Source: an uncultured virus (IMG/VR IMGVR_UViG_3300032030_000077) (taxonomy: Duplodnaviria > Heunggongvirae > Uroviricota > Caudoviricetes). From it: a DNA stretch of 64,000 nt. The notes beneath the pieces were generated by a model. It was not told the DNA's origin. It made no database searches and saw only the letters and a list, made by a program, of their open reading frames with translations. Shown one piece after another: positions 1 to 64,000 of this stretch. The translations under genes and the position numbers were made by a program. Within the stretch, counting starts at the first letter, position 1. Each line of letters opens with the position of its first letter. The stretch is from the IMG/VR virus record IMGVR_UViG_3300032030_000077, one strand, 5' to 3'.

Positions 1-4
1 ATAC

Positions 5-38
5 AGGGGGTGGGGGTGATTTTCGGAGACCCCCCCTA
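5..38. other. G-tract/C-tract element near the probable genome terminus (possible cos/packaging region)
   Basis: AGGGGGTGGGGGTG...ACCCCCCCT imperfect inverted repeat beyond the last gene; an HNH nuclease plus terminase suggests cos-type packaging (inference). Confidence 0.35.
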
Positions 39-169
39 TACCTTTGATATGGGTGCCAAAACGGATACTGGGCTCATAGAGCGGGTAACCATGCATTTTC
101 TCATTTAATTCTCTTTCTTTAATGCTATTTGTTGTATACAAGTTCAAACAGAAAACTAATAGATTTCTT

Positions 170-256
170 TTAATCATAGAGAATGCTAAGAAAACTAGTA
201 TTAATAATCTTCGCGATTATTCTCAAACTATTTAACTTAACATTCTCTATAATTAA
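170..256 (-). other. Long RNA hairpin in the 3' trailer of the RNAP operon
   Basis: 21-bp stem (236-256 with 170-190) with 2 G-U pairs on the minus strand; inner hairpin AAUAAUC-GCGAA-GAUUAUU. Confidence 0.6.
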
Positions 257-260
257 TTAC

Positions 261-388
261 ATAACACAAGAACACAAAACACCAAATGATACACACATTA
301 ATGGGGTGAGAGATCATTGTAGGTTTTGTCATAAAAGAGGGTAGAATGACCGATAGCAAACAGGTTGGTGCTAGTGCTCTTGTGTTAT
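261..388 (-). ncRNA. Putative multi-arm antisense RNA (3' trailer of the RNAP operon)
   Basis: 15-bp plus 8-bp closing stems with G-U pairs on the minus strand; two inner hairpins whose loops are complementary to the 5' UTR at 25410-25447. Confidence 0.6.
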
Positions 389-398
389 AGTAATCTAC

Positions 399-677
399 TT
401 AATAATCTTCGTCATCACCATAATCGATCTCTACTTCTTTTTGTACTTTTACATACATTTTTGTAGGATCACTGGCAATAAACGAATCAATGACACGTTC
501 AATATTTCTCGCTTCTACAGTTGGCGGCAAATTTTCCAAATCATCGTAAAGTCTTGCTAAAATTCCACAAGAATTGTAACCTTTTGAATTGTCAAAATTG
601 TACCAATTGTCAAAATCAGTAAAAGGATCATAAGGATTGTCAATTGTGGAGAGCATAGAATCAAGAACTTTTTCCAT
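399..677 (-). CDS. Small acidic hypothetical protein abutting the RNAP gene
   Basis: 92-aa ORF; AGGAGG RBS; starts immediately after the RNAP stop. Confidence 0.8.
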   Translation of the reverse strand: MEKVLDSMLSTIDNPYDPFTDFDNWYNFDNSKGYNSCGILARLYDDLENLPPTVEARNIERVIDSFIASDPTKMYVKVQKEVEIDYGDDEDY

Positions 678-3602
678 TTATGCCTCCTTTTTATTAAGTA
701 TGTTAGAAATCGTGCTTGTAGACACATTCATAACATCAGCAATTTGTGAAATTGTATAGACATTGTTGTTATACATAGCTAAAACTCTTGCTTTTTGAGC
801 CTCAGATAGACCGCTTCTAGAGGTAGGTTTAGGTGTTGCCCTTTCTCTAAGAACGTCAGGATCTGTAAACCTCAAGATGTCGGATAATACGGTATGCGAT
901 ACTGCCCTAGCCTGTATAGCCTCCCATTCCCTATCCGTGATCTCAAAGTTCCTATTCTTACGGTTAGAGCCTACTGCATCTCTAGCTCTATCTATGGCTC
1001 TTTGCCTATTCTTCTTATCTTCTTTCTTCCAAGGTTCTATAGACGGATCTAGCCTATACTGCCTCTGTATCTCTGCATTAGCTAATACCTGGGCATATGC
1101 TTCCCTTGGTGCCTGCTTAATAGCATTATTGAGCTTAGCTTTTAATGAAGCAACTTCTGCTTTATACATCTCTGCAGCAGCAGGATCTACTTTGTCTTTA
1201 ACAATGTATACCTGTTCTTTTCTTGCTTCATTGGCCATGTCTTTCATACGCTTAGCGTATTTAGCATATTCTTCTTCTACAGCAGTACCTGTGGATAGGC
1301 TATAGGGATCTCTGGTAGCAGCCATCTGAGTAGTCTTCTGTGTTACAGGTATCTGTACACTGTCATCATACTCATATCTTGTCTTACCATTCTCATCGAT
1401 ATACTTCTTGCCTTTCTTAGATCTTGTTTCACCACTAAGTTTGTATACCAAAGCTCCTTCAGGAAGAGTCTCATCATACCAAGGCTTTCCTTTTTGATTA
1501 ATTCTAGGATTACCCTGAGTTTTAGGTACTCTAGCTTCTCCTGTAGCTCTAGACAATAATGTTCCAGCACCACCAACTTTGACGTTTCCATCAGCATCTA
1601 CGTGTGTCTGGAATTCTTTCTTAAGAGACTTAATATCATTGTCTATTTCAGACTGTTTCCAATCGAGCTTATGCTTTTCAGCATCAATTACAGTCTGTGA
1701 ATGTCTTATTGCTCTTTCGAGCTTATCATTAGAAGCACCAGCAACAGTCATATCTGTAATAAGATTGGTTATCACACCCATCTGTTTCTGAGTTCCAGAA
1801 GAAGTCATAACAGTAATCGGAATGCCATTCTTATTTAAATATACTGTCTTGCCATTTCTCTCTACTGCTTTAGTGCCATAAGTCTCTTTAGCATCGAATC
1901 CAACAAGACCAGGAAAAGGCTTCTGATTCTGAATATCAATCTTACTTCCTTTGCCTGTAGGTATAACAAGAACATCATCACCATCAAAGTCAGCACCTGA
2001 AAGTCTATCGGCATTGAACTTATTAATGCCAACAGCATCTCTAGCCTGTTTAGTCATAACCTTAATGGCTTCAGGATTATTGTTGTTAACTGTAAGAATA
2101 GGTATTTCAGATGTAGATCCATGAGGGAATCTAATAAGAGCTACCTTTTCTCCATTCTTATAGTTCGGTGCATAAACTTCATCATCTTTCAAAGAAGGAA
2201 TAGGTAATATAACCTGATAAGCCTGTCTTGGAAATGCTGAAGCAGCAAGATTAACAGCATCTGAATCACACTTAGAAGCGAATTCTCTGAGATAATGTTC
2301 TCTTACAGCAGGATTGTTGATACGCATAATATCGTCAAACTCTGCTCTCTTCTCTTCATAAGTGTAATTAAGCTGTCTCTTAATGAGTTCAGGAGGCTGC
2401 TTTGATAGCATCTGTGAAGGAACAGTCTTAGAATATCCACCCCAATCTCCTTCAGGATGTACCATATTGATAGCACCTTGTCTTTCAACACCATTCTCAT
2501 CAGTATACTTTGGCTGTCCACCAGCCTGTATTACTGCACCAAAAGGATTATCAGGATCACTCTTGATAGGCTTAAGAACACCATTCTTGCCATCCATCAT
2601 CTTTGTGCCCTGATGCTTGTTAGTATTGAAACGAATATCAACACCATCAGGAAGATCATCAGAATATACAGCCATTCCTTTAAGATAATATCCATTATCA
2701 ACAAGGATTCTTACCTGTGCATAATGATTTCCACCAAGATTCAGATCCTTAGCGCCTCTTCTGATCTCAATAAGACCATCTTTATCTATTCCACCTTCTT
2801 CTGCATAACAAATAGAAACACGCTTTGAATCAACTGAAACAGGAGGCTTAGGTCTATTGAATGTTTCACCACCATCTTCAGAATGATACTCAATAACAGA
2901 ATTGATCTCTCCATTATCTCTAGCAATATACATAGCATGTGATACCTGCTTCTGAGAATATCCAGGAGGGAACTTACCAGCAAGTGTTCTGTTAGTCTGT
3001 TGTCCTTTGTTAGTAACCTGAGGAATACCTATTGTTGCTACAGAATATCCATCAAGTTTCATCATCTCCAAAGCCTGAGCCATGGTAGATTCAGAAACAT
3101 CTATAGCTTGTGGTACACCTTTACCAACATCGATTATTCCTTTCTCTTCAATCTGTCTCTCAAGAAAGTCTGCAGTGTTTCTTGCTTTGTTTGCATTTAC
3201 TTCAACAACATTATTCTTCCACCAATTACGAACAGTTCCTTCAGTAACGCCAAGAGCATTTGCAATCTCAACATTAGTCTTTCCTTCATCACGCATCTGC
3301 TTGGCAGTAGTTATTCTGGCTGACTGTCTCTGTCTACTAATAACTGACTTCCATCTGACTAACTCAGTTGTAGAGCATTCCATCTTATCAGCGATCTCTT
3401 TGTTAGAAAGACCCTGCTTCTTATACTCTTCAACTTCGTCAAGCCATTTACATGAATTTGCGTAAGCGTCATCATGCTGATATGGATTTTCTCCAGATCC
3501 CCAAGGAAATCTACCAGAACGACGCTTCACGCCATAGTGCTCTAAATATAAACCTTCTTCTAACTCGACGAAGGCTTTGAACTCTTCGTAAGAACTTGAC
3601 AT
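678..3602 (-). CDS. Putative single-subunit two-barrel DNA-dependent RNA polymerase (YonO/QDE-1-like) with HTH domains
   Basis: Catalytic GADFDGD (D538/540/542, nt 1977-1991), upstream RFPH, DGLIEI and QVR..LKGM motifs, downstream GVITN and VIDAEK; two N-terminal HTHs and one C-terminal HTH. Confidence 0.8.
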   Translation of the reverse strand: MSSSYEEFKAFVELEEGLYLEHYGVKRRSGRFPWGSGENPYQHDDAYANSCKWLDEVEEYKKQGLSNKEIADKMECSTTELVRWKSVISRQRQSARITTAKQMRDEGKTNVEIANALGVTEGTVRNWWKNNVVEVNANKARNTADFLERQIEEKGIIDVGKGVPQAIDVSESTMAQALEMMKLDGYSVATIGIPQVTNKGQQTNRTLAGKFPPGYSQKQVSHAMYIARDNGEINSVIEYHSEDGGETFNRPKPPVSVDSKRVSICYAEEGGIDKDGLIEIRRGAKDLNLGGNHYAQVRILVDNGYYLKGMAVYSDDLPDGVDIRFNTNKHQGTKMMDGKNGVLKPIKSDPDNPFGAVIQAGGQPKYTDENGVERQGAINMVHPEGDWGGYSKTVPSQMLSKQPPELIKRQLNYTYEEKRAEFDDIMRINNPAVREHYLREFASKCDSDAVNLAASAFPRQAYQVILPIPSLKDDEVYAPNYKNGEKVALIRFPHGSTSEIPILTVNNNNPEAIKVMTKQARDAVGINKFNADRLSGADFDGDDVLVIPTGKGSKIDIQNQKPFPGLVGFDAKETYGTKAVERNGKTVYLNKNGIPITVMTSSGTQKQMGVITNLITDMTVAGASNDKLERAIRHSQTVIDAEKHKLDWKQSEIDNDIKSLKKEFQTHVDADGNVKVGGAGTLLSRATGEARVPKTQGNPRINQKGKPWYDETLPEGALVYKLSGETRSKKGKKYIDENGKTRYEYDDSVQIPVTQKTTQMAATRDPYSLSTGTAVEEEYAKYAKRMKDMANEARKEQVYIVKDKVDPAAAEMYKAEVASLKAKLNNAIKQAPREAYAQVLANAEIQRQYRLDPSIEPWKKEDKKNRQRAIDRARDAVGSNRKNRNFEITDREWEAIQARAVSHTVLSDILRFTDPDVLRERATPKPTSRSGLSEAQKARVLAMYNNNVYTISQIADVMNVSTSTISNILNKKEA

Positions 3603-3603
3603 G

Positions 3604-4164
3604 TTAGTTCTCCTTTTCGTTTATTCCCCTCAAAAGCTTTGTTCCGGCAATGATCTTGTCCATGATTGGGACTATGTTTTCTACTGATGGTTCAAATATC
3701 AATATATCATCGTTCTGATAAATTCTTAGCTCCATTCCGATGTCACCAGGCTTCACGTGATACTCCAAACAAAAAAGAGCAGCGTATACTTCAAGCTGCT
3801 CCTTGTGTGCTGGTATTATTCCAGTCTTAAGATCGTGTATCCTTAAGAAACCTTTCTTCTCATCGAACTTAATTGCATCGGCTGTACCAAAACAATATTC
3901 GCTATAATATAAAATGACTTCAGGTGACATACCGAAGCCAATAGCGTCATTTACATAATTTGCAAGATTAGCAGTTCCTTTTAACTTCTGCCTTAACTTT
4001 ATACATTGCGCTGCGAACTCGTGTAACTCTGTTCCTCTTTCAGCAGCTTTGTAATTTCTATAGGCCTCAATAAGATGGTCATCACTGTAATTGATCCAGT
4101 GATACTTACTTGCTCCCATAAAAGCATGAAGCCCACTAAGAGTAGAATGATTGTTCCAGTTCAT
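3604..4164 (-). CDS. PD-(D/E)XK / Cas4-like exonuclease
   Basis: GTELH, GTADAI, IHDLKTG and QLEVY motifs. Confidence 0.75.
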   Translation of the reverse strand: MNWNNHSTLSGLHAFMGASKYHWINYSDDHLIEAYRNYKAAERGTELHEFAAQCIKLRQKLKGTANLANYVNDAIGFGMSPEVILYYSEYCFGTADAIKFDEKKGFLRIHDLKTGIIPAHKEQLEVYAALFCLEYHVKPGDIGMELRIYQNDDILIFEPSVENIVPIMDKIIAGTKLLRGINEKEN

Positions 4165-4432
4165 CTAAGACCTCCTCCTTATTCTCTGGAAATATAAATG
4201 CTGCGAATGACATGTCTCTCATCTTCTCAACGTAGTAATCCTGGTTGGGTTGATGTTTGGCATTTCTTGATCGTTTGCATTCCAAGGCGGCCCATTTGTT
4301 ATTAAACAAAATTAAGAGATCTGGAATTCCCTGAATATAATTTGCATCGTTCTTCATAACTACGCATCCAGGAAATCGTTCTTTTAACTCTTTGATAAGG
4401 TTGGCCTGGAATCTGTTTTCTCTTTCTGCCAT
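4136..4432 (-). CDS. VRR-NUC domain nuclease (possible Holliday junction resolvase)
   Basis: E..FQ, GIPDL, ALECK and QPNQ motifs; start moved to the ATG at 4432 after GGAGG. Confidence 0.8.
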   Translation of the reverse strand: MAERENRFQANLIKELKERFPGCVVMKNDANYIQGIPDLLILFNNKWAALECKRSRNAKHQPNQDYYVEKMRDMSFAAFIFPENKEEVLDELEQSFYS

Positions 4433-4444
4433 CAGAAACCTCCA

Positions 4445-4482
4445 AAAAGCAAAAGAGAGAAAGTTCACATTTTCTTTCTCTC
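4445..4482 (-). terminator. Promoter-proximal intrinsic terminator/attenuator
   Basis: GAGAGAAAG-10nt-CUUUCUCUC followed by UUUUGCUUUUU, directly after the 4483-4508 motif. Confidence 0.6.
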
Positions 4483-4508
4483 CATAAAAGGGCCTGTTTT
4501 TTTTACGA
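4483..4508 (-). promoter_or_regulatory. 26-nt phage promoter motif heading the nuclease-RNAP operon
   Basis: TCGTAAAAAAAACAGGCCCTTTTATG; one of 18 copies of identical length. Confidence 0.75.
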
Positions 4509-4544
4509 TTTGAAGAAATACCTGAAAATATTAATTTTTACCCG

Positions 4545-4811
4545 TGTGTTGTTTTTTTTTTTTTTTTACTTTCTCCTATATTTTTTTATTATTTTTTTAT
4601 AAAAGTATAAAAAAAAAATAACAAAACAACACAAAACCCCGCAAACCCAGTATCCATGCGGGTTTCAGCTGTGTTGTTTTTCAAATAAAAACAACACAAA
4701 AACAACACAAAACAACACAAAACCCCATTTTTTGGCCATTTTTCACCAAAAATATCATTTTCAATTTTCAAGTTTTCAAAAACAACACAAAAACAACACA
4801 AAAACAACACA
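4545..4811. repeat. Iteron-like repeat region, putative replication origin
   Basis: 7 direct AACAACACA copies (4625, 4690, 4701, 4711, 4781, 4792, 4803), 2 inverted copies (4545, 4670), an AT/poly-T tract and an AAACCC-N11-GGGTTT palindrome; non-coding. Confidence 0.6.
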
Positions 4812-4870
4812 AAAAAATAAAAGGAAAAAGGGCCTTTTCGACCCTTAATCCTTGATTAATTACAGGTTAA

Positions 4871-5209
4871 TCACCCCTCGGATTCCTCCAAATCCTCATT
4901 CTTTTTCTCAATTTTGAGGCTGTCATCGTACATCGCAGCCACGAAGCGAGGGTCCTTTCTTCCCTCGAAACCCTTACCTTTAGCAAGGAGATCAAGCTGC
5001 TCGTTCTGCTTACGGGTTGCCTTGCTTGAACTGACTACGCTTACCCCAATCATCAGCGCTAATGGCGCTACGATCGGAAGCATTGCTCCGCCAACTTCTG
5101 CAAGACCATCCTTAAACTTATCGAGCCTTTCCTGTCTCTTATGCTTTCGGTTGATCTTTTCGAGTTCTCTCTGTGCTCTCTCTTCTTCGGTCATCTGCTT
5201 CTTACTCAT
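4871..5209 (-). CDS. Hypothetical membrane-anchored protein
   Basis: ORF with GGAGG RBS and one hydrophobic segment; has its own promoter motif at 5255-5280. Confidence 0.75.
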   Translation of the reverse strand: MSKKQMTEEERAQRELEKINRKHKRQERLDKFKDGLAEVGGAMLPIVAPLALMIGVSVVSSSKATRKQNEQLDLLAKGKGFEGRKDPRFVAAMYDDSLKIEKKNEDLEESEG

Positions 5210-5254
5210 GTTCATTCCTCCTTATTTAGAAAACATGATTGTTTATAAGTTATC

Positions 5255-5280
5255 CATTAAATACCTAATAATTTTTACGA
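5255..5280 (-). promoter_or_regulatory. 26-nt phage promoter motif
   Basis: TCGTAAAAATTATTAGGTATTTAATG. Confidence 0.75.
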
Positions 5281-5284
5281 TTGC

Positions 5285-5323
5285 AAAAAGAAAAGAGCCT
5301 GATCAAATATCAATCAAGCTCTT
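5285..5323 (-). terminator. Intrinsic terminator
   Basis: AAGAGCUUGAU...AUCAGGCUCUU plus U-tract after the 5332-5514 gene. Confidence 0.7.
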
Positions 5324-5331
5324 ACTTTGAA

Positions 5332-5514
5332 TTAAAGTAGGTCTCCAGTTACATATTTCTTTGCCAACTTAACTACCATTCGTCCATCAGCATTGGAAAT
5401 CTCTGCGTGATCAAATCCAGGATGTCTATTAAACCATTTCCCAAATTTATCTGCAGGCATTCCACCTACGAACCAATAATAATAGTTACTGTCGCTCTTA
5501 ACACGTATACCCAT
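5332..5514 (-). CDS. Hypothetical protein
   Basis: 60-aa ORF with AAAGGAGG RBS, flanked by a promoter motif and a terminator. Confidence 0.75.
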   Translation of the reverse strand: MGIRVKSDSNYYYWFVGGMPADKFGKWFNRHPGFDHAEISNADGRMVVKLAKKYVTGDLL

Positions 5515-5534
5515 AGTATACCCTCCTTTCTCTT

Positions 5535-5560
5535 CATTAAATAATATGTATTATTTACGA
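5535..5560 (-). promoter_or_regulatory. 26-nt phage promoter motif
   Basis: TCGTAAATAATACATATTATTTAATG. Confidence 0.75.
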
Positions 5561-5583
5561 TTCAAAAGGAAAAGGGCCAAATA

Positions 5584-5781
5584 TCAGCCCTTAGTTTCCT
5601 CATTACTCCTGTCAGTGAATCCAAGTATCTTGGTTCTTTCCTTTTTGATTACTCCATTCTTAGCAGCTTTTTCGTGTCTTATGGACTTTCTTATGCCATT
5701 TATTATTCCGCTTAAGATCCCTCCAAATACTTCACTCAAAAAGAATGCTAAAGCCAGTTCAAATATAAATTCCCAATTCAT
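5584..5781 (-). CDS. Small membrane protein
   Basis: AGGAGGTG RBS before MNWEF; hydrophobic N-terminus. Confidence 0.7.
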   Translation of the reverse strand: MNWEFIFELALAFFLSEVFGGILSGIINGIRKSIRHEKAAKNGVIKKERTKILGFTDRSNEETKG

Positions 5782-5796
5782 AGTTTTCACCTCCTT

Positions 5797-5822
5797 CATA
5801 AAACGAGATGAATTATTTACGA
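5797..5822 (-). promoter_or_regulatory. 26-nt phage promoter motif
   Basis: TCGTAAATAATTCATCTCGTTTTATG, overlapping the helicase stop. Confidence 0.75.
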
Positions 5823-6968
5823 CATTCCTTTAACCCACGCCGATTCGTTGAAATTCTTTTTATCCGAAAGAGCCCTACTAATAGCCAAATCAATCCCTGC
5901 CCGCGACTTCAAATGGTAAAAATATAAATCGACGAATGGAGTATTAATTCGGTCAATTCGTCCTGCAGCTTGTTCTGTCTGTTTATACGAGTAGCTTTGA
6001 GAGTAGAATACAATCGTGTCGGTAAGAATACAATTCCATCCTTCTGACCCAGAATTGTATTGCACGAGATAGATCCAGCGGTCACTATTAATAGGAATCT
6101 CTTGATGCTTATGTCCATTCCATTCTGCAATTTCATAAGATCCGCCATTAAATCGCCTTTTAATGAGTTCAAGTTCGTAATCGTAATTGTAGAATATAAC
6201 AACTTTTCCCTTCCGTTCCGCAATTTCATATAATGCGTCAAGTCTTGAACGGTCAGAATTAACAATTTTCCTGAGGCAATAGCACATCGCTCCAGCATTT
6301 TGGAATGGTTCTTCTTTAAAGATGTCCCAGCGATCCTTAATAACACGCTTATAATCAGCAAGCGAATACGAACAATAAATATCTTCATGATGTCTTACCG
6401 TCTTCCTTTCAAAGTCCATAGGTACGAGTATCTTTCGTCTCAAGCCATTCAAATATCCAGTGTGAACATAGCCGTCAATTTTAGGAAAGGTAGTATAACG
6501 ATTCCATATAACATGCTTCTGATTGAATTCAGTACGATTCCTAAAATATCCATTAGCTATAAAGATAGGAACATAGTCAGTCCAGCAATCACCAGGTGTA
6601 GCAGATAGCACAATCCATTTGTTAGCCTTAGCAATCTTAAGAAATGCTTTCACCCATGCACCAGTGCCAGTAATACGATCTTCGTCAAATATAAAGAATG
6701 CACCCGTAACTTGCGAGTACTTCTTAATATTATTCCAGCTATCCACTACCTCAGCCTTCATGCGAGGAAAATATAAAATCTCCTGTTCCCATTCCATCTC
6801 ATCACGCTTCTTAGCAGTGGTGATAATGTAAAGCTTAAGATTCGAATGATTCCTATGATAGTATTCCAGCGCAGTCCGGGACTTGCCCGAACCAACGCCA
6901 CCAGCCAGAATACAACCGTTATGCATATTCAGAAGCGCTTTCTTCTGATGTTCGTATAGTTCGGGCAT
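5817..6968 (-). CDS. Superfamily 2 (SNF2/DEAD-like) helicase
   Basis: Q-motif LYEHQ, Walker A GVGSGKS, FDED, LSATPG and QAAGRIDR. Confidence 0.85.
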   Translation of the reverse strand: MPELYEHQKKALLNMHNGCILAGGVGSGKSRTALEYYHRNHSNLKLYIITTAKKRDEMEWEQEILYFPRMKAEVVDSWNNIKKYSQVTGAFFIFDEDRITGTGAWVKAFLKIAKANKWIVLSATPGDCWTDYVPIFIANGYFRNRTEFNQKHVIWNRYTTFPKIDGYVHTGYLNGLRRKILVPMDFERKTVRHHEDIYCSYSLADYKRVIKDRWDIFKEEPFQNAGAMCYCLRKIVNSDRSRLDALYEIAERKGKVVIFYNYDYELELIKRRFNGGSYEIAEWNGHKHQEIPINSDRWIYLVQYNSGSEGWNCILTDTIVFYSQSYSYKQTEQAAGRIDRINTPFVDLYFYHLKSRAGIDLAISRALSDKKNFNESAWVKGMS

Positions 6969-6973
6969 ATGAT

Positions 6974-7165
6974 TTACTCCATTTCTTTCCATTCATCCTT
7001 ATCCAATTTATCCGCTATCACAGCAAGAGACACAGAAATATCAGAAAGCAAACTTGCTATTGTTCCAAGATTCCAACAAATAAGCTCTTCACTTGTGCCT
7101 TTTTCTTTCTTATTCTTTATGATTACTGATAGGAGATCAGCGTTTTCTTTTACTCTATTGCTCAT
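6974..7165 (-). CDS. Hypothetical protein
   Basis: 63-aa ORF with AAAGGAG RBS. Confidence 0.7.
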   Translation of the reverse strand: MSNRVKENADLLSVIIKNKKEKGTSEELICWNLGTIASLLSDISVSLAVIADKLDKDEWKEME

Positions 7166-7188
7166 TTCTATTTCTCCTTTCCTTAATT

Positions 7189-7270
7189 GACTACCCTATG
7201 ACCTCTTGCTCCCAAGTAGTCTGCCGCTCGATTTCCACGCCTAACGAACACGAACGGTTCCCCAAGCAAA
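7189..7270 (-). ncRNA. Putative structured cis RNA with pseudoknot potential
   Basis: GC-rich intergenic gap; stems UUGCUU/GAGCAA, CCGUUCG/CGAGCGG and GACUACUU/GGGUAGUC, each with G-U pairs on the minus strand. Confidence 0.45.
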
Positions 7271-7282
7271 TATCTTTATAAG

Positions 7283-7567
7283 TTATATGTCATATGACCC
7301 AAATGTCATTCTCTCAATACCATGAATGTTCTTAGATTGTGCAGACTCCTTCTGAGGGAATAAGTCTTCATTAATCTTATTAAGAACATACTCATAAGCT
7401 GCATCACGATCTTCTTCTGACTCATATACGGCAAAGCATACGTCAGAATTGGTCTCGATGTGTAATTCGTAGCATGATCCTTTATTATTAATACTGATAT
7501 TAATGTCTTTCATAGGATCAATAAACAAAACGGTTTTGCGATTATCTTTTAAATCTAAACGTAACAT
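7283..7567 (-). CDS. Hypothetical protein
   Basis: 94-aa ORF with AGGAGG RBS. Confidence 0.7.
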   Translation of the reverse strand: MLRLDLKDNRKTVLFIDPMKDINISINNKGSCYELHIETNSDVCFAVYESEEDRDAAYEYVLNKINEDLFPQKESAQSKNIHGIERMTFGSYDI

Positions 7568-7568
7568 A

Positions 7569-7790
7569 TCATTCCTCCTTATTTCTTGCTAATAAACTAT
7601 CCCTAAATGACTCGATAAATCCAGTCTTCAGGATACTTAATTTGTAAGCTCTATGAATAAGTTCACGTATGATCCAGGCTTTACACATACCGGATTGCTT
7701 ACGAAGACTCTCAAGCTCTGCTGCAGTCTCAGCATCAAGTCTAACTCGATACTGAATATCTTTAGGATTTTCTTTCTTAGGTCTTGCCAT
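7569..7790 (-). CDS. Ribbon-helix-helix (CopG-like) DNA-binding protein
   Basis: MARPKKENPK..YRVRLD..L.....GM.KA.IIR pattern. Confidence 0.65.
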   Translation of the reverse strand: MARPKKENPKDIQYRVRLDAETAAELESLRKQSGMCKAWIIRELIHRAYKLSILKTGFIESFRDSLLARNKEE

Positions 7791-7795
7791 AAATA

Positions 7796-8062
7796 TCAAC
7801 CTCCTCTTCCGTTATTAAAAGCCTCAGCTAATTCTTCATTAGTATATTCATGCTTATCCTGTTCATCCAGCTTCATGCATGTCCATCCATCTCCGCGAGT
7901 CTTGATCTCAGTATCTTTCGGAGCAATCACAACCTCGCAGTAATCAGGAAGGATAATCACACCGTTTTCCTTCTGCTTAAGAATGCTCTCATACAGTTTC
8001 GTAGCCTGATCATTCTTCATCAAGAACGGGTATTTAACTATCAAAATATCATCTTTGTTCAT
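7796..8062 (-). CDS. Hypothetical protein
   Basis: 88-aa ORF in a tightly packed operon with GGAGG RBS. Confidence 0.7.
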   Translation of the reverse strand: MNKDDILIVKYPFLMKNDQATKLYESILKQKENGVIILPDYCEVVIAPKDTEIKTRGDGWTCMKLDEQDKHEYTNEELAEAFNNGRGG

Positions 8063-8276
8063 TCTGTATTCCTCCCATCACCATTTCACGAATCTCATCA
8101 ACACTAGGAGTAGTAAGTTCCTTTATCATTTCTTCATCCGCAGTGACAATCTTAAAATGAAAATCGTGCTCAATGCCAAAACCAACTGGCGTACCCAAAT
8201 CAGTCTCAAATATCAATCTATTAGCCTGGATTATTCTATCGTTTTCATCCAGAACTGTTACTATAGCTTTTAACAT
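8049..8276 (-). CDS. Hypothetical protein
   Basis: 75-aa ORF with AGGAGG RBS. Confidence 0.7.
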   Translation of the reverse strand: MLKAIVTVLDENDRIIQANRLIFETDLGTPVGFGIEHDFHFKIVTADEEMIKELTTPSVDEIREMVMGGIQNEQR

Positions 8277-8277
8277 G

Positions 8278-9027
8278 TTATTCCTCCTTCTTTACCTCTT
8301 TTCCTTTTCTCATCCAGCGCTTAAATACATGATAGTAATCTCTTTCGTTACCAAACACCTTCTTACACACAGCCATCGCAAATCCTTTTTCCTTATCGTA
8401 TTCCTCGCCATCCTGAGTTTTTACGACAGTCTTAGTACCGTCCTCCCAGAATATAATAGTAGCCGGATCACGGAAGATCACATCTTTGATCATGTTCGGA
8501 GTAGTGAACACTTTTTCCAGATGCTTGTAAACGGTCTTAGGATCAGTAGTGCTTCTTTTAGGCAGATGGAATGTCTCATCAATTTCAATTTTCTCAGGTT
8601 CTTTATTAATCAATTCAGAAAACCAATCACTAAAAGACTCATAGGCATAAAGTTCCTTCGCTCTGTTATCATGTATTTTAATAACTTCCTGACTGGCATA
8701 TTCCAAGTTAAAATAATCTTTCCATGCGGCAAAGCTATCTGCTATAAGTTTATCAACCATATAGTCCTTCAGGCGCCATGGAATTCTTAAAATATAACTT
8801 GAACTAACAGTGACATAATTCGGTACATACAAAACCCAATTATTACGCAGATAAATATAAAGACTTCTTATTGTATCTATATCGTTTTTCTCGACTAATA
8901 TGTCACCCGGTTTGAATCCGCCACTCCTCTGTTCAAATTTCGAGTGCATATTATTACATGACTTACAGGGTTCATCTTCGTAGTTAGAATTAATATACTT
9001 GCAATATACGCATCTCTTTTCTTCCAT
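8278..9027 (-). CDS. Hypothetical phage protein (N-terminal Cys cluster; C-terminal VIF.DPATI.FW.DGTKTVVK domain)
   Basis: 249-aa ORF; the C-terminal motif is recurrent in tailed phages. Confidence 0.75.
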   Translation of the reverse strand: MEEKRCVYCKYINSNYEDEPCKSCNNMHSKFEQRSGGFKPGDILVEKNDIDTIRSLYIYLRNNWVLYVPNYVTVSSSYILRIPWRLKDYMVDKLIADSFAAWKDYFNLEYASQEVIKIHDNRAKELYAYESFSDWFSELINKEPEKIEIDETFHLPKRSTTDPKTVYKHLEKVFTTPNMIKDVIFRDPATIIFWEDGTKTVVKTQDGEEYDKEKGFAMAVCKKVFGNERDYYHVFKRWMRKGKEVKKEE

Positions 9028-9029
9028 AA

Positions 9030-9635
9030 TTATTTACCTCCTACTTCCTTAGTAAGACCATTAAAAATATCAACCATTGGATAGAATCTCTCAGCCTGCA
9101 TATACTTAGATTCCATATCAGTCTTCCTTGCTACGGGAATATCAATAAGGAACGAATACGAATCGTTAAATACCTCATAAGAAACCTCGTAGTTGCAGTA
9201 GTAAAGAAGATCACTGACAACAGCTTCCTTAATATATTTCTCCATTGATTTTTCGAGGTCAAACAAATCCTTGTCATCCATGGTTTCTATGTTTTTAGCA
9301 ATTTTTCTAGGAACAGATATGCATGAACGTATGTGGTCAATGTTATATGATGCCTCTATGACCATTGGCTTGTCTTTCTGAACTGACTCGCACTGAATCT
9401 TTAACTTCTTGTATTTATCTTCCCAGTAAACTGCATCATCACAGCTTAGGTGCAGTTCTTCCATATATTTCGACACGTCTTTTATAAGCTGATCATTCTC
9501 TTTAAGAATATTCTTATTTGATTCAAACAGCTTTCTGCAGTTTTTCCTCAGATCTAACGAATAGAATATCAACGCTATCAGAATCGCTATTAGTATCAAC
9601 GTTACCGCAACCAGAATACTAAATGTTACTTCCAT
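9030..9635 (-). CDS. Membrane-anchored coiled-coil protein
   Basis: N-terminal transmembrane helix followed by a coiled coil. Confidence 0.75.
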   Translation of the reverse strand: MEVTFSILVAVTLILIAILIALIFYSLDLRKNCRKLFESNKNILKENDQLIKDVSKYMEELHLSCDDAVYWEDKYKKLKIQCESVQKDKPMVIEASYNIDHIRSCISVPRKIAKNIETMDDKDLFDLEKSMEKYIKEAVVSDLLYYCNYEVSYEVFNDSYSFLIDIPVARKTDMESKYMQAERFYPMVDIFNGLTKEVGGK

Positions 9636-9655
9636 AATTATTTACCTCTCTTCTT

Positions 9656-10228
9656 TTATGAAATATCCTTAGGTGAAATACGCCAAGCATTAGGTGAATG
9701 AAGTCTGAATTTACAAGATACATCATTAGCATCTGGATCAAAGAACGGACAATCACCACACAAAGTCCTACTTTCACAGTAATTGGTAATAACACTTGCT
9801 GCAACTGCAACCTGCTGAAACGAAGGCACTTTAGTTGTGTCCTCAGGAATATAAACGCCTGCTGCATTCTTACGAAGATTCAGCTTATCAGGTTCGTCGT
9901 CAATGCCTTTCTTCTCGACTTCCTCCTGAATTCCATATATTGAATTTTCTTTAACGCATTCAATAGCTTTATCTACAAACTCTTCTTTTTTATGTCTCTC
10001 TTCCTCCTTATCCACCAAGTGCTGCAGATACCAAATAGCCTTCTTTACATCCTGAATACCATTCTTCTTTTTCCATCTGAGAATATACTTAATCGCATTA
10101 GCCGTACACACAGCTTCTGTACCTGACAAGTCCTTAGTGAACTCGTCAATAATATCAATCACCTCATACTTACCGGACTTATAATGATCCGGATGACTCA
10201 CCATTTTATCTTCTGTTTCGTAGCTCAT
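9656..10228 (-). CDS. DUF3310-domain protein
   Basis: VSHPDHY..G..EVIDII...NAIKYILRW..KNG.QDV.KA.WYL. Confidence 0.85.
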   Translation of the reverse strand: MSYETEDKMVSHPDHYKSGKYEVIDIIDEFTKDLSGTEAVCTANAIKYILRWKKKNGIQDVKKAIWYLQHLVDKEEERHKKEEFVDKAIECVKENSIYGIQEEVEKKGIDDEPDKLNLRKNAAGVYIPEDTTKVPSFQQVAVAASVITNYCESRTLCGDCPFFDPDANDVSCKFRLHSPNAWRISPKDIS

Positions 10229-10539
10229 TAGTTTTCCTCGCTTTCTGCCTTGTAAAAATCACAATGGTTTCTAACTATTCCTGATTGAAATATACAGTTC
10301 TTAGTTGTGCAAGAATCACATAGGTTTTTATTAGCAACCACCACGTCCTCACTTTCTTTCTTAATCTCAGCCTTTGTCATTTGTTCGGTTAAAAGACGAT
10401 ATAAGATGTCTGCCTGCTCTCCTAATTCCATTTTCAACACAATGGTTTTTTCTCCACATTTCCGAGCAACGCACAATCCTGATCCATCATTAAATCCGCT
10501 GTCAAAGGAAACTGTCAATAAATCTGATGTATATTTCAT
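10228..10539 (-). CDS. Hypothetical protein with C-terminal Cys cluster
   Basis: 103-aa ORF with coupled start/stop. Confidence 0.7.
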   Translation of the reverse strand: MKYTSDLLTVSFDSGFNDGSGLCVARKCGEKTIVLKMELGEQADILYRLLTEQMTKAEIKKESEDVVVANKNLCDSCTTKNCIFQSGIVRNHCDFYKAESEEN

Positions 10540-10694
10540 TCCTCTTCATCCTTTTCTGCAACAATATAATATCTTTCTGTTAAAGTATCTGACTCAATCA
10601 CTAATACAAATCCTGCCTCTTCAAGCGCAGTTGCCACCTTATCGTAATAATCTGCTAATTTTCTTACAGTTAATTTTGCTAACTCCCTATTCAT
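10536..10694 (-). CDS. Small hypothetical protein (52 aa, not in ORF track)
   Basis: MNRELAKLTV...KDEEE; GGAGG RBS; fills the gap and overlaps the next start (ATGA). Confidence 0.6.
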   Translation of the reverse strand: MNRELAKLTVRKLADYYDKVATALEEAGFVLVIESDTLTERYYIVAEKDEEE

Positions 10695-10883
10695 TCACTC
10701 ACCTCCAATTCTTTTATTCCATGCTTCTATAACTTCTTCAAAACCTAACTGTAAGTTATCGCCATAAGAGCATCCACATTCTTCATTATCACATTCAACG
10801 GAATAAAACTCATATCCATTAACGCCCCAAACGCTTGCCGTGCTACCACAGAAAGGGCAAGGCTTTAATTTAATATCATTCAT
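10695..10883 (-). CDS. Lar-family restriction alleviation-like zinc-finger protein
   Basis: LKPCPFCG...VEC....CG...AWNKR. Confidence 0.8.
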   Translation of the reverse strand: MNDIKLKPCPFCGSTASVWGVNGYEFYSVECDNEECGCSYGDNLQLGFEEVIEAWNKRIGGE

Positions 10884-11100
10884 CAGCACTCACCTCCACT
10901 TCTACTCTATCCATATCGATCCTGTGCTTGCATACCGGACATGTGACAAAACGAGTATATCTTGCTCCAAGAGAAAATATAGGATACTCCTTCTCCAACT
11001 CTATGTCCTGATAGTTGTAAGAAAATACAGACTTACACTCATCACAAGTCATCTCTATAGGATCTACCATTGTGTTCTTAATTATCGTCTTCATCGTCAA
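10876..11100 (-). CDS. Zinc-ribbon protein
   Basis: CDEC...CPVC. Confidence 0.7.
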   Translation of the reverse strand: MTMKTIIKNTMVDPIEMTCDECKSVFSYNYQDIELEKEYPIFSLGARYTRFVTCPVCKHRIDMDRVEVEVSADE

Positions 11101-11329
11101 TACCCCTTTCTGTATGTGAAATATACTTTTCCATAATCATATCCCATTCCTCAGGATGCTCGGCTCTATAAGTCGTCAAAGCCCTAGAAAGCAATTCCTT
11201 AGGAATGATCTGCTGAATTACTTCCTCGCAATAAGGATGGATCATTTCAAATATAAATTTCTCGTAGTCCTCGGTTACTTTATGCCTAAATGTCTCTATA
11301 TGATTGAACACTTCGTCAAAGCTCGCCAT
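11078..11329 (-). CDS. Hypothetical protein
   Basis: 83-aa ORF overlapping its neighbours in the operon. Confidence 0.65.
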   Translation of the reverse strand: MASFDEVFNHIETFRHKVTEDYEKFIFEMIHPYCEEVIQQIIPKELLSRALTTYRAEHPEEWDMIMEKYISHTERGIDDEDDN

Positions 11330-11600
11330 TCATTTCCCCTTTCTCCTCCTCATCCAATTCATAAAATACCTTCATCATTTCAGCTCCGTCTTCATGACCC
11401 TGTATATAAAAGTCTTTAACTGTATCAAACTGATTATTTGTTATCACAAGCTCTATCTCTGATTGCCCGTTATCCAAAACCTTCCAGATAGACTTACAAT
11501 CTGAGCAAATATAATACACATGATTACCGTACTGTCGCTTATGCATCATCGCTTTGCATTCTGGACAAATCGGTACGTTCTGACTTATTGTGGTCAGCAT
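11316..11600 (-). CDS. Zinc-ribbon protein
   Basis: CPEC...CSDC; AGGAGG RBS. Confidence 0.7.
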   Translation of the reverse strand: MLTTISQNVPICPECKAMMHKRQYGNHVYYICSDCKSIWKVLDNGQSEIELVITNNQFDTVKDFYIQGHEDGAEMMKVFYELDEEEKGEMNGEL

Positions 11601-11811
11601 TTTTTACCTCCTTTATAAATTCTTTTATGAACTCCTCAAATGCTATTTCATTATCTATCGCTTCAGGAGGAACTTTCTTGCAACGTCTTAAGTTTTTCTC
11701 ATGATATAAATAGACTCCACTACTATCAATAAGTATATAAATGCCGTAAGCCGTAGCCAGACCTTTTAACGTACGCATAAGTCGTTCAAATCCTGTCATG
11801 TTCATTTCCAC
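11539..11811 (-). CDS. Hypothetical protein
   Basis: 90-aa ORF. Confidence 0.6.
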   Translation of the reverse strand: MEMNMTGFERLMRTLKGLATAYGIYILIDSSGVYLYHEKNLRRCKKVPPEAIDNEIAFEEFIKEFIKEVKNADHNKSERTDLSRMQSDDA

Positions 11812-12173
11812 ACGTACCCCTTTCCTTCAACACATTCGATAATATTTTTAGTAGTAGTGTTTGAAGTATGTTTCACATTCTCAACCTTCTTTCGATAATG
11901 TTCTCTCAGCATTTCAACAGCCTCAAGAATATCATTTTCATTCTTCACCAAGACCTTGCCATTACTAGATACGGTCATATATTGATCAGGTATACCAGTC
12001 ATCCAAGTAGGGTGATTATCTGGGAAAAATGTTCCGTTCTTAATACCATGTCTCACACGGATCTCATTCTTATATCGGTATACCAGGTAGCATTCAACTC
12101 CATGTCTTTTACATTCGTCCTTCCAACTTGTTCTCTTACATCCTTTAGCATTTCTATGTCCTGGATAAATCAT
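11802..12173 (-). CDS. Hypothetical protein
   Basis: 123-aa ORF. Confidence 0.65.
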   Translation of the reverse strand: MIYPGHRNAKGCKRTSWKDECKRHGVECYLVYRYKNEIRVRHGIKNGTFFPDNHPTWMTGIPDQYMTVSSNGKVLVKNENDILEAVEMLREHYRKKVENVKHTSNTTTKNIIECVEGKGYVWK

Positions 12174-12252
12174 ATGCGCCCCTTTCCTTCAAAAAGAATA
12201 AGAGAGCCTGATAAATATCAAGCCCTCTTGATTCATTACAAATCGTCTTTAC

Positions 12253-12489
12253 TTATGGTTCTTCACCGCTCTGTACATAATCAATGATCAGTTCATTAAA
12301 TGCGTGTGCAAACATTCTCGTATAGTCTGAAGAAGATTTATTAGTGTTTAATAATTCATTACCGCTTTTTCTATGTATTTCTTCCAAAGTCGATAACGAA
12401 TTATAACCATGCATAATCTCTTCAAGCTGTTTATAAAGCTTTGCACATTTAAAAATATCATCGTCTAGTACAATATTGTTATTCACCAT
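12253..12489 (-). CDS. Hypothetical protein in a self-contained promoter-gene-terminator cassette
   Basis: AAAGGAG RBS; promoter motif at 12519-12544; terminator hairpin at about 12191-12229. Confidence 0.75.
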   Translation of the reverse strand: MVNNNIVLDDDIFKCAKLYKQLEEIMHGYNSLSTLEEIHRKSGNELLNTNKSSSDYTRMFAHAFNELIIDYVQSGEEP

Positions 12490-12518
12490 TTTAGTACTCT
12501 CCTTTCCGACAATTCTGT

Positions 12519-12544
12519 CATAATAGGAGAATATATAATTACGA
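12519..12544 (-). promoter_or_regulatory. 26-nt phage promoter motif
   Basis: TCGTAATTATATATTCTCCTATTATG. Confidence 0.7.
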
Positions 12545-12778
12545 ATTCAGCTTCCTGTTAAATCCATACAGGATCTTTGACATCTCTTCATATGATCCTT
12601 TGATCAACCCGCTAGGTGTATCGTCAAGAAACGTCACGACGCAGGTGTTTGGATGTTCTGTATTTTCAGCCAGAAGCTTAATGTTATTGGTATTGATTAT
12701 CGCTCTTAATTCCTTGTCAGCCTCGGCATTGCTCTTACCAAATGTGACAAATGTTACTCCCATGAACATAAATATCAT
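12539..12778 (-). CDS. Hypothetical protein
   Basis: About 76-79 aa with AAAGGAG RBS. Confidence 0.65.
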   Translation of the reverse strand: MIFMFMGVTFVTFGKSNAEADKELRAIINTNNIKLLAENTEHPNTCVVTFLDDTPSGLIKGSYEEMSKILYGFNRKLNS

Positions 12779-12960
12779 TTCTCCTTTCGATACTGTTCAA
12801 TGAACTCAACAAAGCAATCAGGACACATGCAAAACAGATCTTTAAATGACTCTTCGTCTTCCTGCTTGAGATAGCATTTGCTTACTTTTTTGTGGCACTG
12901 GCAGCATTCTATCTCATGCCTAGACAATGGAACTTTACGGTCTTCCTTCAATTTGAACAT
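12775..12960 (-). CDS. Small zinc-finger protein
   Basis: CCQC...CPDC. Confidence 0.65.
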   Translation of the reverse strand: MFKLKEDRKVPLSRHEIECCQCHKKVSKCYLKQEDEESFKDLFCMCPDCFVEFIEQYRKEK

Positions 12961-12973
12961 GTTATTAACCCTC

Positions 12974-13441
12974 TCATTTAGTACTAAACCAGTGTCCTAA
13001 GTATTGAAACAACGGAACTGGACCATTGTAACCATCTGCACAAAAATATAATGCTCCTTGAGATTCATCCCAACCGTATTGAATCCAGTGCATTGCAACT
13101 TCACACTCTTTACTGAAGTTATTCGTAGGCATTCCTGCTGTTGCAAATTGACCCGTGGCAAATATCACAGAGTGTATATCGTCACCGTAGCCGTCATACC
13201 CAACACGATTAAGAACAACTCTCATAACTAAGGCCATTCCTTTGACACCTTGATTTCCTGCTTCACTAGTAGCTATGCCCATGAGATCTGTTCTCTCTTG
13301 AGCAGTAAAATATAAAGGAGTGACTGCTCCGTGAACAATCACTCCTTCTTCTACGAACTCTACATAATTTGGGTTTTTACTTCTAAATCCGCAGAGAAAT
13401 ATAAATGCCAAGGTCAAGACCAAGGTCATTTTTATTCTCAT
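12974..13441 (-). CDS. SleB/CwlJ-like cell wall hydrolase (Hydrolase_2) with signal peptide
   Basis: SEAGNQ..KG..LV..VVLNRV...I.SVIF..GQF...GALYF...GHWF. Confidence 0.85.
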   Translation of the reverse strand: MRIKMTLVLTLAFIFLCGFRSKNPNYVEFVEEGVIVHGAVTPLYFTAQERTDLMGIATSEAGNQGVKGMALVMRVVLNRVGYDGYGDDIHSVIFATGQFATAGMPTNNFSKECEVAMHWIQYGWDESQGALYFCADGYNGPVPLFQYLGHWFSTK

Positions 13442-13452
13442 TTGTGGTTTCC

Positions 13453-14010
13453 TTACTCTTCGGGGAGGTCTTCGAATTCCATTGAGATACGAGACTGGTT
13501 AATCCAGAAATAAGCTTCGTTACACCAGGTCTTAGCTCTCTCCTCACCGGTGTTACGATCGATTGAGGTGCTATTCGTGATGCAGAGATTTGCTTTGAGA
13601 ATATCAACCTCATCGAGCTGGTGGACTGAGTTTTCATCGAGAAGAATGGGCTTCCTGCCGGGCTTAACGAGGTACATCTGAGGAACGTATCTCGGATTAT
13701 CCGACTTATCATCAGGGTATCTGACTTCTACAGGGAGTCTGTATGTAGGGCGGTCTCCCTCTTCACGTCCAGGTCTTACAGACACACGATAGCCCATATT
13801 TGCCAGGGTCTGACCGAAATCAGGATCGGTGATAGGCTCGTCATCGAAATATACTTCGCTGTTCTCAGGATCGATGATAGCTGCGAATCCACGCTTACCC
13901 TCTGCATTAACGACCTGCATACGGCCATTAACATTAGCAGTTCTCTCAGCACCTGCAAAGTTCTTCCAATCAATCTGTCCGCCAATAATTTCAAGCTTAT
14001 GTCTCTTCAT
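13453..14010 (-). CDS. Putative single-stranded DNA-binding protein
   Basis: Next to the polymerase; WKNFAG..NAEGKRGF motif; acidic tail. Confidence 0.6.
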   Translation of the reverse strand: MKRHKLEIIGGQIDWKNFAGAERTANVNGRMQVVNAEGKRGFAAIIDPENSEVYFDDEPITDPDFGQTLANMGYRVSVRPGREEGDRPTYRLPVEVRYPDDKSDNPRYVPQMYLVKPGRKPILLDENSVHQLDEVDILKANLCITNSTSIDRNTGEERAKTWCNEAYFWINQSRISMEFEDLPEE

Positions 14011-14031
14011 TTTAAATTCTCCTTAAATATA

Positions 14032-17000
14032 TTATTTAAATGGTAACTCCAGAGGAACTGTGTCTACTGGAGGATTCATAAAAGGTACCTCCTCGGAAGA
14101 AGGCACCTCATACTCATAAGGTTTCGACAAGTCTACGAAGTCATCGTAGTTGCCGAATGCAACAATACTGCCCATAGCATCATGAGCCATTTTCTCATAG
14201 TAAGAAATATCAATGTCATCTTCCTTACCAAGATTTTCAACCATGCTTGATTCAAGCCATCTGTAACCCTTTGTTCCGGCTGCTGCATAGCTCTTACCAC
14301 CGTCAACTCTGTAAAGAATTCCGCCGTGTTTCATAGGACAGAACTGACCAACACGACCAACGAATCTCATCTCATTACCGTCTTCCATATCCAAATATAA
14401 AGCGCCCTTGGATACAGATTTGGTTTCACAGAGATCGTCAAATTCGATGTCTTCGTGAGTAAACAGCGTCTTGAACACATACGGCTGCTGGAACTCGGCA
14501 CCTGTAGCTTTCCAGCCTTCCTCGGTGTGACCAATGAATACAGCATCATTCACAAGACATATACGATCCCATTCGTCCTCAACTTCAAATGTGTAACCAT
14601 AACATTCTCCGAATCTCATAACGAAATTCTCAATGAACTCATCAGGATGATGGATCTTAATTGAGTCTGTCTTAATGTGAATGACTTTATACCCAAGTGA
14701 TTCAACAGCAAGCTGCAGATCGATCATGAACAAAGCACCACGTTTTGCAACAATGTTGTCAATGTTGCGAGGATCACGGAATGCGTTAATGAACTTAGCT
14801 GCAGTTAAACCATATACTGAGTTGATTGCTATCTTCAGTGCCTGTGCAAGTGTCTTAGCCTGATCAGGATCTGTCAGATACTTGGCAAGTCTTCCGCCAA
14901 ATCTCTTTCCAGCCCTTTCAAAGTCTTTGTGCTTAATATCAACACGTGCTTCAACAAGCTCTTTGAAGTTCTCAGTATACTCGTCACCAAACAGGATTTC
15001 CGCAAGAATACTGTGCGGATGCTGTGATGCCACATCAAACGTCTTTGCTCTACCATACGTACCAGGATTAGCATAGACACGACCGCCTTCACCTACCTCG
15101 TAACCACGATAAGTACTTACACCGTCTTTAAACTCATAGCCATCGAACCATACTTGTCCTTTAGGCTTAACATCAGTTTCGCCTTTTGCATAAGGCATAA
15201 CGTCTTTCCAAGTAAAGCTTGGTCCTTTAGGTTTTTCGCCAAGAAAACGGTAGTTAAAGTGGTCCTGAGGCTTACGATTTGCGCCAAATATCAATCGGGT
15301 TGTAAGCGTATTGGTCGTATCGTTTACTGTACCACCAGCAAGATCTGCCAGGATTTCTCTTGCAAGGAAATCACCTTGAGTGAAGTCGAATACAGCTTCG
15401 GTGACTATAACGTCATTATCACAGTATTCAGCAACCTGTTCCCACATATTTTCAGGAACAGGCTTATCCCAAGGAATACTCATTTCCATATGCTTAATGT
15501 CTACATCTATCCATTTCTCAAGGAAGAAAACACTTGCTTTAACTTTCTTGGAAATATCTTCCATGGACATTCCGCTAGCTCTGAGCTTTCTGGCTTTTTT
15601 GATAATAAGAAAGAGCTCAATTTCCCACTTCTTAAGTGACTGTTTCTTAGCGCAATAATCGTAAATATCAGTGTGGCTTACGTTATATGCCTCACTAAAG
15701 AAAGCATCCTTATCGCCCTTTGCTATTATCTTCTGTGACAGGTTGAACAGCTGCTCGTTAGAATATCCCATCATGCGAGCAAACAGCATGTGGTTATCGT
15801 AGCGTCGACAGTTGAAACCTACCAGCAGGTATTTCATTATGTCTTCGACTTCTTTTGGCGTAGGATTGATCATTCGATTAACTACCAATCCGCTGCCATG
15901 CTCTTTCCAATTTATTAAGAACAAATTGGGATAAACCTCGACGTCAAAGAATTTCAACGTAGGATCAGGAGGATTGACTTGAGGATATAATTCTTTTTCG
16001 TCGTCCAGAATCTCCTTAGATTTAAACCTCATTTGACCGACAAGCTTCACACATTCTGATGCGTGATGCGTACTACCTGCAGCAAATGCTACTACATCTG
16101 TATGCATGTCACTTACATCGTACTTAACATTGGATTCATAAGCGTCGTCCAATATCTTTTTGATAAAGTCAATACTCGGTTTGGTTCCTGCGTGATACTC
16201 TTTGTTGAGGTTTCGTTTAATGAGAGTTCTTATAGACTTCTCATTTGCCAAACCTTCAAAATTTGTCACGTCTTTGTCTCCTTTCAATGGCAGAATTCCA
16301 GTAGGAATCTCAGCTATTGGCAGGTTGTTACAATACGTGAGTCTTCGTCTTAAACTGCTATTACCTGTAGATACTTTTACTTCTATGTTTGGAGCAAAGA
16401 CAGCACTCAACTTACTAGTGTCGCCTTTGTAGAAGTACTCCAGATGAATGCCGGCTCCAGACTTCGAGAATTCTGCATATGTCGGTGGCCATTTAGACGC
16501 TTCTTCTGCATTCCTCTCAGGGTCTTTATTGCCATTTTCATCTTTAAAGTCAAAGTCTATAGTAACAATTTTGTCCGGAACTTTGACGTAGTGCTCACGG
16601 GTTGTATCCAGATCCGACAATTTAGTCGTGCAGTTAACCCACTTTCGACTAGGTATACCATCTGCCGTGGAATACTGTGCCGGATAGTCTTTACAGTAAA
16701 TATCAAACAAAGATTCTGTCGAAGTAAGATCTAACCATTCTCCAGATTTGGAAAGCTTCTTTAATTCTTTTTTCTCAGTTTCTCCTCCCAGGCTAAACTT
16801 GAATCCAGAATATAAATTGTACACGCTCATTTCATCAATTCGTGCGCGCTCTTCATACTTGTCAAAATAGTTCTTCAACTCCTCTTTAAATGCTCTTTTA
16901 CTGTAAGGAAAACCCACTCTAGCGTCTTCACAATACACTTTGTACATTTCCCAAGCTGCTTTTAAAGTCGTACTGTCTTCAGCCTTAAACACGTCATAGC

Positions 17001-18099
17001 TATCTTCAATGAAGTTATAGAAATCATTTGAAGCTCCGATCATGTTTACAGGAATATAACTCTGATAATAATGCGGATCTTCTTCATAAATTTCTCTGCA
17101 ATGCCATGCTATACCAGGAAGTTCAAAATTAATTATCGCGTCCATGGCTTTGTTATACTGTGTAGTAGGGACTTTATTACCAGTTGGAGATACATCAATT
17201 AAACGTCTTATAAGTCCTGACTTTGCATCTGTAATCTTTACAGGTTTGTTTGTACCCATGAACAAGAAGCAATGAAACGCATTTGTGTAGATCGACTTGT
17301 TCTTTGTATCAACGGGCATCGCTTCATGAGATACAAGCTGGTTAAGTCTGGTGTTATCCTCGATCTTACTCAGGTCACCGTCAAACTGTATTGCTACCAG
17401 AGGATTGTCCTTCAAAGGTTCAAGAGCAAACCTCGAATTAGAAGAACCTAATGCCTTTGCCTCAAATGTGCAGCAATAGCCTTTAAACAGTTCGCTGATA
17501 ATATCAAGTACAGTTCCTTTACCTGTACCAGCTGATCCATAAAGAACTTCAAACTTCTGTATCTTCTTACTGTCTCCATTAATAATCGAGCCAATTGCCC
17601 ACTCGATCTTACGCAGTTCGTCTGGAGAATATAAAACAGACATCAACTCGTGATAGTACGGAGTCTCCATCTGTTCCAAAGGATACGGCAACTTTTTACT
17701 CGCATAATCAGAACGCTTTGTTTCGTCATTTGAAAATATCAATTTACTGTCAAGTGTATGCCAGTTATCAGGACACTGACCTTTAACGAACTTATTCCAC
17801 TTGTCTATGGAACCAGTAGACGAATACTTCAAATAACATACCTTAACCAAGCAATCACCATCTTCGTTCTTGTGCTCTTCGGCGTACTTAGCCAATTCGT
17901 TGTCAATTAACGCGATAGCTCTAAAGGGATCTGTCGACCAAAGATTAGTTTCTTCGTCCCATATTGCAAAGAAGTCTCCGCCTTTAATCATCAGATCTTT
18001 TACGGGCTTATTGCTCGGTAATAGTACTTGAAAGTCCGGATAAATCTCGACTTCATTTCTTTTAGGATACTTTTTACATATCCTTAAAAAATCAAGCAT
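14032..18099 (-). CDS. Fused SF3 (D5-like) helicase / primase / family B DNA polymerase
   Basis: Walker A GSAGTGKGT and MGTN; prim-pol-like IDFD..SKSGAGIH; exonuclease FFDVE, FNCRRYD and YCDND; polymerase FDVASQHP, KIAINSVYG and KTDS. Confidence 0.85.
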   Translation of the reverse strand: MLDFLRICKKYPKRNEVEIYPDFQVLLPSNKPVKDLMIKGGDFFAIWDEETNLWSTDPFRAIALIDNELAKYAEEHKNEDGDCLVKVCYLKYSSTGSIDKWNKFVKGQCPDNWHTLDSKLIFSNDETKRSDYASKKLPYPLEQMETPYYHELMSVLYSPDELRKIEWAIGSIINGDSKKIQKFEVLYGSAGTGKGTVLDIISELFKGYCCTFEAKALGSSNSRFALEPLKDNPLVAIQFDGDLSKIEDNTRLNQLVSHEAMPVDTKNKSIYTNAFHCFLFMGTNKPVKITDAKSGLIRRLIDVSPTGNKVPTTQYNKAMDAIINFELPGIAWHCREIYEEDPHYYQSYIPVNMIGASNDFYNFIEDSYDVFKAEDSTTLKAAWEMYKVYCEDARVGFPYSKRAFKEELKNYFDKYEERARIDEMSVYNLYSGFKFSLGGETEKKELKKLSKSGEWLDLTSTESLFDIYCKDYPAQYSTADGIPSRKWVNCTTKLSDLDTTREHYVKVPDKIVTIDFDFKDENGNKDPERNAEEASKWPPTYAEFSKSGAGIHLEYFYKGDTSKLSAVFAPNIEVKVSTGNSSLRRRLTYCNNLPIAEIPTGILPLKGDKDVTNFEGLANEKSIRTLIKRNLNKEYHAGTKPSIDFIKKILDDAYESNVKYDVSDMHTDVVAFAAGSTHHASECVKLVGQMRFKSKEILDDEKELYPQVNPPDPTLKFFDVEVYPNLFLINWKEHGSGLVVNRMINPTPKEVEDIMKYLLVGFNCRRYDNHMLFARMMGYSNEQLFNLSQKIIAKGDKDAFFSEAYNVSHTDIYDYCAKKQSLKKWEIELFLIIKKARKLRASGMSMEDISKKVKASVFFLEKWIDVDIKHMEMSIPWDKPVPENMWEQVAEYCDNDVIVTEAVFDFTQGDFLAREILADLAGGTVNDTTNTLTTRLIFGANRKPQDHFNYRFLGEKPKGPSFTWKDVMPYAKGETDVKPKGQVWFDGYEFKDGVSTYRGYEVGEGGRVYANPGTYGRAKTFDVASQHPHSILAEILFGDEYTENFKELVEARVDIKHKDFERAGKRFGGRLAKYLTDPDQAKTLAQALKIAINSVYGLTAAKFINAFRDPRNIDNIVAKRGALFMIDLQLAVESLGYKVIHIKTDSIKIHHPDEFIENFVMRFGECYGYTFEVEDEWDRICLVNDAVFIGHTEEGWKATGAEFQQPYVFKTLFTHEDIEFDDLCETKSVSKGALYLDMEDGNEMRFVGRVGQFCPMKHGGILYRVDGGKSYAAAGTKGYRWLESSMVENLGKEDDIDISYYEKMAHDAMGSIVAFGNYDDFVDLSKPYEYEVPSSEEVPFMNPPVDTVPLELPFK

Positions 18100-18109
18100 A
18101 AACCCTCCC

Positions 18110-18637
18110 TTATTCGTAATTGCTTATCTCGGTTACATACCACATCGCCTGATACCAAATATCAACATTTCTTAAATCTTCTCTCGGATTGTCTAATACA
18201 AATATTCCTCCATTCCCGCCATCAGCATCGTATTCCCTCCTAATGAATCGCTCAATGCAAGAGTTGACGTAGGCGGGATCATAATTACGATCGCTCTGGG
18301 CTCCAACACCCATATTGACAAGCATTTCCCAAAACCATTGTGATGTTCTGTCTCCTTTTTCACGGTCATGCATGTAACATTCCTCAATTCGAATGGCTAA
18401 TGCTATTAACATTTCAAGGATCGAACAAGGTTTGTCTTGTAATATTTCGCCAAAGCCCAATTCGCGACGTAATCTAATTCCATCCTCTGCTCTATTCTCA
18501 TCTCTGGGAACAGATCGAGGCCAGGTAAAGTCGCAAGAATATAAATGCATAAATAAGTTATTGTATGTTTCAGAACCATACGTGCTCTTAAATATGATTG
18601 AAATCAGCTTGCGACAATACTTTTCTTCAGGAATCAT
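18110..18637 (-). CDS. Hypothetical protein
   Basis: 175-aa ORF directly upstream of the replicase. Confidence 0.8.
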   Translation of the reverse strand: MIPEEKYCRKLISIIFKSTYGSETYNNLFMHLYSCDFTWPRSVPRDENRAEDGIRLRRELGFGEILQDKPCSILEMLIALAIRIEECYMHDREKGDRTSQWFWEMLVNMGVGAQSDRNYDPAYVNSCIERFIRREYDADGGNGGIFVLDNPREDLRNVDIWYQAMWYVTEISNYE

Positions 18638-19239
18638 TCTTCAGACTCGTACTCGTCAGAGTCGTCTTCATCGTAGTATGAGTCTTCAGAAATGTTTATG
18701 CAGTTAACGATCTTGTTCTCTTCATCTACATAAAACACTTCTTCGACTGAGGCGTCAGTCATAGCGTCAACTCCATGCTCGCCAACATACTTCTCGGGGT
18801 TAATTACACGCATACCAGATGTCTCATCTACGAGTGTTCCGTCTCCCTGGTAAAACGTGTATGCTGCTTCATTGAACTTTTTATTAGTTACATAATTGAA
18901 GTAGCTATGTTCATCAACTTCGTGAATTTCCTGATCTTCTTTAACCACCTGAGGCTTCTTTACTTTATTTGTGGAGATCTCATTGTAGTCAATTTTGTTG
19001 TTTGCTTCTTCTGTTACTTTTTCAAATTTAGCGAGAGGCTCAAAGGGCTTGTTGTAATTAGCGGTTGCCTTCTGCCTGACATCCCTGAGAATATCATTGT
19101 CCTCTTTGAGCTCGGTCATCTTAGCCTTAACAGCTTCGATCTGCTCGTTAGCCTTAGTTCTCTCTATTTTACTTGTAACAAAGTAAGAGACTGCCGCACC
19201 AGCGACAGCCCCTACTATAAATCCTATTACACCTTTCAT
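18634..19239 (-). CDS. Membrane-anchored protein with acidic tail
   Basis: N-terminal GFIVGAVAGAAV helix and coiled coil. Confidence 0.8.
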   Translation of the reverse strand: MKGVIGFIVGAVAGAAVSYFVTSKIERTKANEQIEAVKAKMTELKEDNDILRDVRQKATANYNKPFEPLAKFEKVTEEANNKIDYNEISTNKVKKPQVVKEDQEIHEVDEHSYFNYVTNKKFNEAAYTFYQGDGTLVDETSGMRVINPEKYVGEHGVDAMTDASVEEVFYVDEENKIVNCINISEDSYYDEDDSDEYESEE

Positions 19240-19248
19240 AGTTCCTCC

Positions 19249-20214
19249 TTAAGATATCAATGAAGGACAAATTGATCCGCCAGTATTCCAAGTTATAAGC
19301 ATTCCATCAAGAAAAACCTTGGGATTCTCAGGATCAGGAACCGCTACATTCTTCCATCTTGCTCTTATCTCTCCGTCCGGGTGATTAATGTCCCATCCTG
19401 ATACATTATGCTCCTCAGTCCAATAATCCTTGTCGTCGACATCCTTGAAGTACTTGTTAATATCATTCATGTTAACCCTTACATTGGGCTTAGGATTGAT
19501 CAAGTACCTGCCGTTGTCGTCTTTCTTACCGAACAGCTTCCTGTTATAGTTCTTTGCAACATCGAGAATGTGATCAATTCTCCACTCTTCAATGGGGTCC
19601 CAATAAGGATCGCCTTCAACCCAAAGAGTTGTACAGAAAGGATCTATGCTGGCACTCGAAGCAGTCTTCTTGGTTTCCTTGACAACTTTAGTCTTACCAT
19701 TCTTGTCAACAACTTCTTTCTCTTCGGTTATCTCAGATACACCGTTAAATATCTTATCTGCTTCCTCTTCTCCAAGAGCATCATAAACCTTCTGCTTGTC
19801 GCTCATAGCTGCGTCAACAGTTGCCAGAAGAGTTGAAGTAAGAACCTTATTTCTGTGATCATAGATCTTAACTGAACCTACAAACAAACTTAAAGAAAGA
19901 CTTTCAAGTGCTATAGCCCTACCGTAAGTCTGTCCAAGTTTTCCGATAGTTCTTGCATACTGACCGAACATGTCGCGCTTATAATCTTTAATGCTGTAAT
20001 CAGGATTATTACTCTTTTTGGCTTCCTTTATCTTGTCAACCATATCTTTATGCTCTTCAAGAATATCAATAGCCTTAGGTGTTGCCTTAACGGCCTCTAC
20101 GACTGCTGCAACAGAAGTTATTGCCCCTGCAACAGCCATAATCTTAGGTGCGTTCTTATACAGAACTCGTCCAACAGTTGACACTGCGGACACAAGTTTA
20201 AATGGCAAATGCAT
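19249..20214 (-). CDS. DUF6353-like protein (paralog 1)
   Basis: PKI...GAI..V...V.ATPKA N-terminus shared with 21335 and 22132; family name from recall. Confidence 0.7.
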   Translation of the reverse strand: MHLPFKLVSAVSTVGRVLYKNAPKIMAVAGAITSVAAVVEAVKATPKAIDILEEHKDMVDKIKEAKKSNNPDYSIKDYKRDMFGQYARTIGKLGQTYGRAIALESLSLSLFVGSVKIYDHRNKVLTSTLLATVDAAMSDKQKVYDALGEEEADKIFNGVSEITEEKEVVDKNGKTKVVKETKKTASSASIDPFCTTLWVEGDPYWDPIEEWRIDHILDVAKNYNRKLFGKKDDNGRYLINPKPNVRVNMNDINKYFKDVDDKDYWTEEHNVSGWDINHPDGEIRARWKNVAVPDPENPKVFLDGMLITWNTGGSICPSLIS

Positions 20215-20228
20215 AAATATAAACCTCC

Positions 20229-20903
20229 TTAAACATTATCTATAGGCATAGCTTTAGGAAGAACCAGAAGCCATCCTCCAGATACTCTTTGTACTGTTGC
20301 TCCATTCAGACTTGACCAGCCATAGTCATAATCTGTAGGATTTCCTGTGAGACCAACCAGATCATACAGATCCTGTATACGCACAACAGAATATCTATCG
20401 ATTATTCCCTGCATACTCACAAGTACAGATTCAGCGTCAGCTCTTGCCTTTGCTGATCCACCCTGATTTGCAGGATAATCCTCGATCACGATATCGTCAT
20501 AAGAATACTTGCTCGCTGCCTGTGAAGGAGCCGTACTGGGAGCTATTCTTGACGATGATACTCTGTTGTAATCGTACTGCTGACTTACTCTCGATCTTGG
20601 TGCAAATGAATTGCTATTTGATGTACGACGATAAGTTCCACCGCCGCCTCTCCAGAAGTCAACAATATTCATCACCGTGTCAAATATCCCGTTCTTAAGT
20701 GCCGGCATTATTATGTCGGTGAGCATGTACTCCTTTGCATCAGACACATCTTCAGGAATGAATGTCTGTCTGAACAGTTTTCCGATTGTCAGACGATGCT
20801 TAACTTTCGACTGAACAACCGGCTTATTTACAACTCGTGTATCCTCTTTCTTTTCTAATGCTGTCTTTGAAGCATCAGAATTATTGGGTATTCTCGTTTC
20901 CAT
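20229..20903 (-). CDS. Hypothetical protein
   Basis: 224-aa ORF; C-terminal DLYDLVG...D..YGW motif. Confidence 0.8.
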   Translation of the reverse strand: METRIPNNSDASKTALEKKEDTRVVNKPVVQSKVKHRLTIGKLFRQTFIPEDVSDAKEYMLTDIIMPALKNGIFDTVMNIVDFWRGGGGTYRRTSNSNSFAPRSRVSQQYDYNRVSSSRIAPSTAPSQAASKYSYDDIVIEDYPANQGGSAKARADAESVLVSMQGIIDRYSVVRIQDLYDLVGLTGNPTDYDYGWSSLNGATVQRVSGGWLLVLPKAMPIDNV

Positions 20904-20964
20904 TTAAATATCCTTTCGAAAAGCAAAGAGGACTAGATTTCTCTAATCCTCTTTTAGTCGTTGA

Positions 20965-21273
20965 TTATTCAGTTGTAGTAATTTCCTCAGCCTGAGCCTC
21001 AGCAATTACATTGTCTGCTGCAGAGTCATCAGATTCGATCATATTGATCTCGTCTGAGGAATCTGACTGGGAATCAGCCTCCTTCTTTGCTGCTCCGCCA
21101 AGTGCAATACCTCCAACAAATGCCAGTGCTCCAACAACACCGACAATTATCTTTGTCTTGTGCTTAGCGAAGAAGTCCTTTACCGGATGCTTCTCTACCA
21201 TATCATTTGCCTCCTCGTTCTGATCAATTTCCTGATCTGTGTTCTGTCCAAGTTCAGTGTAATTTTCGCTCAT
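20965..21273 (-). CDS. Acidic single-pass membrane protein in its own cassette
   Basis: Transmembrane segment IIVGVVGALAFVGGIALG; promoter at 21315-21340; terminator at about 20919-20953. Confidence 0.8.
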   Translation of the reverse strand: MSENYTELGQNTDQEIDQNEEANDMVEKHPVKDFFAKHKTKIIVGVVGALAFVGGIALGGAAKKEADSQSDSSDEINMIESDDSAADNVIAEAQAEEITTTE

Positions 21274-21314
21274 TCTATTTTCCTCCTATGAACTGTTAAT
21301 AGTTACAACGTACC

Positions 21315-21340
21315 CATTAAATAATCTGTATTTTTTACGA
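21315..21340 (-). promoter_or_regulatory. 26-nt phage promoter motif
   Basis: TCGTAAAAAATACAGATTATTTAATG. Confidence 0.75.
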
Positions 21341-22123
21341 ATACTCTCTGTATTTGGGCGCCTTAGGATCTACTTCAGGCCTGAAATATCCACAAACCTC
21401 GCCTGTTTCGATCTCAAAGTAATCAAATATAAGTTCCGGTGCATCTTTACATACCTTATTTACATCTTCGAGCCTCCATTCCATAGCTCCAGTAGTTCTG
21501 GGATCAAGCTTTGGAAGCTGAAAACACTCAAGATAGTCATTGATGGTCACACTTTGCCGATTCCACAGATCCCTATTGAATACATTCAAACCTCTATCTA
21601 TAAAGTCCCTGGAAGCTCTCAAATATGTATTTGAATAAGGTTCATAATATAAAGTATTACCGGTTCTCGTATTGACCACATTGCCTTCAACATAAGGAGT
21701 TTCCTTGAGATTGTTCTCAGCAACCTTATGCTGTATCTTTTTATACTCTTTTTCGCCCACAACCTCGCGGGTTGCTTCGTCCATTTTCTGAGACGCTTCC
21801 TCCGTTACTTTGCAGGCTGTTAAGAGTGCTGCGGTTCTACCATTTTCGATCTTCCTGGCCCCAAGAATACATACAATTGACAGGATGGTTATTACTACAG
21901 GGAAAATATAAAACTTCCATGTATGCTTAACTACCTCTTTTCCTGTCAGTTTTTCTCCTTTTTCTTCCTCCGCCTGCGCAAGAACCTCTAATGCCTTAGG
22001 CGTGTTCTTAACAGCGGATACAGTAGAGGATATAAAACCGACAATTCCGAATGCTGTAAGTATCTCAGGACTATGCTCGACAATTATTTTGCCGATTTTC
22101 AATAGTCCTTTTGCTATTTTCAT
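21335..22123 (-). CDS. DUF6353-like protein (paralog 2)
   Basis: SPEILTAFGIVGFISSTVSAVKNTPKA. Confidence 0.75.
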   Translation of the reverse strand: MKIAKGLLKIGKIIVEHSPEILTAFGIVGFISSTVSAVKNTPKALEVLAQAEEEKGEKLTGKEVVKHTWKFYIFPVVITILSIVCILGARKIENGRTAALLTACKVTEEASQKMDEATREVVGEKEYKKIQHKVAENNLKETPYVEGNVVNTRTGNTLYYEPYSNTYLRASRDFIDRGLNVFNRDLWNRQSVTINDYLECFQLPKLDPRTTGAMEWRLEDVNKVCKDAPELIFDYFEIETGEVCGYFRPEVDPKAPKYREYS

Positions 22124-22131
22124 GTCTCCTC

Positions 22132-22944
22132 CTACTCATAAATTGGCGATAAATATCCACAGTCTTTTGCAACCTTCTCAGTTAACGGCCAAATACTGTA
22201 TTCGATTACTCGAGTTTCTCTTCCGCCGTTAATTTCCCAGTTCGTTGGAGCATTTTCTGTTCCAGGAACATTGATCTGCTTGAAGTCTATGTCGAGCCAG
22301 TTATAACCTCCCTGGTGCTCGAGTATGTAGTCTTCTGTCCACACAGATTTGGCTGCTTTAGGACTATTTTTTCTTACCTGAGGGAAAATATCACCAAGTT
22401 TTATGCCCTCGTTGCTCAAATGAAGTACTTTATTAGCCTCACATTTAGCGTCGTAGAACTCAGCCATTGTCATTTGAAATGCTGTTTCGCTTAACGGCTC
22501 AAAAAACCAATACTTATTCTCGTCGTGCAAACATGCTTCACGTTCTTCCGCAATTTCTTCCTTGACCTGACTGTCCAGAAGCTTAGCTTTTTCCTCGCCT
22601 ATAATCTCTTTGATCTTGTCTTTATGCTTTGCATATGCTGCTGACAGACCTGCTGTGGTGACTATTAGACCCTTAATCTGCCTCTGAGACACTGCACATG
22701 ACGCTATACCGGTTCCTACAGCCAGTGCAAGCGTTGCAGCCGTAGGCCAGTATACCTGAGCATAATCCTTGACCTTTTCTTTAGTTGTGAGATCAGTCTC
22801 ACCTGTAGGATCGATCTCTAATCTGTGATCATCTAACAGTTTTACGGCCTTAGGTGTCTCGTCAATTGCTAAAAATACAGAGGCAATTGTAGACACGACC
22901 GATATTCCAGTTAATATGATCGGTAATGCACCTTTAAAACCCAT
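22132..22944 (-). CDS. DUF6353-like protein (paralog 3)
   Basis: PIILTGISVVSTIASVFLAIDETPKA. Confidence 0.75.
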   Translation of the reverse strand: MGFKGALPIILTGISVVSTIASVFLAIDETPKAVKLLDDHRLEIDPTGETDLTTKEKVKDYAQVYWPTAATLALAVGTGIASCAVSQRQIKGLIVTTAGLSAAYAKHKDKIKEIIGEEKAKLLDSQVKEEIAEEREACLHDENKYWFFEPLSETAFQMTMAEFYDAKCEANKVLHLSNEGIKLGDIFPQVRKNSPKAAKSVWTEDYILEHQGGYNWLDIDFKQINVPGTENAPTNWEINGGRETRVIEYSIWPLTEKVAKDCGYLSPIYE

Positions 22945-23007
22945 TTTTTCTCCTTTCTAAATATAAAAGACTAAGAGAGCCTGATTTCTCAAGCCCTCTC
23001 GGTTTGG

Positions 23008-23421
23008 TTACTTAACCATTTTGGATATCAAGCCCGGAATTGTTCTTGACACCTGTGATGCGAACATATTACCACCCTTCTCAAAGTCCATTGCGGTGGC
23101 TGTCAGCTTTACTGCTGTGTTCGTACGGTACACATCCGTAGCCGCGTTCGCTGCGTTTCCTGCGAAACGATTGATCTCAGAACCTATTCCAAGCTTCAAT
23201 TCATTCTCACGTACCTTGAGCTCTCTTTCTTTAAGCTCCAGTTCACGTTCATGAGTTGAAATCATGTCTAGGGTCTTTAACAACTCGTTCACATTCTTGC
23301 GCTTTTCAAACGCGTTCTTCGTTGTGGGTTCCGTATCGACGCTGTCTGTAAAGTGATCGTCAATGCAAGACTCCAAGTCGTGAATGATAACATCTTTTAA
23401 CAGTTGTTTTATTCCTTCCAT
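23008..23421 (-). CDS. Coiled-coil hypothetical protein in its own cassette
   Basis: GGAGG RBS; promoter variant at 23453-23478; terminator at about 22965-23000. Confidence 0.75.
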   Translation of the reverse strand: MEGIKQLLKDVIIHDLESCIDDHFTDSVDTEPTTKNAFEKRKNVNELLKTLDMISTHERELELKERELKVRENELKLGIGSEINRFAGNAANAATDVYRTNTAVKLTATAMDFEKGGNMFASQVSRTIPGLISKMVK

Positions 23422-23452
23422 TGTTGTCCCTCCATAACTGATTAATAGTTAC

Positions 23453-23478
23453 CATAATACAACCGGAATTATTTACGT
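23453..23478 (-). promoter_or_regulatory. 26-nt phage promoter motif (ACG variant)
   Basis: ACGTAAATAATTCCGGTTGTATTATG. Confidence 0.6.
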
Positions 23479-23705
23479 TCTTTGTCGCCTGAATCCTTGT
23501 CTTTAAACGGTTCTTTTACCACTTTTATGACAACAAAATTGAACTTAAGCCACTCGTCAAGATCAAAGCGAAGAACCGGCTTAATATCATCAGGATTTCT
23601 ATCATCAAGCCAGAATTCTCCGTTAGTCTTAAAAAACCTGTAAATGAACAAGATGTTAAGAACAATCGACAGAGACAGAGCAAATATCAAGAAAGCTGTC
23701 AGCAT
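23469..23705 (-). CDS. Small membrane protein
   Basis: N-terminal transmembrane helix; AGGAGG RBS. Confidence 0.7.
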   Translation of the reverse strand: MLTAFLIFALSLSIVLNILFIYRFFKTNGEFWLDDRNPDDIKPVLRFDLDEWLKFNFVVIKVVKEPFKDKDSGDKERK

Positions 23706-24343
23706 GCTGTTTCCTCCTTCTTTTCTACATCATAATTAGGAAGCTTGATCTTATAGCAGCCAGCCTTTTTGCTATAGAATATCTTTGCTCCCTCGGTATA
23801 CTTAGGATGACTGTCGATCATTTTCTGAGCTTCTTTCTCAGTTGCAAAACGCATGAGATTGAACTTCATCCAGCGTCCTTCTCTAGCCTGAGTCTTCAAC
23901 AGATTGATCATGTCATCGCCGAAGGGATAATTATGATTATTAGACAGACAATCCATGTAAGACTCGTACTGCTTGCTGTAGAAGAAATTTTTAGCAGTGT
24001 TATAATGCATGGAATTCGGTCTTCCTGTATCCTTATTAAGAATATAAGTAGTCTCTGCCTCACCGAAATCCTTAACTGCACTGCTGATTATTGCTGCGAT
24101 TAGTGTCATTCCTCCGTCACGATCGTATTTGCAGTCTTCGCTGACATTTTCGTACTCCATTACTATGTCAGCAACACCGCCTTTTCCGTAAAGATAGACG
24201 TCCTCGAATGCAGTTCTTTCAACGCCTATTGTTTCGATAGTCTCTCTTGATACTTCAGGATGATCTGCCAAATATAAATCTGCAGCTATATCCCACATCG
24301 ACTTACCCATCTTTCTCTCAGCAATCACTGTCGCTATATTCAT
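23699..24343 (-). CDS. Hypothetical protein
   Basis: 214-aa ORF with GAGGAG RBS. Confidence 0.75.
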   Translation of the reverse strand: MNIATVIAERKMGKSMWDIAADLYLADHPEVSRETIETIGVERTAFEDVYLYGKGGVADIVMEYENVSEDCKYDRDGGMTLIAAIISSAVKDFGEAETTYILNKDTGRPNSMHYNTAKNFFYSKQYESYMDCLSNNHNYPFGDDMINLLKTQAREGRWMKFNLMRFATEKEAQKMIDSHPKYTEGAKIFYSKKAGCYKIKLPNYDVEKKEETAC

Positions 24344-24515
24344 TCTTTATCTCCTCTAAATTCTTATTCTCTGCACACTTTATACACAAATAGTACTTAG
24401 AACCGTTCTTTTCCTTGGTGTAGAACGATCTAAATATCTTTCTACTCATTCCTTCATACGGCTGATCAAATAACTTAATTCCGCATTGAGCACAGCATTC
24501 AGTTATCTGCTCCAT
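24318..24515 (-). CDS. Small zinc-finger protein
   Basis: CAQC...CIKC; start moved to MEQITE after AGGAGG. Confidence 0.65.
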   Translation of the reverse strand: MEQITECCAQCGIKLFDQPYEGMSRKIFRSFYTKEKNGSKYYLCIKCAENKNLEEIKNEYSDSDC

Positions 24516-24642
24516 TTTTCTCCTCCTTACGGCATCCTGCTCTCCACAGAAGTGCTTCCTCCTTGTGCCCATCAGACTTTCCGACCTTATAAGACACATA
24601 AATAGCAACCATGATTGCAACTCCACTAAATACTCTTCCCAT
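24499..24642 (-). CDS. Small membrane peptide (47 aa, not in ORF track)
   Basis: MGRVFSGVAIMVAIYVSYKVG...; AGGAGG RBS. Confidence 0.6.
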   Translation of the reverse strand: MGRVFSGVAIMVAIYVSYKVGKSDGHKEEALLWRAGCRKEEKNGADN

Positions 24643-24907
24643 ACTTAAGTTCCTCCTTCTTAATTAAGTTCTTGCTTATTGTTACCTTTGCAGTAGGCTG
24701 ATAGCCCAATTCCTTCTTAACCTGCCAAACCATATTTGAGTATGCTTTAGCAAGACTAACTGCCTGTGTCTTTAACTTGACATGCGCTATGGTCTTATCA
24801 AAAATGAAAACCGGCCCGTGATAGCTGTACGTGTCTTTGTACTTACTATCAGGAACCGGCGTGAACGATAACTGACCGTTCTTCTCGCGATATAGATTTT
24901 CCTGCAT
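24626..24907 (-). CDS. Hypothetical protein
   Basis: 93-aa ORF with GAGGTG RBS. Confidence 0.7.
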   Translation of the reverse strand: MQENLYREKNGQLSFTPVPDSKYKDTYSYHGPVFIFDKTIAHVKLKTQAVSLAKAYSNMVWQVKKELGYQPTAKVTISKNLIKKEELKYGKSI

Positions 24908-24910
24908 ATC

Positions 24911-25414
24911 TCACCTCATATTAGAATATCCAGCAGCCTTAGAGTTCTTGAAGTTCGGTTTCTCAAGGCATATACATTCGTTACAAGTACCTGCATAATA
25001 CTTATGAACCCAGATCTCTTCATTGAGACCAAGTTCATTCACAGCCGTTTGCCATCTGGTCTTAAAGCCGTCAATGCTTTTTACTTTCTTACCGGATGAA
25101 AGATCGTCTTCCATCTTAAAATCGATACTCTTACCTTTTCCGAGATAAAAATCTTCTACTGCATCGATATACCACTTGAGATCATATCCTCTTCCTGTCA
25201 AAGAACCTCTATAACGACGCTTCTTAGGCTCTTCTGGAATAGATGGATGCATGGCAGCTACGTCAACCATAACTGCATCGACCTTGGTAGGTTCCTTATA
25301 CTTATCAAGAAGCCATACAAAAATATCAATTGCATTAGCTTCCTTTGCCGCACCTACGAGATTGTTGTAACTGCTCTCACCAAATGTCTCTACGAACTTC
25401 TCTTTGTTTGTCAT
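24911..25414 (-). CDS. Hypothetical protein, first gene of the operon under promoter 25482-25507
   Basis: 167-aa ORF; its 5' UTR is the apparent target of the 261-388 RNA. Confidence 0.75.
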   Translation of the reverse strand: MTNKEKFVETFGESSYNNLVGAAKEANAIDIFVWLLDKYKEPTKVDAVMVDVAAMHPSIPEEPKKRRYRGSLTGRGYDLKWYIDAVEDFYLGKGKSIDFKMEDDLSSGKKVKSIDGFKTRWQTAVNELGLNEEIWVHKYYAGTCNECICLEKPNFKNSKAAGYSNMR

Positions 25415-25447
25415 GTTTTACCCTCTTTTCTTAATGTGTGTGTTTGC

Positions 25448-25481
25448 AAAAAGAAATGAAGAGCAGAATTAATCTACTCTC
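25448..25481 (-). terminator. Promoter-proximal hairpin/attenuator
   Basis: GAGAGUAGA-UUAAU-UCUGCUCUU then AUUUCUUUUU, directly after the promoter motif. Confidence 0.5.
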
Positions 25482-25493
25482 CATTACATAACA

Positions 25494-25778
25494 TTATTTT
25501 TTTACGACTGCTTTTACTATGCTGTATATAGCAATAGGCCAAATCGCTCCACCAATAAAACTTACTCCGAATAAAAACATAGCTATTTTTGCATCGTTAT
25601 GTCCAAACATTTCTTCAATATCTTCACGTACGTCTTTTGCTGAATCGCCGTCGAATACAGGGTTAGGCATAATGTCTAATACACTGTTTCTATAAGCGCT
25701 CCAATAAAATGCGCAAACGTTAGTACAGAAATATAAAGCTCCAATAACAACGTATGCAAATACTAAATATTTAATCAT
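25494..25778 (-). CDS. Early membrane protein (2 TM)
   Basis: Two hydrophobic helices; own promoter motif. Confidence 0.75.
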   Translation of the reverse strand: MIKYLVFAYVVIGALYFCTNVCAFYWSAYRNSVLDIMPNPVFDGDSAKDVREDIEEMFGHNDAKIAMFLFGVSFIGGAIWPIAIYSIVKAVVKK

Positions 25779-25886
25779 TTATTGTCCTCTCTTTCTGTGC
25801 TGATTAATAGCCTTCATTAAAGAGTCAAAATTAATTGCGAAAAAGACAAGAGACCAACAACTTGTTAGTCTCTCATCTTACATACT

Positions 25887-26009
25887 TCATAGCTTTTTAA
25901 TGATGGCGATCAATCCGCCAATGCCCAGCAATATCGCTATTATTGGTATTAAATATATCGCCAAAAATAGAAATATAACCCCGGCCATTTGAGCTATTGC
26001 TTCCCACAT
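25887..26009 (-). CDS. Early hydrophobic peptide (40 aa, not in ORF track)
   Basis: MWEAIAQMAGVIFLFLAIYLIPIIAILLGIGGLIAIIKKL; AAAGGAGG RBS; promoter and terminator. Confidence 0.75.
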   Translation of the reverse strand: MWEAIAQMAGVIFLFLAIYLIPIIAILLGIGGLIAIIKKL

Positions 26010-26085
26010 TAAATCCTCCTTTCGTATCCATTAAAGAAATATAATTCTTTACGAAAAGATTTAAAGAGCAAGACCAATGTTCGAT

Positions 26086-26226
26086 TTAGTCTTCCTCGTC
26101 TTCTTTATGTGCTTTCCTGTTAAAACTCTCTCTATAGTTATCATCGTCATGAATCTCATCGAGCATCTGCTCAATTGTCTTTCCACGATAAAGTTCCATT
26201 TCAATTGTGTCGTAAGTATTTGCCAT
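26086..26226 (-). CDS. Early acidic peptide (46 aa, not in ORF track)
   Basis: MANTYDTIEMELYRGK...KEDEED; GGAGG RBS. Confidence 0.7.
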   Translation of the reverse strand: MANTYDTIEMELYRGKTIEQMLDEIHDDDNYRESFNRKAHKEDEED

Positions 26227-26333
26227 AATAGTTTCCTCCGTAAATATAAATTTAGTTACGGCCTTACTCTTTATCCTCTATTCCTCCTTCATTAAATAGT
26301 TAATAAAAATTACGAAAAAGAGAAGAGAGCCAA

Positions 26334-26483
26334 TTAAGACTCTCTCCACATACGTTTCATATCCTCGAGTTCTCTTTCACGTCTTTTACCCTCTTCCATA
26401 CCTTTGGATTCTCCAAACGCATATCCAAGACCAAAGATCACTATTGAAAATACTCCTAATACGATAGTATATGCTAATGTCAT
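26334..26483 (-). CDS. Early single-pass membrane peptide (49 aa, not in ORF track)
   Basis: MTLAYTIVLGVFSIVIFGLGYAFG...; GAGGAG RBS. Confidence 0.75.
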   Translation of the reverse strand: MTLAYTIVLGVFSIVIFGLGYAFGESKGMEEGKRRERELEDMKRMWRES

Positions 26484-26582
26484 ATTAATCTCCTCTCTTA
26501 TCAGAGCACTCATTGCTCTTCATAATATGAGTACATTTTTTTACGAAAAGAAAAACAGGGAGACTTAAAATATAATTTTGTC

Positions 26583-26897
26583 TCAAACTGCTTTACCTTC
26601 AAGTGCATCTATCTCTGTTTCAATCTGATCGAATATATCGACTACGTCGAATTCCCAGTCATTTAAAAACGTTTCACCTACTGGAATTCCAACAGTGAAG
26701 AATACCATGTGATTCTTAGTGTCATACAAGCATCCGGTGTGTCCACCGAAGTTGTAAAACTCGTTGTAATCACGAAGTCTCTTCCTGATTTCATCCATTA
26801 CATGAATGTTCGTCGACTTGACAATAAACGTTACGTCATAATACTCGGTTCCATTTCTATCGATTTTTGTTCTGATGTAATCACAAGTTCTTTCCAT
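26583..26897 (-). CDS. Early hypothetical protein
   Basis: 104-aa ORF; AAAGGA RBS; own promoter and terminator. Confidence 0.75.
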   Translation of the reverse strand: MERTCDYIRTKIDRNGTEYYDVTFIVKSTNIHVMDEIRKRLRDYNEFYNFGGHTGCLYDTKNHMVFFTVGIPVGETFLNDWEFDVVDIFDQIETEIDALEGKAV

Positions 26898-26966
26898 AAT
26901 TTGTCCTTTCCGTCTCCCTTCATAAAAGAAGAAAATATAATTACGAAAAGAAAAGAGGACTAAACG

Positions 26967-27074
26967 TCAGTCCTCATTTAAATGTCTGAATACATATTTG
27001 ATTGCTCCTACGACAATTGCTATCGTAGAAACAACGATCAATACAAATCCGACCATTCCAAATATAAGTGCCAT
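26967..27074 (-). CDS. Early hydrophobic peptide (35 aa, not in ORF track)
   Basis: MALIFGMVGFVLIVVSTIAIVVGAIKYVFRHLNED; AAAGGAGG RBS. Confidence 0.75.
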   Translation of the reverse strand: MALIFGMVGFVLIVVSTIAIVVGAIKYVFRHLNED

Positions 27075-27124
27075 AAAGCGCCTCCTTTCTTCTTCATTAA
27101 AGGATGCAAAAATTTTACGACAAA

Positions 27125-27214
27125 TAAAAAAGAGACTTAGGTTATCTGCTAACGCCCACGAGGGGCTCTTCTTCGAGTTTTCACTCTCAGTGCTTCAAAG
27201 ACTTCCATATCTCT
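27125..27214 (-). ncRNA. Putative structured small RNA C (~90 nt)
   Basis: Between a promoter motif and a U-tract, with no RBS; 5'/3' closing stem AGAGAU/GUCUCU enclosing three hairpins. Confidence 0.65.
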
Positions 27215-27243
27215 CATTAAAGGATGCAAAAATTTTACGACAT

Positions 27244-27371
27244 AAAAAAAGTACGAGAATGACGATCGTCGTTATTTTATCATGGGCCAATTGTCAGGAT
27301 TTCTCCTCAGCCACGATCCCGATTAGTTCCCACTTCTGGGTCTTCAAACTTCACATACCGTTCACTCTCTT
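27244..27371 (-). ncRNA. Putative structured small RNA B (~125 nt)
   Basis: Between a promoter motif and a U7 tract; closing stem GAGAGUGA(A)CGGU/AUCGUCAUUCUC; inner stems CCC/GGG, AUCGUGG/CCAUGAU and GGA-GAAA-UCC. Confidence 0.65.
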
Positions 27372-27397
27372 CATTAAAGGATGCATAAATTTTACGA

Positions 27398-27554
27398 AAA
27401 AGAAAAGGAGTAAGAATAACTTGCATACTATTTCGCGCATATACAAACCCGTCTCTCGAACTACTTGCCGTATAGGTCTCTTGGGTATTAATTCCAAGAT
27501 AGCGCGTGCAAGAAACCTAGACTTTTATCGTCTAAGTTTTACCTCTTACTCTCT
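27398..27554 (-). ncRNA. Putative structured small RNA A (~155 nt)
   Basis: Closing stem GAGUAAGAG/UUCUUACUC; stems AAACUUAGAC/GUCUAGGUUU, CUUGCA/UGCAAG, CGCGC/GCGCG and UCUUGG/CCAAGA; no RBS or ORF. Confidence 0.7.
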
Positions 27555-27598
27555 CATTAAATAACTCATAAATTTTACGATTAAAAAAGGAAGAGGGC

Positions 27599-27832
27599 TT
27601 ATTCAGCCCTATCCTCCTTTTGTTCCTTTGTTTCTTCTTCGTCTTTAAACAAGTTCCCGATTGTTTTCTCCATAACTTTCGGCATTGCTTCGTCTAAATA
27701 CCAGTCAAGGACGTTTCCAAACATTTCCTTGTATCCAACAAATATCTTGAATACAACGAATGCTATGGTAATAAGTCCCATGGCACAAAAAGTTGCAGCC
27801 AAAGCTATTAAAGCTAATAATAGTTCGCTCAT
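27599..27832 (-). CDS. Early single-pass membrane protein (first early cassette)
   Basis: GGAGG RBS before MSELLL; transmembrane helix. Confidence 0.75.
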   Translation of the reverse strand: MSELLLALIALAATFCAMGLITIAFVVFKIFVGYKEMFGNVLDWYLDEAMPKVMEKTIGNLFKDEEETKEQKEDRAE

Positions 27833-27896
27833 ATTTTTTACCTCCATAAAAACAAACAATAGTTACCATAATACTATTGAATATTTTTACGAAGTT

Positions 27897-28103
27897 AAAA
27901 AAGAAAAGGGGTAAATAATTTTGCTATCAAATATCAACTTGGTATAGGAGTGGTGTAGGAATGTAGGAGGTTTTAGTGTTCCTAACCACTCTTAACCAAG
28001 TCTAAGAAAGGCCCATTTTACGGGCACTCTGCGTAGTTATCATGTTTTTATGATATGGCAGAATCATTTTCCATAAATTAAGGGAGGAGTGATAACTACG
28101 CAG
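27897..28103 (-). ncRNA. Structured 3' trailer of the late operon with anti-RBS loops
   Basis: Perfect 14-bp inverted repeat 28029-28042/28090-28103, short GCCC(G)U/AUGGGC hairpin, and a ~22-bp hairpin at 27937-28001; loops contain CUCCUCCCU and ACCUCCU. Confidence 0.55.
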
Positions 28104-28115
28104 TTTCTATTGGGT

Positions 28116-28310
28116 TTATGTAGGATTAGTGTAAGGATGGTCCAAGACTTCTATGAATGACTTGTATATACCATCCTTATCCATCCTAACATCGACTTTA
28201 TCCACGACCATCAATTGTACAGGACGTGGAATATCTTTTGGACCGTATTCAATTCCTTTTATGACAAAAGGCGTATCATACCTTAAGTCAACCAAGTCTT
28301 TGACTATCAT
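28116..28310 (-). CDS. Hypothetical protein
   Basis: 64-aa ORF, last of the late operon; weak RBS. Confidence 0.6.
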   Translation of the reverse strand: MIVKDLVDLRYDTPFVIKGIEYGPKDIPRPVQLMVVDKVDVRMDKDGIYKSFIEVLDHPYTNPT

Positions 28311-28313
28311 GGA

Positions 28314-28511
28314 TTACAGAGCTTCAATAGCAGCAACAAAATCAGCATAGGTTTCAGCGCCTTCTGCGAGAGTCTTAAGATCTGATACTCTTATAACAGC
28401 GTCTCCCTTGAACAGATCCTTGGGCTCGCCTACACTGAGATCGACACCTCTGTTAAGGAATTCAATCTTTCCAGTTGTTTTGTTTGTTCTTGTTTCTCCT
28501 CTTGCTGACAT
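28314..28511 (-). CDS. Hypothetical (possible head fibre/decoration-like) protein
   Basis: 65-aa ORF with AAGGAGG RBS. Confidence 0.7.
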   Translation of the reverse strand: MSARGETRTNKTTGKIEFLNRGVDLSVGEPKDLFKGDAVIRVSDLKTLAEGAETYADFVAAIEAL

Positions 28512-28557
28512 AATAATGTCCTCCTTTTATTATAAATATTAATAAGTAACAACTAAG

Positions 28558-29340
28558 TTAGTTTGCCGTGCGTCCTTCTGCTTTGCCAAAAATCACATAA
28601 TGCAGATAATACATCGGATTATTATCGCCATAAGCGGACGCAAGGTCAGGATAACGGTCCTTATAGATCTGAGGATTAAATTCAGCTGATGCCTGACGGA
28701 ATTCGTTCATGCCAAAAAGCTGGAAATGCAACCATAATGCGTTAGCATCTGCGCCGAAAGCACTCTTTAAATCTGGATACTTATCCGCATAAAAGGTCGG
28801 ATCAAATACCGGTGAATAGTCAAAACCATTTATAAAATATCCTTCGTTTACAGCAGGATTAATTATACAGCCTCTAAACTTGTACTCAGGTCCAGCACCC
28901 CAGTTTCCATTTGCATTGGTTCTTGTTTGCGTCCAGAAAGCATTCTTAGCGTTGTATCCAGATTCGCTTGTAATGATCTTATTTTCGTTGACAATCTTCT
29001 CGACAACACAGACGTGACCTGCGCCATCCTTACCACCTAAAGTGCTTCCTTTCTGCCAAACCATAATTCCACCAAGAGTAGGTTTGTTTGAAATTTTGAG
29101 TCCCATAGACATTGCTCTTTCAATAAAGTTCTCGGCATTGCACACAAGTTGATACTCTATACAGGGTTTTCCAATTATCTCTGCAAAACGCCCATTAGCA
29201 TATCCAACGCAATTAGCAAGTACCGTCGCTTTAGGATCGGTAGGTCTACCTTTACAAGCATCAGAATATCCACCATCAGCTTTGCGAATGTAGTAAGGAA
29301 TATTCTGTGGTTTGGTTGTTCTCATTGTAAATTGTGCCAT
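28558..29340 (-). CDS. Endolysin: CHAP domain plus C-terminal cell-wall-binding repeats
   Basis: ANCVGYA (Cys) and GAGHVCVVE (His); two F.P..Y...YPDL.SA(F/Y)G...LH...FG..E.R repeats. Confidence 0.85.
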   Translation of the reverse strand: MAQFTMRTTKPQNIPYYIRKADGGYSDACKGRPTDPKATVLANCVGYANGRFAEIIGKPCIEYQLVCNAENFIERAMSMGLKISNKPTLGGIMVWQKGSTLGGKDGAGHVCVVEKIVNENKIITSESGYNAKNAFWTQTRTNANGNWGAGPEYKFRGCIINPAVNEGYFINGFDYSPVFDPTFYADKYPDLKSAFGADANALWLHFQLFGMNEFRQASAEFNPQIYKDRYPDLASAYGDNNPMYYLHYVIFGKAEGRTAN

Positions 29341-29353
29341 ACGAGTCTCCTTA

Positions 29354-29569
29354 TCACATCCACCTATCATTTACTTCATCTTTCATTCGATTGAGAAGCT
29401 GCTGCTCTATAGGAACCATTTCTGCTTGACAAAATGGACAAGTGTCAAGGGTGACGTCTCCCATGACCACGGTCATAGCTTTTAGTTTGTGATGGCAGTG
29501 GCTGCACTCGATCCCCGCTCCCAGTTCCGCTAGGACATAACTCCACTTCGCTTTCTTCTGGTTCGGCAT
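29354..29569 (-). CDS. Zinc-ribbon protein overlapping the upstream gene
   Basis: CSHC...CPFC; GGAGGTG RBS. Confidence 0.7.
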   Translation of the reverse strand: MPNQKKAKWSYVLAELGAGIECSHCHHKLKAMTVVMGDVTLDTCPFCQAEMVPIEQQLLNRMKDEVNDRWM

Positions 29570-30044
29570 CTTTCACCTCCTCTTCCTCTTCTACAGGTTC
29601 GGCTACATCTGTAGAATAGACAACATCGTCGATCTTACCGTGAGAAACCCATCCGTCTATAATTGTGTATCCAATTCCGTTAGGGCTACATGTAACAACT
29701 TTACCGTCACCAACATATATGCCGATTCTTTCAGGCATAAATACCACTTCTCCAGGTACGATTTCCGAGAAATTCTTTGAAATATCATGGCAAAGATACA
29801 TAACCTCGCCTACAACACGACACTTGTATCCGCTGATCTCGGCGAACATTCCAAACTCGTCGTAAGCACGGGTGTCTTCACTTGCTGCAAATATAATATT
29901 GGTTCTCTTAGCGTTATATGGATTGGTTCCGGTGAACTTAAACTTGTTGTTCTGATTAAGAACCTGCCCATTTCCGCCTTTTACATAAAGAGTCTTCGAA
30001 GCAGCAAGTGCTTTAGCTCTTTCACAAATATCATTCGCTGTCAT
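29445..30044 (-). CDS. NlpC/P60-like protein, apparently catalytically degenerate
   Basis: A....TLYV.G, YDEFGM in place of DCSGL, and PGEVVF...RIGIYVGDG.V in place of HIGIY. Confidence 0.6.
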   Translation of the reverse strand: MTANDICERAKALAASKTLYVKGGNGQVLNQNNKFKFTGTNPYNAKRTNIIFAASEDTRAYDEFGMFAEISGYKCRVVGEVMYLCHDISKNFSEIVPGEVVFMPERIGIYVGDGKVVTCSPNGIGYTIIDGWVSHGKIDDVVYSTDVAEPVEEEEEVKDAEPEESEVELCPSGTGSGDRVQPLPSQTKSYDRGHGRRHP

Positions 30045-30252
30045 TAGGTTTTACCTCCTCTTTCTTCTTATACTGGATGTGAGATATCCCGAGCCAAGTG
30101 CCAAGCATAAAAGCTATTGCGTCGATAGTTCCAGCTATAGCATCAGCATAGGGAAGACCCCAAAGTGCAAATATAATTCTTATCGCACTAGCAAGTCCAG
30201 GAAGTCCAAGAATTGCAACCCATTTTAAACGGTCATACCATTTGTTACTCAT
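30031..30252 (-). CDS. Holin (Dp-1-like)
   Basis: MSNKWYDRLKWVA.LGLP.L......IF..WGLP...I.GTI.AI..MLG..LGIS; 2 TM. Confidence 0.8.
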   Translation of the reverse strand: MSNKWYDRLKWVAILGLPGLASAIRIIFALWGLPYADAIAGTIDAIAFMLGTWLGISHIQYKKKEEVKPNDSE

Positions 30253-30613
30253 GACTTTTCTCCTTTCTTATAGGTAAAGCGTCAATTGCATGCATCATGG
30301 CATCTCCGGATCCATTACCGCCAGCATTATGATAAGGAGACCAAAGATACTTTCTGAAATCCTCACGTTCATCTATCGTAATCCAGCCTCTACTCAAATA
30401 TCCAGATCCGACATGGATTATTCGATCATACGCCAATCCCATACATAAATTAGAAACTTTTTCTAAACGCTCCTCTATTTCTTTTAAATCTTCTGCTTTA
30501 TTCTTTTTCTTTTCGTCTTTTCTACTTATAAGAAATTGAACAAAAGCAAATAAACTTGAAATAGTAACGCCAACTACAGATGATGTTAGAATCACTGCTA
30601 TTGTTGGATCCAT
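30245..30613 (-). CDS. Holin-like/lysis accessory membrane protein
   Basis: N-terminal TM; DRI......YL.RG.IT...PYH..GGNG motif; position in the lysis module. Confidence 0.65.
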   Translation of the reverse strand: MDPTIAVILTSSVVGVTISSLFAFVQFLISRKDEKKKNKAEDLKEIEERLEKVSNLCMGLAYDRIIHVGSGYLSRGWITIDEREDFRKYLWSPYHNAGGNGSGDAMMHAIDALPIRKEKSHE

Positions 30614-30624
30614 TGGTATTCCTC

Positions 30625-32382
30625 CTATTCGAATGCGTCTTGATTATTCTTGTAAGCAATGAAAGCGTCCATAGAACTTGCTACAGGGTCAATCTTGGCT
30701 TCATAACGTTTCTTAAGAAGCTTACGGTTTCCATTTGTATCTTCCATAACGATGCAGTTACCCATGGCAAATTGCATTATCCCCTCATCAAATATCCATA
30801 GCTTTTCAAAAGCCAGCTTCTTGATCTCGCCAAGAGGTACAGACTCGGTTCTACTTCCCTGAATGACTTTCTCTATGCCAAAAGGCCCGTTCTCGGAAGC
30901 CCATCTCTCTACAAATTCTTTAGCATTATACGGGTCGTATCCAAAGCATCTGACATCGTATTCCATCTTTGTGATGAAATTGTCCAACTCGTCATAAACC
31001 TGCATTATGTCAAGAATTACACCGTTTAATACAATCAAAGATCCTTCATTAATAAACTCTTCATACTTGATTCGCATAGCCTGAGGAAGTTTGTCCAATG
31101 TCTTACTTGAAATATAATTCCTTGTCTTGATTGCAAATGCTCCGCCAGGTAAAGGGAACAAAAACGAGAACGAACAGAAGTCGTCACCCTGCGATAAGTC
31201 TGCACCCATAGCACATCCCATACCACGTAGTGAATGCAGTCTTTGCGTTTTTGTCTCTTCGTAAGTAAAGAAATAAGTGAAACCTTCCATAGGTATTCCA
31301 AATCTCTTTGCTAAAATATCATTTCTGGCGCTTGGAACATTTTCTGCTCTTTCTACTTCCTGCTGATATGTCTCATAGCTAACCGTCTTTCCAAGATTCG
31401 GATTTGCTTTAAGCCACATTTCAGGCATACCGACCTCGTCAAGACTGTCAAGCTTATACCACCATATGCTTACATGCGGATTATAGTATTCACCACGTAA
31501 TATCTTTGTAAGCTCAATCTTAATGTCGTCACCAGGGCCATTTCTTACAGTACCTTCCGACGAAGTTGATACTATAAGCCAATGACCGTCGCCCTGCATT
31601 GCATTCTTAGCACAAGACTGCTCCAAAGGTGTCATAACATCTTCTGAAATAGCTCCAGAAAGCCACTCATCAATTGTAGCTATCTTACATCTGCTACCCT
31701 GAAGCTTATCAATATCCATAGGAACCGTTTCAAGCTTAGAATTCGTCAGGAAATTCTGTATTCCAAGTTTTGTAGAAGCCAATTTAGGTCTATTAGCTCT
31801 ATTTCCTGTTGTATTTTGAATTGATCCTGCAGTTAGGAACTTAAACACAGGTCCTCTAGCACGAGTTATAGCTGTCTTGAGCGAAGACATAACCTCGTCA
31901 GCCTGTCTAATGGTCGGTGCTGTAGTAACCTGATTTGTGGTTGACCTATCTGCCACCAGATAGTAGCCGTGAATACAACTCTCATACAGGGTTTTTGCAG
32001 CACCTCTTCCTATTATTAAGTACTGTTTGTTTATAAGTCGTGTTTTAACCTGTTTCTGGACGTAATGTCCACCTGTTCCATCAGGGTTTTTCTCGAATAC
32101 AGAGCGTTCTATAAAGTAATACCATCCAAAGATCTGTTCCCCCCACAACTTGAACGTGTCAAGCAAATATAAATCAGATCCGTCGGTTAAGGTTAATTCT
32201 CCTTCGCAAAATGCTATCCACGCCTCAACTGCTCGATCATCATAGTAAATATCCGGGTCACGTATAAGTTCATCAATTCTATTCATCTCCATTGAGACTT
32301 CCCTGTTAACAGGTATTTCTCCTCTTAATACCGCATCCCGGAATTGACCGTAATAATACGGTGTTGCAGTGTTAGATAGCAT
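30625..32382 (-). CDS. terL: Terminase large subunit
   Basis: Walker A GRGAAKT, Walker B ATIDE, nuclease GADLS.GDD, GYDPYN and KIDPV. Confidence 0.9.
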   Translation of the reverse strand: MLSNTATPYYYGQFRDAVLRGEIPVNREVSMEMNRIDELIRDPDIYYDDRAVEAWIAFCEGELTLTDGSDLYLLDTFKLWGEQIFGWYYFIERSVFEKNPDGTGGHYVQKQVKTRLINKQYLIIGRGAAKTLYESCIHGYYLVADRSTTNQVTTAPTIRQADEVMSSLKTAITRARGPVFKFLTAGSIQNTTGNRANRPKLASTKLGIQNFLTNSKLETVPMDIDKLQGSRCKIATIDEWLSGAISEDVMTPLEQSCAKNAMQGDGHWLIVSTSSEGTVRNGPGDDIKIELTKILRGEYYNPHVSIWWYKLDSLDEVGMPEMWLKANPNLGKTVSYETYQQEVERAENVPSARNDILAKRFGIPMEGFTYFFTYEETKTQRLHSLRGMGCAMGADLSQGDDFCSFSFLFPLPGGAFAIKTRNYISSKTLDKLPQAMRIKYEEFINEGSLIVLNGVILDIMQVYDELDNFITKMEYDVRCFGYDPYNAKEFVERWASENGPFGIEKVIQGSRTESVPLGEIKKLAFEKLWIFDEGIMQFAMGNCIVMEDTNGNRKLLKKRYEAKIDPVASSMDAFIAYKNNQDAFE

Positions 32383-32394
32383 AGTAACCTCCCT

Positions 32395-32703
32395 TTACCA
32401 ATACAAGCTAAACACGTCATGTTGCAGGTTATCACTCACGTAATGATTGTCGTACTTAATCATCTCAAAGCTCTCAACAACCTGCTTAATTATGTCCGGA
32501 TCAGGATCATAACTTATGTAAGTGAGTGAATATCTTGGAACAAATTTAAAAGTTTTATTGTTTGCGTAATTGTGATTTGCAGACCCTCTTGTAAACACAA
32601 AACAAGGATAAGTCATGTGATAATTGCTAGGAGGCTGAAAATATACGTTATCGGAACCGAGTATTTCTTTAAGCTTGTTTTGAAGAGCTAGCGTTGTTCC
32701 CAT
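32395..32703 (-). CDS. Tail terminator / tail completion protein
   Basis: NVYFQPP..M.YPC motif; overlaps the head-closure gene. Confidence 0.65.
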   Translation of the reverse strand: MGTTLALQNKLKEILGSDNVYFQPPSNYHMTYPCFVFTRGSANHNYANNKTFKFVPRYSLTYISYDPDPDIIKQVVESFEMIKYDNHYVSDNLQHDVFSLYW

Positions 32704-33025
32704 CTCTATATTCACCTCCTATATTAATTGTAAGTCTAGGCGGCTCGACAGTTATTTCCTTAACTTCCCATTTTCGTCCTCCCCATTCAATCCATTTCAT
32801 ATTAAAGAAATTCTCATTAGCAAACGGATCACTTATGACTGAAAACTGGTTGTTAATGGAAATATCATTGTTAACCTTATCGCCGTTATCGTATCTTTTT
32901 ATTAATCTATTAACATCTCCATAGTAATGTCGTTCTACAATCTTAGGTCTCCAGACGGTAGCTTTATTTTCGCCAAGAGAAACCTCAACCTGGGTCTCAA
33001 ATCCAATTTTTCCATGCCACTTCAT
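32669..33025 (-). CDS. Head closure (stopper) protein
   Basis: KW.GKIGF...YYGDV...I..DPFA...W.G.KW.V..I.V.PPRL; SPP1 gp16-like size and pattern. Confidence 0.65.
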   Translation of the reverse strand: MKWHGKIGFETQVEVSLGENKATVWRPKIVERHYYGDVNRLIKRYDNGDKVNNDISINNQFSVISDPFANENFFNMKWIEWGGRKWEVKEITVEPPRLTINIGGEYRDGNNASSSKQA

Positions 33026-33037
33026 TTGAGTCCCTCC

Positions 33038-33448
33038 TTACCATAATCTAGTGTCGCCGGGCATTCGTTCGTTGAAATAATTTATTGGAAGCATGCTTTC
33101 GTCGCCATAATGGATAGCTTGATGTGTATTGAAACTAACGCAAATCAAGTTCTCCAAATCGAATAATGCCGGGCTACGATCCAAAATATCTTTCTCGGTT
33201 ATCGGATTGATATGATGGATGTAGACCCGGTCATTAATCTCAAACCCTTCCATACCTAAATCGCATCCATTATCGCGGATGATGACGCGGTTACGTACCG
33301 ATTTCCATTCAGGCGATCTGTAATAAGCTTGATTTAAATATCTGTGAGAGCCAAAGGTCTCTTCTGCTACAATCCCTGACTGCTTAAGGTATTCATAACG
33401 TTCTTGAAAGGTTGGAAAGGTTATGAGCTCTGAATAAGAAAGTATCAA
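33038..33448 (-). CDS. HNH endonuclease (packaging-associated)
   Basis: W...R..VI.RD..C...VYIHHI.P...ENL..V...H..IH. Confidence 0.85.
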   Translation of the reverse strand: MILSYSELITFPTFQERYEYLKQSGIVAEETFGSHRYLNQAYYRSPEWKSVRNRVIIRDNGCDLGMEGFEINDRVYIHHINPITEKDILDRSPALFDLENLICVSFNTHQAIHYGDESMLPINYFNERMPGDTRLW

Positions 33449-33873
33449 CTATGTTTGAGCGATTCTATAGCGTCAACGTAAGCCATGCGTTCCTTATCAT
33501 TCTTAGCATTATTCATCATATGCTCGAGCTTATAAATCATTTCTTCTTTTTCGTCATGCCCACCATAACTGTTACGACCATTACTACGATTATTTTCATA
33601 TCTCATATTATCGTAACTGTTTTCATATGAATAACTATCACGATACATTCCGGGGTATCTGGACATTCTTCTTGTAGAATATCCACGATTCTCCATAGAG
33701 TACATGTCGTCTTCCTGACCGTACTCCTTCATTGCACAGATTGTTTCGATATCCTTAAGAATATCAACGGCGTCACCCAATGCCTTAATCTCGGTAGGAG
33801 TGATTTCACCTTTACTAGTCACTTTATCGATTTCTCTTTCGATAACAGACTTGAGATTATCTAAACTGTTCAT
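33445..33873 (-). CDS. Hypothetical protein of a conserved accessory cassette
   Basis: 142 aa; Y/S/R-rich middle; GGGAGGAG RBS. Confidence 0.75.
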   Translation of the reverse strand: MNSLDNLKSVIEREIDKVTSKGEITPTEIKALGDAVDILKDIETICAMKEYGQEDDMYSMENRGYSTRRMSRYPGMYRDSYSYENSYDNMRYENNRSNGRNSYGGHDEKEEMIYKLEHMMNNAKNDKERMAYVDAIESLKHS

Positions 33874-33887
33874 CTCGAACTCCTCCC

Positions 33888-34343
33888 TTATGCTATTCTA
33901 TCTACAGTAATTGACGCATTACGTCTAATTCCAATAGACGGTGTGGGTGTAGTAGCAGGATCATCTTCTGTTCCATCTACATAAACTGCTGATACAGATA
34001 CACAACATCCACAAGGTACTGTAATAGGTGCATCAGTGTTTATAAACTGATACTCTTCTACAGCTGCCGGCGTTATGATTGCAACGCTTTCAGGGATTAT
34101 TGATCCGTTTACAGTTATACCTATAGCTATAGGAGTGACAGCTCCACCAGTAGGAATCTTAACATTTGCCTTAACTTTTACATTGTATCTGGCGAATCTG
34201 TTAGGAGTATTGCCTTTCAGATTAAGAACCCCAGCTGCAAGAGGAACAACATTACCACTATTGCAAGGGATAGAAACAGTGCTAAATGGAATAGTTCCAT
34301 TGAGAGCAACTGTTACGTCGCTCGCTGTTAAATATTCTGCCAT
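33888..34343 (-). CDS. Beta-sandwich (BclA-C/C1q-like) hypothetical protein of the accessory cassette
   Basis: MAEY start after AGGAGG; beta-rich; PCGCC motif; fold is an inference. Confidence 0.65.
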   Translation of the reverse strand: MAEYLTASDVTVALNGTIPFSTVSIPCNSGNVVPLAAGVLNLKGNTPNRFARYNVKVKANVKIPTGGAVTPIAIGITVNGSIIPESVAIITPAAVEEYQFINTDAPITVPCGCCVSVSAVYVDGTEDDPATTPTPSIGIRRNASITVDRIA

Positions 34344-34358
34344 AGTCAATACCTCCTA

Positions 34359-35069
34359 TTAGTTAAAAAAGGTATTTCCGTTGCATCCGCAGTTTCCATT
34401 GTTACGGCAAGTAAAGATTGGCTGCTCGCCATATACAGGAACTGTTCCTACAGGGCACTGATTGAGACGATTGTAAATATCATTTACGATGGTTGCATTC
34501 TGCTGGACCTGAGAAGCCTGTCCTCTAGCATAGAGGATTTCCTGACGAAGCTGAGAAATCTCATCATTCTTAGCATCGATCTTATCCTGGCAAAGCTGAT
34601 CCTTAATAGACTGAATACCACCATTAATTGTGTTAAGGAGAGACTGGGTATTCTGCGTATCATTTGCACGAGTAGCACATGCTTCACTTGCAATGGTAGC
34701 GCCAAGATTAGCAGTAGCAAGTCTATTTTCACAGCAACAATTAGCAAGCTGACTTGAAATATCAAAAGTCTGCTGCATGTTTGCAACCTGGAGATTGGAG
34801 ACACCATCACGTATGGAGTTAATATTGTCATTGATCATCTGATCCCTGAAACCGCCGTTGACCTGGTTTGCCTGATTCATCCAAGGATAGATTTCTCCTG
34901 ATCCGCCGCCGAAGCCGCCCCAGCCGTTATTGCCCATAAGAGCAAACAGGAAAAGGATAACCCACCAGCCATCGCCGCATCCAAATCCGCCGAAGCCACC
35001 GTTACCACCGTACATAGGACCTACAGGCATAACCATTCCATTTCCAGCACCATTTTCAGTAAGAGACAT
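34359..35069 (-). CDS. Gly-rich, coiled-coil, Cys-tailed protein of the accessory cassette
   Basis: GGFG..WW.ILFLF..GWG, QLANCCCE, CGC tail. Confidence 0.8.
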   Translation of the reverse strand: MSLTENGAGNGMVMPVGPMYGGNGGFGGFGCGDGWWVILFLFALMGNNGWGGFGGGSGEIYPWMNQANQVNGGFRDQMINDNINSIRDGVSNLQVANMQQTFDISSQLANCCCENRLATANLGATIASEACATRANDTQNTQSLLNTINGGIQSIKDQLCQDKIDAKNDEISQLRQEILYARGQASQVQQNATIVNDIYNRLNQCPVGTVPVYGEQPIFTCRNNGNCGCNGNTFFN

Positions 35070-35218
35070 AATTTTTTCTCCTTTATAAAAATATAAATTG
35101 GTTAATAAGTTACTATATCACTCGTGCGTGCCCGAGCAATAAATAAAGTTAAGGTGTCTCCTTTCCTGAATAGACTATCTATAATAACTCTGATATTAGA
35201 GTTTTTATTGATTTACCC

Positions 35219-35728
35219 TCAATCTGTTGTGATATATGACCCCGAAACAAACACGATTTCACTGCTATTTATTGTTCCTACGTTGAGCTGAACTTGTTTT
35301 GCTGAAATAGTAGCAAAAGTACAAGACATTTTCGTAGAAGCGACAACCCCCAAAAAGTCATATCTTGAATCAGGCGTCCACGGTAGAGTGAAAACCACAT
35401 CGGATGGTGCAAGGGCTGAAGTGGAAGTAAAGGCTATTGTAAAAATAACCAACTTCCCCATCTTCTTAATTGTCTGAGTGTTTATGGTTACTTTCCCTGT
35501 TTCTCCTGTTGCTGTTCCACTTGTTATGAGTAACAAATCATCAAGTGCATCTGCTACTGTTCCGCTGCCATACGACACATTCTCTGCCGAAATATCAACA
35601 TAATCTTTATCAGTGCATTCCCAATAAGTTGGTCTTTCACTAACAGGAAGTGCTAAATACTCTGCCATTGTCATTTTAGGAAGTGTATTAGCACCGCCTA
35701 TTAAAATTCCATTTACATAATAAGCCAT
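35219..35728 (-). CDS. Tail fibre/receptor-binding-like protein
   Basis: MT.AEY.AL motif and beta-rich C-terminus (K.GKLV..., F.LP..P). Confidence 0.6.
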   Translation of the reverse strand: MAYYVNGILIGGANTLPKMTMAEYLALPVSERPTYWECTDKDYVDISAENVSYGSGTVADALDDLLLITSGTATGETGKVTINTQTIKKMGKLVIFTIAFTSTSALAPSDVVFTLPWTPDSRYDFLGVVASTKMSCTFATISAKQVQLNVGTINSSEIVFVSGSYITTD

Positions 35729-35745
35729 GATTGCACCTCCTTTAC

Positions 35746-36180
35746 TTAGACCATATATGTGACAGAGCCAAGTAGAAATGCTTTAGGATCTGTATGCCAT
35801 CCATATGCGCCATCTACTATAGGCTTAATCTGAACACTTCCACTGCTAGTTATAATACATAAAGCCGTATACACATAATTGGCAGTTAGATCAGAGGAAG
35901 AACTTGCCATATACACTATTAATCCAGTTTTCCAAGCTTTAGGCAAATCTTTAGCGTCCAAAACTACAGCCCCAGAACCTTCTGATCGGCATATGGAACC
36001 AGATAAAATATTTACATTATACTGCTGGTTAAAAGAAAGCGTCCTGACATTTCCGAATCTTTCTATGGTTATTCCCCTATACTCTTCGGTGCCATCGTGT
36101 TTAAACGCATAATCCGATTCCTTAGTGATTGGCATTATCAACCCACCAATAACCTCTGTTCCTTTCATTATTGCTGACAT
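35746..36180 (-). CDS. Tail fibre-tip-like protein
   Basis: R.GNV.TL...I.SSG.V.I...GSVTY pattern. Confidence 0.55.
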   Translation of the reverse strand: MSAIMKGTEVIGGLIMPITKESDYAFKHDGTEEYRGITIERFGNVRTLSFNQQYNVNILSGSICRSEGSGAVVLDAKDLPKAWKTGLIVYMASSSSDLTANYVYTALCIITSSGSVQIKPIVDGAYGWHTDPKAFLLGSVTYMV

Positions 36181-36193
36181 AATTGTTTCTCCT

Positions 36194-36739
36194 TTATGAC
36201 TTACAATAGATTAAGGTGACGCCAATTTGGATAGTTTCGCCTGTCGCAATCACTCCCCCATTTGCTTTTTGAACAAATCCAGTGATTCTTGACGCACTTC
36301 TTATTCTTGCTTGTATAGTATACCCGACCGAATTTGATGCTATGTCGAGTCCTATCAGTTTATAGCCTGTCATGGGATATTCTTGCTCTACGTCTATATA
36401 GACAAGCCCTGTCCCTATTAAGGTGAAATATTGGTCGTAAACAATTTTGATATAATCACCCTCATAAGGATTATCGGGTTCATCGGTTGTATGAATCACA
36501 CCTTTTTTAGCATCAGTACTTAAAGCATCCATCTGTGCTTTGGTCATTTCTCTAACGATGTTTACCTTGGTTTTATGATTGGTAGAATCATCTTCGGAGT
36601 AGACCCCAACAAACTGTAATGCTGATTCCTGTGGTAGAGCTGTGCCGCTGTCATTTTGAATTGTGTGACCGCCACTTCCACCACTACCGCCTTGACCAAA
36701 AATCATACTACCATTTTCTACTCTTACTACATTTTTCAT
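36194..36739 (-). CDS. Tail fibre-like protein
   Basis: GGHTIQN.SGT.L.Q...LQF module shared with 36750-37850. Confidence 0.6.
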   Translation of the reverse strand: MKNVVRVENGSMIFGQGGSGGSGGHTIQNDSGTALPQESALQFVGVYSEDDSTNHKTKVNIVREMTKAQMDALSTDAKKGVIHTTDEPDNPYEGDYIKIVYDQYFTLIGTGLVYIDVEQEYPMTGYKLIGLDIASNSVGYTIQARIRSASRITGFVQKANGGVIATGETIQIGVTLIYCKS

Positions 36740-36749
36740 GTGCTACTCC

Positions 36750-37850
36750 TTATACTTCTAATGGATAAAACTCTGCGTAAGTTGTTCCCGAAGATGAACG
36801 AACATTTATACGCATACCTTTTTTCACAAATACCGCCGAAGGTATACCTCCTATTGTTGCTCCTGTAATAAAGGATATTGCATTTGTAGCACTACTGACT
36901 CTTCCCGTTATAGAACCACCACTTGCACAAGAAACGGAAAAATAACCATCACACGGACAAACATAAGGGTTAGATTCTGTGTAACTTGCAATGCTTATGT
37001 ATGGCTGTAAATTGTTCACCGTAAGTGCATCCTCAACACTCGTTTCACCATCAGAGAGCATACACTTACTTGCAGAAGTTGATACGTTTGCTACAAGTGC
37101 TGACATATCAACATTTACAGAGGATTTGAGGCCGTAGACAGCAACAGGAATGATTCTACCATTTGTAATGGTTTGAGCAGCACTTGATGATGTAGCGGAG
37201 TATGCATCTTCTACAATAAGAGAAGTATCAGAATCATGCTTAATCCATCTTCTTGCAACGCCGAAGGCAGAACCACCAGTATGGGAACCATTTAGATAAG
37301 TACCCTGTGATTTTGCAAGTATTGCAGTGGCTTGTGTGTCGGTAACTGTATTTGAAAAATTAGCAAGAATAAGCAAAAAATCATAATCATCGTTTGGTAA
37401 AGTAATACTCTGTGCCGCAAAAGTTGCTGACGGATCTGGATTAGTCCACAACGTCTTTATGAGTTCTACAGGAATAGAACCACTTACGGAAGGAACATTG
37501 ACAATATCAAGTTTCTTTCCTGTCGAATAAGCTGTACGCTGTGCTTCTGTCATAGCGTTCCATGTAGACCAATCGACTTCTTCGGCTAAATCAGACACCT
37601 TTGTAACACCATTTGTAGCGTCATCGGTTGCTTTCAGCATCCCACCAAATTGGAGTTTTGGTTCTTGTGCGAGATCAGTACCCGAAGCATTCTGAATAAT
37701 ATGACCGCCAGAACCAGTATTCGATCCAGTTCTCTGCTGTCCGCTAGCATCATGAAAAGTCTTACCCTGGGCGACGTCTTCTGCTGTAGCAGTATCAGAA
37801 GTAAGGTCAACTAATGTCTGATCGCCATAAACGACTTTATTTATAGCCAT
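36750..37850 (-). CDS. Tail fibre protein
   Basis: MAINKVV..QTL.DLT.DT N-terminus shared with 37882-38472; LWTNP.P...FAAQ and PCDGY modules. Confidence 0.65.
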   Translation of the reverse strand: MAINKVVYGDQTLVDLTSDTATAEDVAQGKTFHDASGQQRTGSNTGSGGHIIQNASGTDLAQEPKLQFGGMLKATDDATNGVTKVSDLAEEVDWSTWNAMTEAQRTAYSTGKKLDIVNVPSVSGSIPVELIKTLWTNPDPSATFAAQSITLPNDDYDFLLILANFSNTVTDTQATAILAKSQGTYLNGSHTGGSAFGVARRWIKHDSDTSLIVEDAYSATSSSAAQTITNGRIIPVAVYGLKSSVNVDMSALVANVSTSASKCMLSDGETSVEDALTVNNLQPYISIASYTESNPYVCPCDGYFSVSCASGGSITGRVSSATNAISFITGATIGGIPSAVFVKKGMRINVRSSSGTTYAEFYPLEV

Positions 37851-37881
37851 ATCTTCTCCCTTCCTATCTTAGAAATATCAA

Positions 37882-38472
37882 TTAAGGAGTCGGAGCAACA
37901 GTTCCTATAGTAGCAGTGTTTCCTCCAGCAGCATTAGGAGTTTCAACATATGCAATTGCAGCAATGTCTACTTCTGCCAAATAATCATATCCTGCATCAG
38001 GAAGAATCGTCTGAGCTGTGGTATAAGGAGTTGCTGACTTAGTCTGAGCAGTTACACCCTCGCCGGTATAAGTACCTAATACACCAAGGATCTGTACACC
38101 GTCCTTAATATTTCCAGCAATAATTTTTGACTGCTCAGTAGCATCGATCTGAACAGTTCCAGATCCATCATGATAACCCTGAGGTACTGATACGACCTGA
38201 TCTTTTGTGGTAATATCAGCATCCATAGCGCCGTTATTAGGCATTGTACCTGTCAGCTGAACTCCTCTAGCATAAGCAGTCTTTCCACTGAGTATCTCGC
38301 CGACAAGTGCTGTGGCGTCAGATGTATCGCTGTCTTTAGTGCTAGTACCAGTTATGGCAGCGCCACTGGCATCATGAGCTGTTACTCCGCTCTGAAGATC
38401 AGCAGCTGTTATTGTATCTGCAGTAAGATCTATAAGTGTCTGGTTTCCAAACACAACTTTATTTATTGCCAT
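37882..38472 (-). CDS. Minor tail protein
   Basis: Start moved to MAINKVV after GGAGG; IL.GKTAY.G..TGTM.NNG, P.GYHDG.G and NIK.GV.ILGV.GT repeats. Confidence 0.7.
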   Translation of the reverse strand: MAINKVVFGNQTLIDLTADTITAADLQSGVTAHDASGAAITGTSTKDSDTSDATALVGEILSGKTAYARGVQLTGTMPNNGAMDADITTKDQVVSVPQGYHDGSGTVQIDATEQSKIIAGNIKDGVQILGVLGTYTGEGVTAQTKSATPYTTAQTILPDAGYDYLAEVDIAAIAYVETPNAAGGNTATIGTVAPTP

Positions 38473-38473
38473 G

Positions 38474-38725
38474 TCAATTTCCTCCGATAATAAATGTAAT
38501 GCCTTTAATGTTGCTAGTTTCGTAATACGGAATTTCTTCAACAATTATATTTTCGAGAACAGTCTTCTTAGCAGTTTCAAGTTCTGTCTGCTCTTTAACT
38601 TTAGGAGTTATAACTGTTTCTCCAGAATAAATAGGGAATATTCCTCCACCGCTATCGCTGACTTTCAGTTTAATAACCGGTTCGTCCACGATTTTTAGAG
38701 GAATATGAATTTCAAGAGGTAACAT
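38474..38725 (-). CDS. Small tail-associated protein
   Basis: Y.GE..ITP...Q..L.T..K...NI.V..IPY.ETSN..G.T..IG motif. Confidence 0.65.
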   Translation of the reverse strand: MLPLEIHIPLKIVDEPVIKLKVSDSGGGIFPIYSGETVITPKVKEQTELETAKKTVLENIIVEEIPYYETSNIKGITFIIGGN

Positions 38726-38726
38726 A

Positions 38727-39032
38727 TTAAATCACCCCTTCCTTAAGTATCCTTCCAATATTAATATCAGCGATTGTGGTAGCATAAGCCAAATCGTTCT
38801 GATCTCTGAACCTAACCTGAACCATGCAATTCCCGTTGTATAATTTCAGAGTTTCTTCCTGAGTCAGTACAACAGTCATTGTCTTTAATGTGTCATCTAC
38901 CATAACATCATTTATGGTCTTGGTTACTTCAACGGTAGATGTCTTGAAAGTAACCCATATTTCTGCAAGATTTTCGAGAGATAACTCGGTGTCCAACTCC
39001 AATACAAGAGTCGGAGTTGTTCCTCTATACAT
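38727..39032 (-). CDS. BppU-N-like baseplate/tail adaptor protein
   Basis: MYRGTTPT...LTQEETL...VQVR...ILKEGVI. Confidence 0.6.
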   Translation of the reverse strand: MYRGTTPTLVLELDTELSLENLAEIWVTFKTSTVEVTKTINDVMVDDTLKTMTVVLTQEETLKLYNGNCMVQVRFRDQNDLAYATTIADINIGRILKEGVI

Positions 39033-39045
39033 ACACTATCCCTCC

Positions 39046-39267
39046 TTAAATTTTTATTCCTGTGCTTTGGCAAAACTGGGCAAAACTATTGAATGCATTC
39101 TGCTGCATAGTTCCATTATTCAGCAAATACTGAACCGCTCCACGAGGGTCATTTTGAAATTGCTGAGGAATGTTAATTCGCCTCATGGCAAGATACTGAA
39201 TCGGATTCTGGCAAAAATGGCTATATTCCTGCCCCATAGAGTTCATAGGATTAATTGGATTGTTCAT
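39046..39267 (-). CDS. Q/N-rich small protein of the accessory cassette
   Basis: NP....DP...VQYLLNNG.M.Q. Confidence 0.75.
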   Translation of the reverse strand: MNNPINPMNSMGQEYSHFCQNPIQYLAMRRINIPQQFQNDPRGAVQYLLNNGTMQQNAFNSFAQFCQSTGIKI

Positions 39268-39652
39268 TATTCCTATCTCCCTTCTTATTATTGTTATAAT
39301 AATGAGGCTTGTTGTTTATAGCAGCCATCAGTTCATCAAACTTCTTATTAAGCTCTTCTTTGGTAACATATGGTGATTCCTCAGGTTCAGGCTGAATCTC
39401 TTCATACTTAAACTTCCTTAGAGGCTGTATCATTCCATTGTTATCAGTTGATTTGAGATAAAAGATCTGATTCTCTGAATCCATAAGCTGAACTATGGAG
39501 TTCATTCCACCAATAGGATAGGAATTGGCTCCAGCTTCACCCTGAACAAATACTCGGTTGTCATTGAAAATCCTATTCTGGATTGGAGTCTGAACCGGAT
39601 TATTCTGAGGGTAAAAGTTTGGCTGAAATTGATTGTAGTTCTGACACACCAT
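39251..39652 (-). CDS. Q/N-rich protein of the accessory cassette
   Basis: VQGEAGA.SYP...LMDSE...FYLKS.D..G...YVTKEE. Confidence 0.8.
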   Translation of the reverse strand: MVCQNYNQFQPNFYPQNNPVQTPIQNRIFNDNRVFVQGEAGANSYPIGGMNSIVQLMDSENQIFYLKSTDNNGMIQPLRKFKYEEIQPEPEESPYVTKEELNKKFDELMAAINNKPHYYNNNKKGDRNNEQSN

Positions 39653-40033
39653 TTATGTCTCCTTTCTCCAATAATAAATGGGCACTTCATCTCCGCTATC
39701 CCAAGTGTCATAGTAGTTGCCATCTATAACAGAAACTGCATGAGTACCTGTGGCTAGCAGAAATGTTCCTTTTGGATAGTCTTTGCAGAAATCTTTAATT
39801 GTGTAGCAATCTGGGCAAGTATTAGGTATTACATAACGGTTAAAACCTTTAGAATATAAATACCCTCCCCAAACATTGTTCGAAGAGGGCATGTCTTTGA
39901 CCATATAACCTTGTAATGCAACACCTAGATAAGTTGTATCCCAATCCTGATTTGTAACTTTTGAAATTGCTCGGATTACGCAATCACCTACAGAATTACG
40001 TCTAGGGTTGGGATTGAATGAAATGTAACTCAT
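39653..40033 (-). CDS. Papain-like (Cys-His-Asp) putative peptidase of the accessory cassette
   Basis: NPNP....GDCVIRAI...GTHAV.V.DG.YYDTWDSG. Confidence 0.65.
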   Translation of the reverse strand: MSYISFNPNPRRNSVGDCVIRAISKVTNQDWDTTYLGVALQGYMVKDMPSSNNVWGGYLYSKGFNRYVIPNTCPDCYTIKDFCKDYPKGTFLLATGTHAVSVIDGNYYDTWDSGDEVPIYYWRKET

Positions 40034-41292
40034 GTATCAACTACCCATGAATAAGTAGGAACACCGTCTGTTACTGTGCATTTAAGAGTGTAGGTTCCGT
40101 CGGTCGACGGAGGAGTTACTGCAATAGCAGGAACGCCGTTTAAATATAATGCACCATTAGCACTCAATTCTAATAAGTTATGCCTATCGCTAGTGCTAGT
40201 TCCGTTGCCAATTGTAAAAGCTGTGATTTTATTCGGATCGTTTTCGTATGTTTCTCCCGTATCGTTCCATTTGGTCGGGTCCCATTCTCCAGGGCTCGTT
40301 ATAGTTTGTTTACAACTATAAATATGACTGTCATTGTCATGTTTGACTAACTGACCCCTAACGTAATATGAAGCGTTAGGATCATATTCGCTAACATCAC
40401 TTCTACTTGATCTGGAAACATTATGCTTACCAAAAGAAACTTCATAAGCATTTTCAGAATTAACTCCGTCTCCGTGAGCGAACGATGATGCACCTTTAGC
40501 CTTAGATCCTCTTCCTCCAGAATGAGAACAAGTTCCAGAAGAAATACTAGAATTTCCTTCAGCGTGAGAATATTGTCCTGTAGATTCTGATAAATATCCC
40601 TCAGCATGAGAATATGCTGCTCGTGCTTTTGTATAATAGCCTTCTGCATGAGAATCATTACCATTTGCTTCGGTATTATCACCTTCAGCGTGCGAGTTTT
40701 CTCCGCTTGCTTGTGTCGCGCGTCCCTCAATATGAGAACCCGCAGAATATGAGGGTACACTTGTGCTGTTAAACGATTCACTGCCGTAAGTTGATTGAGA
40801 ATATTCTCTTTTATCTCTTTTTCCTGGTTTTAATAGAATTTCACTAAAAACGTTATCTATTAAATCCCAATAATCTGGATCAAATTCAACGGGACCATGA
40901 TCAGAGTCATACCATACTTCAGTATTGCACTTATATGCGTTACCATTATAGTAACAATACTCACCGACGACATACAAATATCCACTTACATATTCGTCTG
41001 GGTATTCTGGATCTGGAGGGTCTATATGATCTTTGTAATTTTCTGGCATGAGAAACAAAGGTGTAGAGCCTCCTCCGCCAGAAGAATTAATCCATTTAGA
41101 CCTTGAAGAGTCATACGACAATATCTGACCATTCGACGGAGAAGATATTGCGACGTCATTCAATCCGGCAAGAGTACTAGATCCGCCTCCACCACCAGAG
41201 TTGTTTATAGCCTCAATTATTCCTTGAAGTTTAGTTAGCATAGCCTGACCAGTGGAGTCAAGCATCATAGGACTATCTGGTAAGGTACTCAT
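40030..41292 (-). CDS. Adhesin-like tail fibre: YadA-head-like SHAEG repeats flanked by CBM5/12-like modules
   Basis: About 6 tandem 14-aa S-H-A-E-G repeats; Y..G..V.Y....Y.C......WDP..W modules. Confidence 0.75.
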   Translation of the reverse strand: MSTLPDSPMMLDSTGQAMLTKLQGIIEAINNSGGGGGSSTLAGLNDVAISSPSNGQILSYDSSRSKWINSSGGGGSTPLFLMPENYKDHIDPPDPEYPDEYVSGYLYVVGEYCYYNGNAYKCNTEVWYDSDHGPVEFDPDYWDLIDNVFSEILLKPGKRDKREYSQSTYGSESFNSTSVPSYSAGSHIEGRATQASGENSHAEGDNTEANGNDSHAEGYYTKARAAYSHAEGYLSESTGQYSHAEGNSSISSGTCSHSGGRGSKAKGASSFAHGDGVNSENAYEVSFGKHNVSRSSRSDVSEYDPNASYYVRGQLVKHDNDSHIYSCKQTITSPGEWDPTKWNDTGETYENDPNKITAFTIGNGTSTSDRHNLLELSANGALYLNGVPAIAVTPPSTDGTYTLKCTVTDGVPTYSWVVDT

Positions 41293-41453
41293 GTCTCATC
41301 CTCCAAAACCTGGTATAACGCATTAACAGTATTCCCATTGACGTCCGTATAGGAATGAACTTCAAATCTCGAATCTTCTGATGGCGTCGGAGCATAATTA
41401 TTAATCCAATTTACAATATCCTGAATAACTTTAAAGTGACCAGTATATTCAAT
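41289..41453 (-). CDS. Small hypothetical protein
   Basis: GAGGAGG RBS before MIEYTG; coupled to its neighbours. Confidence 0.6.
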   Translation of the reverse strand: MEYTGHFKVIQDIVNWINNYAPTPSEDSRFEVHSYTDVNGNTVNALYQVLEDET

Positions 41454-41808
41454 CATCAGGTACCTCCTCAAATCCAGGATCTACCATGACATTAATACGC
41501 CATTCAAGCTCTGCTATCTGCTGCTCGTGAGCAGAATTCATTGAACCTGAAGTGGGTGTATCAAATATCATTCTAACTTTTAGGTACATATAGGTCTTAA
41601 CCATCTCCAAGAGTTTATTGTCCTGGAGATAGTCAGACCATTTAGCTGAATTGTCAGAGATAGCATACCCCTCTTTGGGGCCGACACCCAGCTGTGTCAG
41701 TATGCCGAATACAGTATTGATCGACATAATTATATCGAGGTCAAAACCATTGTCTTCATCGGCTATACCGAGGTATTTCTTTACAGAGAAAAGTATACTA
41801 TCTTCCAT
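41449..41808 (-). CDS. Head-tail adaptor (connector) protein
   Basis: SIL.SVKK.LG...FD.DI...IN...L.QLGVG...Y.YLKVR..FD.P...E.EWR. Confidence 0.7.
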   Translation of the reverse strand: MEDSILFSVKKYLGIADEDNGFDLDIIMSINTVFGILTQLGVGPKEGYAISDNSAKWSDYLQDNKLLEMVKTYMYLKVRMIFDTPTSGSMNSAHEQQIAELEWRINVMVDPGFEEVPDD

Positions 41809-41822
41809 TTTGAATTTTCTCC

Positions 41823-44720
41823 TTATCCGATTATTTGATAGTGAGTAAACATTGGATCTGGATCGTAAGTGTATCCATTATTTCTAAAATCTAATAATGA
41901 TTCAGCGATTAAAGTCTTATACCATCCAGGTATTCTATCTCCGCCTTCTCTAAATATTACTTTTACAAGTTTATTATCAAGATCATCCTCCCAATAAACT
42001 TGATAAAGACCCTGAAATGCCCCGCTTGGAATTGGTGCATATTCCCTTACGAGTTTGTGCTTCCCATTCCAATAGTTCGTTAATTGAAAAAATTGAAAAT
42101 AGTTTGGCCATCTTGATGGATCAGTTGTCTCGTGATATCTAAGCTTCTTAAGCATTGATACATCGGTCATGACTGGAGGATTGCTAGTTCCTGTTCTTTC
42201 AAATCTATCACAATTTCTATATCCTATGAACGGTGGATAATTATCGTGTACCGTTTGAGTTCCGCTCCCCTGTGGATCATAATCGAAATAATCAGATGGA
42301 TCATATTCACCATAATAAGATTTTGTTATATCTATATCTGATAAAGTATTTAAAGAACCAACTCCACTACTAATCGATGTGTTGCAAAACATTCCTTTAC
42401 CCTTGATTCTAATTCCGCTGCAATTAGAAATTGAACTGATATCGGATAAACTAACGCAATTAATAAACATCTTTGTACAGTCATAAATATGAGATGATTC
42501 TCCAAGGAATACTCTTGACGGAAAACTAGTTAAGTTATCGCATTCAGCAAACATACATTGTGCATTAACATTTTTGGTTTGTCCTCCATATTCCCAATTA
42601 GTAGAATCAGAACCTATATACAATTGAGTAAATGGCGAATATCGTATTCCACTACGTGCAAACATGCCTTGAGCATTGACAACTTTAGGCATGTACCACT
42701 TTTTTATAGATCCGAAATCGCTGACCTTATCTAATTCGTAAAACATAAAATCAGTATAAATTGCGTATCGAATTATCTCTAATGGCCATTCGTTAAGAAA
42801 AGAAATACTAACTAGACTTTTGCATTTTGCAAACATGTGAGAATAATCAGCACCTATCTCATATTCATCTTCAGCTATCTGATGCCTGTACGGATTTATA
42901 ATTGTTGGAATATCAGATATTTTTGAGAAATTTAGTCCACTATACAGAAATGATAGGTCTTCGTTCGTAAGATATTCTTGACCGCAAAAACCTAACGCAA
43001 TTCTATTATACATTAAATCGCTTCTTTGTTTTAATCCAGAATATTTAGCTCGTATTTTTAACTTTTTAAAATCTATTAGTCTTTTACATAAAAAACCACT
43101 TAAGCGCTTTAAAGAAGTTAATTCTTCTGGCTCGTATGTATGCTTTGGCTGTGAGAACCGTAGCAATTGATTACCGGATATTGCTATGCCATATGTTGAT
43201 AAATAAATTCCACTTACTGGGCCTTTTGCAGCCCATTTAAGAACATACGTCATTTCTTTGCCGTCATGATTCTGTTCACCACCATGTAAATCGCGTATAT
43301 AATTTAATATTCCTGATGGAATGGCTATAGAATCATAGGCTTCAGACCAATAATCATAATCGTCGCCGTCATCCGAGGCATTCGTTGATCTATGGGCGTC
43401 TCCTGTTATTTCTATTAACCCGTCAGTGGATTCATGATCATATAAAGTATAAATTAATCCTCCAGACCTTGCAGAGATTCTGGCAGTAGAATTAATTTTT
43501 ACAATATTCAAACTGTCAGTAAATGTTTGCTGCATATATCCAACATACAATTCGGCAGTAAGAGTAGTATCTTCGGTTATCAAAGTTCCTTCAGCTATGT
43601 TATATGTGCAATTATACGTAACATCTATTTCATCACCATTTTCAAACAAAGCCATTACAGTATAGTTATCCAAATCGAAATAATATTCGCTATAAAACTG
43701 AGTTATTCCGCTCAATTCTATAGCTACGATAGGACTTATCTCTATCTGTAAACTAGCTGACAGTCTTGTATACATTGCGATTAACTCTACTGGTGCGGTT
43801 ATAGCTTCTCCGGGAGCAGGAACGTAATCGCACATTTTCGTAACGTCATACACATCTCCATTAGAATACTCGCAAAGAACCTCATAATCATTTGGATCAA
43901 ACAAATATCCATAAGGAACTAATGTTTTACCAGTAATACTTAAAGAAACCGGAACATCGTCAAAAATATTATCTCCAGTCATACCAGCTGACGATACAGT
44001 TATGATCGCATCGCCATATTCCGGGTTATCGGAAATACCTATCTCAACAGTTCCTCCAGTAACAATAAGCTTAACACCAATATAATTAGAAACTTCATGC
44101 TTAAGTGCTGGATTCCAGTAAAGAAGTCTTAAAATATTGTATTCATCATCTCTTGTTACGGTATAATGATTAACCGGGTGTGGTCTCATTGTTCTGTCTG
44201 ATTCATCGTTTAAAATATAAAATGCTTCAACCCTAATATTACCAGTTATATTATTAGGGCTAAGATTCATTTTCATCTGAACTTCAACTTCAGCATGAAT
44301 ATACGAGTCTTTAACCAACGGTATTGCGGTAAAGAGAATAGTTGTGGCTTTAGCTTCTCTTTCATCTTCTGTCATACCGGTAACGTCTATGTCATTAATG
44401 ACAATTGGAACGTTACTAACATTTGTATTAAACGACGTTATTCTTCCCTGCTCAAAGTCCGAGCTTTCCTGTCTTGCCTGAGCATTACTAAGGTCAACCA
44501 CTACCTCATCATCCCAACAATAATCTGGATATGACGGATTCCTGTAACCAAATGTTCTGGCTGTCTCTGAATAATTTATTCTGTCAGGGTCCCAAATCCA
44601 CCCATCATAAGTATTTCCAGCCCCAGAAGAATACAAGGTTAGATAAGTAACCCCATACTCCCCTTGAGCTGGTAAAACACCATCATCATGGTAAGCGTAC
44701 TTCCTATCTATGTTACTCAT
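41823..44720 (-). CDS. Large tail/receptor-binding protein with Ig-like and BspA/DUF285-like repeats
   Basis: Follows Tal; two Y.V...Y/F.NG...DVT Ig-like units; repeated MF..C..L units. Confidence 0.7.
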   Translation of the reverse strand: MSNIDRKYAYHDDGVLPAQGEYGVTYLTLYSSGAGNTYDGWIWDPDRINYSETARTFGYRNPSYPDYCWDDEVVVDLSNAQARQESSDFEQGRITSFNTNVSNVPIVINDIDVTGMTEDEREAKATTILFTAIPLVKDSYIHAEVEVQMKMNLSPNNITGNIRVEAFYILNDESDRTMRPHPVNHYTVTRDDEYNILRLLYWNPALKHEVSNYIGVKLIVTGGTVEIGISDNPEYGDAIITVSSAGMTGDNIFDDVPVSLSITGKTLVPYGYLFDPNDYEVLCEYSNGDVYDVTKMCDYVPAPGEAITAPVELIAMYTRLSASLQIEISPIVAIELSGITQFYSEYYFDLDNYTVMALFENGDEIDVTYNCTYNIAEGTLITEDTTLTAELYVGYMQQTFTDSLNIVKINSTARISARSGGLIYTLYDHESTDGLIEITGDAHRSTNASDDGDDYDYWSEAYDSIAIPSGILNYIRDLHGGEQNHDGKEMTYVLKWAAKGPVSGIYLSTYGIAISGNQLLRFSQPKHTYEPEELTSLKRLSGFLCKRLIDFKKLKIRAKYSGLKQRSDLMYNRIALGFCGQEYLTNEDLSFLYSGLNFSKISDIPTIINPYRHQIAEDEYEIGADYSHMFAKCKSLVSISFLNEWPLEIIRYAIYTDFMFYELDKVSDFGSIKKWYMPKVVNAQGMFARSGIRYSPFTQLYIGSDSTNWEYGGQTKNVNAQCMFAECDNLTSFPSRVFLGESSHIYDCTKMFINCVSLSDISSISNCSGIRIKGKGMFCNTSISSGVGSLNTLSDIDITKSYYGEYDPSDYFDYDPQGSGTQTVHDNYPPFIGYRNCDRFERTGTSNPPVMTDVSMLKKLRYHETTDPSRWPNYFQFFQLTNYWNGKHKLVREYAPIPSGAFQGLYQVYWEDDLDNKLVKVIFREGGDRIPGWYKTLIAESLLDFRNNGYTYDPDPMFTHYQIIG

Positions 44721-44729
44721 AGTGTCTCC

Positions 44730-46178
44730 TTAAGTTGTATGACTTACCTCATAGTTAACAAGGTCTGAATAGTTCCAATCAATAGTTCTCATTCTGTTAT
44801 AAACAACAGTTGTTCCATCAATCCTGTTGTAAACAGATGTATTATCTTTAAGAATTGTAATCCGCCACTGATTTGTGCTGCTGTAATATTTGATGCTCAT
44901 TAACTGAGTTGTCATCTTAACATCTGAATGGCTCAAATAAGTTATGGAAGCATCTTCTGACGATCCATAAGGATCAGTCCACTTAACAGCAAGTCCTGCA
45001 GTAGCAAGAGTGTTGGAAGTTGTTTCAACAGTTTCAGTGATTGTAGTCTGCGTTGAACTTCCGCTAGAAGTATCGCCTTCTTCTTTAGACTTCGACTCAA
45101 GAGTAGGAATACAAGAATATCCATCAGCTTCCCAGGTCTGAACAACTTCAGTAACTCTAACCTGGTCGCTCATTCCATACTCATTTCGTATCTCACAAAT
45201 ATCTCCTATGTCAAAGTCTTCGCGATACTTAAACATTATAGTTGAATCAATCTCGCCTTCGAAAGCAGTCTCAGGAACAAGGTCAACAAGTTTCTCAACA
45301 CCCTTCTGGACAAGTACATTTGTATACTGCTGTACATCCATTACAGTGTTACTACTTGTGATAGAGCTAACATCATGACAATCGATGTAGATCTCTCTCC
45401 TTGCTAAGCCAACTTTCTCTGAAGCATGATCATCATCAAACTCCAAATAGTGAGTTATAAATGTCTGAGTTGCTCCTTCACCTTCTCCAGCGATCCTCAG
45501 CACATTCTTATAGTTCTTAATTGACTCGAGATAGTTGCTTGAAAGAAGATTGTCGTGAGACGGACTGAAAACCACATAGGAATTGGCTGTCTGGCCATAG
45601 CTTCTATCGGTTCCAGCGAATAAAGAAAACTCAAAATTTGATCCATTTTGAATTATCTTAAACCCAAGATGAAATGCCTGACACACCTTCTTAACAATGT
45701 CCAGAATTGTGTCACCCATATACTGAGCGACCTGACTGTAATTGACAGTTGTTACCCTAAGATCTTCACTTGGAACAAATACAAAATTATTTATTCGTCT
45801 TCTTGTGTCGACGGGACTGATTATTGCTTCATTTATTATGGAATGAAGTGCATTCTGTACAGATCCGTTAACCTGGGTCTGTTTCCAGACTATTCTTCTA
45901 TCGAGAATTGACTCAAGAGAACGCCCAGTTATGTTATAAGTGTTTCCTTCTTCGCTGTCGGTTTCGATTTTTATAGATTCAACTATCATCAACCGATCAG
46001 AAGTTGGAATTGACAAGAAGTAATCTTTCTTTATGCTCTGGGCATACTTGGAAGTAACTGGTAAACAAAGTTCGAACTCTCCGGTGTCGTTGTATCGGTC
46101 AGTCCAAATGAAAGAACTGTATTTCTCAATTACTCCAATACGCTCCAATTCGGAGTTCAGAACATAAATTTCTATCAT
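44730..46178 (-). CDS. Baseplate hub/Tal (ReqiPepy6 Gp37-like)
   Basis: Y.SFIW..RY...GEFEL; GRSLE.IL.RR; G..RRE.YID; D(F).IGDI; follows Dit. Confidence 0.8.
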   Translation of the reverse strand: MIEIYVLNSELERIGVIEKYSSFIWTDRYNDTGEFELCLPVTSKYAQSIKKDYFLSIPTSDRLMIVESIKIETDSEEGNTYNITGRSLESILDRRIVWKQTQVNGSVQNALHSIINEAIISPVDTRRRINNFVFVPSEDLRVTTVNYSQVAQYMGDTILDIVKKVCQAFHLGFKIIQNGSNFEFSLFAGTDRSYGQTANSYVVFSPSHDNLLSSNYLESIKNYKNVLRIAGEGEGATQTFITHYLEFDDDHASEKVGLARREIYIDCHDVSSITSSNTVMDVQQYTNVLVQKGVEKLVDLVPETAFEGEIDSTIMFKYREDFDIGDICEIRNEYGMSDQVRVTEVVQTWEADGYSCIPTLESKSKEEGDTSSGSSTQTTITETVETTSNTLATAGLAVKWTDPYGSSEDASITYLSHSDVKMTTQLMSIKYYSSTNQWRITILKDNTSVYNRIDGTTVVYNRMRTIDWNYSDLVNYEVSHTT

Positions 46179-46180
46179 GA

Positions 46181-47047
46181 TTAAACTCCTTCATAGCATA
46201 CAGGATTTACAAAACTTGCTTCACTAATAGCATTATTAGGATCATTTATGTGAATAGTGTTAAGACCAGATTTAAATGTAATCCAGTCTGGATTCTGGTT
46301 GATAAGGTTTAATGCATTATGGTCGGCATCAGCAGTGTCAGTCCATATGCATCCCTTATTACCGAGGACACTTGTTAAGGTTATGATGTCACCTTCAACA
46401 AAACCGCCAATAGGTGTAAAGACATCTATTAACTGCGCATCTCCGTCAGGATTTGCACAAGTTATGGTAAAAGCAGGAACTCCAGCATGAACCGGAGCTT
46501 CGACTGCAGAACCGATTGTGATTGTCAAATATCCACCGGTTTCTACCTCACCCTCATACTCTATAGTAGTGTTTGCATTCGGAATTATCGGTGTAGTCAC
46601 ATCACCATTCGAGTCGTACCATTTAGGGTCTGGACATATAAGGCTTACTTGTGTCTTGCACATGTCACTAAATATCAACGGCTCATTCTTCTCAACATAA
46701 CCATATGTCCAAACGGTTCGATTATCTGCTTCTATCTCTATGCATACTTTTTTTTTAATCGGAAAGAGTTGGTAGGAATACTGGCGTGTGCTTTCTATAC
46801 CCGAACCGCTCTCCGAATAGAATATCAGTTCTATAACAATATTCCTTTTACCAACTCTTGCCGAATTAAACAGGTCTCCATCTACTACCATCTCTGTGGT
46901 GTTTATGTCTGCCTCTACAGGACCAAGACCGTCTATATTATCGATGGCAAAACCTGTTTTATCTGTAACATTTGTCGGATCTGTAAGTACCATAGTAAAG
47001 GCATCCGACTTATCCGGCTTCTGAAAAACCGTCACTTTTTTAATCAT
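46181..47047 (-). CDS. Distal tail protein (Dit)
   Basis: Follows the TMP; I.GLGP..A.IN...DG......RNIV...CPDP motif. Confidence 0.75.
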   Translation of the reverse strand: MIKKVTVFQKPDKSDAFTMVLTDPTNVTDKTGFAIDNIDGLGPVEADINTTEMVVDGDLFNSARVGKRNIVIELIFYSESGSGIESTRQYSYQLFPIKKKVCIEIEADNRTVWTYGYVEKNEPLIFSDMCKTQVSLICPDPKWYDSNGDVTTPIIPNANTTIEYEGEVETGGYLTITIGSAVEAPVHAGVPAFTITCANPDGDAQLIDVFTPIGGFVEGDIITLTSVLGNKGCIWTDTADADHNALNLINQNPDWITFKSGLNTIHINDPNNAISEASFVNPVCYEGV

Positions 47048-47069
47048 TTTGAATTTTCTCCTTTACTAT

Positions 47070-47104
47070 AAAAAGACCTCTGCAAGCTGTGACACCTGCA
47101 GAGG
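47070..47104 (-). terminator. Intrinsic terminator after the TMP
   Basis: CCUCUGCAGG-UGUCACAG-CUUGCAGAGG-UCUUUUU. Confidence 0.75.
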
Positions 47105-47127
47105 CACAGAAAGAAAAGAGGTACAAA

Positions 47128-50100
47128 TTAGGAAATAGCATTAACAAGTTGTGAGAAACCGTTACGAGTCTGACGATAGATCTCAGTCCTGCTAAGTGCT
47201 TTAGGGCTATTGTTAGTCTGATTGAATGTGATTGACTTAGGCTCTGCATTCTGCTCAGCTATAATATTGCCAAGCTGAGTAATCATTTCTGCCTGCTGGT
47301 CATCGTTTCTAGCCTGAATAGCTATCTGACGACCATTAAACATGTTTGCAAGAGCTGCAGATCTAGCATTAACCTGAGACAAATCCAAAGTAGGAGTTAT
47401 GACAGGATTAATGTCTATACTGCCATCAAGCATTCCAGACAGCTGCTGAATAGCTTCTTGTACGGGAGATAATGTTCCTAAAGCCATTTCTCCTGAAGCA
47501 TCTTCAGCTAAACCTGAATAATTACGAAGACCTATTGCTAAGCCTTCATCGATGAATTTACCGATTTGCATGAACACTCTGGACGGCGATTTAATTTGCA
47601 GTTCGTCTCTTGCTGCTCTGGAAGCTCTAATAGCAACCGTTCTAGCAGCCTGTTCAACTCCGGCTATAGCGTTTTCTGAGCTGATTCCTCTTCCAATTCC
47701 TCTTGTGATCTGTTCACCGATAGAAAGCCACTGATGCTCAGCATTAACGGTCAATGCATAATTAATACCATAAATCAAGTCGTTAAAAGTATTTGTAAAT
47801 CCAGCGCCTCTTCTTTCAAGGTCTATTCCAGCACAAATCTGGTCAATAAATTTATGTCCTACTTCTTTAAACGAATCTATGGCATTGTCAAATATGTTTG
47901 TTATCGTTTCTATTACCAATCTAGCATTAGCTTCGACTCTTGCTATGGCGTCACGGTCAGACATACCGTTTGCTACTTCATTCACATAACCTGTTCCGGC
48001 CGACCTTGCTGATCCGCTATTGCTTATGCCATCAGAAGCACTATTAGCAATATTGGTTCCTGCTGTACGACCAAGTTCAGAAGTTGCAGAATCTGTAGAA
48101 ATACGGTTTGTCAAATCGCTCATACCGTTCTTGTAAGAAATATAAAATTCCTCAATGTCAAGAGGCTCTCCTAATGCTGCACTCAATTCAGCAGAGAGTT
48201 CATTCTTAAGAGCTTTTGCTTCCCTAGCAATTTTCTGATTATACATTTCTGTATAAGAGTCTAATTGTGCATCGGTCATGCTATTAAGCATCTTAAGCTC
48301 AGCCAGTGAATCTACACCCATGCTAGCAATGGCTTCTCTGAGGTTCATATCTGAAATACGATTCATCAAAGATCCAACTGTAGCGTTGTATTCGTTGAGC
48401 TGGTCGATCTGAGCCTGCAAATTCGTGATTAACTGGTTTGTAGATTCATTAGTCGCGACGTAACTTGCGATGTCTGTATACTCTCCAGTTATCTGAGATA
48501 TGCTTCCAGTCAATTCATTTTGAATTTTGTTCTGGTTGGCCTGAACTTTCTGTCTGTACATTTCCTGATAGCTCGACAGATCTCTATCATTCATCCTATA
48601 AAGCGCTCTAAGCTCGGGAAGTTTGTCGACATCCATCTGAGAAATGGCTGCTCTCAGGTTTTCATCGGTTACTCTTCCACTAAGCGACGCTACAATTGTA
48701 TTGAGCTCGTTGACCTGGTTAACCTGATCCTCGAGATTCTTCATTAATGTCTCAGGAGCAAAAGACTCATCTTCCATCTTAACTTCTGCAAAGAGATCCT
48801 GACTGTTCGTTCTCTCTACTGCAGACTGATAGATGTTCTCGTACTGATTCATTATGTCTTTGATAGTATCGAGGAAGTCATCGCCCTGAGAATCTACACC
48901 CTTGAATAAGTCTTTATTAGCATTTGTCTTGGCATCGTCCCACAGATCTTCATATTTCTCCATGAGACCGTCAATCTTCTGCATAAGTTCATCTGTTTGT
49001 CTAGATGCACTAGAAGCTGAAGAACCAACTCCACCCATAGATCCACCAAGATCGTCAAGAGATCCAGATGTCAAATCAGAGATGTTACCAAGATTAGACA
49101 ATGAATTCTCGAAATCTTTAAGAAGATCTGTAAATGTCGAACCATAATCAAGAATACCTTCATCGGTTTCCTGTAAGTTCTGGCTAGCCTGTTCTGCCTG
49201 GTATGCTAAATACTCTTCGGGGCTTCTAAAGTTCCTTATAAAGTTTTCTTCATAAGCTCTCTGCTGAGCAGTTGCAAGTCTGCCAGCATCAGCTCTTACT
49301 CTAGCAGTATCATACCAACCAGCTTTCTTACCGGTCTTACCTTTTCCGCCACCGCTAACCAAGTCAAATATTCCAGAGAGGTCAAGATTTCCACTTAAAC
49401 CAGCTTTGAAATTAGCAGCAAAACTTTCAGCGGAATTAGCTCCAGCATTACCGAATACACTTATTCCTTCAAGATTTACAAAATCACCCATTTGAGCTGT
49501 TGCGGATCTGAGTATGGATTCAGCACTGGCATTAGTCAAACCTGCACCGGCTCCAGCAACCATGTTTCCGCCCCATTCGTCTTCAGTTCTGGTCGAAGGT
49601 GAATGTATGCCCATTTCTTCTTTAAACTTATTATCAATTATAGCAGCCATACCGATAGCGCTGGTTTCAAGAATGGCTTTAGCATGCTCATTTATCAAAC
49701 CTTTAGCCAATCCAGCGACTATCTGTAAGCTTGCATAATTTGTAACAGCGTCTGCTATACGGAGAATGTCATTTGTTGCCTTAATAAACTCGTCAGCATT
49801 GAGACCACCAAGAATAGTTGACATGTTGAAAATATCAACAAGATCTGTCATCATCTTGGTCGCTGCTTCAAGACCGGCATCGATAGCAGATTTCATTGAT
49901 GCAATAGCAACAAGAGGCCCAACTGCCAGTAAAAGACCAGCATTTATTGCTCCGACTTTGACTACACCTAAAACATTAGCTCCAGCGAGCATGTTAAGTG
50001 CAGTTACAAATATAAGTATTCCTTCAAGCTTAATTCCTGTCATTATTTCAGTAATTCTTTTTATAGAATCGCATACAAATGTGATCAGACCTATTCCTGA

Positions 50101-53100
50101 AATAACTGCATTTTGAATTGTGGCAAATGAACCAACTATTCCAAAAAGTCCTAACAGAGAAATTACAGCTCCCTGGAGTATTGCAAGTCCGGCAATCGCA
50201 GGAATTCCTAACGCACCGACTGCTATAATCATCAACATAGTTACTGTTAGACTTCTCATGGACTGAGTAATTGCTTCCATGACAGTAACAGTATTCTCAA
50301 CATTACCAATTGCTCCAACTCCGGCTAAAAGAGCAGCAAAGCCTGCAATAGATGTCAAAAGTATTGCAAACATTGCGTTTCCGAGAAGGATCATCGGTCC
50401 AAGATTTCCTAAGAAACTCAATACTACAGAAAATACCAATAAGAATGGAAGTAAACCGTTCATTGCCTTGGTTAACGATTCCATTATGGTTACGGTATTG
50501 TCTACATTTCCTATTGTCCCTATGTATGCCATGAAAGCGCCGAACGACGCAACAAGTCCGAGCAGCATAGTAAATCCAGCAACACTTAGGAAGAACTCTT
50601 TATTGACATTTAAAACACTAAGTACTGACATGGTTATTAACAAGAATGGTAATAATCCGGTCATTGTTAAAACCATTCCTTGCATTATTGTCAAAGTGTC
50701 TGAAGGATCTCCTATTAACCCTATGAGAGACATGAGAAGACCAAACACACTTATTACACTAAGTAACGCAGAGAAAGCGCCAACACCTTTATAAATCTGG
50801 TCTGTAGCATTAATCTTACTGAGCAAGAATATAATTCCAGTGATAACGAACGATAAAGAACTCATCGCAACGACAATTCCGGTCAATGCATTTATCGAAT
50901 TTGTAGACCCAATTATTGCTGCTGATGACGCGAAAAATAACGACATGAAACCCAATACAGCTGTAATTCCACTAAAAGCCTTTATCGCGTTAGCAGGTAT
51001 TTGAGTAACCTTGCTTAACAAAACCAGTGTTTCGGCAACAACAATGGACAATACAGACATGCTCATAGCTATAGCAAGCAAAGCACCTTTATCAGCGACA
51101 GGTATCTTGCTAAGCGCAAATATGTCAGCAGTCAAGATAGCCAAAGTGTAAATCATGGCTTTAAGAGTATTGTCGTCAAGTTTTACAGGCTTTATATGAC
51201 TAAGCGAGTACGATAATGCAGTAAGTATAATGCCAATTGAAACTGCTGAACTAAGCACTGAATCCCACTGAACATTAGCGAGCACAGCAAGAGCACCGGT
51301 AAGGACGATTATAAGACTAACCATCTGGAGAATTGTCTTTCCATTTTGATTTTGCTTAAGTCCGAAACCGTTAAGCTTTTCTGCGGCGACAGCTATGGCT
51401 CCAAGAACTAATGCCATTCCACCTGCAGCAGCTACAGCTCTATATGGATCAAGAATTGTCATTATTGAGATCATCATTGTCATCGTAAAGATGAGCCCAA
51501 CAAGTCCTCTAAGTGACGATCCATTGGTTCCCTGAAGTGCTTTTATTGATGCATATATTCCAACAAACGAAGCTACTATAATACTTAATGTTTTAGCAAT
51601 GTCCTGCCATGAATACTTAGAAATTGTTTCCATGGTAGAACCATATGCTTTAAGCAATACAGCAACAGCCATGAGACTAAGTATTACACCCATGAGACCG
51701 CTCTGAGATGACTTATTGTAATACAAACCACCTTTTAAGCTTGCTGTAAATGTCTTATCAGCAGTGCCTAAAGTTCTTGTTATAAGCCATATTGCTCCTG
51801 CAAACAGAACTAATACCGATGCTGCTTTTGCCCAGCTTGAATAGAATGTATCAGCATCAAACTTGGCATATGCACTGATAATGTCTGTAAACTGATTAAG
51901 CACGATCAAGAATGCCATCATATCTACAGCACTTGCCATGAGCCCAAATCCAGCCTTCTTACATGCTGCGCCCATGATAGCAACTGATCCAGCCATAATA
52001 AGCATAGCCAGTCCGATTTCAGCAAATACAAACCATACAGAATTAGCATCGTCTTTGCTTCTGAAACGTCTGTTCATGTCAGCAAATGTTTCAACAACAG
52101 AAGCGAATCCTTTTAAAACAGCTGTAAATGCCAACATCACAACTGCAGCTCCGAGTAATCCTCCGCCAGCTTTCTTGCAAGTTGTACCGAGTATTGCCAC
52201 AGCAGCGATAATTGTAGCTAAAACAGCACCCATTCGATCAAAGCCGAGCCACATTTCTTCTTCAGGAATATTAGCCCAAGCTACAACAGCTTTATACAAA
52301 ATATAAATAGAACCAGCTATGCTCACAAGAAGAAGTGCAATACTTGTGAATAAAGATGCTCTTCCAATATTCTTTAAGAAAGACTGTATTCCTTTAGCTA
52401 CTCTTTCCATAGATCTGGAAAGTGAAGCCATAAACGAGGAAACAGCTTTCTCCCACGGTTTAACTTTATCTTTTGACTGGTTCATCGCAGTCACAGCGTT
52501 CATTATTCTCTGAATAGCAAAGCTTACTCCCATTATTGCAAGAGTAACTGCCATAAGAACACCTATTGTATTAAGTATTCTATCTGCAGGAACGAAGCTG
52601 AGAACAACAATTGCTGCTGCAAATATCAAGAACGCAGTAGCCATCTTCTTAATAGAACTTGCTGCAAGAGACAGAGCTTCGGCATTGTTCTTATTCGCCC
52701 AAGATGTTACTGCTCTAGAAATTGCAGAGCCAACTCTAAGCACATTGTATAAAACGCCAAAAGTAAGAAGTGACTCGATGATTGCGACTACCGATGTAAG
52801 TCCTAAGAACTTTGTCGATATGAACTCATAAACGGACATAAATGCATTCTTAATCCGTTCGCCAATATTTGCAAATATTTCTATGAGACCTGCACCAGTG
52901 CTCTTCATCTTATCGAAGACCGATGCCATGGTTTCTCTAAGATTTGTAAATGCTCTTGCTATTCCAACAAAGAACAACCCAATTGCTCCGAGGAACGACA
53001 GAATTGCTCTCTGAATAACAGGAAGCATTCCGCCAGTCAAGAATGTTCCGACGAGCTGTCTGAAAGCTCTTATCATCTCATAGACTCTGGAAAGATCGAT

Positions 53101-55155
53101 ATTCTTCAAACTTTCACCAAGAAGCTTAAATACTTCAGCAACTTCCCTTATGGCAAGTCCAACAAGGCCTATAATAATTCCAAGAACAGTTATTATAGCT
53201 CTTCCGGCATAAGTGAAAGTGGTAGTAAGGATTCTTACAACAGAGTCAAGAATCTTAGATTCAGCTATGAAATCGACTATATAAGCAATTATTTCTGCAA
53301 AAATAGAAACAAATGCAATAACTACATCAACCAATGGAGTAAAAGCTCCAACAATCTTAATTACTCCACCAGCTAATTTAGCGATTACACTAATTCCAGT
53401 TTTTACTATCTTAAAAAATGTCGTAAATATTTTTACAAGATTTCTCTGAGCAGGAACCGAAAGCTTAAGTTTCGAAGTAAAATCCGAAATAGCTTCAGTT
53501 ATTCCAACAACTCCCTGAACTCCGTTTCCTGTAAATACTTTTAAAAATGCTTCAATAGCAGGGCCAACAACTGAAGAAATACCATTACCAAGGTTAATTG
53601 CTACAGAAAGGACATTCTTTAAAATGTTGGCAAGCTGTGAAATTCTGGTTTCTGCAACAGTATTACCGAATGCAGCAGACATAGCGTTGGAAAACTGCTC
53701 AAATGAGATTTCGCCATTATGGCACATCATAACTATCTCATCTTCAGTCTTGTCCATAGACTCAGCAAGGTTCTTGTAAACCTTACCCATGTCATTTCCG
53801 CTATTATGCATAATCTGCGTAAGTACAGTTATTGCAGACTGTGAATTCCTTGCACCAGATTCAACATCATCAAATACCGATTTAATAAATCCAAAACTGC
53901 TTCCTGACAGTTGAGCAATTGCTGACATGGTCTGCTCTATAACATTCTGTCCACCATGCCAAACATTGAACAAATCATGAGCTTTTTCAGTTAATCTAGT
54001 AATAGCATTAACAAATAGCTCAACGATACTTGCTTCTTTTTCTACTCCAGGAAACTTTATTTTGAAATTTAACGCTTTTCTTACCTGGTTGATAGCTATT
54101 CTCACATCGTTAAGAATAGGAATCATCTTTTCTCTGAAAGGACCAATGAAATCCGCACCTATCTTAGACAGAGCGAACTTCATGTTACTAAATGCACCAG
54201 TGAAAGTGTTGTTAGCATCCTTAGCATGATCGCCATAAGTGGCATCCATAGCCTTTGCAAAAGTCATGAAGTCGATCTGACCTTTGGAAACCATGTCACG
54301 GATGTCTTTCTCTGTTGCATTGGCTGTAACACCAATATCATTCAGGTAATCTCTCAAAGTAGCTGCGGCATTAAGACCTCTAGCAGAAAGACTCTGCAGG
54401 TCTATTGCCATTACCCTACCATTACCAGAAATTCTCTCAAACACATGGGCGATATCGTCATAAGACGCATTAGCCATTGCCGCAGTACCAGAAATGGATC
54501 TCAATGCAACCTGCATTTCTGTTCTTAACAGACCGTTTGCATCTTTCAGATCTTCCGAGAAATGAAGAACATCGACACCTGAAGTAGCAAGAACTGATGC
54601 CGCTTTAGCAGCTGAGTCCAGTCCATAAGCAGTGTCTGCAACAGCATAATCAGCTGCATTCATTGCTACTATAAGGTCTTCAGACATTCCAACCATGTTT
54701 GCAATCTCCGAAGAAGATGCTCTCATGGTCATGTTAAGTTTAGCTATTCCTTCGTCAGTCTTACCAAACAGACCTTCCAACTGGAACTGAGCCTGAGCAA
54801 TATTGGCAGCTCTGTTGGTACCACCAGTAATGATCTGCTGCCAAGGTTTAGCTAAAACTCGCCCTAATTTACCAGCGAGATTCATTACTTCATTGGTAAT
54901 TCGCTGAATAGCAGTCATACCAACGATTCCAAAAGTCGAGAATCTATCAGACAAGCTTTCAAGACTTGATGTAATACCGGAAAGATCTATGTTTCTTGTG
55001 GCTCTTTCGAGAGAATCAAAGCTATTTGCATCAAACTGAAGGCTGTCTTTTAACTCATTTACAATATCTATGGTCTGGGAGACATTCTCTACAAACTTCG
55101 AGTTGTCAAATTTAATCTCTACCACATTAGTATCAATTACATCGTTCTCATTCAT
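47128..55155 (-). CDS. Tape measure protein
   Basis: 2675 aa, Ala/Gly/hydrophobic helical repeats, located upstream of Dit/Tal. Confidence 0.9.
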   Translation of the reverse strand: MNENDVIDTNVVEIKFDNSKFVENVSQTIDIVNELKDSLQFDANSFDSLERATRNIDLSGITSSLESLSDRFSTFGIVGMTAIQRITNEVMNLAGKLGRVLAKPWQQIITGGTNRAANIAQAQFQLEGLFGKTDEGIAKLNMTMRASSSEIANMVGMSEDLIVAMNAADYAVADTAYGLDSAAKAASVLATSGVDVLHFSEDLKDANGLLRTEMQVALRSISGTAAMANASYDDIAHVFERISGNGRVMAIDLQSLSARGLNAAATLRDYLNDIGVTANATEKDIRDMVSKGQIDFMTFAKAMDATYGDHAKDANNTFTGAFSNMKFALSKIGADFIGPFREKMIPILNDVRIAINQVRKALNFKIKFPGVEKEASIVELFVNAITRLTEKAHDLFNVWHGGQNVIEQTMSAIAQLSGSSFGFIKSVFDDVESGARNSQSAITVLTQIMHNSGNDMGKVYKNLAESMDKTEDEIVMMCHNGEISFEQFSNAMSAAFGNTVAETRISQLANILKNVLSVAINLGNGISSVVGPAIEAFLKVFTGNGVQGVVGITEAISDFTSKLKLSVPAQRNLVKIFTTFFKIVKTGISVIAKLAGGVIKIVGAFTPLVDVVIAFVSIFAEIIAYIVDFIAESKILDSVVRILTTTFTYAGRAIITVLGIIIGLVGLAIREVAEVFKLLGESLKNIDLSRVYEMIRAFRQLVGTFLTGGMLPVIQRAILSFLGAIGLFFVGIARAFTNLRETMASVFDKMKSTGAGLIEIFANIGERIKNAFMSVYEFISTKFLGLTSVVAIIESLLTFGVLYNVLRVGSAISRAVTSWANKNNAEALSLAASSIKKMATAFLIFAAAIVVLSFVPADRILNTIGVLMAVTLAIMGVSFAIQRIMNAVTAMNQSKDKVKPWEKAVSSFMASLSRSMERVAKGIQSFLKNIGRASLFTSIALLLVSIAGSIYILYKAVVAWANIPEEEMWLGFDRMGAVLATIIAAVAILGTTCKKAGGGLLGAAVVMLAFTAVLKGFASVVETFADMNRRFRSKDDANSVWFVFAEIGLAMLIMAGSVAIMGAACKKAGFGLMASAVDMMAFLIVLNQFTDIISAYAKFDADTFYSSWAKAASVLVLFAGAIWLITRTLGTADKTFTASLKGGLYYNKSSQSGLMGVILSLMAVAVLLKAYGSTMETISKYSWQDIAKTLSIIVASFVGIYASIKALQGTNGSSLRGLVGLIFTMTMMISIMTILDPYRAVAAAGGMALVLGAIAVAAEKLNGFGLKQNQNGKTILQMVSLIIVLTGALAVLANVQWDSVLSSAVSIGIILTALSYSLSHIKPVKLDDNTLKAMIYTLAILTADIFALSKIPVADKGALLAIAMSMSVLSIVVAETLVLLSKVTQIPANAIKAFSGITAVLGFMSLFFASSAAIIGSTNSINALTGIVVAMSSLSFVITGIIFLLSKINATDQIYKGVGAFSALLSVISVFGLLMSLIGLIGDPSDTLTIMQGMVLTMTGLLPFLLITMSVLSVLNVNKEFFLSVAGFTMLLGLVASFGAFMAYIGTIGNVDNTVTIMESLTKAMNGLLPFLLVFSVVLSFLGNLGPMILLGNAMFAILLTSIAGFAALLAGVGAIGNVENTVTVMEAITQSMRSLTVTMLMIIAVGALGIPAIAGLAILQGAVISLLGLFGIVGSFATIQNAVISGIGLITFVCDSIKRITEIMTGIKLEGILIFVTALNMLAGANVLGVVKVGAINAGLLLAVGPLVAIASMKSAIDAGLEAATKMMTDLVDIFNMSTILGGLNADEFIKATNDILRIADAVTNYASLQIVAGLAKGLINEHAKAILETSAIGMAAIIDNKFKEEMGIHSPSTRTEDEWGGNMVAGAGAGLTNASAESILRSATAQMGDFVNLEGISVFGNAGANSAESFAANFKAGLSGNLDLSGIFDLVSGGGKGKTGKKAGWYDTARVRADAGRLATAQQRAYEENFIRNFRSPEEYLAYQAEQASQNLQETDEGILDYGSTFTDLLKDFENSLSNLGNISDLTSGSLDDLGGSMGGVGSSASSASRQTDELMQKIDGLMEKYEDLWDDAKTNANKDLFKGVDSQGDDFLDTIKDIMNQYENIYQSAVERTNSQDLFAEVKMEDESFAPETLMKNLEDQVNQVNELNTIVASLSGRVTDENLRAAISQMDVDKLPELRALYRMNDRDLSSYQEMYRQKVQANQNKIQNELTGSISQITGEYTDIASYVATNESTNQLITNLQAQIDQLNEYNATVGSLMNRISDMNLREAIASMGVDSLAELKMLNSMTDAQLDSYTEMYNQKIAREAKALKNELSAELSAALGEPLDIEEFYISYKNGMSDLTNRISTDSATSELGRTAGTNIANSASDGISNSGSARSAGTGYVNEVANGMSDRDAIARVEANARLVIETITNIFDNAIDSFKEVGHKFIDQICAGIDLERRGAGFTNTFNDLIYGINYALTVNAEHQWLSIGEQITRGIGRGISSENAIAGVEQAARTVAIRASRAARDELQIKSPSRVFMQIGKFIDEGLAIGLRNYSGLAEDASGEMALGTLSPVQEAIQQLSGMLDGSIDINPVITPTLDLSQVNARSAALANMFNGRQIAIQARNDDQQAEMITQLGNIIAEQNAEPKSITFNQTNNSPKALSRTEIYRQTRNGFSQLVNAIS

Positions 55156-55538
55156 AGAGCTTCTATCTCCTTTCTCATATCTTCGGCTATCTGAACAAAT
55201 ACCGGTAACATAGCCGGAGTAATGTAGTCATTTGGAGGAACCCATACACCTGATCTGGTACCGTGGCCATAGTAAACAAGTAACGCCACGTTTTTACCAT
55301 TCTCTATGTCTGTGTTATAAAATATCAAACTGACAGAATTACGTGTTCTGCGTATCTTATAATGCCAAGATGACGCCAATAATCCCGTAACTTTAGGAGT
55401 TGTTTCAGCCAAAGCTGCAACTCCAAGCTTTCCGTAATAGTCCAGTCTACCTAACTTGATGAATTCCAAACATTTTTCAAGGAAAGAATTTGTTTTCTTG
55501 AAATCTCCTTTGAGACTGCATGTGATAGCTGAACTCAT
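55152..55538 (-). CDS. HK97 gp10-like tail/neck component
   Basis: TP..TG.LA.SW, A..V.YGH.T..G..V....YI.PA; start moved to MSSAIT. Confidence 0.7.
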   Translation of the reverse strand: MSSAITCSLKGDFKKTNSFLEKCLEFIKLGRLDYYGKLGVAALAETTPKVTGLLASSWHYKIRRTRNSVSLIFYNTDIENGKNVALLVYYGHGTRSGVWVPPNDYITPAMLPVFVQIAEDMRKEIEAL

Positions 55539-55548
55539 TTTGAATTTC

Positions 55549-56112
55549 CTAGCCTTTCGAGTTATACTTGGCTCTTCTTGCAGCATTCAAAGCCATGTTA
55601 CGTTGCATAATCTCACTTTTTCCCATCTTCTTAGGCGGTGTATTCTTAGCATTGCATACTTCGATAAGCCTAATGAGCCTGTTAAGATGCCATTTTTCGA
55701 ACTCACAAGGTATCTGAAGGGCTATCATCCAGTAATAGATAAGTTCTGAAGTTACAACCTCTTTGGGACCTGACTTTTGACCAGGAACTTCACGTATGGT
55801 TGTAGCAGTCATCGGATCGTTTATGTAATCAGAAATCTTTTTTATATCATCGGCTGTCAAATAGTTGTAAACGACATCAGGTACATTCTGGTTTATTGTC
55901 ATACACTTGATGTAGTGTATAGTCTGCTCTTCTGTATGCTGCTCTTTTGACATAAACGGAATATGCCACTTTGATTCCCATTTCGAAATCGATATTAGGG
56001 AATGCTCTAGATTAAGATCAATAGCTCTATTGCCAGGAATTTTGCGGAACTCCTCTTTCTTGGGGTCCCAATAGTCCTTTTCAGGATGCTCATCGATGTG
56101 AATCGTGATCAT
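55549..56112 (-). CDS. Putative tail assembly chaperone (second, GT-like part)
   Basis: EHSL.SISKWE.KW, TSELIYYWM and WHLNRL motifs; near the TMP; start at MITIH after AAAGGAG. Confidence 0.55.
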   Translation of the reverse strand: MITIHIDEHPEKDYWDPKKEEFRKIPGNRAIDLNLEHSLISISKWESKWHIPFMSKEQHTEEQTIHYIKCMTINQNVPDVVYNYLTADDIKKISDYINDPMTATTIREVPGQKSGPKEVVTSELIYYWMIALQIPCEFEKWHLNRLIRLIEVCNAKNTPPKKMGKSEIMQRNMALNAARRAKYNSKG

Positions 56113-56128
56113 TGGTGTCTCCTTTACC

Positions 56129-56164
56129 AATAAAACCAGGTGGAGCTTTGACACCCCACCCGGC
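56129..56164 (-). terminator. Intrinsic terminator after the capsid gene
   Basis: GCCGGGUGGGG-UGUCAAAG-CUCCACCUGGU-UUUAUU. Confidence 0.75.
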
Positions 56165-56181
56165 TGAATAAAAACTTAAGA

Positions 56182-58362
56182 TCAAGCCTTCTGAGCAGAC
56201 TCGATAACGATTGCACTGTAAGGAACAGTGAGAGCACCAGAGCATCTGGTCTCGATCAGATACTTCATCTGGTTGTAGTCGATGTCGAAATCATCGAACA
56301 TAGAAACTGCTCCGCCCTTATCAGCGCCTACAGTGTAGTCAGAAAGGTTAACAATGATACCGATAAGATCTCTCTGAACGTTACTTACAGTTCTCTGCTG
56401 TCCTTCCATTACCTGAACGGTAACGATGCGGCTTACACGCATAGCGGAAGCAACCTCAGCCTCGGACTTGTAAAGTCTGTGGCCCATGTTGTCCTCAAGA
56501 AGGAGCATATCTGTAAGAACATCTTCAGTGGTGAAGAATACAGGATTTCCTGATCCCTTGTAGTTCTTACGAGCCTTAACTGCTGCACGGATGTAAGCCC
56601 TAGCCTTGTCATCGTCAGTAGCGTCTGCTTCATACTCAACAAACTGCTTTATGGTGAAGAGATCGTCATCGGTCCAGATAGGTCTGATGTGATCATGCTT
56701 GATGTGATCGTTAGATGCGGTAGATCTTCCGTCACCGATAAGAATTGCTCTAGCGATTTCCTCGTCGAGCATCATTCTCATCTCGCCCTTGATCCATGCA
56801 ACTACGTCGAAATCGGTGATGTCGATAACATCATCACGATCCATCTTCTGCTTCTTATAGATGGTCTGAGGATCAGTGGATCTCTTGAGCAGAGTGAAGA
56901 CTTCCTCAGTCTTTCTCTGTCCCTTGAGGTAACCCTTAGCACGTGCTTCATCCTCAGTGATGTCTGCAAATACAGACTTAATGCGGCTGAAAGGAACATG
57001 CTTGGTTCCACCAAGTACTCCGGCAACCCAATCAGTGTTTCTCTTGATCCAAGCAGGAGGATTGTTGAGAGACTTTGCTTCAGGGAACAGGAATGAAGGA
57101 TCATTTACCATGTAAGCCTGAACATCCTCGGAACGCTCGATATCGGTTCCATGCTGAAGAACCATATCACTGATTCCCATCTCCTCTTTGTGAGCCAGGA
57201 AGGACTCCTTAAGAGATCCATACTTCTTCATGTCAGCGATGATGCTGTTCTGCTCGTCAAGAGTCATGCTGTGAGCAAGAACTGCGCCCTGGCTATCGTT
57301 GTCAAATACATTGTGCTTCATATCTTCTTCTCCTTTATCAGAATTTTCGTCAGCTTTCTTCAAAGCCTCGCTGACGCAGTAATTAAGAACTTTCTTCTGT
57401 TCTTCGTTCATGGTGTCGATAACATCCTGAACGGTCCTCTTACCTTCGCCGTCAGCATGCTCGAGATGTTCATTTTCCATATCGCTGTCCTCTTCTGAAT
57501 GTCTAATTCCAACTCCATTAAGCTGATTACTGGTTTGAGCTAATGCCGACTGAAGCTGATTATGCATATTTCTAGCCATCTGTGTAAGTCTTCCATCATC
57601 CCAAACAGCTCTTGAGTTTTTATAATCATTGAGATATCCAGTTCCATATCTCTTTATAAGATCTTTACACCAGTCGACGCTCATGGAATTAAATACAAAA
57701 TCGCCATTATTATTCCTATGATAACCCTCAAGAGTAGTATCAACAGGACTCTGATCTATAGTCCAACTGACATGTATCTTATCATCGTTCTTATTATAAG
57801 ATGCTCTAGGACTTTTAACATCAGAATTCAAAGGAAGATAATGCGTAGCTTTAATTCCTACAGCATGCTCGAGTGACTCATCGTCATTAGATTCGATGTC
57901 ATTAGACTCGATGTCATCATCGCTGAATATAACAGCTTCTTCCGGATCAATGCCGTCTTCACTGTGCGCTATTGCTGTATCAATGAATGCACCGGGATTT
58001 GCACCGGCCAGAACCAAAGACACCTCACGGATTATTCCATGAACAACATCGCTACCGTTCTGATGCTTAAGCTGATTTGCATATATGGAAAGAGACTTTA
58101 TGTCGCCATTATCGACGAGCTCTCTCGCATTCTTGCCCTGAGTTGTATCATTCAGGAAAATATCAGCATAAACGCCTTCGTCTTTGCAGTGAAGGAGAGC
58201 ATGACCGAGTACATTAAGAGGGGAATCATGCTTGTGATCCCACACGAGCGGAACGGTCTGTCCATCGCACTCATCAAATGCTCCGGGTTTTATAGTTCTT
58301 CCATCTGCACACTTGATGTTAAAGCGGGTAGCCCATCCACCAAAGTCTCTAGTCTTACCCAT
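56182..58362 (-). CDS. Prohead protease - scaffold - major capsid fusion (HK97-type)
   Basis: N-terminal protease PLVWDH, SLSI and EVSLV..GANP.A; C-terminal HK97-fold capsid (EE...AIL.GDG); internal RBS+ATG at 57480 and 57321. Confidence 0.85.
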   Translation of the reverse strand: MGKTRDFGGWATRFNIKCADGRTIKPGAFDECDGQTVPLVWDHKHDSPLNVLGHALLHCKDEGVYADIFLNDTTQGKNARELVDNGDIKSLSIYANQLKHQNGSDVVHGIIREVSLVLAGANPGAFIDTAIAHSEDGIDPEEAVIFSDDDIESNDIESNDDESLEHAVGIKATHYLPLNSDVKSPRASYNKNDDKIHVSWTIDQSPVDTTLEGYHRNNNGDFVFNSMSVDWCKDLIKRYGTGYLNDYKNSRAVWDDGRLTQMARNMHNQLQSALAQTSNQLNGVGIRHSEEDSDMENEHLEHADGEGKRTVQDVIDTMNEEQKKVLNYCVSEALKKADENSDKGEEDMKHNVFDNDSQGAVLAHSMTLDEQNSIIADMKKYGSLKESFLAHKEEMGISDMVLQHGTDIERSEDVQAYMVNDPSFLFPEAKSLNNPPAWIKRNTDWVAGVLGGTKHVPFSRIKSVFADITEDEARAKGYLKGQRKTEEVFTLLKRSTDPQTIYKKQKMDRDDVIDITDFDVVAWIKGEMRMMLDEEIARAILIGDGRSTASNDHIKHDHIRPIWTDDDLFTIKQFVEYEADATDDDKARAYIRAAVKARKNYKGSGNPVFFTTEDVLTDMLLLEDNMGHRLYKSEAEVASAMRVSRIVTVQVMEGQQRTVSNVQRDLIGIIVNLSDYTVGADKGGAVSMFDDFDIDYNQMKYLIETRCSGALTVPYSAIVIESAQKA

Positions 58363-58390
58363 TTTGATTTTTCCTCCATTTTCTTACTTG

Positions 58391-59623
58391 CTATGACTCC
58401 ATAGATACGTCTATTTCTTCACTCTCGGCTTCTTCCAGAGCTTCTTTTGGCTGTGAAAGGTTGTTGTTGACCAACTGATCTGCCTGAGGATCGTCGACCG
58501 GCTTCATTCCAATTGCCTGTCTAATTTCATTAGAAGTTGCGATACAGTTCCTAGTAAGCTTATCTGCCAACTCTGCGAAATCAGCTATAGGCATAAGTTT
58601 GAACGGGTCTCTGAAGAACATTATTGACTGACCCTGAGTCATGGCTGTCTTAGTAAGAAATTTGCGTTTCATTTCATCAGTTATTGCTGAAACTATAGGT
58701 TCAATTGTCCTGGTATAATAGTTCTGCATGACTTTTTCGTCTGCGGTTCCATCCATTACTGCCTGAGTTATTCCAAGCTGGCTGTACAGCATGTTTGTGA
58801 AATACTCAACCTGTTCGATCATGTTGTTATCTATTGATCTATTAAGCTGGGTTATCTTTTCAGTTCCATCTGCGTATGCGATGCCATACTTGGAGCTGGA
58901 CAATTGCATCTCTATGTCTTTACGTCTTCTCTCGGCCTGCTGTCTTCTAGCCGGAGTTTTAATAATGTAAGGAAGCTGGATGATCATATCCAGTTTTCCA
59001 GTGGAATTATGCTCGTCAATTGTGTCCAATAAATTAAGCTTCCTTATAAGCCTTGAAGCCGTGGAACTTGGTTCATTCATTACTGAATAGAACGGGTTCT
59101 CTATAATGGCTACTGACTCTTTGGGAAGTGTTATCTCTTGCTCATGGCCTATTCGGTCGTTGTACACTTTTACACGAACGTAATCCGGATACCACTGCAC
59201 TATCTTGCCGACTCTCATTGAGAGAATATCAAAGGCACCTTTTCTAATGTCGGTATTCGTGTCTATCGGTACTATTGCTATGCATCCCTCGTCGAGAAGT
59301 GACATAACAACATCCTGAATAAACTGTCTTCCATTCTGGTCTTTGTTTGCAGATAGTGATAGGCAATTGTTGAAATCACTTTTGATTTCTTCTTTGTATC
59401 TTCCATCTTCGTCAGTTCTTACATGACGAATATTTATGGTTGAAGCATCTATAGCTATTCGATTATAGACAGCATTTATCATCGAACGCTCATTTCCTCT
59501 CGTGAATCTAACACGATCAGGTCTTGTATAATAAGCTTCACCATAATTCCTATAATCATAGTACGGGCCGTCTCTACCGAGAAAGGCGTTCCATCCATGA
59601 TGAAGTCTATCTTTTAAACTCAT
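58391..59623 (-). CDS. Portal protein
   Basis: 410 aa upstream of the protease-capsid gene; RIA.D, LL.EG, T.NEIR..IGM.P...AD.L motifs. Confidence 0.85.
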   Translation of the reverse strand: MSLKDRLHHGWNAFLGRDGPYYDYRNYGEAYYTRPDRVRFTRGNERSMINAVYNRIAIDASTINIRHVRTDEDGRYKEEIKSDFNNCLSLSANKDQNGRQFIQDVVMSLLDEGCIAIVPIDTNTDIRKGAFDILSMRVGKIVQWYPDYVRVKVYNDRIGHEQEITLPKESVAIIENPFYSVMNEPSSTASRLIRKLNLLDTIDEHNSTGKLDMIIQLPYIIKTPARRQQAERRRKDIEMQLSSSKYGIAYADGTEKITQLNRSIDNNMIEQVEYFTNMLYSQLGITQAVMDGTADEKVMQNYYTRTIEPIVSAITDEMKRKFLTKTAMTQGQSIMFFRDPFKLMPIADFAELADKLTRNCIATSNEIRQAIGMKPVDDPQADQLVNNNLSQPKEALEEAESEEIDVSMES

Positions 59624-59643
59624 TTTGAATTTTTCCTTTCTCG

Positions 59644-61848
59644 TTATCTTCGACGAAGCTCTTCTCTAACAGCATCTACATAGCTACTTATTCTTTCATT
59701 GTCGGGAAGCGAAGCCATGTCAACATTGCTGACCTGACTTATGACAGGAGCTGCAGTACGCTGATACTTGATAGCATCTTCCTGATACTTATAGCTTCCG
59801 CCATAGTTTCCATAACCGATCTGAGCTTCAGCCTGAGCGGTATAATAGCCGTCTTTTAACTGACGTATCCTGTTATTGTAATAATCCTGAGAATCGAATT
59901 TACGTCCGGAATCGTTCTTTATTTCAGTAGCTATCTGGTTTTTAATAAAACCGTATGCTCCTGAACTTCTTGTTGAACTGAAACCTGCATCGTTAAGGGC
60001 TCTTTCAAGTAATCCCATACGATTGTTCTGGGTGGTGTTTCGTGCATTGTTATACGCGTCAGCAGTATCTTTCTTAATGTCTTTAACTCCACTTGAAACT
60101 GCATCCTGTACTTTACCTATAGTTTTAGCTATATCATCGGTCTTATCATTTGCAGTCTTCATAGCGTTAGACACTTTATCTGCTACGTCTTCACCTTTTT
60201 TAGAGTCTGCAGGTTTACCGGAATTGTTTTGCTGCCGATTCTGCTGATTATTAGGCTTTTGCGGTTGCTTCTGCTGATTCTGTTGCTGATTACCAGGTTT
60301 TTGCTGCTGATTGTTCTGCTGGTTATTATTGTTATTGCCACTTCCACCAGTAGCTAAGCTCTTGATGTACTCTGACAAATACTGTTTAACACCAGAAGAA
60401 ATTCCAGCAGGGATGTCCTCGATCAAATGATCTTTAAGATTGCTTATAAGCTGTTCACCTGCAGTCTTTGGCGGGGCAGGATTATTTTTAGCGTACTCTT
60501 CCTTGTAAAGTCTTTCGTTACGCATTCTTTCTGTAGCAATCTTAAGTTCTTCGTCTGTCATTTCAGAAGGCTTCTTATTTTCGTAAGACTTCTTCTGCTG
60601 ACCAGGATCATTAACATCCGTATCAGTATCTATTCGCTTTCCTTTATAGTCGTATGTACCATGCGATGTCTTAAATGTAGTCTTCTTATTAATCTTCTTA
60701 TTCTTACCTGTTCGGAGATTGTAACTTCTGATCATGTTTTTCATCTGATCTGGAGTTAATATATCTCCGTATCTTCTCCTACCTTCCTCAGTCAAAGAGC
60801 CGTCCGGGTTCTGAAACCGTCTAATGCCCCATTTCTGACCGAGAATACCATGATGCTCCAAATGTTCATCTTCATCCATTGCTGAATGTCTGGCAGATCT
60901 CAGATCTCTAATTTCAGCATTGAGTCTATCCCAATCAGACTGGGTCATCTCTGATGCTTTAATGTCTGACATGCCAAGGTTCTCAGCTGCTTCATTTACA
61001 TACCACCATGTATTATAATCATGACTTCCTTCAAAGTGGTCAACTATTTCTTTAGCTTTATCGACACTCTTTAAATCACTTTCCGTATATTTGTAGCCAC
61101 CATCATTAAATAAAACCAGATAAAATGCATCCGACTCCGGCTTATTTTTGGCTTCAAATTTATACATCATAGTTGTTGCTAAACTATTAGATAAATGGAA
61201 ATTCTTTTCGAGTTCGTCTGCGCCAACTTCTTCAAAAGCGTTAGACAATGTTTCTTTCAAAGAGTCTTTAGTAGACTTAAAAACATCATCGTATTTTGCT
61301 TCAAGCTCTCGCGCTTTTTCAGTCTTACCGTTTTCGTTAAGATAATACGATACGGCATTAACTGATTGCTGTTGACCATCTTCGAGACATCCCATAAATC
61401 CTTCGTTGCCAATGTCTTCAATTGTTAAATCTTCAGGATTCTTTTTATAATAAAGCGCGCTTGCTGCTATTTCAGTAGCTGCTTCATAGTAAGACATTGT
61501 TCCTTTATCTAAACCTTCAACCAATTCATCACATTCGTCAGATATGTCTTTTAATTTCTTAGTATACTCTTCACAGATATCATAAGATTTATTCTTAGCA
61601 TCAGAAGACGCACCAGTCATCCTGAACAGTTTTTCTACACCGCTCATATCGCTGTCATTCGCGTAAATACCTTCTAACGTCTTCTTTATTAAATCTTTCT
61701 GCAATTTGTTTGTCTTACGATATCTAAGCATACCTTCGGAAGTAAGGCTACCATCCCGATTCTGAAACCGTCTGATACCCCATTTCATACCGAGTATGCC
61801 ATGATGCTCCAAATAATCTGGAGACCTTTCGACGTAGTAATTGCTCAT
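59644..61848 (-). CDS. Putative internal virion (cargo/ejection) polyprotein with two HHG(I/V)LG.KWG.RR modules
   Basis: Start moved to MSNYY after AGGAG; the motif LEHHGILG(M/Q)KWGIRRFQN.DGSLT occurs twice; Q/N-rich linker. Confidence 0.7.
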   Translation of the reverse strand: MSNYYVERSPDYLEHHGILGMKWGIRRFQNRDGSLTSEGMLRYRKTNKLQKDLIKKTLEGIYANDSDMSGVEKLFRMTGASSDAKNKSYDICEEYTKKLKDISDECDELVEGLDKGTMSYYEAATEIAASALYYKKNPEDLTIEDIGNEGFMGCLEDGQQQSVNAVSYYLNENGKTEKARELEAKYDDVFKSTKDSLKETLSNAFEEVGADELEKNFHLSNSLATTMMYKFEAKNKPESDAFYLVLFNDGGYKYTESDLKSVDKAKEIVDHFEGSHDYNTWWYVNEAAENLGMSDIKASEMTQSDWDRLNAEIRDLRSARHSAMDEDEHLEHHGILGQKWGIRRFQNPDGSLTEEGRRRYGDILTPDQMKNMIRSYNLRTGKNKKINKKTTFKTSHGTYDYKGKRIDTDTDVNDPGQQKKSYENKKPSEMTDEELKIATERMRNERLYKEEYAKNNPAPPKTAGEQLISNLKDHLIEDIPAGISSGVKQYLSEYIKSLATGGSGNNNNNQQNNQQQKPGNQQQNQQKQPQKPNNQQNRQQNNSGKPADSKKGEDVADKVSNAMKTANDKTDDIAKTIGKVQDAVSSGVKDIKKDTADAYNNARNTTQNNRMGLLERALNDAGFSSTRSSGAYGFIKNQIATEIKNDSGRKFDSQDYYNNRIRQLKDGYYTAQAEAQIGYGNYGGSYKYQEDAIKYQRTAAPVISQVSNVDMASLPDNERISSYVDAVREELRRR

Positions 61849-61865
61849 TTTAGATCTCCTCTTTA

Positions 61866-61978
61866 TAAGAATCCCCATGCTGTAAGAAAATGCAGAAGCC
61901 ATGCCCACTGATGCCAAGGAAAGGAGACAAAGAATGGCGGCACAACTCCTGCACTCTCTTATAGCACAGGGATTCTTA
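61866..61978 (-). ncRNA. Long hairpin RNA with an anti-Shine-Dalgarno loop
   Basis: 40-position stem (61939-61978 with 61866-61905) with 8 G-U pairs and 1 mismatch on the minus strand; 18-nt loop UUCUUUGUCUCCUUUCCU. Confidence 0.75.
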
Positions 61979-61986
61979 AAATATCT

Positions 61987-62439
61987 TTACTTGGAAAGAG
62001 GATAGATCTTAGATGTAACCTCATCCAAGCTGCCGTCAGCTTTTGCCTTTTCGATAGCCTCAGCTGCATTTTCAGGTATTACTTTGTTAATAAACTCGGC
62101 AGCCGCTTCATGATTTGTTGCAAGCTCCATGAAAAGTACCGGATATGCAGCCGTCTGCTCGAATTCTTCGGAAAGCGGTCTTCCTGTCTGCGGATCTTTC
62201 TTATAGAACGATTTGCCATCAAGTGATCTCTCACCGTAAGCCATAAGGATCAGGCTCTTAAAGAGTTTAATAAGCTCCGGTGTGTTCTGGGCATTTGCAA
62301 TTCTGGTGATCCACTGATCGAATCCACCATCCTTTGAAAGTTCCATTTCCATAATCTCAGCATCGCTGAAATTGAAGTAGAAATCTTCCTTTCTCTTGTT
62401 TCCTGAGTAATCGGTATACTCAATCGTTTTAATGTACAT
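61987..62439 (-). CDS. Tail assembly chaperone (G-like)
   Basis: Directly after the major tail gene; KTI.YTDY.G..R.EDFYFN motif; start at MYIKT after AAAGGAG. Confidence 0.65.
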   Translation of the reverse strand: MYIKTIEYTDYSGNKRKEDFYFNFSDAEIMEMELSKDGGFDQWITRIANAQNTPELIKLFKSLILMAYGERSLDGKSFYKKDPQTGRPLSEEFEQTAAYPVLFMELATNHEAAAEFINKVIPENAAEAIEKAKADGSLDEVTSKIYPLSK

Positions 62440-62463
62440 AATTTTCTCCTTTCTAGACATAAC

Positions 62464-62491
62464 AAAAGGGGCCAGCGGTTAAGCCAGCCCC
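62464..62491 (-). terminator. Intrinsic terminator after the major tail gene
   Basis: GGGGCUGGC-UUAACC-GCUGGCCCC-UUUUG. Confidence 0.7.
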
Positions 62492-62510
62492 AAAATCATT
62501 TTGATCAACC

Positions 62511-63215
62511 TTATGCAAGCATTGCAATAACTGCATCAGGAAGAGGAAGATAAGGATCTGTAGCAACAGACTGAGGATCCTCAGGATCTGCATCGGTTCC
62601 GAAGAGTGCATCCGTAAGTCTCTTAAGCTTAGCCTTTGCCTCTTCGGTTGTGAAAGCAGTGCTGTCAATAGTAAGCAGAGAGGTAGGCTTATAGACATTG
62701 TCAGAAGCATCTTTAGAAGTAAGGGTAACAGGAGTGGTTGTGAACTCCCAGCTGAACTCGATAGCATCAGGGCTATCATTGATGGTCTGATAATCTCTCT
62801 CTGAAGGAGATGCCATGCATCCGTATACAAGGTGAATCTTGTATCCATGATCGTTACCGTCGGTGTCGTTACCAAGAACGGTTCTGTAAGCAAGACCAAA
62901 GCTCTTTCTTGACTGCTGTCCGATAGTAAGTCCACCAACCTTAGCTTCGCCGTTGCAAAGTGCCCACTCATCGGGATACATGAATGCCTTGATTGTTCCC
63001 TTGAAGGTCTCTGCTGAATAAATGCTGAGATACTTAATGTTATCAGCATACTTGTCGTTAGGCTCTGCTCCTTCAGGAGTCTCGGTAACACCGGTAAGGC
63101 CATTCCAAGCTACTCCAAGAGGATAAGCTCCTCCAGACTGAAGATAAAGTACACCATGATCGATACCTGTCTCAAAGAGACGCTCGCCGATCTGATCCCA
63201 CTGTAAAGCGCTCAT
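62511..63215 (-). CDS. Major tail protein
   Basis: WD..GER.FETG.D.GVLY, AWNGLT.V.E, YADNIKY and FSWE.TTTP. Confidence 0.85.
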   Translation of the reverse strand: MSALQWDQIGERLFETGIDHGVLYLQSGGAYPLGVAWNGLTGVTETPEGAEPNDKYADNIKYLSIYSAETFKGTIKAFMYPDEWALCNGEAKVGGLTIGQQSRKSFGLAYRTVLGNDTDGNDHGYKIHLVYGCMASPSERDYQTINDSPDAIEFSWEFTTTPVTLTSKDASDNVYKPTSLLTIDSTAFTTEEAKAKLKRLTDALFGTDADPEDPQSVATDPYLPLPDAVIAMLA

Positions 63216-63339
63216 AATATTTCTCCTTTAAAAATGTTAATTTGTTACTTTAGCCACCATTAGAAGTTTACTAGGACATCTAACAGTTATGCTTGGAATA
63301 AAAATCCCACTCATCTATTGATTGTAGTGGGAATTAATA

Positions 63340-64000
63340 CTATCTCCTTCTCACGTTAACCCTTATCGGTTCTACAGGCTCGTTTCCTGATCTATGAAAG
63401 TCTATCATGTCAGCTCTGTCTTTGATCTGGGAAAGCTGCATGCTTTTAACATTATTGATAAGGCTGGCTGCTGATGTAGCAGCAATGGCGGCTGGTAATA
63501 CCAATCCAGCAACGGGCATTGCTAATACTGCAGGGTTTAATATTACCGAACTGATCAACGCACTTCCCAAAACTGAAGAAGCTCCGGCCATGCCTTTACG
63601 CTTAGAAATTTCTTTCTTAATTGCCTGGCGGCTTTCGTTATCTACATAACTTCCGTCTTTGTTCGTGTACCTTTTCTTACCTTCGTCAGTTAAGGTTCCA
63701 TCTTCATTTTGATACCTTCTGACGCCCCATTTCATACCAAGAACGCCATGATGCTCAAGATAGTCATAAGAATGACTAAGATTAGGACTATAATAACCTT
63801 CATGCTGAGGCTTATCCTGATACTTGTAATACAAAGAAATTGCCTGCTTGATTATTTCGTGTCTTACACTATCAGGCGCCTGCCTCCAATAAGATGGATA
63901 AGAATTCCTAACAGTATTTAAAAACGAATCTACTGCTGAAACTGCATCTTTATGTCTATGAAGAGCTATAATAAAATCTGGCATTCTTCCAGCTTTACCA
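63340..64000 (-). CDS. Partial HHGVLGMKWG-motif protein (probably 5'-truncated by the window edge)
   Basis: Frame is open to the edge; LSHSYDYLEHHGVLGMKWGVRRYQNEDGTLT followed by a hydrophobic hairpin. Confidence 0.7.
   Translation of the reverse strand, partial: GKAGRMPDFIIALHRHKDAVSAVDSFLNTVRNSYPSYWRQAPDSVRHEIIKQAISLYYKYQDKPQHEGYYSPNLSHSYDYLEHHGVLGMKWGVRRYQNEDGTLTDEGKKRYTNKDGSYVDNESRQAIKKEISKRKGMAGASSVLGSALISSVILNPAVLAMPVAGLVLPAAIAATSAASLINNVKSMQLSQIKDRADMIDFHRSGNEPVEPIRVNVRRR

What the first reader, a model, noticed from the sequence alone, without database searches (positions are those of the whole stretch)
261..388. Three-armed RNA at the genome end tiles the 5' UTR of gene 24911-25414
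Seen: within one closed stem, separate segments are complementary to adjacent parts of a single leader. 333-343 pairs with 25419-25429 (11 nt, the SD AAAAGAGGGUA); 346-350 with 25410-25414 (AUGAC, the start codon); 291-301 with 25431-25441 (11 nt); and 356-362 with 25441-25447 (7 nt). Together they cover about 33 of 38 nt, with the segments in permuted order on different arms. A weaker UCUCACC match hits the next gene's RBS (~24909-24915). Inference: a multi-loop kissing antisense RNA, co-transcribed with the RNAP gene, feeds back on the first gene of the main early/middle operon.
Basis: partly seen in the sequence, partly recalled or inferred. Interest (0 to 1): 0.85.

Follow-up and report, generated by a model that had tools for sequence, protein, structure and literature searches.

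The report
Folded phage RNA mirroring ribosome-binding sites
A tightly folded stretch at the very end of a gut phage genome displays loops that mirror ribosome-binding sites, best of all that of one phage gene, so it may act as a small RNA brake on protein synthesis, but nothing yet shows that it does.

Summary
All four exact matches hold, the 28-bp closing stem holds, and window position 1 is a true (cos) genome end. The element (255-395) folds far better on the gene (minus) strand (z -6.7) than on the plus strand (z -3.0). It starts 4 nt after the last stop codon, so it is 3'UTR of the RNAP-like/gp92 operon.

The statistics are modest. Two adjacent 11-mers arise in 12 of 4000 shuffles. The two-loop pairing energy is matched by 3 of 115 loop-shuffled controls. 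The SD site alone is ordinary (55 of 140), and the genome holds 8 such inverted double matches.

An accessibility-corrected scan ranks the TIR of gene 24911-25414 first of 1345 sites. The second-ranked site lies in the same gene.

The firmer result is broader. In 6 of 16 related 3' regions tested, the sense strand shows accessible ACCYC (anti-SD-like) loops that prefer ribosome-binding sites; 1 of 70 random segments does.

The two relatives that hold both loci (G002, G003) show no leader complementarity, though their elements and leaders are not homologous to the window's.

Most likely this is a 3'UTR-borne SD-occluding RNA, comparable to icaR 3'UTR, staphylococcal C-rich sRNAs and P1 c4. Its function is unproven.

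The parts
255..395 (-). The element: a structured RNA module that starts 4 nt after the stop codon of the last gene
   Evidence: MFE -41.4 kcal/mol, z -6.67, 0 of 200 shuffles as good. Plus strand z -2.95.
366..395 (-). 5' strand of the closing (clamp) stem
   Evidence: Pairs with 255-284: 28 bp including 3 G-U.
255..284 (-). 3' strand of the closing stem. Contains UGUUAUGUAAU, which also occurs in the same sense at 25483-25493.
351..365 (-). Unpaired 5' interior segment (CCUGUUUGCUAUCG...). Complementary to 25044-25062 inside the target gene.
   Evidence: Unpaired probability about 0.5-0.9. Hybrid -24.2, total -14.2 kcal/mol, second-best site genome-wide.
328..350 (-). Hairpin 1: 5-bp stem GUCAU/AUGAC and 13-nt loop UCUACCCUCUUUU (333-345), anti-SD-like
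   Evidence: 11 bp with the SD AAAAGAGGGUA plus 5 bp with AUGAC; hybrid -20.5.
285..318 (-). Hairpin 2: 6-bp stem and large loop CUCUCACCCCAUUAAUGUGUGU (291-312)
   Evidence: 11 bp with leader ACACACAUUAA (-13.6). 10 of 11 bp with the SD of gene 24626-24907 (-13.6).
25405..25447 (-). Leader, SD (25419-25429) and start codon (25412-25414) of gene 24911-25414: the predicted main pairing site
25044..25062 (-). Second predicted pairing site, inside the coding sequence of the same gene
   Evidence: rank 2 of 1345 distinct sites.
24909..24919 (-). SD region of the next gene (24626-24907), complementary to the 5' half of loop 2
25455..25485 (-). Terminator-like hairpin plus U-run directly upstream of the leader. 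The leader's ACACACAUUAAG aligns with the TTTAATGAAG box of the repeated early units.
399..677 (-). Last gene (gp92, phrog_4303, function unknown). The element is its 3'UTR.
678..3602 (-). 974-aa RNA-polymerase-like gene (phrog_4291) with HTH/sigma-r4-like domains at both ends
178..247 (-). Second long hairpin of the 3'UTR. Also present with a different sequence in L003. Shows no preference for TIRs.
1..45 (-). Family-wide right-end motif (G-run, A-rich spacer, C-run): the cos end. Joined to the T-rich left end it resembles a terminator.

Best explanation
The element is a functional RNA made on the gene strand. It forms part of the roughly 400-nt 3'UTR of the last operon (RNAP-like gene, then gp92) of a roughly 65.5-kb cos phage. 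A 28-bp clamp stem encloses about 80 nt. That interior exposes G-poor, C/U-rich loops of the type ACCYC, which resemble the anti-Shine-Dalgarno end of 16S rRNA.

The likely mechanism is that these loops base-pair with ribosome-binding regions of mRNAs and block initiation. The resulting duplexes, and the clamp itself, may also be RNase III substrates.

In this phage the best-fitting partner is the leader of gene 24911-25414:
- loop 1 covers its SD and, after the 5-bp stem melts, its AUG;
- loop 2 covers the 11 nt just upstream;
- the unpaired 5' segment fits a site inside the same gene;
- the other half of loop 2 fits the SD of the next gene.

Shown here: the sequence matches, the fold, the strand bias, the anti-SD trait in several lineages, and the target ranking. 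Inferred: that the RNA accumulates, binds and represses.
For: Structure and strand:
- Sense versus antisense z-scores are -6.67/-2.95 (window), -6.89/-3.23 (L003) and -5.92/-1.10 (L078).
- Clamp stems of 28, 25, 23 and 25 bp have unrelated sequences in the window, L003, L055 and L078.
- Unpaired interiors are G-poor: 3 of 51, 1 of 33, 4 of 47 and 2 of 40 nt.

Anti-SD trait:
- 23 of the top 100 predicted sites are TIRs, against 103 of 1345 overall.
- The fraction of the 91 TIRs bound at -8 kcal/mol or better is 0.21 (window), 0.14 (L003), 0.22 (L055), 0.27 (L078), 0.20 (G003) and 0.33 (L109).
- Control windows give 0.01-0.02. The antisense strands of these six give 0.00-0.05.
- Only 1 of 70 random 150-nt sense segments reaches 0.14, and 0 of 70 reach 0.21.
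- The rest of this 3'UTR gives 0.00-0.01.

Target:
- The leader is rank 1 of 1345 distinct sites (5727 windows scanned). Rank 2 lies in the same gene.
- Two-site score is -21.4 against -14.8 for the next TIR; 3 of 115 loop-shuffled controls are as good.
- A double 11-mer arises in 12 of 4000 shuffles.

Context:
- No promoter-like or terminator-like site lies between gp92 and the element.
- An RNA-library contig covers 306-726 without a difference.
- Precedents for the mechanism: icaR 3'UTR (PMC3868564, abstract read) and staphylococcal C-rich sRNAs (PMC8334554, passages read).
Against: - Single-site pairing with the SD is not better than loop-shuffled controls (55 of 140).
- Naive duplex energy puts about ten windows ahead of the leader among 12,703.
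- Double 11-mer inverted matches occur at 8 locus pairs in this window.
- 0 of 2 relatives with both loci (G002, G003) show more than A/T-rich matches of 9 nt or less to their leader, and none covers the SD. G002's element has no anti-SD trait (0.00).
- 10 of 16 related 3' regions lack the trait on the sense strand, and 2 of 16 (L092, L098) show it on the antisense strand.
- TIRs of the window phage were used as stand-ins for all relatives.
- L003's element fits the window-type leader poorly (rank 628 of 5484).
- Part of the second 11-mer is a palindromic ATTAAT core shared with a repeated promoter-like box.
- A third shared 11-mer lies in direct orientation. This suggests shared ancestry rather than antisense design.
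- The run data are contigs only. They give no strand, ends or abundance.
Confidence: 0.4

Rival explanations
1. A 3'-end protective or processing structure. The long clamp hairpins of the 3'UTR stabilise the RNAP-like/gp92 mRNA against exonucleases, or serve as RNase III processing sites. The complementarity to the leader is incidental.
For: - The clamp is 28 bp, and a second long hairpin at 178-247 follows it. The whole 1-400 region is highly structured (z -5.91).
- Other lineages have long clamp hairpins at the same place without anti-SD loops (L092, L095, L098, L104, G002).
- The single-site SD match is not significant.
Against: - It does not explain why loops are G-poor and ACCYC-rich in 6 of 16 lineages when only 1 of 70 random segments is.
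- It does not explain the two-site fit (3 of 115).
- 28 of 41 relatives whose contig ends at the terminal motif have 130 nt or less after the last gene, so a long structured 3'UTR is dispensable.
Confidence: 0.25
2. Shared DNA ancestry or shared DNA motifs. The element carries an inverted, rearranged copy of the leader region: a degenerate promoter-like box with a palindromic ATTAAT core, an SD-like run, and ATGAC. Alternatively both loci bind the same DNA-binding protein. No RNA-RNA regulation is involved.
For: - The matches are colinear with the leader when read on the plus strand: ACACACATTAA, 31 nt, AAAAGAGGGTA, GA, ATGAC.
- The leader's ACACACATTAAG aligns with the TTTAATGAAG box of 11 repeated units.
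- A third 11-mer, TGTTATGTAAT, is shared in direct orientation with 25483-25493.
- The reverse complement of L003's element reads GCAAACACATTAA, which is the window leader minus ACAC (read directly).
- G003's element also carries CCTTTAATG.
Against: - Both 11-mers fall in predicted loops and the inserted 31 nt forms the stems between them. That arrangement is what selection for pairing would give.
- The fold is much better on the sense strand.
- An inverted copy transcribed with the genes is an antisense RNA anyway, so ancestry and function do not exclude each other.
Confidence: 0.2
3. A DNA-level function at the genome end, such as a packaging accessory site, replication element or end protection.
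For: It lies 255-395 bp from a conserved cos-type end. Inverted repeats are common at such sites (recalled, not tested).
Against: - Most relatives lack any such insert between the last gene and the terminal motif (28 of 41 have 130 nt or less).
- G-U pairs and the sense-strand bias point to RNA.
Confidence: 0.07
4. A tiny plus-strand gene: AAGAGGG, 4 nt, ATG, then 14 codons (346-390).
For: An SD-like run and an ATG stand at a plausible distance on the plus strand.
Against: - Every other gene is on the minus strand.
- The reverse complement of L003's element offers only 2- to 7-codon frames with no similar peptide (read).
- The plus strand folds worse.
Confidence: 0.02

Closest known systems
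icaR mRNA 3'UTR of Staphylococcus aureus (PMC3868564; abstract read)
   Same: A C-rich anti-SD motif (UCCCCUG) in a long 3'UTR pairs with an SD region, blocks the initiation complex and creates an RNase III substrate.
   Different: - There, 3'UTR and SD belong to one monocistronic mRNA.
- Here the best SD lies 25 kb upstream, beyond at least five terminator-like hairpins.
- The operon's own gp92 TIR fits only weakly (-5.1 kcal/mol).
- Here there are two or three loops inside a clamp stem, in a phage.
C-rich SD-targeting sRNAs of Firmicutes, RNAIII and Rsa RNAs (PMC8334554, passages read; Geissmann 2009 known only as cited there)
   Same: Unpaired C-rich motifs in hairpin loops are complementary to the SDs of several mRNAs. 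Several loops can act on one target.
   Different: Those are chromosomal genes with their own promoter and terminator. This one is phage-borne, embedded in a 3'UTR and closed by a 28-bp clamp. There is no sequence or Rfam relation.
c4 antisense RNA of phages P1/P7 (PMC8201110, passages read; the two-loop a'/b' detail is recalled from Citron and Schuster 1990, not read)
   Same: A phage RNA acting in trans, whose two loop sequences pair with two neighbouring sites covering a ribosome-binding site.
   Different: - c4 lies upstream of its target in the same operon and controls the antirepressor.
- Here the RNA lies at the far end of the genome.
- Neither Rfam search returned a C4 match: gathering threshold on the whole window and E up to 10 on 1-700.
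UTR-derived ncRNA candidates of virulent Pseudomonas phages (PMC10914365, passages read)
   Same: Phage non-coding RNAs generated from 5' or 3' UTRs of phage mRNAs.
   Different: Those were found by transcript mapping and have no assigned targets. This one is inferred from sequence, with a predicted target class but no transcript map.
RNase III hairpins at phage mRNA 3' ends, lambda sib and T7 R sites (recalled, no call)
   Same: Long imperfect hairpins at the ends of phage messages that set mRNA stability.
   Different: Those are not known to display anti-SD loops or to pair with other messages.

Membership tests
SD-targeting C-rich base-pairing RNA (staphylococcal Rsa/RNAIII type) | C-rich motif held unpaired in a loop | tested here: met
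   Loops UCUACCCUCUUUU and CUCUCACCCC... have unpaired probability about 0.9. The unpaired interior has 16 C and 3 G of 51 nt.
SD-targeting C-rich base-pairing RNA (staphylococcal Rsa/RNAIII type) | Complementarity to SD regions above background | tested here: met
   23 of the top 100 sites are TIRs, against 103 of 1345 overall. 0.21 of 91 TIRs are bound at -8 kcal/mol or better, against 0.02 of controls. 0 of 70 random segments reach 0.21.
SD-targeting C-rich base-pairing RNA (staphylococcal Rsa/RNAIII type) | Exists as an RNA on that strand | tested here: inconclusive
   A contig from an RNA library covers 306-726 and another covers 1-169. Contigs give no strand or ends, and DNA carry-over is possible.
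SD-targeting C-rich base-pairing RNA (staphylococcal Rsa/RNAIII type) | Represses translation or triggers cleavage of the target | not testable with these tools
   Needs toeprinting, a reporter or RNase III assays.
icaR-type 3'UTR/5'UTR pairing within one mRNA | Anti-SD motif and SD lie on the same transcript | tested here: inconclusive
   The nearest upstream TIR (gp92) pairs weakly (-5.1). Terminator-like hairpins at 23000, 12229, 5592, 5323 and 4846 lie between the leader and the element. Read-through cannot be judged.
c4 antisense RNA (Rfam C4) | Match to the family's covariance model | tested here: not met
   No Rfam match at gathering score in the window. No C4 match at E up to 10 in 1-700.
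c4 antisense RNA (Rfam C4) | Two loops complementary to two adjacent sites over an RBS | tested here: met
   Two perfect 11-bp duplexes 1 nt apart on the leader. Two-site score -21.4.
Intrinsic terminator | GC-rich hairpin followed by a U-run | tested here: not met
   0 terminator-like sites in 1-800. The element is followed by AAUUAAUUAUAG.
cos / genome-end signal | Conserved across the phage family at the end | tested here: not met
   The G-run/C-run motif (1-45) is conserved: 41 of 80 loci end with it. The element is not: 28 of those 41 have 130 nt or less between the last stop and the end.
RNase III substrate / 3' stabiliser hairpin | About 20 bp or more of near-continuous dsRNA | tested here: met
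   28-bp clamp with two small interruptions. Cleavage itself is not testable here.
Small plus-strand protein gene | Frame and peptide conserved in relatives | tested here: not met
   The reverse complement of L003's element offers only 2- to 7-codon frames, unrelated in sequence (read).

The most novel reading that the evidence does not exclude
The element belongs to a so far uncatalogued class of phage RNAs that act as multivalent mimics of the 16S rRNA 3' end. One clamp-stabilised 3'UTR module carries two or three anti-SD loops. It accumulates as the last operon is transcribed and titrates the ribosome-binding sites of a chosen set of earlier phage messages, and possibly host messages. The replication-module leader would be the highest-affinity site, bound at two loops. 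This would be an RNA-only counterpart of enzymatic early-mRNA shut-off such as T4 RegB (recalled). Unchecked notes of this scan describe similar anti-SD hairpins in unrelated phages, so the device may be widespread.
Probability: 0.12. Interest if true: 0.75.

Novelty: new member of a known kind. Interest (0 to 1): 0.5.

Why it matters
If the RNA works as proposed, a lytic gut phage would time its own protein synthesis with a 3'UTR-borne RNA that copies the ribosome's mRNA-docking sequence. That mechanism has been demonstrated only for a few bacterial RNAs (icaR 3'UTR, staphylococcal C-rich sRNAs) and, in another form, for P1 c4.

The trait recurs in several lineages of a large family of uncultured phages; more than 480 gp92 relatives were found in metagenomes. 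It is easy to test with a leader-reporter fusion. It would add a regulatory layer to phages that carry their own unusual RNA polymerase.

If it is only a stabilising hairpin, the finding is ordinary.

Tried and rejected
**Known RNA families.** Rfam gave nothing at gathering score and only chance-level hits at E up to 10. There are no tRNA or tmRNA genes.

**More relatives.**
- GenBank phages: no DNA match to 1-3000 or 1-420.
- Pattern scans of viral contigs for leader variants and for a shared element motif returned only the window-like contigs plus chance hits.
- Two scans of genome contigs found no relative.
- The 167-aa gene occurs in only four viral contigs.

As a result, co-variation of loop and leader could not be tested in close relatives.

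**Covariation by alignment.** An alignment of the four related elements was too diverged (57% mean identity, 17 invariant columns).

**Naive duplex energies.** Without accessibility they do not single out the leader.

**Pairing in cis.** Pairing with each phage's own gp92 TIR is weak (-1.8 to -8.2 kcal/mol in 6 lineages).

**Run data.** Contigs of the RNA library do not cover 170-305, and one stops at 306. No conclusion is drawn.

**The three ORF-less early units.** They are not notably structured (z -1.5 to -1.75).

**Function of the 167-aa target.**
- No Pfam or PHROG family.
- No PDB relative (best E 0.75).
- Nothing in the ESM Atlas.
- The AlphaFold model from 4 sequences is too poor to search with (mean pLDDT 58.6).

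**Earlier findings.** Look-ups by place and by sequence gave nothing for this genome.

Full report
**Context.** The window is almost a whole phage genome.
- All credible genes lie on the minus strand, and GC is 39.4%.
- PHROG and Pfam name a terminase large subunit, a 2675-aa tape-measure-like protein and a 1355-aa primase-polymerase.
- At 678-3602 lies a 974-aa protein of phrog_4291, labelled 'RNA-dependent RNA polymerase', with HTH/sigma-region-4-like domains at both ends.
- Its relatives are all under 60% identical (250 records). They include Arthrobacter phages, where the gene sits next to the right genome end, and Faecalibacterium phage FP_oengus ('putative RNA polymerase').
- Window position 1 is a true end. 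Contigs L001, L003, G003 and L025 all stop just after the same G-run/C-run motif.
- The nearest record, G001, covers window 4494-64000 plus 1545 nt beyond 64000. The complete relative G003 (65,273 nt) is syntenic throughout.
- Of 80 metagenome loci with a homologue of the last gene (gp92, 399-677), 41 end with this motif.

The finding therefore lies in the 3' untranslated tail of the last operon, 255-395 nt from a cos-type end.

**The observation.**
- All four stated matches are exact.
- On the minus strand the element folds into a 28-bp clamp (366-395 with 255-284). The clamp encloses a 15-nt single strand, hairpin 1 (328-350, loop UCUACCCUCUUUU) and hairpin 2 (285-318, loop CUCUCACCCCAUUAAUGUGUGU).
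- The MFE is -41.4 kcal/mol, z -6.67. The plus strand reaches only z -2.95.
From the RNA's 5' end, GUCAU pairs with AUGAC, loop 1 with the SD, and loop 2 with the 11 nt upstream of the SD.
- The fourth segment (GCAAACA) is out of order. The same RNA stretch fits positions +4 to +9 of the coding sequence instead (read).
- Hybrid energies are -20.5 (loop 1 plus stem with SD/AUG) and -13.6 kcal/mol (loop 2 with the leader). The other half of loop 2 pairs 10 of 11 with the SD of the next gene (-13.6).

**Is it more than chance?** Partly.
- Both 11-mers are unique to the two loci.
- A pair of 11-mers within 45 nt arose in 12 of 4000 (opposite strand) and 7 of 4000 (same strand) shuffles of the element.
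- However, the real window holds 8 inverted locus pairs with double 11-mers within 141 nt. One of them is another pair on this very leader.
- Naive duplex energies put about ten of 12,703 windows ahead of the leader.
- I ran an accessibility-corrected scan: hybrid energy plus opening energies of both RNAs, my own approximation of IntaRNA. There the leader is first (-14.5 kcal/mol) of 1345 distinct sites (5727 windows scanned). The runner-up (-14.2) is 25044-25062, inside the same gene. Margins to the next sites are small (-13.8, -13.8, -13.7).
- I kept the stems and permuted the 51 unpaired interior bases. Then 55 of 140 controls found some TIR as good as -14.5, so the SD match by itself is ordinary.
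- A colinear two-loop score as good as the observed -21.4 (next TIR -14.8) was reached by 3 of 115 controls.

**Relatives.**
- The long 3' tail is not a family feature. Of the 41 loci that end at the terminal motif, 28 have 130 nt or less after the stop, 9 have 131-260 nt and 4 have more than 260 nt.
- L003 (RNAP 81% identical), L055 and L078 have elements of the same build. Their clamps are 25, 23 and 25 bp of unrelated sequence, their interiors 70-91 nt, and their unpaired bases almost G-free.
- Sense versus antisense z-scores are -6.89/-3.23 (L003), -5.92/-1.10 (L078) and -3.69/-3.53 (L055, no bias).
- These contigs are only 1.8-4.6 kb, so their leaders are unknown.
- L004 has a leader identical to the window's (120 of 120 nt over 25380-25500), while its gene body is 75-90% identical. 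That contig lacks the genome end.
- Only G002 and G003 hold both loci. Their leaders and elements differ from the window's. Neither shows more than A/T-rich matches of 9 nt or less, and none covers the SD.
- L003's element, scanned against the window's transcriptome, ranks the leader 628th of 5484. Its best hits are a 15-bp perfect match at 5042-5058 and several AGAAAGGGG-type SDs.
It remains open for close relatives.

**The broader trait.** The loops are anti-SD-like, with the core ACCYC. Compare the 16S 3' end CACCUCCU, which is recalled.
- For the window's element, 23 of the top 100 predicted sites are TIRs, against 103 of 1345 overall.
- I scored elements against the 91 TIRs of the window phage. 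The fraction bound at -8 kcal/mol or better is 0.21 (window), 0.14 (L003), 0.22 (L055), 0.27 (L078), 0.20 (G003) and 0.00 (G002). Controls give 0.00-0.02.
- The antisense strands give 0.00-0.02, except L055 (0.05).
- Ten further relatives with long tails give 0.33 (L109) and 0.00-0.09 for the other nine on the sense strand. On the antisense strand two reach 0.14 or more (L092 0.18, L098 0.14).
- So 6 of 16 elements show the trait on the sense strand.
- Of 70 random 150-nt sense segments, the mean is 0.021, 1 reaches 0.14 and none reaches 0.21. The remainder of this 3'UTR scores 0.00-0.01.
- Caveat: the window's TIRs served as stand-ins for every relative.

**The target's setting.**
- On the sense strand, 25.4-27.9 kb carries a series of units. 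Each is a hairpin plus T-run followed by TTTTCGTAAAA, 13 nt, then TTTAATGAAG, with small ORFs or none. Three more units lie near 5560, near 5285 and at the left genome end.
- Gene 24911-25414 is the first gene after this block. It is preceded by a terminator-like hairpin (25455-25485) and a shortened copy of the box (TTTTTGCAAACACACACATTAAG).
- Its SD is among the weaker ones (-6.3 kcal/mol against the anti-SD consensus; most genes score -8 to -16).
- The core ATTAAT is palindromic. A third 11-mer (TGTTATGTAAT) is shared in direct orientation between the clamp's 3' strand and 25483-25493. The reverse complement of L003's element reads GCAAACACATTAA. Shared ancestry of the two non-coding regions is therefore a serious alternative, though it does not exclude pairing.
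- Terminator-like hairpins at about 23000, 12229, 5592, 5323 and 4846 divide the 25 kb between leader and element. Pairing within a single transcript is therefore unlikely, and action in trans is the more plausible mode.

**Expression.** A sheep-gut metatranscriptome run (X1) holds 55% of the sampled words of window 1-4000.
- One of its contigs covers 306-726 without a difference, bridging the gp92 stop.
- Another contig covers 1-169 and runs 125 nt past position 1.
- These are contigs. They show presence in an RNA library, not strand, ends or level.

**Mechanism and rivals.**
- Most likely (0.4): a clamp-stabilised 3'UTR RNA whose anti-SD loops occlude ribosome-binding sites, with the 24911-25414 leader as the best-fitting site, bound at two loops.
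- Rivals: a purely protective or RNase III hairpin (0.25); shared DNA ancestry or motifs without RNA function (0.2); a DNA-level end function (0.07); a tiny plus-strand gene (0.02).

**Comparison and novelty.**
- The element works like the icaR 3'UTR (PMC3868564, abstract), staphylococcal C-rich sRNAs (PMC8334554, passages) and, in its two-loop geometry, P1 c4 (PMC8201110, passages; details recalled).
- It is a member of none of these by sequence.
- One literature search for a phage-encoded anti-SD RNA (listing only) showed none.
- Unchecked notes of this scan describe similar hairpins in other phages.
- I file it as a new member of a known kind. It is interesting mainly for the recurring anti-SD trait. 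The specific feedback claim is unproven.

Noticed in passing
window 25440-27915, about 5560 and about 5285 (minus strand); left ends of G001 (L015) and G003: At least 12 copies of a composite unit: a hairpin plus T-run, then TTTTCGTAAAA, about 13 nt, then TTTAATGAAG. It precedes small early ORFs, the RNAP operon and the first gene at the left genome end. It looks like a terminator followed by a non-sigma-70-type promoter, possibly read by the phage's own polymerase.
   Followed up: partly
window 27125-27590 (minus strand): Three tandem units of about 120-160 nt between such boxes contain no credible ORF and may be early non-coding RNAs. They are not notably structured (z -1.5 to -1.75). L004 has fewer of them.
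   Followed up: partly
window 1-45; ends of L001, L003, G003, L025 and 41 of 80 metagenome loci: A right-end motif is conserved across hundreds of uncultured phages: ATAGGGGGGGTC, an A-rich spacer, CCCCCNCCC, then CAT. In contigs that run on (L065, L068, L088) it is followed by CGCCCGCCTCC and then the left-end sequence TTCTCCGG. This suggests a cos site with a short overhang.
   Followed up: partly
window about 23000-22973, 12229-12200 and 5323-5293 (minus strand): Internal terminator-like hairpins share the arms (A/G)AGAGGGCUUGA and UCAGGCUCUCUU. Their purine arms resemble the SD-like sequences that the element's loops match, so an effect on termination is conceivable.
   Followed up: no
L003:4258-4274 versus window 5042-5058: Loop 1 of L003's element has a perfect 15-bp complement inside the coding sequence of the window's gene 4871-5215. 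This is the best hit of that element in the window's transcriptome.
   Followed up: no
window 678-3602: The RNA-polymerase-like protein carries HTH/sigma-region-4-like domains at both termini (about residues 54-143 and 928-971). This hints at promoter recognition without a separate sigma factor.
   Followed up: no
window 1 (run X1, record 1): A 294-nt contig of an RNA library covers 1-169 and continues 125 nt beyond the window's first base. The joined (circular or concatemeric) end is therefore present in that library.
   Followed up: no
window 24911-25414: The 167-aa putative target has no family, no PDB relative and a poor model (pLDDT 58.6). It is found in only four viral contigs. Its termini are conserved, including a C-terminal KYYxGTCNECIxLEKPNFKNSKAAG, around a variable middle.
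   Followed up: partly

Follow-up and report, generated by a model that had tools for sequence, protein, structure and literature searches.

Phage RNA polymerases of the T7 type use promoters of a rigid length of ca. 23-26 nt that are repeated on one strand. Such promoters have an upstream recognition part that is read as duplex, an AT-rich stretch directly before the +1 G and a purine-rich start, and lineage-specific changes appear in all copies. A phage polymerase with promoters of its own is a principle known from T7. Phage N4 and the crAss-like phages have virion-delivered RNA polymerases, very large structural-module proteins; N4 uses hairpin promoters, and the crAss-like enzyme is also QDE-1-like. 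In phage lambda, the late block is entered through promoter PR′, behind which the terminator tR′ follows at once, with antitermination by Q. A single-chain two-barrel polymerase is YonO from the Bacillus prophage SPbeta, which according to the available text of Forrest et al. 2017 (PMC5467207) transcribes the late genes from a single promoter; that text does not mention HTH domains. Proteins of phage 1706 are grouped among the YonO-like families in the accessible part of Ruprich-Robert and Thuriaux 2010 (PMC2919709). The available text of Koert et al. (bioRxiv 10.1101/842583) covers only the protein, stating that the family might possess the activity of an RNA polymerase, and makes no use of the word 'promoter'. 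In the literature searched, neither a demonstration of activity nor a promoter was found for the 1706-type polymerase family.

The DNA analysed here (the window, the whole stretch of 64,000 nucleotides) originates from a gut phage. Its minus strand harbors an ORF of 974 amino acids (678..3602) which, as judged from sequence and predicted structure, encodes a two-barrel RNA polymerase that resembles YonO and QDE-1 and belongs to the "phage 1706" family. The protein matches phrog_4291 with E = 0 (aa 18-972 to positions 10-908 of the 909 in the profile) and is ca. 34-43% identical over 97% of its length to proteins of 1706, P078, FP_oengus and actinophages. The 'putative RNA polymerase' of the Lactococcus 1706/FP_oengus/actinophage supercluster belongs to the same family (ca. 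42% full-length identity), with an HTH at both ends and the DxDGD loop. This metal-binding loop, invariant in an alignment of 21 sequences, lies within GADFDGDD at aa 536-543 (DFDGD, 538-542), and Pfam assigns an HTH to aa 54-130 and Sigma70_r4 plus HTH to aa 932-970. With the predicted structure (pLDDT 75.4), Foldseek ranks chains of QDE-1 first (E between 5.4e-5 and 1e-3 at probability 1.00, yet TM only 0.19-0.30), followed by RDR2 and then by the largest subunits of cellular RNA polymerases. At least 7998 homologues are found at E <= 1e-20, and 250 phage records carry the family, including cultured phages of Lactococcus, Faecalibacterium, Arthrobacter, Gordonia and Streptomyces; most database records say only 'HTH DNA-binding domain protein'. 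The ORF is the sole polymerase-like or sigma-like gene in the window, and among the scanned window ORFs there is no candidate for a sigma factor or other activator, save one small RHH protein. A T7-type polymerase was rejected, no such Pfam domain being present in the 974-aa ORF or the other scanned ORFs.

Ahead of early, replication and polymerase genes, the window contains 18 copies of a 26-nt motif with the consensus TCGTAA-N13-TtTWAT-G-R, all on the minus strand, which is the gene strand in 18/18 cases, and only in the non-structural half. A sequence-only reading had listed these copies, and each of its left coordinates bears the motif (18/18); the 13-nt spacer it described between TCGTAA and the hexamer at positions 20-25 is likewise present throughout. 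The TCGTAA start is exact in 16 of the 18 copies, and C2, G3, A5, A6, T20, T22, A24, T25 and G26 are invariant, with a purine at position 27 in every copy (A 11, G 7). A matrix trained on the 18 sites, which score 24.9-36.8 bits, recovered only these in the 64 kb, with no further site of 12 bits or more on either strand; the maximum in 50 block shuffles was 13.7 bits. With another pseudocount, the next-best match in the 64-kb window scored 5.8 bits on the coding strand and the maximum on the plus strand was 6.0 bits. As the matrix is self-trained, the score gap matters more than the absolute scores. The claimed absence from the structural half is confirmed by the same scan, with zero copies at 28-64 kb. 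The hexamer TCGTAA by itself is found 52 times (25.9 +/- 5.4 expected).

The first copy of the early cluster is located at 27867..27892 (downstream ORF 27599-27847). It is followed by copies at 27555..27580, 27372..27397, 27215..27240, 27095..27120 (small ORF 26967-27074 downstream), 26921..26946 (ORF 26583-26897 downstream), 26521..26546, 26290..26315, 26029..26054 and 25815..25840 (ORF 25494-25778 downstream), the last being a TCGCAA variant. Each early gene terminates in an ordinary hairpin with T-run. A strict hairpin plus T-run lies directly ahead of 6/18 copies, namely those at 27555 (hairpin 27610-27594), 26921 (26975-26955), 26290 (26347-26322) and 25815 (25875-25847), together with the copies at 5535..5560 (5592-5572) and 5255..5280 (5323-5293). 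The copy at 25482..25507 marks the border between the small early and the middle genes. Further along, an ACGTAA variant (23453..23478) overlaps the stop of ORF 23469-23705 and has ORF 23008-23421 downstream. ORF 21335-22123, ORF 12539-12778 and the helicase ORF 5817-6992 have their stop codon in the TAA of TCGTAA in the copies at 21315..21340, 12519..12544 and 5797..5822, respectively. The copy at 4483..4508 heads an operon of genes for an HNH-type endonuclease (4136..4468, phrog_93, the first gene), a RecB-like exonuclease (3604..4164, phrog_3953) and the polymerase; it is a distinct subtype, AAAAAACAGGCCCTTTTATG, that is kept in relatives.

Similar to sigma-70/sigma-A promoters, the motif has two blocks with a TATAAT-like 3′ box, and the C-terminal HTH of the polymerase is Pfam Sigma70_r4. 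Unlike those promoters, it has a spacer of 13 instead of 16-18 nt and lacks a TTGACA-like box, and the start probably follows the AT box directly instead of lying 6-9 nt on. No -35-like hexamer is present 16-18 nt upstream at any of the 18 sites, where the positions are unconserved, and none of the 18 has a sigma-70 scan match with its second hexamer at positions 20-25, so the label 'non-sigma70' given earlier is appropriate. Sigma-70-like matches are also not enriched (25 vs 24.1 expected; 30 vs 44.6 expected). Within the hexamer, T at position 6 occurs in 18/18 copies, A at position 2 in only 4/18.

A transcription start at the motif edge, G26, is supported by the elements that abut it. Among 102 unique sites (the pattern-fitting window sites and those of relatives), 90 have, in the next 150 nt, a ribosome-binding site and a start codon with an ORF of at least 30 codons. 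In 10 of the 102 (seven different genes, counting ORFs of at least 63 codons), a canonical ribosome-binding site begins 0-3 nt past G26; that of copy 5797, AAGGAGG, begins 1 nt past it. A tRNA-like gene of FP_oengus likewise has its first base 1 nt past G26. A start 6-9 nt beyond the hexamer would delete such abutting elements and is thereby excluded at those sites. The sequence-only reading had derived the same start from downstream RNA stems, an argument that does not hold: stems with dG <= -8 begin within 0-3 nt of G26 in 4/18 copies (22%), which is chance level (24% of 400 random G-purine positions), and clear stems starting at G26 are seen at sites 4483 and 25482. A weak hint comes from assembled metatranscriptome contigs of two studies, whose gene-upstream ends lie 12-26 nt past G26 at five sites, and at two of these places contigs from both studies stop together; being assembled contigs only, they cannot show starts.

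The 26-nt geometry, with CG at positions 2-3, the AT-rich box at 20-25 and G26, recurs in every relative examined, in phages of Faecalibacterium, Arthrobacter, Gordonia, Streptomyces and, without the CG, Lactococcus. There are 13 sites in FP_oengus, 6 in Circum, 7 in Kenosha, 2 each in Bilo and MT835495, and 9 sites without the CG box in Lactococcus P078; a loose pattern gave 122 gene-strand vs 4 opposite-strand matches in 1.58 Mb. The co-occurrence of motif and polymerase gene, which the sequence-only reading named as a check, extends across phages of two host phyla. Its statement that one copy heads the polymerase operon applies here and in 69/69 related viral contigs, these being the ones with enough upstream DNA; this copy has 17-25 of 25 consensus identities, as compared to 13-18 in the reverse-strand control. 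As their 3′ box, the actinophage and Lactococcus relatives carry a perfect TATAAT with G as the next base. Positions 2-5 read CGCG in relatives, and the CGTA type is found in 18/18 window copies (one of them CGCA) and in the single site seen of the closest relative, with which the polymerase shares 81% identity. A concerted shift of this kind in the upstream box would be anticipated where the sites and a reader encoded by the phage evolve together; an attempt to show that residues of the HTH domains covary with bases of the box was unsuccessful.

Two window promoters carry a terminator-like hairpin and T-run at +1. Directly 3′ of promoter 25482, these occupy 25446..25485 on the minus strand (hairpin 25485-25455), and at the polymerase-operon promoter 4483 a 30-nt hairpin that begins at G26 (dG -12.2) is followed by a T-run (4443..4483, minus strand), an architecture kept in relatives. 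By the criterion of a G+C-containing hairpin followed by a T-run in the first 60 nt of the transcript, such a leader is present at 26 of the 31 pattern-classed polymerase-operon promoters of relatives and at six more that the pattern missed, as compared to 2/65 remaining promoters and 10/400 random positions. These putative +1 terminators probably gate the early-to-middle step and the entry into the polymerase (possibly late) genes. The arrangement resembles lambda PR′/tR′ in that a terminator follows the promoter at once at the entrance to a late block, but here the hairpin starts at +1, the whole leader measures ca. 40 nt and an antiterminator was not identified. Autoregulation of the polymerase, as proposed earlier, is complicated by this hairpin right after +1, and also because the source of the first polymerase must be explained.

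Taken together, it is probable that the 18 motifs are promoters read by the phage's own single-chain two-barrel polymerase. The sequence-only reading had proposed this; motif, geometry, positions and co-inheritance with the gene are established, and we infer the start site, the reader and the gating. One or more built-in HTH domains would dock on the duplex upstream box TCGTAAA (positions 1-7, -25 to -19), the candidates being two N-terminal HTHs and the sigma-region-4-like C-terminal one. The AT-rich box (positions 20-25, -6 to -1) would then melt, and RNA would begin at the invariant G26 and run into a purine-rich stretch. Such promoters would serve the small early genes, all of which have a terminator of their own, as well as several middle and replication operons and the endonuclease-exonuclease-polymerase operon. 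The motif is similar to T7-type promoters in size, rigidity, single-strand occurrence, layout and lineage-specific changes, whereas the enzyme is unrelated to that of T7, being two-barrel like QDE-1, and recognition would occur via fused HTH domains instead of a specificity loop. The motif also differs from the T7 case in covering the earliest genes and the polymerase gene; therefore, something else must supply the first polymerase.

This last point would also fit an unlikely alternative, in which host RNA polymerase, alone or aided by an upstream-box-binding phage factor, uses the motif, given that the polymerase gene behind it must be expressed before any phage polymerase exists, and the phage enzyme, like YonO, serves only late genes from another, unseen promoter. 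The cognate reading is indeed weakened because YonO, the one tested relative, is a late-gene enzyme with a single late promoter, whereas the 18 copies here are early/middle and the late module is motif-free. It is further weakened by the perfect TATAAT then G of relatives, which host sigma factors can read, and by the hairpins with T-run flanking the early genes, a signal made for bacterial polymerase. Use by host polymerase is, however, difficult to reconcile with the missing -35-like hexamer and the rarity of A at the key second hexamer position in the window, and where ribosome-binding sites or the tRNA-like gene begin 0-3 nt past G26, a start 6-9 nt beyond the hexamer is excluded. Moreover, one architecture is maintained in hosts of two phyla although host promoters differ, the upstream box shifts in concert within a phage lineage, and the small RHH protein is the only candidate factor.

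The concerted change implies a phage-encoded binder, and is silent on the role of that binder. The 974-aa protein could accordingly be a regulator, with the motif as the operator that its HTH domains bind and not as its RNA start, as the prevailing database label might suggest. We regard this as very unlikely: the protein retains the catalytic DFDGD loop and, in the model, the two-barrel fold, the invariant part of the motif reaches the AT-rich box and the G where transcripts must begin, and sites directly behind terminators need a promoter, with no other conserved promoter-like element beside them. The motif stops precisely at the point required for mature 5′ ends, which would also fit cleavage: it could be a site of RNA processing, or a signal other than a promoter, that produces the 5′ ends next to ribosome-binding sites. 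This is highly improbable, since little upstream RNA would arrive at the at least 6/18 copies that directly follow a hairpin and T-run; the motif also has no RNA structure of its own and no Rfam family match, and its upstream half resembles an HTH target, unlike a nuclease site.

If the motif is read by the phage polymerase, the significance lies in the fact that a single chain combines the cellular two-barrel fold with built-in sigma-like HTH domains. The 26-nt promoter, its natural CGCG and CGTA variants and the conserved +1 leader terminator make it directly testable how a minimal two-barrel polymerase that has no separate sigma factor locates and opens its promoter. Polymerase and promoter together could also be put to use as a small orthogonal system for transcription in Gram-positive bacteria.

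A more far-reaching proposal, rather unlikely when taken jointly with its steps, is that the whole early and middle programme runs without host polymerase. The HTH-guided two-barrel polymerase would enter the capsid by means of an N-terminal peptide, LEH-YG...WGSG, that is invariant and disordered; it would be delivered along with the DNA and immediately start transcription from the 26-nt promoters. With its +1 leader terminator, the promoter of the polymerase operon would act as a gated late promoter, and read-through from it over the joined cos site would cover the structural module, which is free of the motif, as a single operon of great length. Delivery as in N4 and crAss-like phages would answer the same problem, early genes being read by an arriving phage enzyme, but packaging is here only hinted at by a weak DUF7211-like tag. 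The LEH-YG...WGSG peptide would be a variant of the DUF7211 tag found on two head-module proteins, and it is similar to LEH sites in the capsid-precursor spacer.

The sequence-only reading had described eighteen minus-strand copies of a 26-nt promoter-like motif, and the motif is indeed present at 18 of 18 coordinates. Its consensus is T-C-G-T-A-A-A-W-A-W-T-T-N4-T-Y-M-T-t-T-W-A-T-G followed by a purine, with C2, G3, A5, A6, T20, T22, A24, T25 and G26 invariant in every copy. A matrix trained on these sites scored them at 24.9-36.8 bits, and its scan of both strands of the window gave no further match of 12 bits or more (block shuffles reached at most 13.7); with another pseudocount, the next-best match scored 5.8 bits. 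Because no other match comes near the site scores, the window contains exactly 18 copies, with none on the plus strand and none in the structural half, in agreement with the original description. A search for weaker copies that might act as late promoters found none in 28-64 kb and none in positions 1-700. The motif is thus a real observation.

The window is a segment of a phage genome in which every gene lies on the minus strand. In the order of transcription, the structural half comes first (28-64 kb, minus strand; portal, protease-capsid fusion, 2675-aa tape measure, tail genes, HNH, large terminase and CHAP lysin) and is followed by a terminator at 28025-28011. Eleven motif copies are then packed into 2.5 kb (27892-25482, minus strand) ahead of very small genes, and single copies accompany the middle and replication genes (left coordinates 23453, 21315, 12519, 5797, 5535 and 5255, minus strand). 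The last copy (4483, minus strand) precedes the genes for an HNH endonuclease, a RecB-like exonuclease and the 974-aa polymerase, which bears out the claim that the polymerase operon itself is headed by the motif. Six copies are directly preceded by a strict hairpin with T-run, and in three the gene upstream ends within the motif, with the TAA of TCGTAA as its stop codon.

Relatives of the phage were represented by six named phage records (five marked as complete genomes, one an unverified scaffold) and 80 viral contigs. FP_oengus, for which 50 kb of 58 kb were covered, has 13 gene-strand copies of the form xCGCGAAAAAT..CAG..CTTTATG-G in the same 26-nt register; they occur at early and middle genes, one being located ahead of the endonuclease-exonuclease-polymerase operon, and no copy was found at 32-50 kb. 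Corresponding motifs are xCGCGTAAAWTACACGGGC-TATAATG-A in Arthrobacter phage Circum, TCGCA...ATTACAC...TATAATG-AGACCCC in Gordonia phage Kenosha, TCGCACGTTTTACATGGCT-TATAATG in Streptomyces phage Bilo and, lacking the CG, TTTTACATACCC-TATAATG-A in Lactococcus phage P078. A loose pattern (CG at positions 2-3, T22, ATG at 24-26, purine at 27) gave 122 gene-strand against 4 opposite-strand hits in 1.58 Mb. The word TTTATGG, considered as a common 3' element of five relatives, was not enriched; the actual 3' box is TATAATG or TATTATG.

The motif also co-occurs with the polymerase gene: all 69 contigs with enough upstream DNA have an operon copy, at 888-1271 nt ahead of the protein match, which agrees with xCGCGAAAAAAACATGCCCTTTTATG at 17-25 of 25 positions (13-18 in the reverse-strand control). 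Among the named phages, Circum has a clear operon copy and Bilo a weaker one; in P078 and Kenosha none is evident. Site 4483 matches the relatives' polymerase-operon consensus except at positions 4, 5 and 15. The other copies in the window share the CG-to-TA change at positions 4-5, as does the only site observed in the closest contig, which has an 81% identical polymerase. Since the copies of one genome all share the change, the pattern points to a phage-encoded reader. Comparison of helix-turn-helix (HTH) residues with upstream-box variants in 31 polymerases gave an association at clade level only (one of them, L102, gave only gaps at these columns), and identical HTH types occur with both CGCG and CGCA upstream boxes.

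Where the RNA begins bears on whether a host sigma factor could use these sites. At 90 of the 102 unique sites, the motif is followed by a gene start, with a ribosome-binding site, a start codon and an ORF no shorter than 30 codons. In a script-based screen, the binding site lay no more than 6 nt from G26, the last motif position, at 17 sites. Ten of these, from seven different genes and including window site 5797, proved real on inspection, with the binding site beginning 0-3 nt past G26 and an ORF of at least 63 codons; the other seven comprise six leader hairpins and a single false start. Moreover, a tRNA-like gene with an odd anticodon, predicted by ARAGORN in FP_oengus (2935-3006), begins 1 nt past a motif G26. 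This gene is not annotated in the phage's record; the window has no tRNA genes. Sigma-70 promoters start 6-9 nt past the -10 box, so if the AT-rich positions 20-25 were such a box, transcripts would lose these binding sites and part of the tRNA-like gene. Sigma-70-type hexamer pairs show no enrichment (25 observed, 24.1 expected; 30 observed, 44.6 expected), and none uses positions 20-25 as a hexamer. With G26 as the inferred start, the motif comprises an upstream duplex box, an AT-rich stretch, +1 G and purines. T7-type promoters work by such a layout, although the window polymerase is unrelated to the T7 enzyme. On this comparative and geometric evidence, the best-supported reading, which we consider likely, is that the 18 motifs are the cognate promoters of the phage polymerase.

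Metatranscriptome assemblies from sheep and bovine gut contain parts of the region. These RNA data are Logan assembled contigs, whose ends do not show starts and so provide only a weak hint; lack of cover elsewhere in the stretch carries no information. Among the contigs listed, the gene-upstream ends at 21302 (followed by adapter letters), 25802/25803 (two studies), 26906, 23430 (two studies) and 27841 lie 13, 12-13, 15, 23 and 26 nt past G26, respectively, and fit a start at G26 and one a few bases later alike. Near-identical pieces of 8500-28499 occur in such assemblies from two studies, which makes a bacterium of the ruminant gut the probable host; the strong AGGAGG ribosome sites point to a Firmicute.

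RNA stems starting 0-3 nt past G26 had been proposed as a general feature of the motif, which did not hold: they occur at 4 of 18 sites, as compared to 24% of controls. Two sites, 4483 and 25482, do have a strong hairpin with T-run from +1 that resembles an intrinsic terminator. By per-sequence folding, such a leader was found at 26 of 31 pattern-classed polymerase-operon promoters and at six more missed by the pattern, against 2 among the 65 other promoters and 10 among 400 random positions. The leader hairpin is thus conserved at the polymerase-operon promoter. Its stem sequences vary among clades, and RNAalifold on 24 polymerase-operon leaders returned 0 pairs, since MAFFT misaligns these hairpins of unequal length. 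Rfam gave 0 hits. As read from the sequence, the leader would be a putative attenuator gating the polymerase operon, and that at 25482 a putative gate between early and middle genes. The polymerase protein family is already in print; the literature searched did not describe the promoter, the variants in its specificity or the terminator-like leader at +1.

The 974-aa protein has a full-length match to PHROG 4291 (E = 0) and carries GADFDGDD at residues 536-543. Pfam places HTH domains at residues 54-130 and a Sigma70_r4/HTH_23 match at 932-970. A fold search with its AlphaFold model (pLDDT 75.4) ranked QDE-1 top (E 5.4e-5, TM only 0.25-0.30), followed by plant RDR2 and, after it, archaeal and eukaryotic polymerases (largest subunits); a PDB sequence search gave 0 hits. 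No second polymerase or sigma factor is present among 90 scanned window ORFs, and the DxDGD loop is absent from the tape measure and the other large window proteins. Homologues were detected by tblastn in 250 phage records, and at least 7998 metagenomic proteins match with E <= 1e-20. Ruprich-Robert and Thuriaux (PMC2919709) treat the phage 1706 proteins as one family of YonO-like proteins. Koert et al. (bioRxiv 10.1101/842583) describe this HTH-flanked protein from phages of Lactococcus and Faecalibacterium and from actinophages; they consider polymerase activity possible and make no mention of promoters.

If only the phage enzyme reads the motif, its first molecules need another source. Upstream of the polymerase-operon promoter lies a repeat-rich non-coding stretch of about 360 nt (4509-4870, minus strand) with many direct TGTGTTGTTTT copies, inverted AAAACAACAC and long A and T runs; it includes a weak sigma-70-like pair, TTGAAA-17-GATATT (4779-4751). 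This stretch could be an origin, a regulatory platform or a host-dependent start for the operon. An alternative lead is that the polymerase is brought in with the phage DNA. Its N-terminal peptide LYLEHYGVKRRSGRFPWGSGENPYQ (3534-3602, minus strand) is invariant, yet disordered, and resembles the DUF7211 tag YLEHHG[VI]LGMKWG, with a weak match to the Pfam family (12.9 bits, below the cut-off of 27; E 0.074). The longer tag YLEHHG[VI]LGMKWG[VI]RR[YF]QN occurs in three copies in two proteins whose genes shortly precede that of the portal, one copy in a 214-aa protein (63340-63984, minus strand) and two in a 757-aa protein (59644-61917, minus strand), and the spacer of the protease-capsid precursor (fusion 56182-58362) contains LEH at residues 164-166 and 300-302. 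Tags, polymerase variant and LEH sites may together form a capsid-loading and cleavage code. The literature searched yielded no virion proteomics of relatives and no paper on DUF7211.

The late module lacks the motif and no terminator was found between the polymerase gene and the window edge, so late RNA might come from transcription that starts at the polymerase-operon promoter and continues through a joined cos site. Terminator-like hairpins in the late module (minus strand), after the capsid gene (56135-56164), after the tape measure gene (47076-47105) and ahead of the tail chaperone gene (62468-62491), mark points where such a transcript would have to read through. At the window edge (1-45, minus strand) there is a G/C-rich inverted repeat, TATAGGGGGGG...AAAATC.CACCCCC, which in relatives is followed by CATCGCGGCGG and a GATATTT word. 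It is kept in 7 of 12 contigs inspected (L030, L055, L068, L077, L097, L103 and L049), at about 260-480 nt past the polymerase gene. The repeat may be the cos region, since in actinophage relatives the polymerase gene is located at the right genome end. A motif look-alike past the polymerase gene of FP_oengus belongs to a long inverted repeat, of which it forms one arm, and lies 1 nt off register.

A second, strongly strand-polar word is spread over the minus strand of the whole window (e.g. 58164, 37879, 27935, 12776 and 4756). Counts on the gene strand and the other strand are 37 and 0 for TGATATTT, 36 and 1 for TTATATTT, and 110 and 11 for GATATT. The 182 gene-strand copies of [TG]ATATT fall into codon frames as 46/75/48, with 13 intergenic, and are found in early and late genes alike. 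Three terminator hairpins ahead of motif copies (12200-12229, 5293-5323 and 5572-5592, minus strand) carry TGATATTT in or across their loops. Like polarity is seen in FP_oengus (GATATTT, 42 against 1) and Kenosha (CATATT, 73 against 2), but no such polarity is present in MT835495, P078, Circum and Bilo. The word might mark primase sites, or serve as another polar DNA signal or as a signal in the RNA. Finally, the middle region contains three paralogous DUF6353 genes (19249-20214, 21335-22123 and 22132-22944, minus strand), and FP_oengus likewise has three.

What the first reader, a model, noticed from the sequence alone, without database searches (positions are those of the whole stretch)
27125..27554. 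Three tandem, independently promoted, ORF-less structured small RNAs
Seen: the near-identical promoter copies at 27215 and 27372, and the copy at 27555, are each followed not by an RBS and gene but by ~90, ~125 and ~155 nt respectively. In each, the 5' end (AGAG...) pairs with the 3' end just before a U-tract and encloses multi-branch stems. RNA A has at least five helices. Loops are purine-rich, unlike the antisense hairpins. Inference: early phage ncRNAs acting as protein or ligand decoys (for example anti-defence, antitoxin or tRNA mimics) or as ribozymes. None matches a family I recognise.
Basis: partly seen in the sequence, partly recalled or inferred. Interest (0 to 1): 0.85.

Follow-up and report, generated by a model that had tools for sequence, protein, structure and literature searches.

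The report
Three gene-less early phage promoter units
Three back-to-back copies of a phage early promoter are each followed by 90-155 bases with no gene, but only one of these stretches shows signs of being a folded, expressed RNA, so this looks like an ordinary by-product of cassette shuffling rather than a new class of RNA.

Summary
The window is a ~61-kb tailed phage with every gene on the minus strand. Positions 25400-27900 hold about 11 small early cassettes. Each starts with one strand-specific promoter module (T-run, TCGTAA, 13 nt, TWTWAT, G, purine-rich start): 18 copies on the minus strand, 0 on the plus strand, 0.6 expected.

Confirmed:
- Units C (27555-27400), B (27372-27245) and A (27215-27125) follow such promoters and have no Shine-Dalgarno-led ORF.
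- They match no Rfam family and no tRNA.

Not confirmed:
- A and B fold no better than shuffles (z -1.05, -0.71). Neighbouring mRNAs reach about -5. C is modest (-2.55).
- All three lack the local terminator hairpin of the protein cassettes.
- The "5'-3' closing stem" is mostly generic purine-start versus pyrimidine-tail pairing, which non-cognate ends match in 1-2 of 16 cases.
- No homologues exist for covariation. One close relative has only B, with A and C absent exactly between promoter copies.
- Only C appears as a separate contig in a metatranscriptome.

Best reading: gene-less cargo of a PeSL-like shuffling array, working as stacked promoters and short leader RNAs ahead of a 35-aa membrane-peptide gene. 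A decoy or ribozyme role is unsupported, though still possible for C.

The parts
27555..27579 (-). Promoter module ahead of unit C (CGTAA at 27579 to the invariant G at 27555)
   Evidence: Motif copy. The RNA-library contig starts 13 nt after the hexamer, as at other copies.
27400..27555 (-). Unit C, about 156 nt, no SD-led ORF. Predicted three-way fold closed by a 9-bp 5'-3' stem next to a T4CT5 run.
   Evidence: z -2.48; z -2.55; -1.78 with a 6-nt later start; contig 27384-27542, 100% identical, depth 3.6; covariance model finds only itself.
27372..27396 (-). Promoter module ahead of unit B
27245..27372 (-). Unit B, about 128 nt, no SD-led ORF and no local terminator hairpin (-3.4 kcal/mol)
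   Evidence: (z -0.71). It is 127 of 128 nt identical in the one related contig.
27215..27239 (-). Promoter module ahead of unit A
27125..27215 (-). Unit A, about 91 nt. Holds a 19-codon ATG frame (ATG at nt 8) without an SD. Ends in a T6 run.
   Evidence: (z -1.05), (local hairpins -7.6 kcal/mol).
27095..27119 (-). Fourth near-identical promoter module, directly ahead of the SD of the 35-aa gene
26967..27074 (-). 35-aa hydrophobic peptide gene with a strong SD. The first real gene downstream of the three units.
   Evidence: translation. Weak match to phrog_7486, E 4.9e-4.
26955..26975 (-). Canonical terminator hairpin plus T-run that ends the 35-aa cassette
   Evidence: (-12.1 kcal/mol).
27594..27610 (-). 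Canonical terminator of the upstream 86-aa cassette (gene 27599-27859)
   Evidence: (-18.2 kcal/mol).
25455..27915 (-). Whole array of about 11 promoter-headed early cassettes in which the three units sit

Best explanation
The three units are gene-less cargo in an array of small early cassettes that is built and reshuffled by recombination between copies of one promoter module. This resembles the PeSL cassettes of T4-type phages. Each unit is transcribed from its own promoter copy into a short, purine-rich, untranslated RNA. The units lack the local hairpin that ends the protein cassettes. At the next T-run only a weak long-range 5'-3' helix is available, so termination is probably partial. 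Polymerases then run on, and PC, PB, PA and the fourth copy act as a stack of four promoters with a leader ahead of the 35-aa membrane-peptide gene, whose strong hairpin ends the transcripts. The discrete short RNAs are by-products.

Shown: the promoter copies, the absence of SD-led ORFs, the absence of local hairpins, the cassette-wise presence or absence in a relative, and unit C in an RNA library.

Inferred: promoter activity of A and B, partial read-through, and the stacking effect.
For: - Motif counts: 18 on the minus strand, 0 on the plus strand, 0.58 expected. The copies are placed ahead of SD-led genes.
- The four copies at 27119, 27239, 27396 and 27579 resemble each other more than they resemble the rest.
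- A, B and C have no terminator call. Their local hairpins are -7.6, -3.4 and -5.0 kcal/mol, against -12.1 to -21.1 in five protein cassettes.
- A and B are not more folded than shuffles.
- The related contig L005 has the order 86-aa gene, promoter, B, promoter, 35-aa gene. C and A are missing exactly from promoter copy to promoter copy, and the first promoter is a chimera. This is the pattern Arbiol et al. describe for PeSL exchanges (PMC2839356; abstract and passages read).
- A second lineage (L010 = L011, terminase 81% identical) has the same array type with a related promoter and two other gene-less units.
- In the RNA library X1, 4 of 5 contigs that lie behind a motif copy begin 11-15 nt after the hexamer, including the unit C contig 27384-27542. 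One contig (26492-26906) bridges a hairpin-poor T-run and the next promoter.
Against: - Cognate 5'-3' complementarity of A, B and C is better than most non-cognate pairs (as good in 1, 1 and 2 of 16). It abuts the T-run in A and C, which would fit designed closure and real termination.
- B is 127 of 128 nt identical in L005, while flanking blocks are 88.7-92.8% identical. A contig of run X3 covers part of A and B with 0 of 188 letters different, while a neighbouring gene differs at 31 of 572. This could reflect selection on the RNAs. However, the L005 high-identity block also covers the next two genes (98.5%), so recent exchange explains it as well.
- The unit C contig passes the start of its T-run by only 16 nt, short of the 31 the tool requires to count as bridging. 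Read-through at C is therefore not shown.
- The stack is not at the head of the array, because the 86-aa cassette lies upstream.
- The promoter type is unknown and it is not sigma-70-like in spacing. One search lists none of the copies, so the start point is uncertain by about 6 nt.
Confidence: 0.5

Rival explanations
1. The units are discrete, functional trans-acting early small RNAs (decoys, sponges or anti-defence RNAs). Each is ended by a terminator stem formed between its own 5' and 3' ends. They are carried as mobile cassettes and turn over fast.
For: - Own promoter copies.
- MFE folds close 5' to 3' next to the T-run.
- Cognate ends pair better than most non-cognate ones.
- C has z -2.5 and is a separate contig in an RNA library.
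- B, and part of A, are more conserved than their flanks in two comparisons.
- Gene-less units recur in a second lineage.
- Phage genomes seldom keep 430 nt of junk (general knowledge).
Against: - A and B fold no better than shuffles and worse than neighbouring mRNAs.
- There are no canonical terminators.
- The end-pairing pattern is not reproduced in L010, where X1 is matched by 6 of 12 non-cognate pairs and X2 by 9 of 12.
- The single B substitution removes a predicted end pair and is not compensated.
- No homologues were found in 165 related loci, 1.70 Mb in all fetched loci. There is no Rfam match.
- No complementarity beyond chance was found in the phage or in 42 host-like genomes, where hits fall almost only on the promoter and T-run parts.
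Confidence: 0.25
2. The units are cis-acting leader RNAs that modify the transcribing polymerase (processive antitermination, as with HK022 put). This would let it pass the many terminators of the array and the promoter-proximal hairpins ahead of the replication and RNA polymerase operons.
For: The units lie directly behind promoters and lack terminators of their own. The array downstream is full of terminators, and two promoter copies (25506, 4507) are followed at once by a hairpin plus T-run ahead of long operons.
Against: The three units share no sequence or fold. A relative does without A and C. No put-like or other family matched in Rfam. Nothing here measures termination.
Confidence: 0.08
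3. Unit A is a leaderless or near-leaderless mRNA for a 19-aa basic peptide (ATG at nt 8). B and C might also encode tiny peptides.
For: The ATG lies 7 nt after the promoter hexamer, where a sigma-type start could fall, and a 19-codon frame follows.
Against: There is no SD, whereas real genes of the array have strong ones. B and C have no comparable frame: the B frames at the start run 4 codons, and other frames cross promoter copies. Translated comparison with 82 related loci found nothing, best E 0.093.
Confidence: 0.05
4. The region is a plus-strand protein gene (stop-free run 26941-27564, 207 codons; ORF of 188 aa from TTG), or a DNA-level site (origin or operator array) rather than RNA genes.
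For: The plus-strand run exceeds all 2000 mononucleotide shuffles. There are four near-identical 27-nt repeats.
Against: - The plus strand is stop-poor throughout: 50 runs of 100 codons or more, four of them above 200.
- The frame is not kept in L005.
- There is no PHROG match. The repeats fall in different frames, since one spacing is 157 nt. The frame would overlap the SD-led 35-aa gene.
- An origin-like iteron field lies elsewhere, at 4540-4830.
- The repeat is the general promoter motif found ahead of genes.
Confidence: 0.04

Closest known systems
PeSL (promoter-early stem-loop) cassettes of T4-type phages (Arbiol et al. 2010, PMC2839356; abstract and passages read)
   Same: A repeated composite regulatory module lies between small orphan genes of a plastic early region. 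Close relatives differ by units missing or present exactly between module copies.
   Different: This is a ~61-kb siphophage with Firmicute-type ribosome sites, not a T4-type myophage. The promoter does not have sigma-70 spacing. The three units lack the stem-loop half of the module and carry no ORF. Mini-circles were not tested.
5'UTR-derived and other ncRNA candidates of virulent Pseudomonas phages (Putzeys et al. 2024, PMC10914365; passages read, supplementary tables not seen)
   Same: Short non-coding transcripts start at phage promoters and end ahead of a gene, and they are screened by the absence of an SD-led ORF.
   Different: Those candidates have mapped 5' and 3' ends, northern blots and conservation within a genus. 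Here only contigs of an RNA library exist for one unit, and there are no homologues.
Tandem early promoters A1, A2, A3 of phage T7 (recalled, no call)
   Same: Three same-direction strong early promoters lie roughly 120-180 nt apart with no gene between them, and they feed the first downstream gene.
   Different: In T7 they sit at the genome end and use canonical sigma-70 promoters. Here they sit inside an array, each unit ends in a T-run, and the promoter type is unknown.
HK022 putL/putR antiterminator RNAs
   Same: Non-coding RNA directly behind an early promoter, upstream of terminators.
   Different: No sequence or fold likeness was tested or found. The three units are unrelated to each other, and a relative lacks two of them.

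Membership tests
PeSL-like shuffling cassette array | A repeated promoter-containing module in the intergenic spaces of a region of small orphan genes | tested here: met
   18 minus-strand copies, 11 of them within 25400-27900. The neighbouring small ORFs mostly have no family.
PeSL-like shuffling cassette array | The module includes a stem-loop that terminates the preceding unit | tested here: not met
   Met for protein cassettes but not for A, B and C: no terminator call, and local hairpins of only -3.4 to -7.6 kcal/mol.
PeSL-like shuffling cassette array | Differences between close relatives map to exchanges between module copies | tested here: met
   L005 lacks C and A from promoter copy to promoter copy and has a chimeric promoter. 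This rests on one relative only.
PeSL-like shuffling cassette array | A strong sigma-70-consensus promoter | tested here: not met
   None of the copies is in the sigma-70-type scan. The conserved blocks are TCGTAA, 13 nt, then TWTWAT-G.
PeSL-like shuffling cassette array | Excised mini-circles; measured promoter and terminator activity | not testable with these tools
   Needs inverse PCR and reporter assays.
Stand-alone bacterial or phage sRNA gene | Own promoter, no ORF, intrinsic terminator | tested here: inconclusive
   Promoter motif and absence of an ORF are met. A canonical terminator is absent. Only a long-range closing stem is available, and it is marginally specific.
Stand-alone bacterial or phage sRNA gene | A discrete transcript | tested here: inconclusive
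   C is a separate 159-nt contig in an RNA library. Contigs show no ends or strand.
Stand-alone bacterial or phage sRNA gene | A conserved structure with covariation | tested here: inconclusive
   There are no diverged homologues. The one substitution in B is uncompensated.
Any Rfam family, tRNA or tmRNA | Score at or above the family threshold | tested here: not met
   0 matches at gathering score in the window. The best E-value inside the units is 1.5-3.4. ARAGORN found 0 genes.
Type I toxin-antitoxin (small hydrophobic peptide plus antisense sRNA) | Extended complementarity between the sRNA and the peptide mRNA | tested here: not met
   Duplexes of B and C with the 35-aa mRNA score z -1.04 and -1.71 against shuffles; for A that mRNA was not among the five best of 20 targets. 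No antisense match of 13 nt or more without mismatch was found.
Tandem early promoter stack (T7 A1-A3 type) | Several same-direction promoters without a gene or efficient terminator between them, feeding one gene | tested here: inconclusive
   The layout is met. Read-through is not shown.

The most novel reading that the evidence does not exclude
The array is a kind of integron for early RNA genes. Promoter-flanked cassettes would carry fast-evolving, lineage-private non-coding RNAs (C, perhaps A and B, and X1/X2 in the sister lineage). These would be ended by a stem between their own 5' and 3' ends and would act early in infection as decoys against host defence or host RNA-binding proteins.
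Probability: 0.15. Interest if true: 0.7.

Novelty: new member of a known kind. Interest (0 to 1): 0.3.

Why it matters
If the units are only empty cargo and stacked promoters, the value is descriptive. They would be a clear example of PeSL-like modular shuffling outside the T4-type phages, in an uncultured gut or rumen siphophage with a YonO/RdRp-like RNA polymerase and an unusual, very regular early promoter. If unit C or the others prove to be functional RNAs, phage host-takeover arrays would carry RNA cargo as well as small proteins. Gene-less cassettes, which this scan keeps meeting in unrelated phages, would then deserve systematic testing.

Tried and rejected
- **Sequence homologues.** blastn 'distant' of 26900-28000 against GenBank phages gave no match. 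blastn and nhmmer of A, B and C against 82 loci and then 165 loci found only B, in the single contig behind L005, L086, L087 and L088. The promoter pattern found only that same contig in viral contigs and in metagenome contigs. The 86-aa and 167-aa neighbour proteins as bait gave 1 and 3 loci.
- **Structure homologues.** A covariance model of C searched against 100 sources (1.29 Mb) found only itself. No models were built for A or B.
- **Decayed gene test.** tblastx of the units against related loci gave a best E of 0.093.
- **Targets and mimics.** Short-word blastn against the window gave at most 12 perfect nt, E 0.25. A duplex of A with the RNA polymerase start region looked strong (z -5.2). 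It is ordinary against 5271 windows of the genome: -36.2 against a mean of -22.6 and a best of -43.7. In 42 host-like MAGs, chosen through relatives of the CHAP endolysin, hits fall almost only on promoter and T-run parts. The host is unknown.
- **RNA cover.** In runs X1 and X2 no contig lies on A, B or the 35-aa gene.
- **A possible rule.** 'Units without a local hairpin have specific 5'-3' closure' holds for 4 of 4 units in the window. It is not reproduced in L010, so I dropped it.
- **Plus-strand ORF.** Rejected.
- **Earlier notes of this scan.** There are none for this genome or sequence.

Full report
**Setting.** All long ORFs of the window lie on the minus strand. PHROG matches show a tailed phage:
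- portal, protease/major-head fusion, a 2675-aa tape measure, terminase large subunit (30625-32382) and holin;
- then small orphan genes;
- then replication genes (a DNA polymerase of 1355 aa, a helicase) and a 974-aa RNA polymerase of the family annotated 'RNA-dependent RNA polymerase' (phrog_4291, E 0).

The 270-aa protein next to the holin has a CHAP domain. The window's own assembly is not held. The virus record G001 (61,068 bases) is 100% identical over the region. The finding lies where the late and lysis genes end and the small early genes begin.

**The repeat is a promoter module.** The pattern occurs 18 times on the minus strand and never on the plus strand. Block shuffles give 0.58 on average and at most 5 in 300. 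All 18 copies lie between 27891 and 4507, the early and replication half, and 11 of them fall within 25400-27900. Many sit directly ahead of a strong Shine-Dalgarno site and a start codon.

The module does not have sigma-70 spacing, and the consensus scan lists none of the copies. The invariant G followed by a purine run recalls promoters of phage-encoded polymerases (my recollection). The promoter of the YonO polymerase of SPbeta is not known (PMC5467207, passages read). The transcription start is therefore uncertain: either the invariant G or about 6 nt further on.

**What is confirmed.** Behind the copies at 27579, 27396 and 27239 lie 156, 128 and 91 nt (units C, B, A) without an SD plus start codon.
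- The minus-strand frames of 8 codons or more either run across a promoter copy or lack an SD. Unit A holds a 19-codon ATG frame that begins 7 nt after the hexamer.
- Rfam gives no match at gathering score in the whole window. At permissive settings the best E-value inside the units is 1.5-3.4.
- ARAGORN finds nothing.

**What is not confirmed: structure.** On their own, A and B fold no better than dinucleotide shuffles (z -1.16 and -0.89), and C somewhat better (-2.48, with 4 of 200 shuffles as good). I folded all ten array units by one rule:

| Unit | z, start at invariant G | z, start 6 nt later |
|---|---|---|
| 86-aa cassette | -4.95 | -5.77 |
| 35-aa cassette | -5.13 | -4.77 |
| unit at 26545 | -5.12 | -4.25 |
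| unit at 26053 | -4.64 | -4.41 |
| C | -2.55 | -1.78 |
| A | -1.05 | +0.76 |
| B | -0.71 | +0.37 |

So the gene-less units are the less folded members of the array, not the more folded ones.

**What is not confirmed: closing stem and terminator.** The MFE folds do pair the 5' end with the 3' end. But every unit starts purine-rich and ends pyrimidine-rich because both ends belong to the promoter module.
- RNAduplex of the first 16 nt against the last 20 nt gives C -12.4, B -14.3 and A -9.8 kcal/mol.
- Mismatched ends of other units average -8.0 (sd 3.0) and do as well in 1, 1 and 2 of 16 cases. The best cognate pair belongs to a protein cassette, the 104-aa one at -16.5 (9 of 11 units scored).
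- The T-run is part of the next promoter module.
- None of the three units has a canonical terminator. Their local hairpins are -7.6, -3.4 and -5.0 kcal/mol, against -12.1 to -21.1 in five protein cassettes.
- I noticed that in the window the four hairpin-poor units are the ones with good end-pairing. The sister lineage does not show this, so I do not rely on it.

**Relatives.**
- No GenBank phage matches the region.
- Among 165 loci fetched around relatives of the terminase, the endolysin and neighbour genes, A and C have no match. B is found only in one 6.6-kb contig.
- That contig is about 89-93% identical in most of the neighbourhood. It has the order 86-aa gene, promoter, B, promoter, 35-aa gene. 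C and A are missing exactly between promoter copies, and the first promoter is a chimera of the C and B copies.
- B differs there at 1 of 128 positions. The change removes a predicted terminal pair and is not compensated. The high-identity block also covers the next two genes (98.5%).
- Two contigs identical to each other across the array (L010, L011; terminase 81%) have the same kind of array with a related module (TTTT(C)GCAAA ... TATTATG). They carry two other gene-less units of 147 and 134 nt, with z -1.31 and -1.00. These units are also without relatives.
- More distant relatives have a different gene order and no such array.
- A covariance model of C finds only itself in 1.29 Mb. Covariation cannot be tested.

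**RNA evidence.** Two metatranscriptome runs of one sample and one run of unknown kind hold parts of the stretch. Laid on 25400-28500, run X1 gives six contigs, all 100% identical:
- 25505-25802
- 26095-26279
- 26492-26906
- 27384-27542 (unit C, depth 3.6)
- 27613-27839
- 28242-28496

Of the five contigs that lie behind a motif copy, four begin 11-15 nt after the hexamer (13, 11, 15 and 13 nt) and the fifth begins 28 nt after. I take that regularity as a sign that these are RNA and that the motif is a working promoter, for C as well. The tool warns that DNA may be present in such libraries and that contigs show no ends.

The unit C contig passes the start of its T-run by 16 nt, too little to count as bridging. 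Contig 26492-26906 does bridge a hairpin-poor T-run and the next promoter.

Run X3 holds A and part of B. It shows 0 of 188 letters different in one contig, and 6 differences plus one extra letter in A's T-run in the other. A neighbouring gene differs at 31 of 572 positions.

**Other readings tested.**
- The plus-strand stop-free run of 207 codons beats all 2000 mononucleotide shuffles. But the plus strand has 50 runs of 100 codons or more and four above 200. The frame is not kept in the relative and has no family.
- Translated comparison gives no sign of a decayed gene.
- No antisense target stands out in the phage.
- 42 host-like genomes match almost only the promoter and T-run parts.
- An origin-like iteron field lies elsewhere.

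**Reading.** The layout matches the PeSL idea of Arbiol et al. (PMC2839356), a lead I took from earlier notes of this scan and then checked against the paper. A repeated regulatory module flanks small orphan cargo and serves as the site of exchange. The differences are:
- the phage type;
- a promoter without sigma-70 spacing;
- for these three units, the missing stem-loop and missing ORF.

I therefore read A, B and C as gene-less cargo whose main effect is to place three more promoter copies, with short untranslated leaders and weak stops, ahead of the 35-aa membrane-peptide gene (confidence 0.5). A role as discrete functional small RNAs stays open, most of all for C (0.25). Short non-coding transcripts behind phage promoters are a known kind (PMC10914365, passages read; its supplementary tables were not seen). 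Tandem early promoters without genes between them are known from T7 (recalled). The finding is real as an anatomical observation and ordinary in kind, and its RNA-function claims are unproven.

Noticed in passing
window 4540-4830 (minus strand): A gene-free field of repeated GTGTTGTTTT-type iterons (about 8 copies) with long A and T runs and one GC-rich hairpin, between the 114-aa gene and the promoter copy at 4507. It looks like a replication origin.
   Followed up: no
window 25506-25455 and 4507-4440 (minus strand): Two promoter copies are followed at once by a hairpin that begins at the invariant G, then a T-run, then the SD of a long operon (the 167-aa gene and replication genes; the 110-aa gene through to the RNA polymerase). 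These could be promoter-proximal terminators or 5' stabiliser hairpins, which suggests regulated read-through.
   Followed up: partly
window 678-3602 (minus strand): A 974-aa RNA polymerase of the family annotated 'RNA-dependent RNA polymerase' (phrog_4291, E 0). By tblastn it is 42-44% identical to proteins of Arthrobacter phages, Faecalibacterium phage FP_oengus and others (250 records). Whether it or the host enzyme reads the TCGTAA-N13-TWTWAT-G motif is open.
   Followed up: partly
L010 13559-13705 and 13729-13862: The sister lineage has two other gene-less units in its array. The first holds a strong SD followed by a 6-codon mini-frame inside a hairpin. Neither unit has relatives or an Rfam match.
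   Followed up: partly
window 26941-27564 (plus strand): A stop-free run of 207 codons antisense to the whole finding. The plus strand is stop-poor everywhere (50 runs of 100 codons or more), and the frame is not kept in the relative.
   Followed up: yes
window 19249-20214, 21335-22123, 22132-22944 (minus strand): Three paralogous genes of one unknown family (phrog_2152) lie in a row in the replication module.
   Followed up: no
window 27325-27333 (unit B) and 27487-27495 (unit C); plus strand 63326-63340: B and C share a short single-stranded GGAAYUAAU motif. Both are complementary to the same spot at the end of the gene 63340-63984. The matches (11-13 nt) are at chance level.
   Followed up: partly
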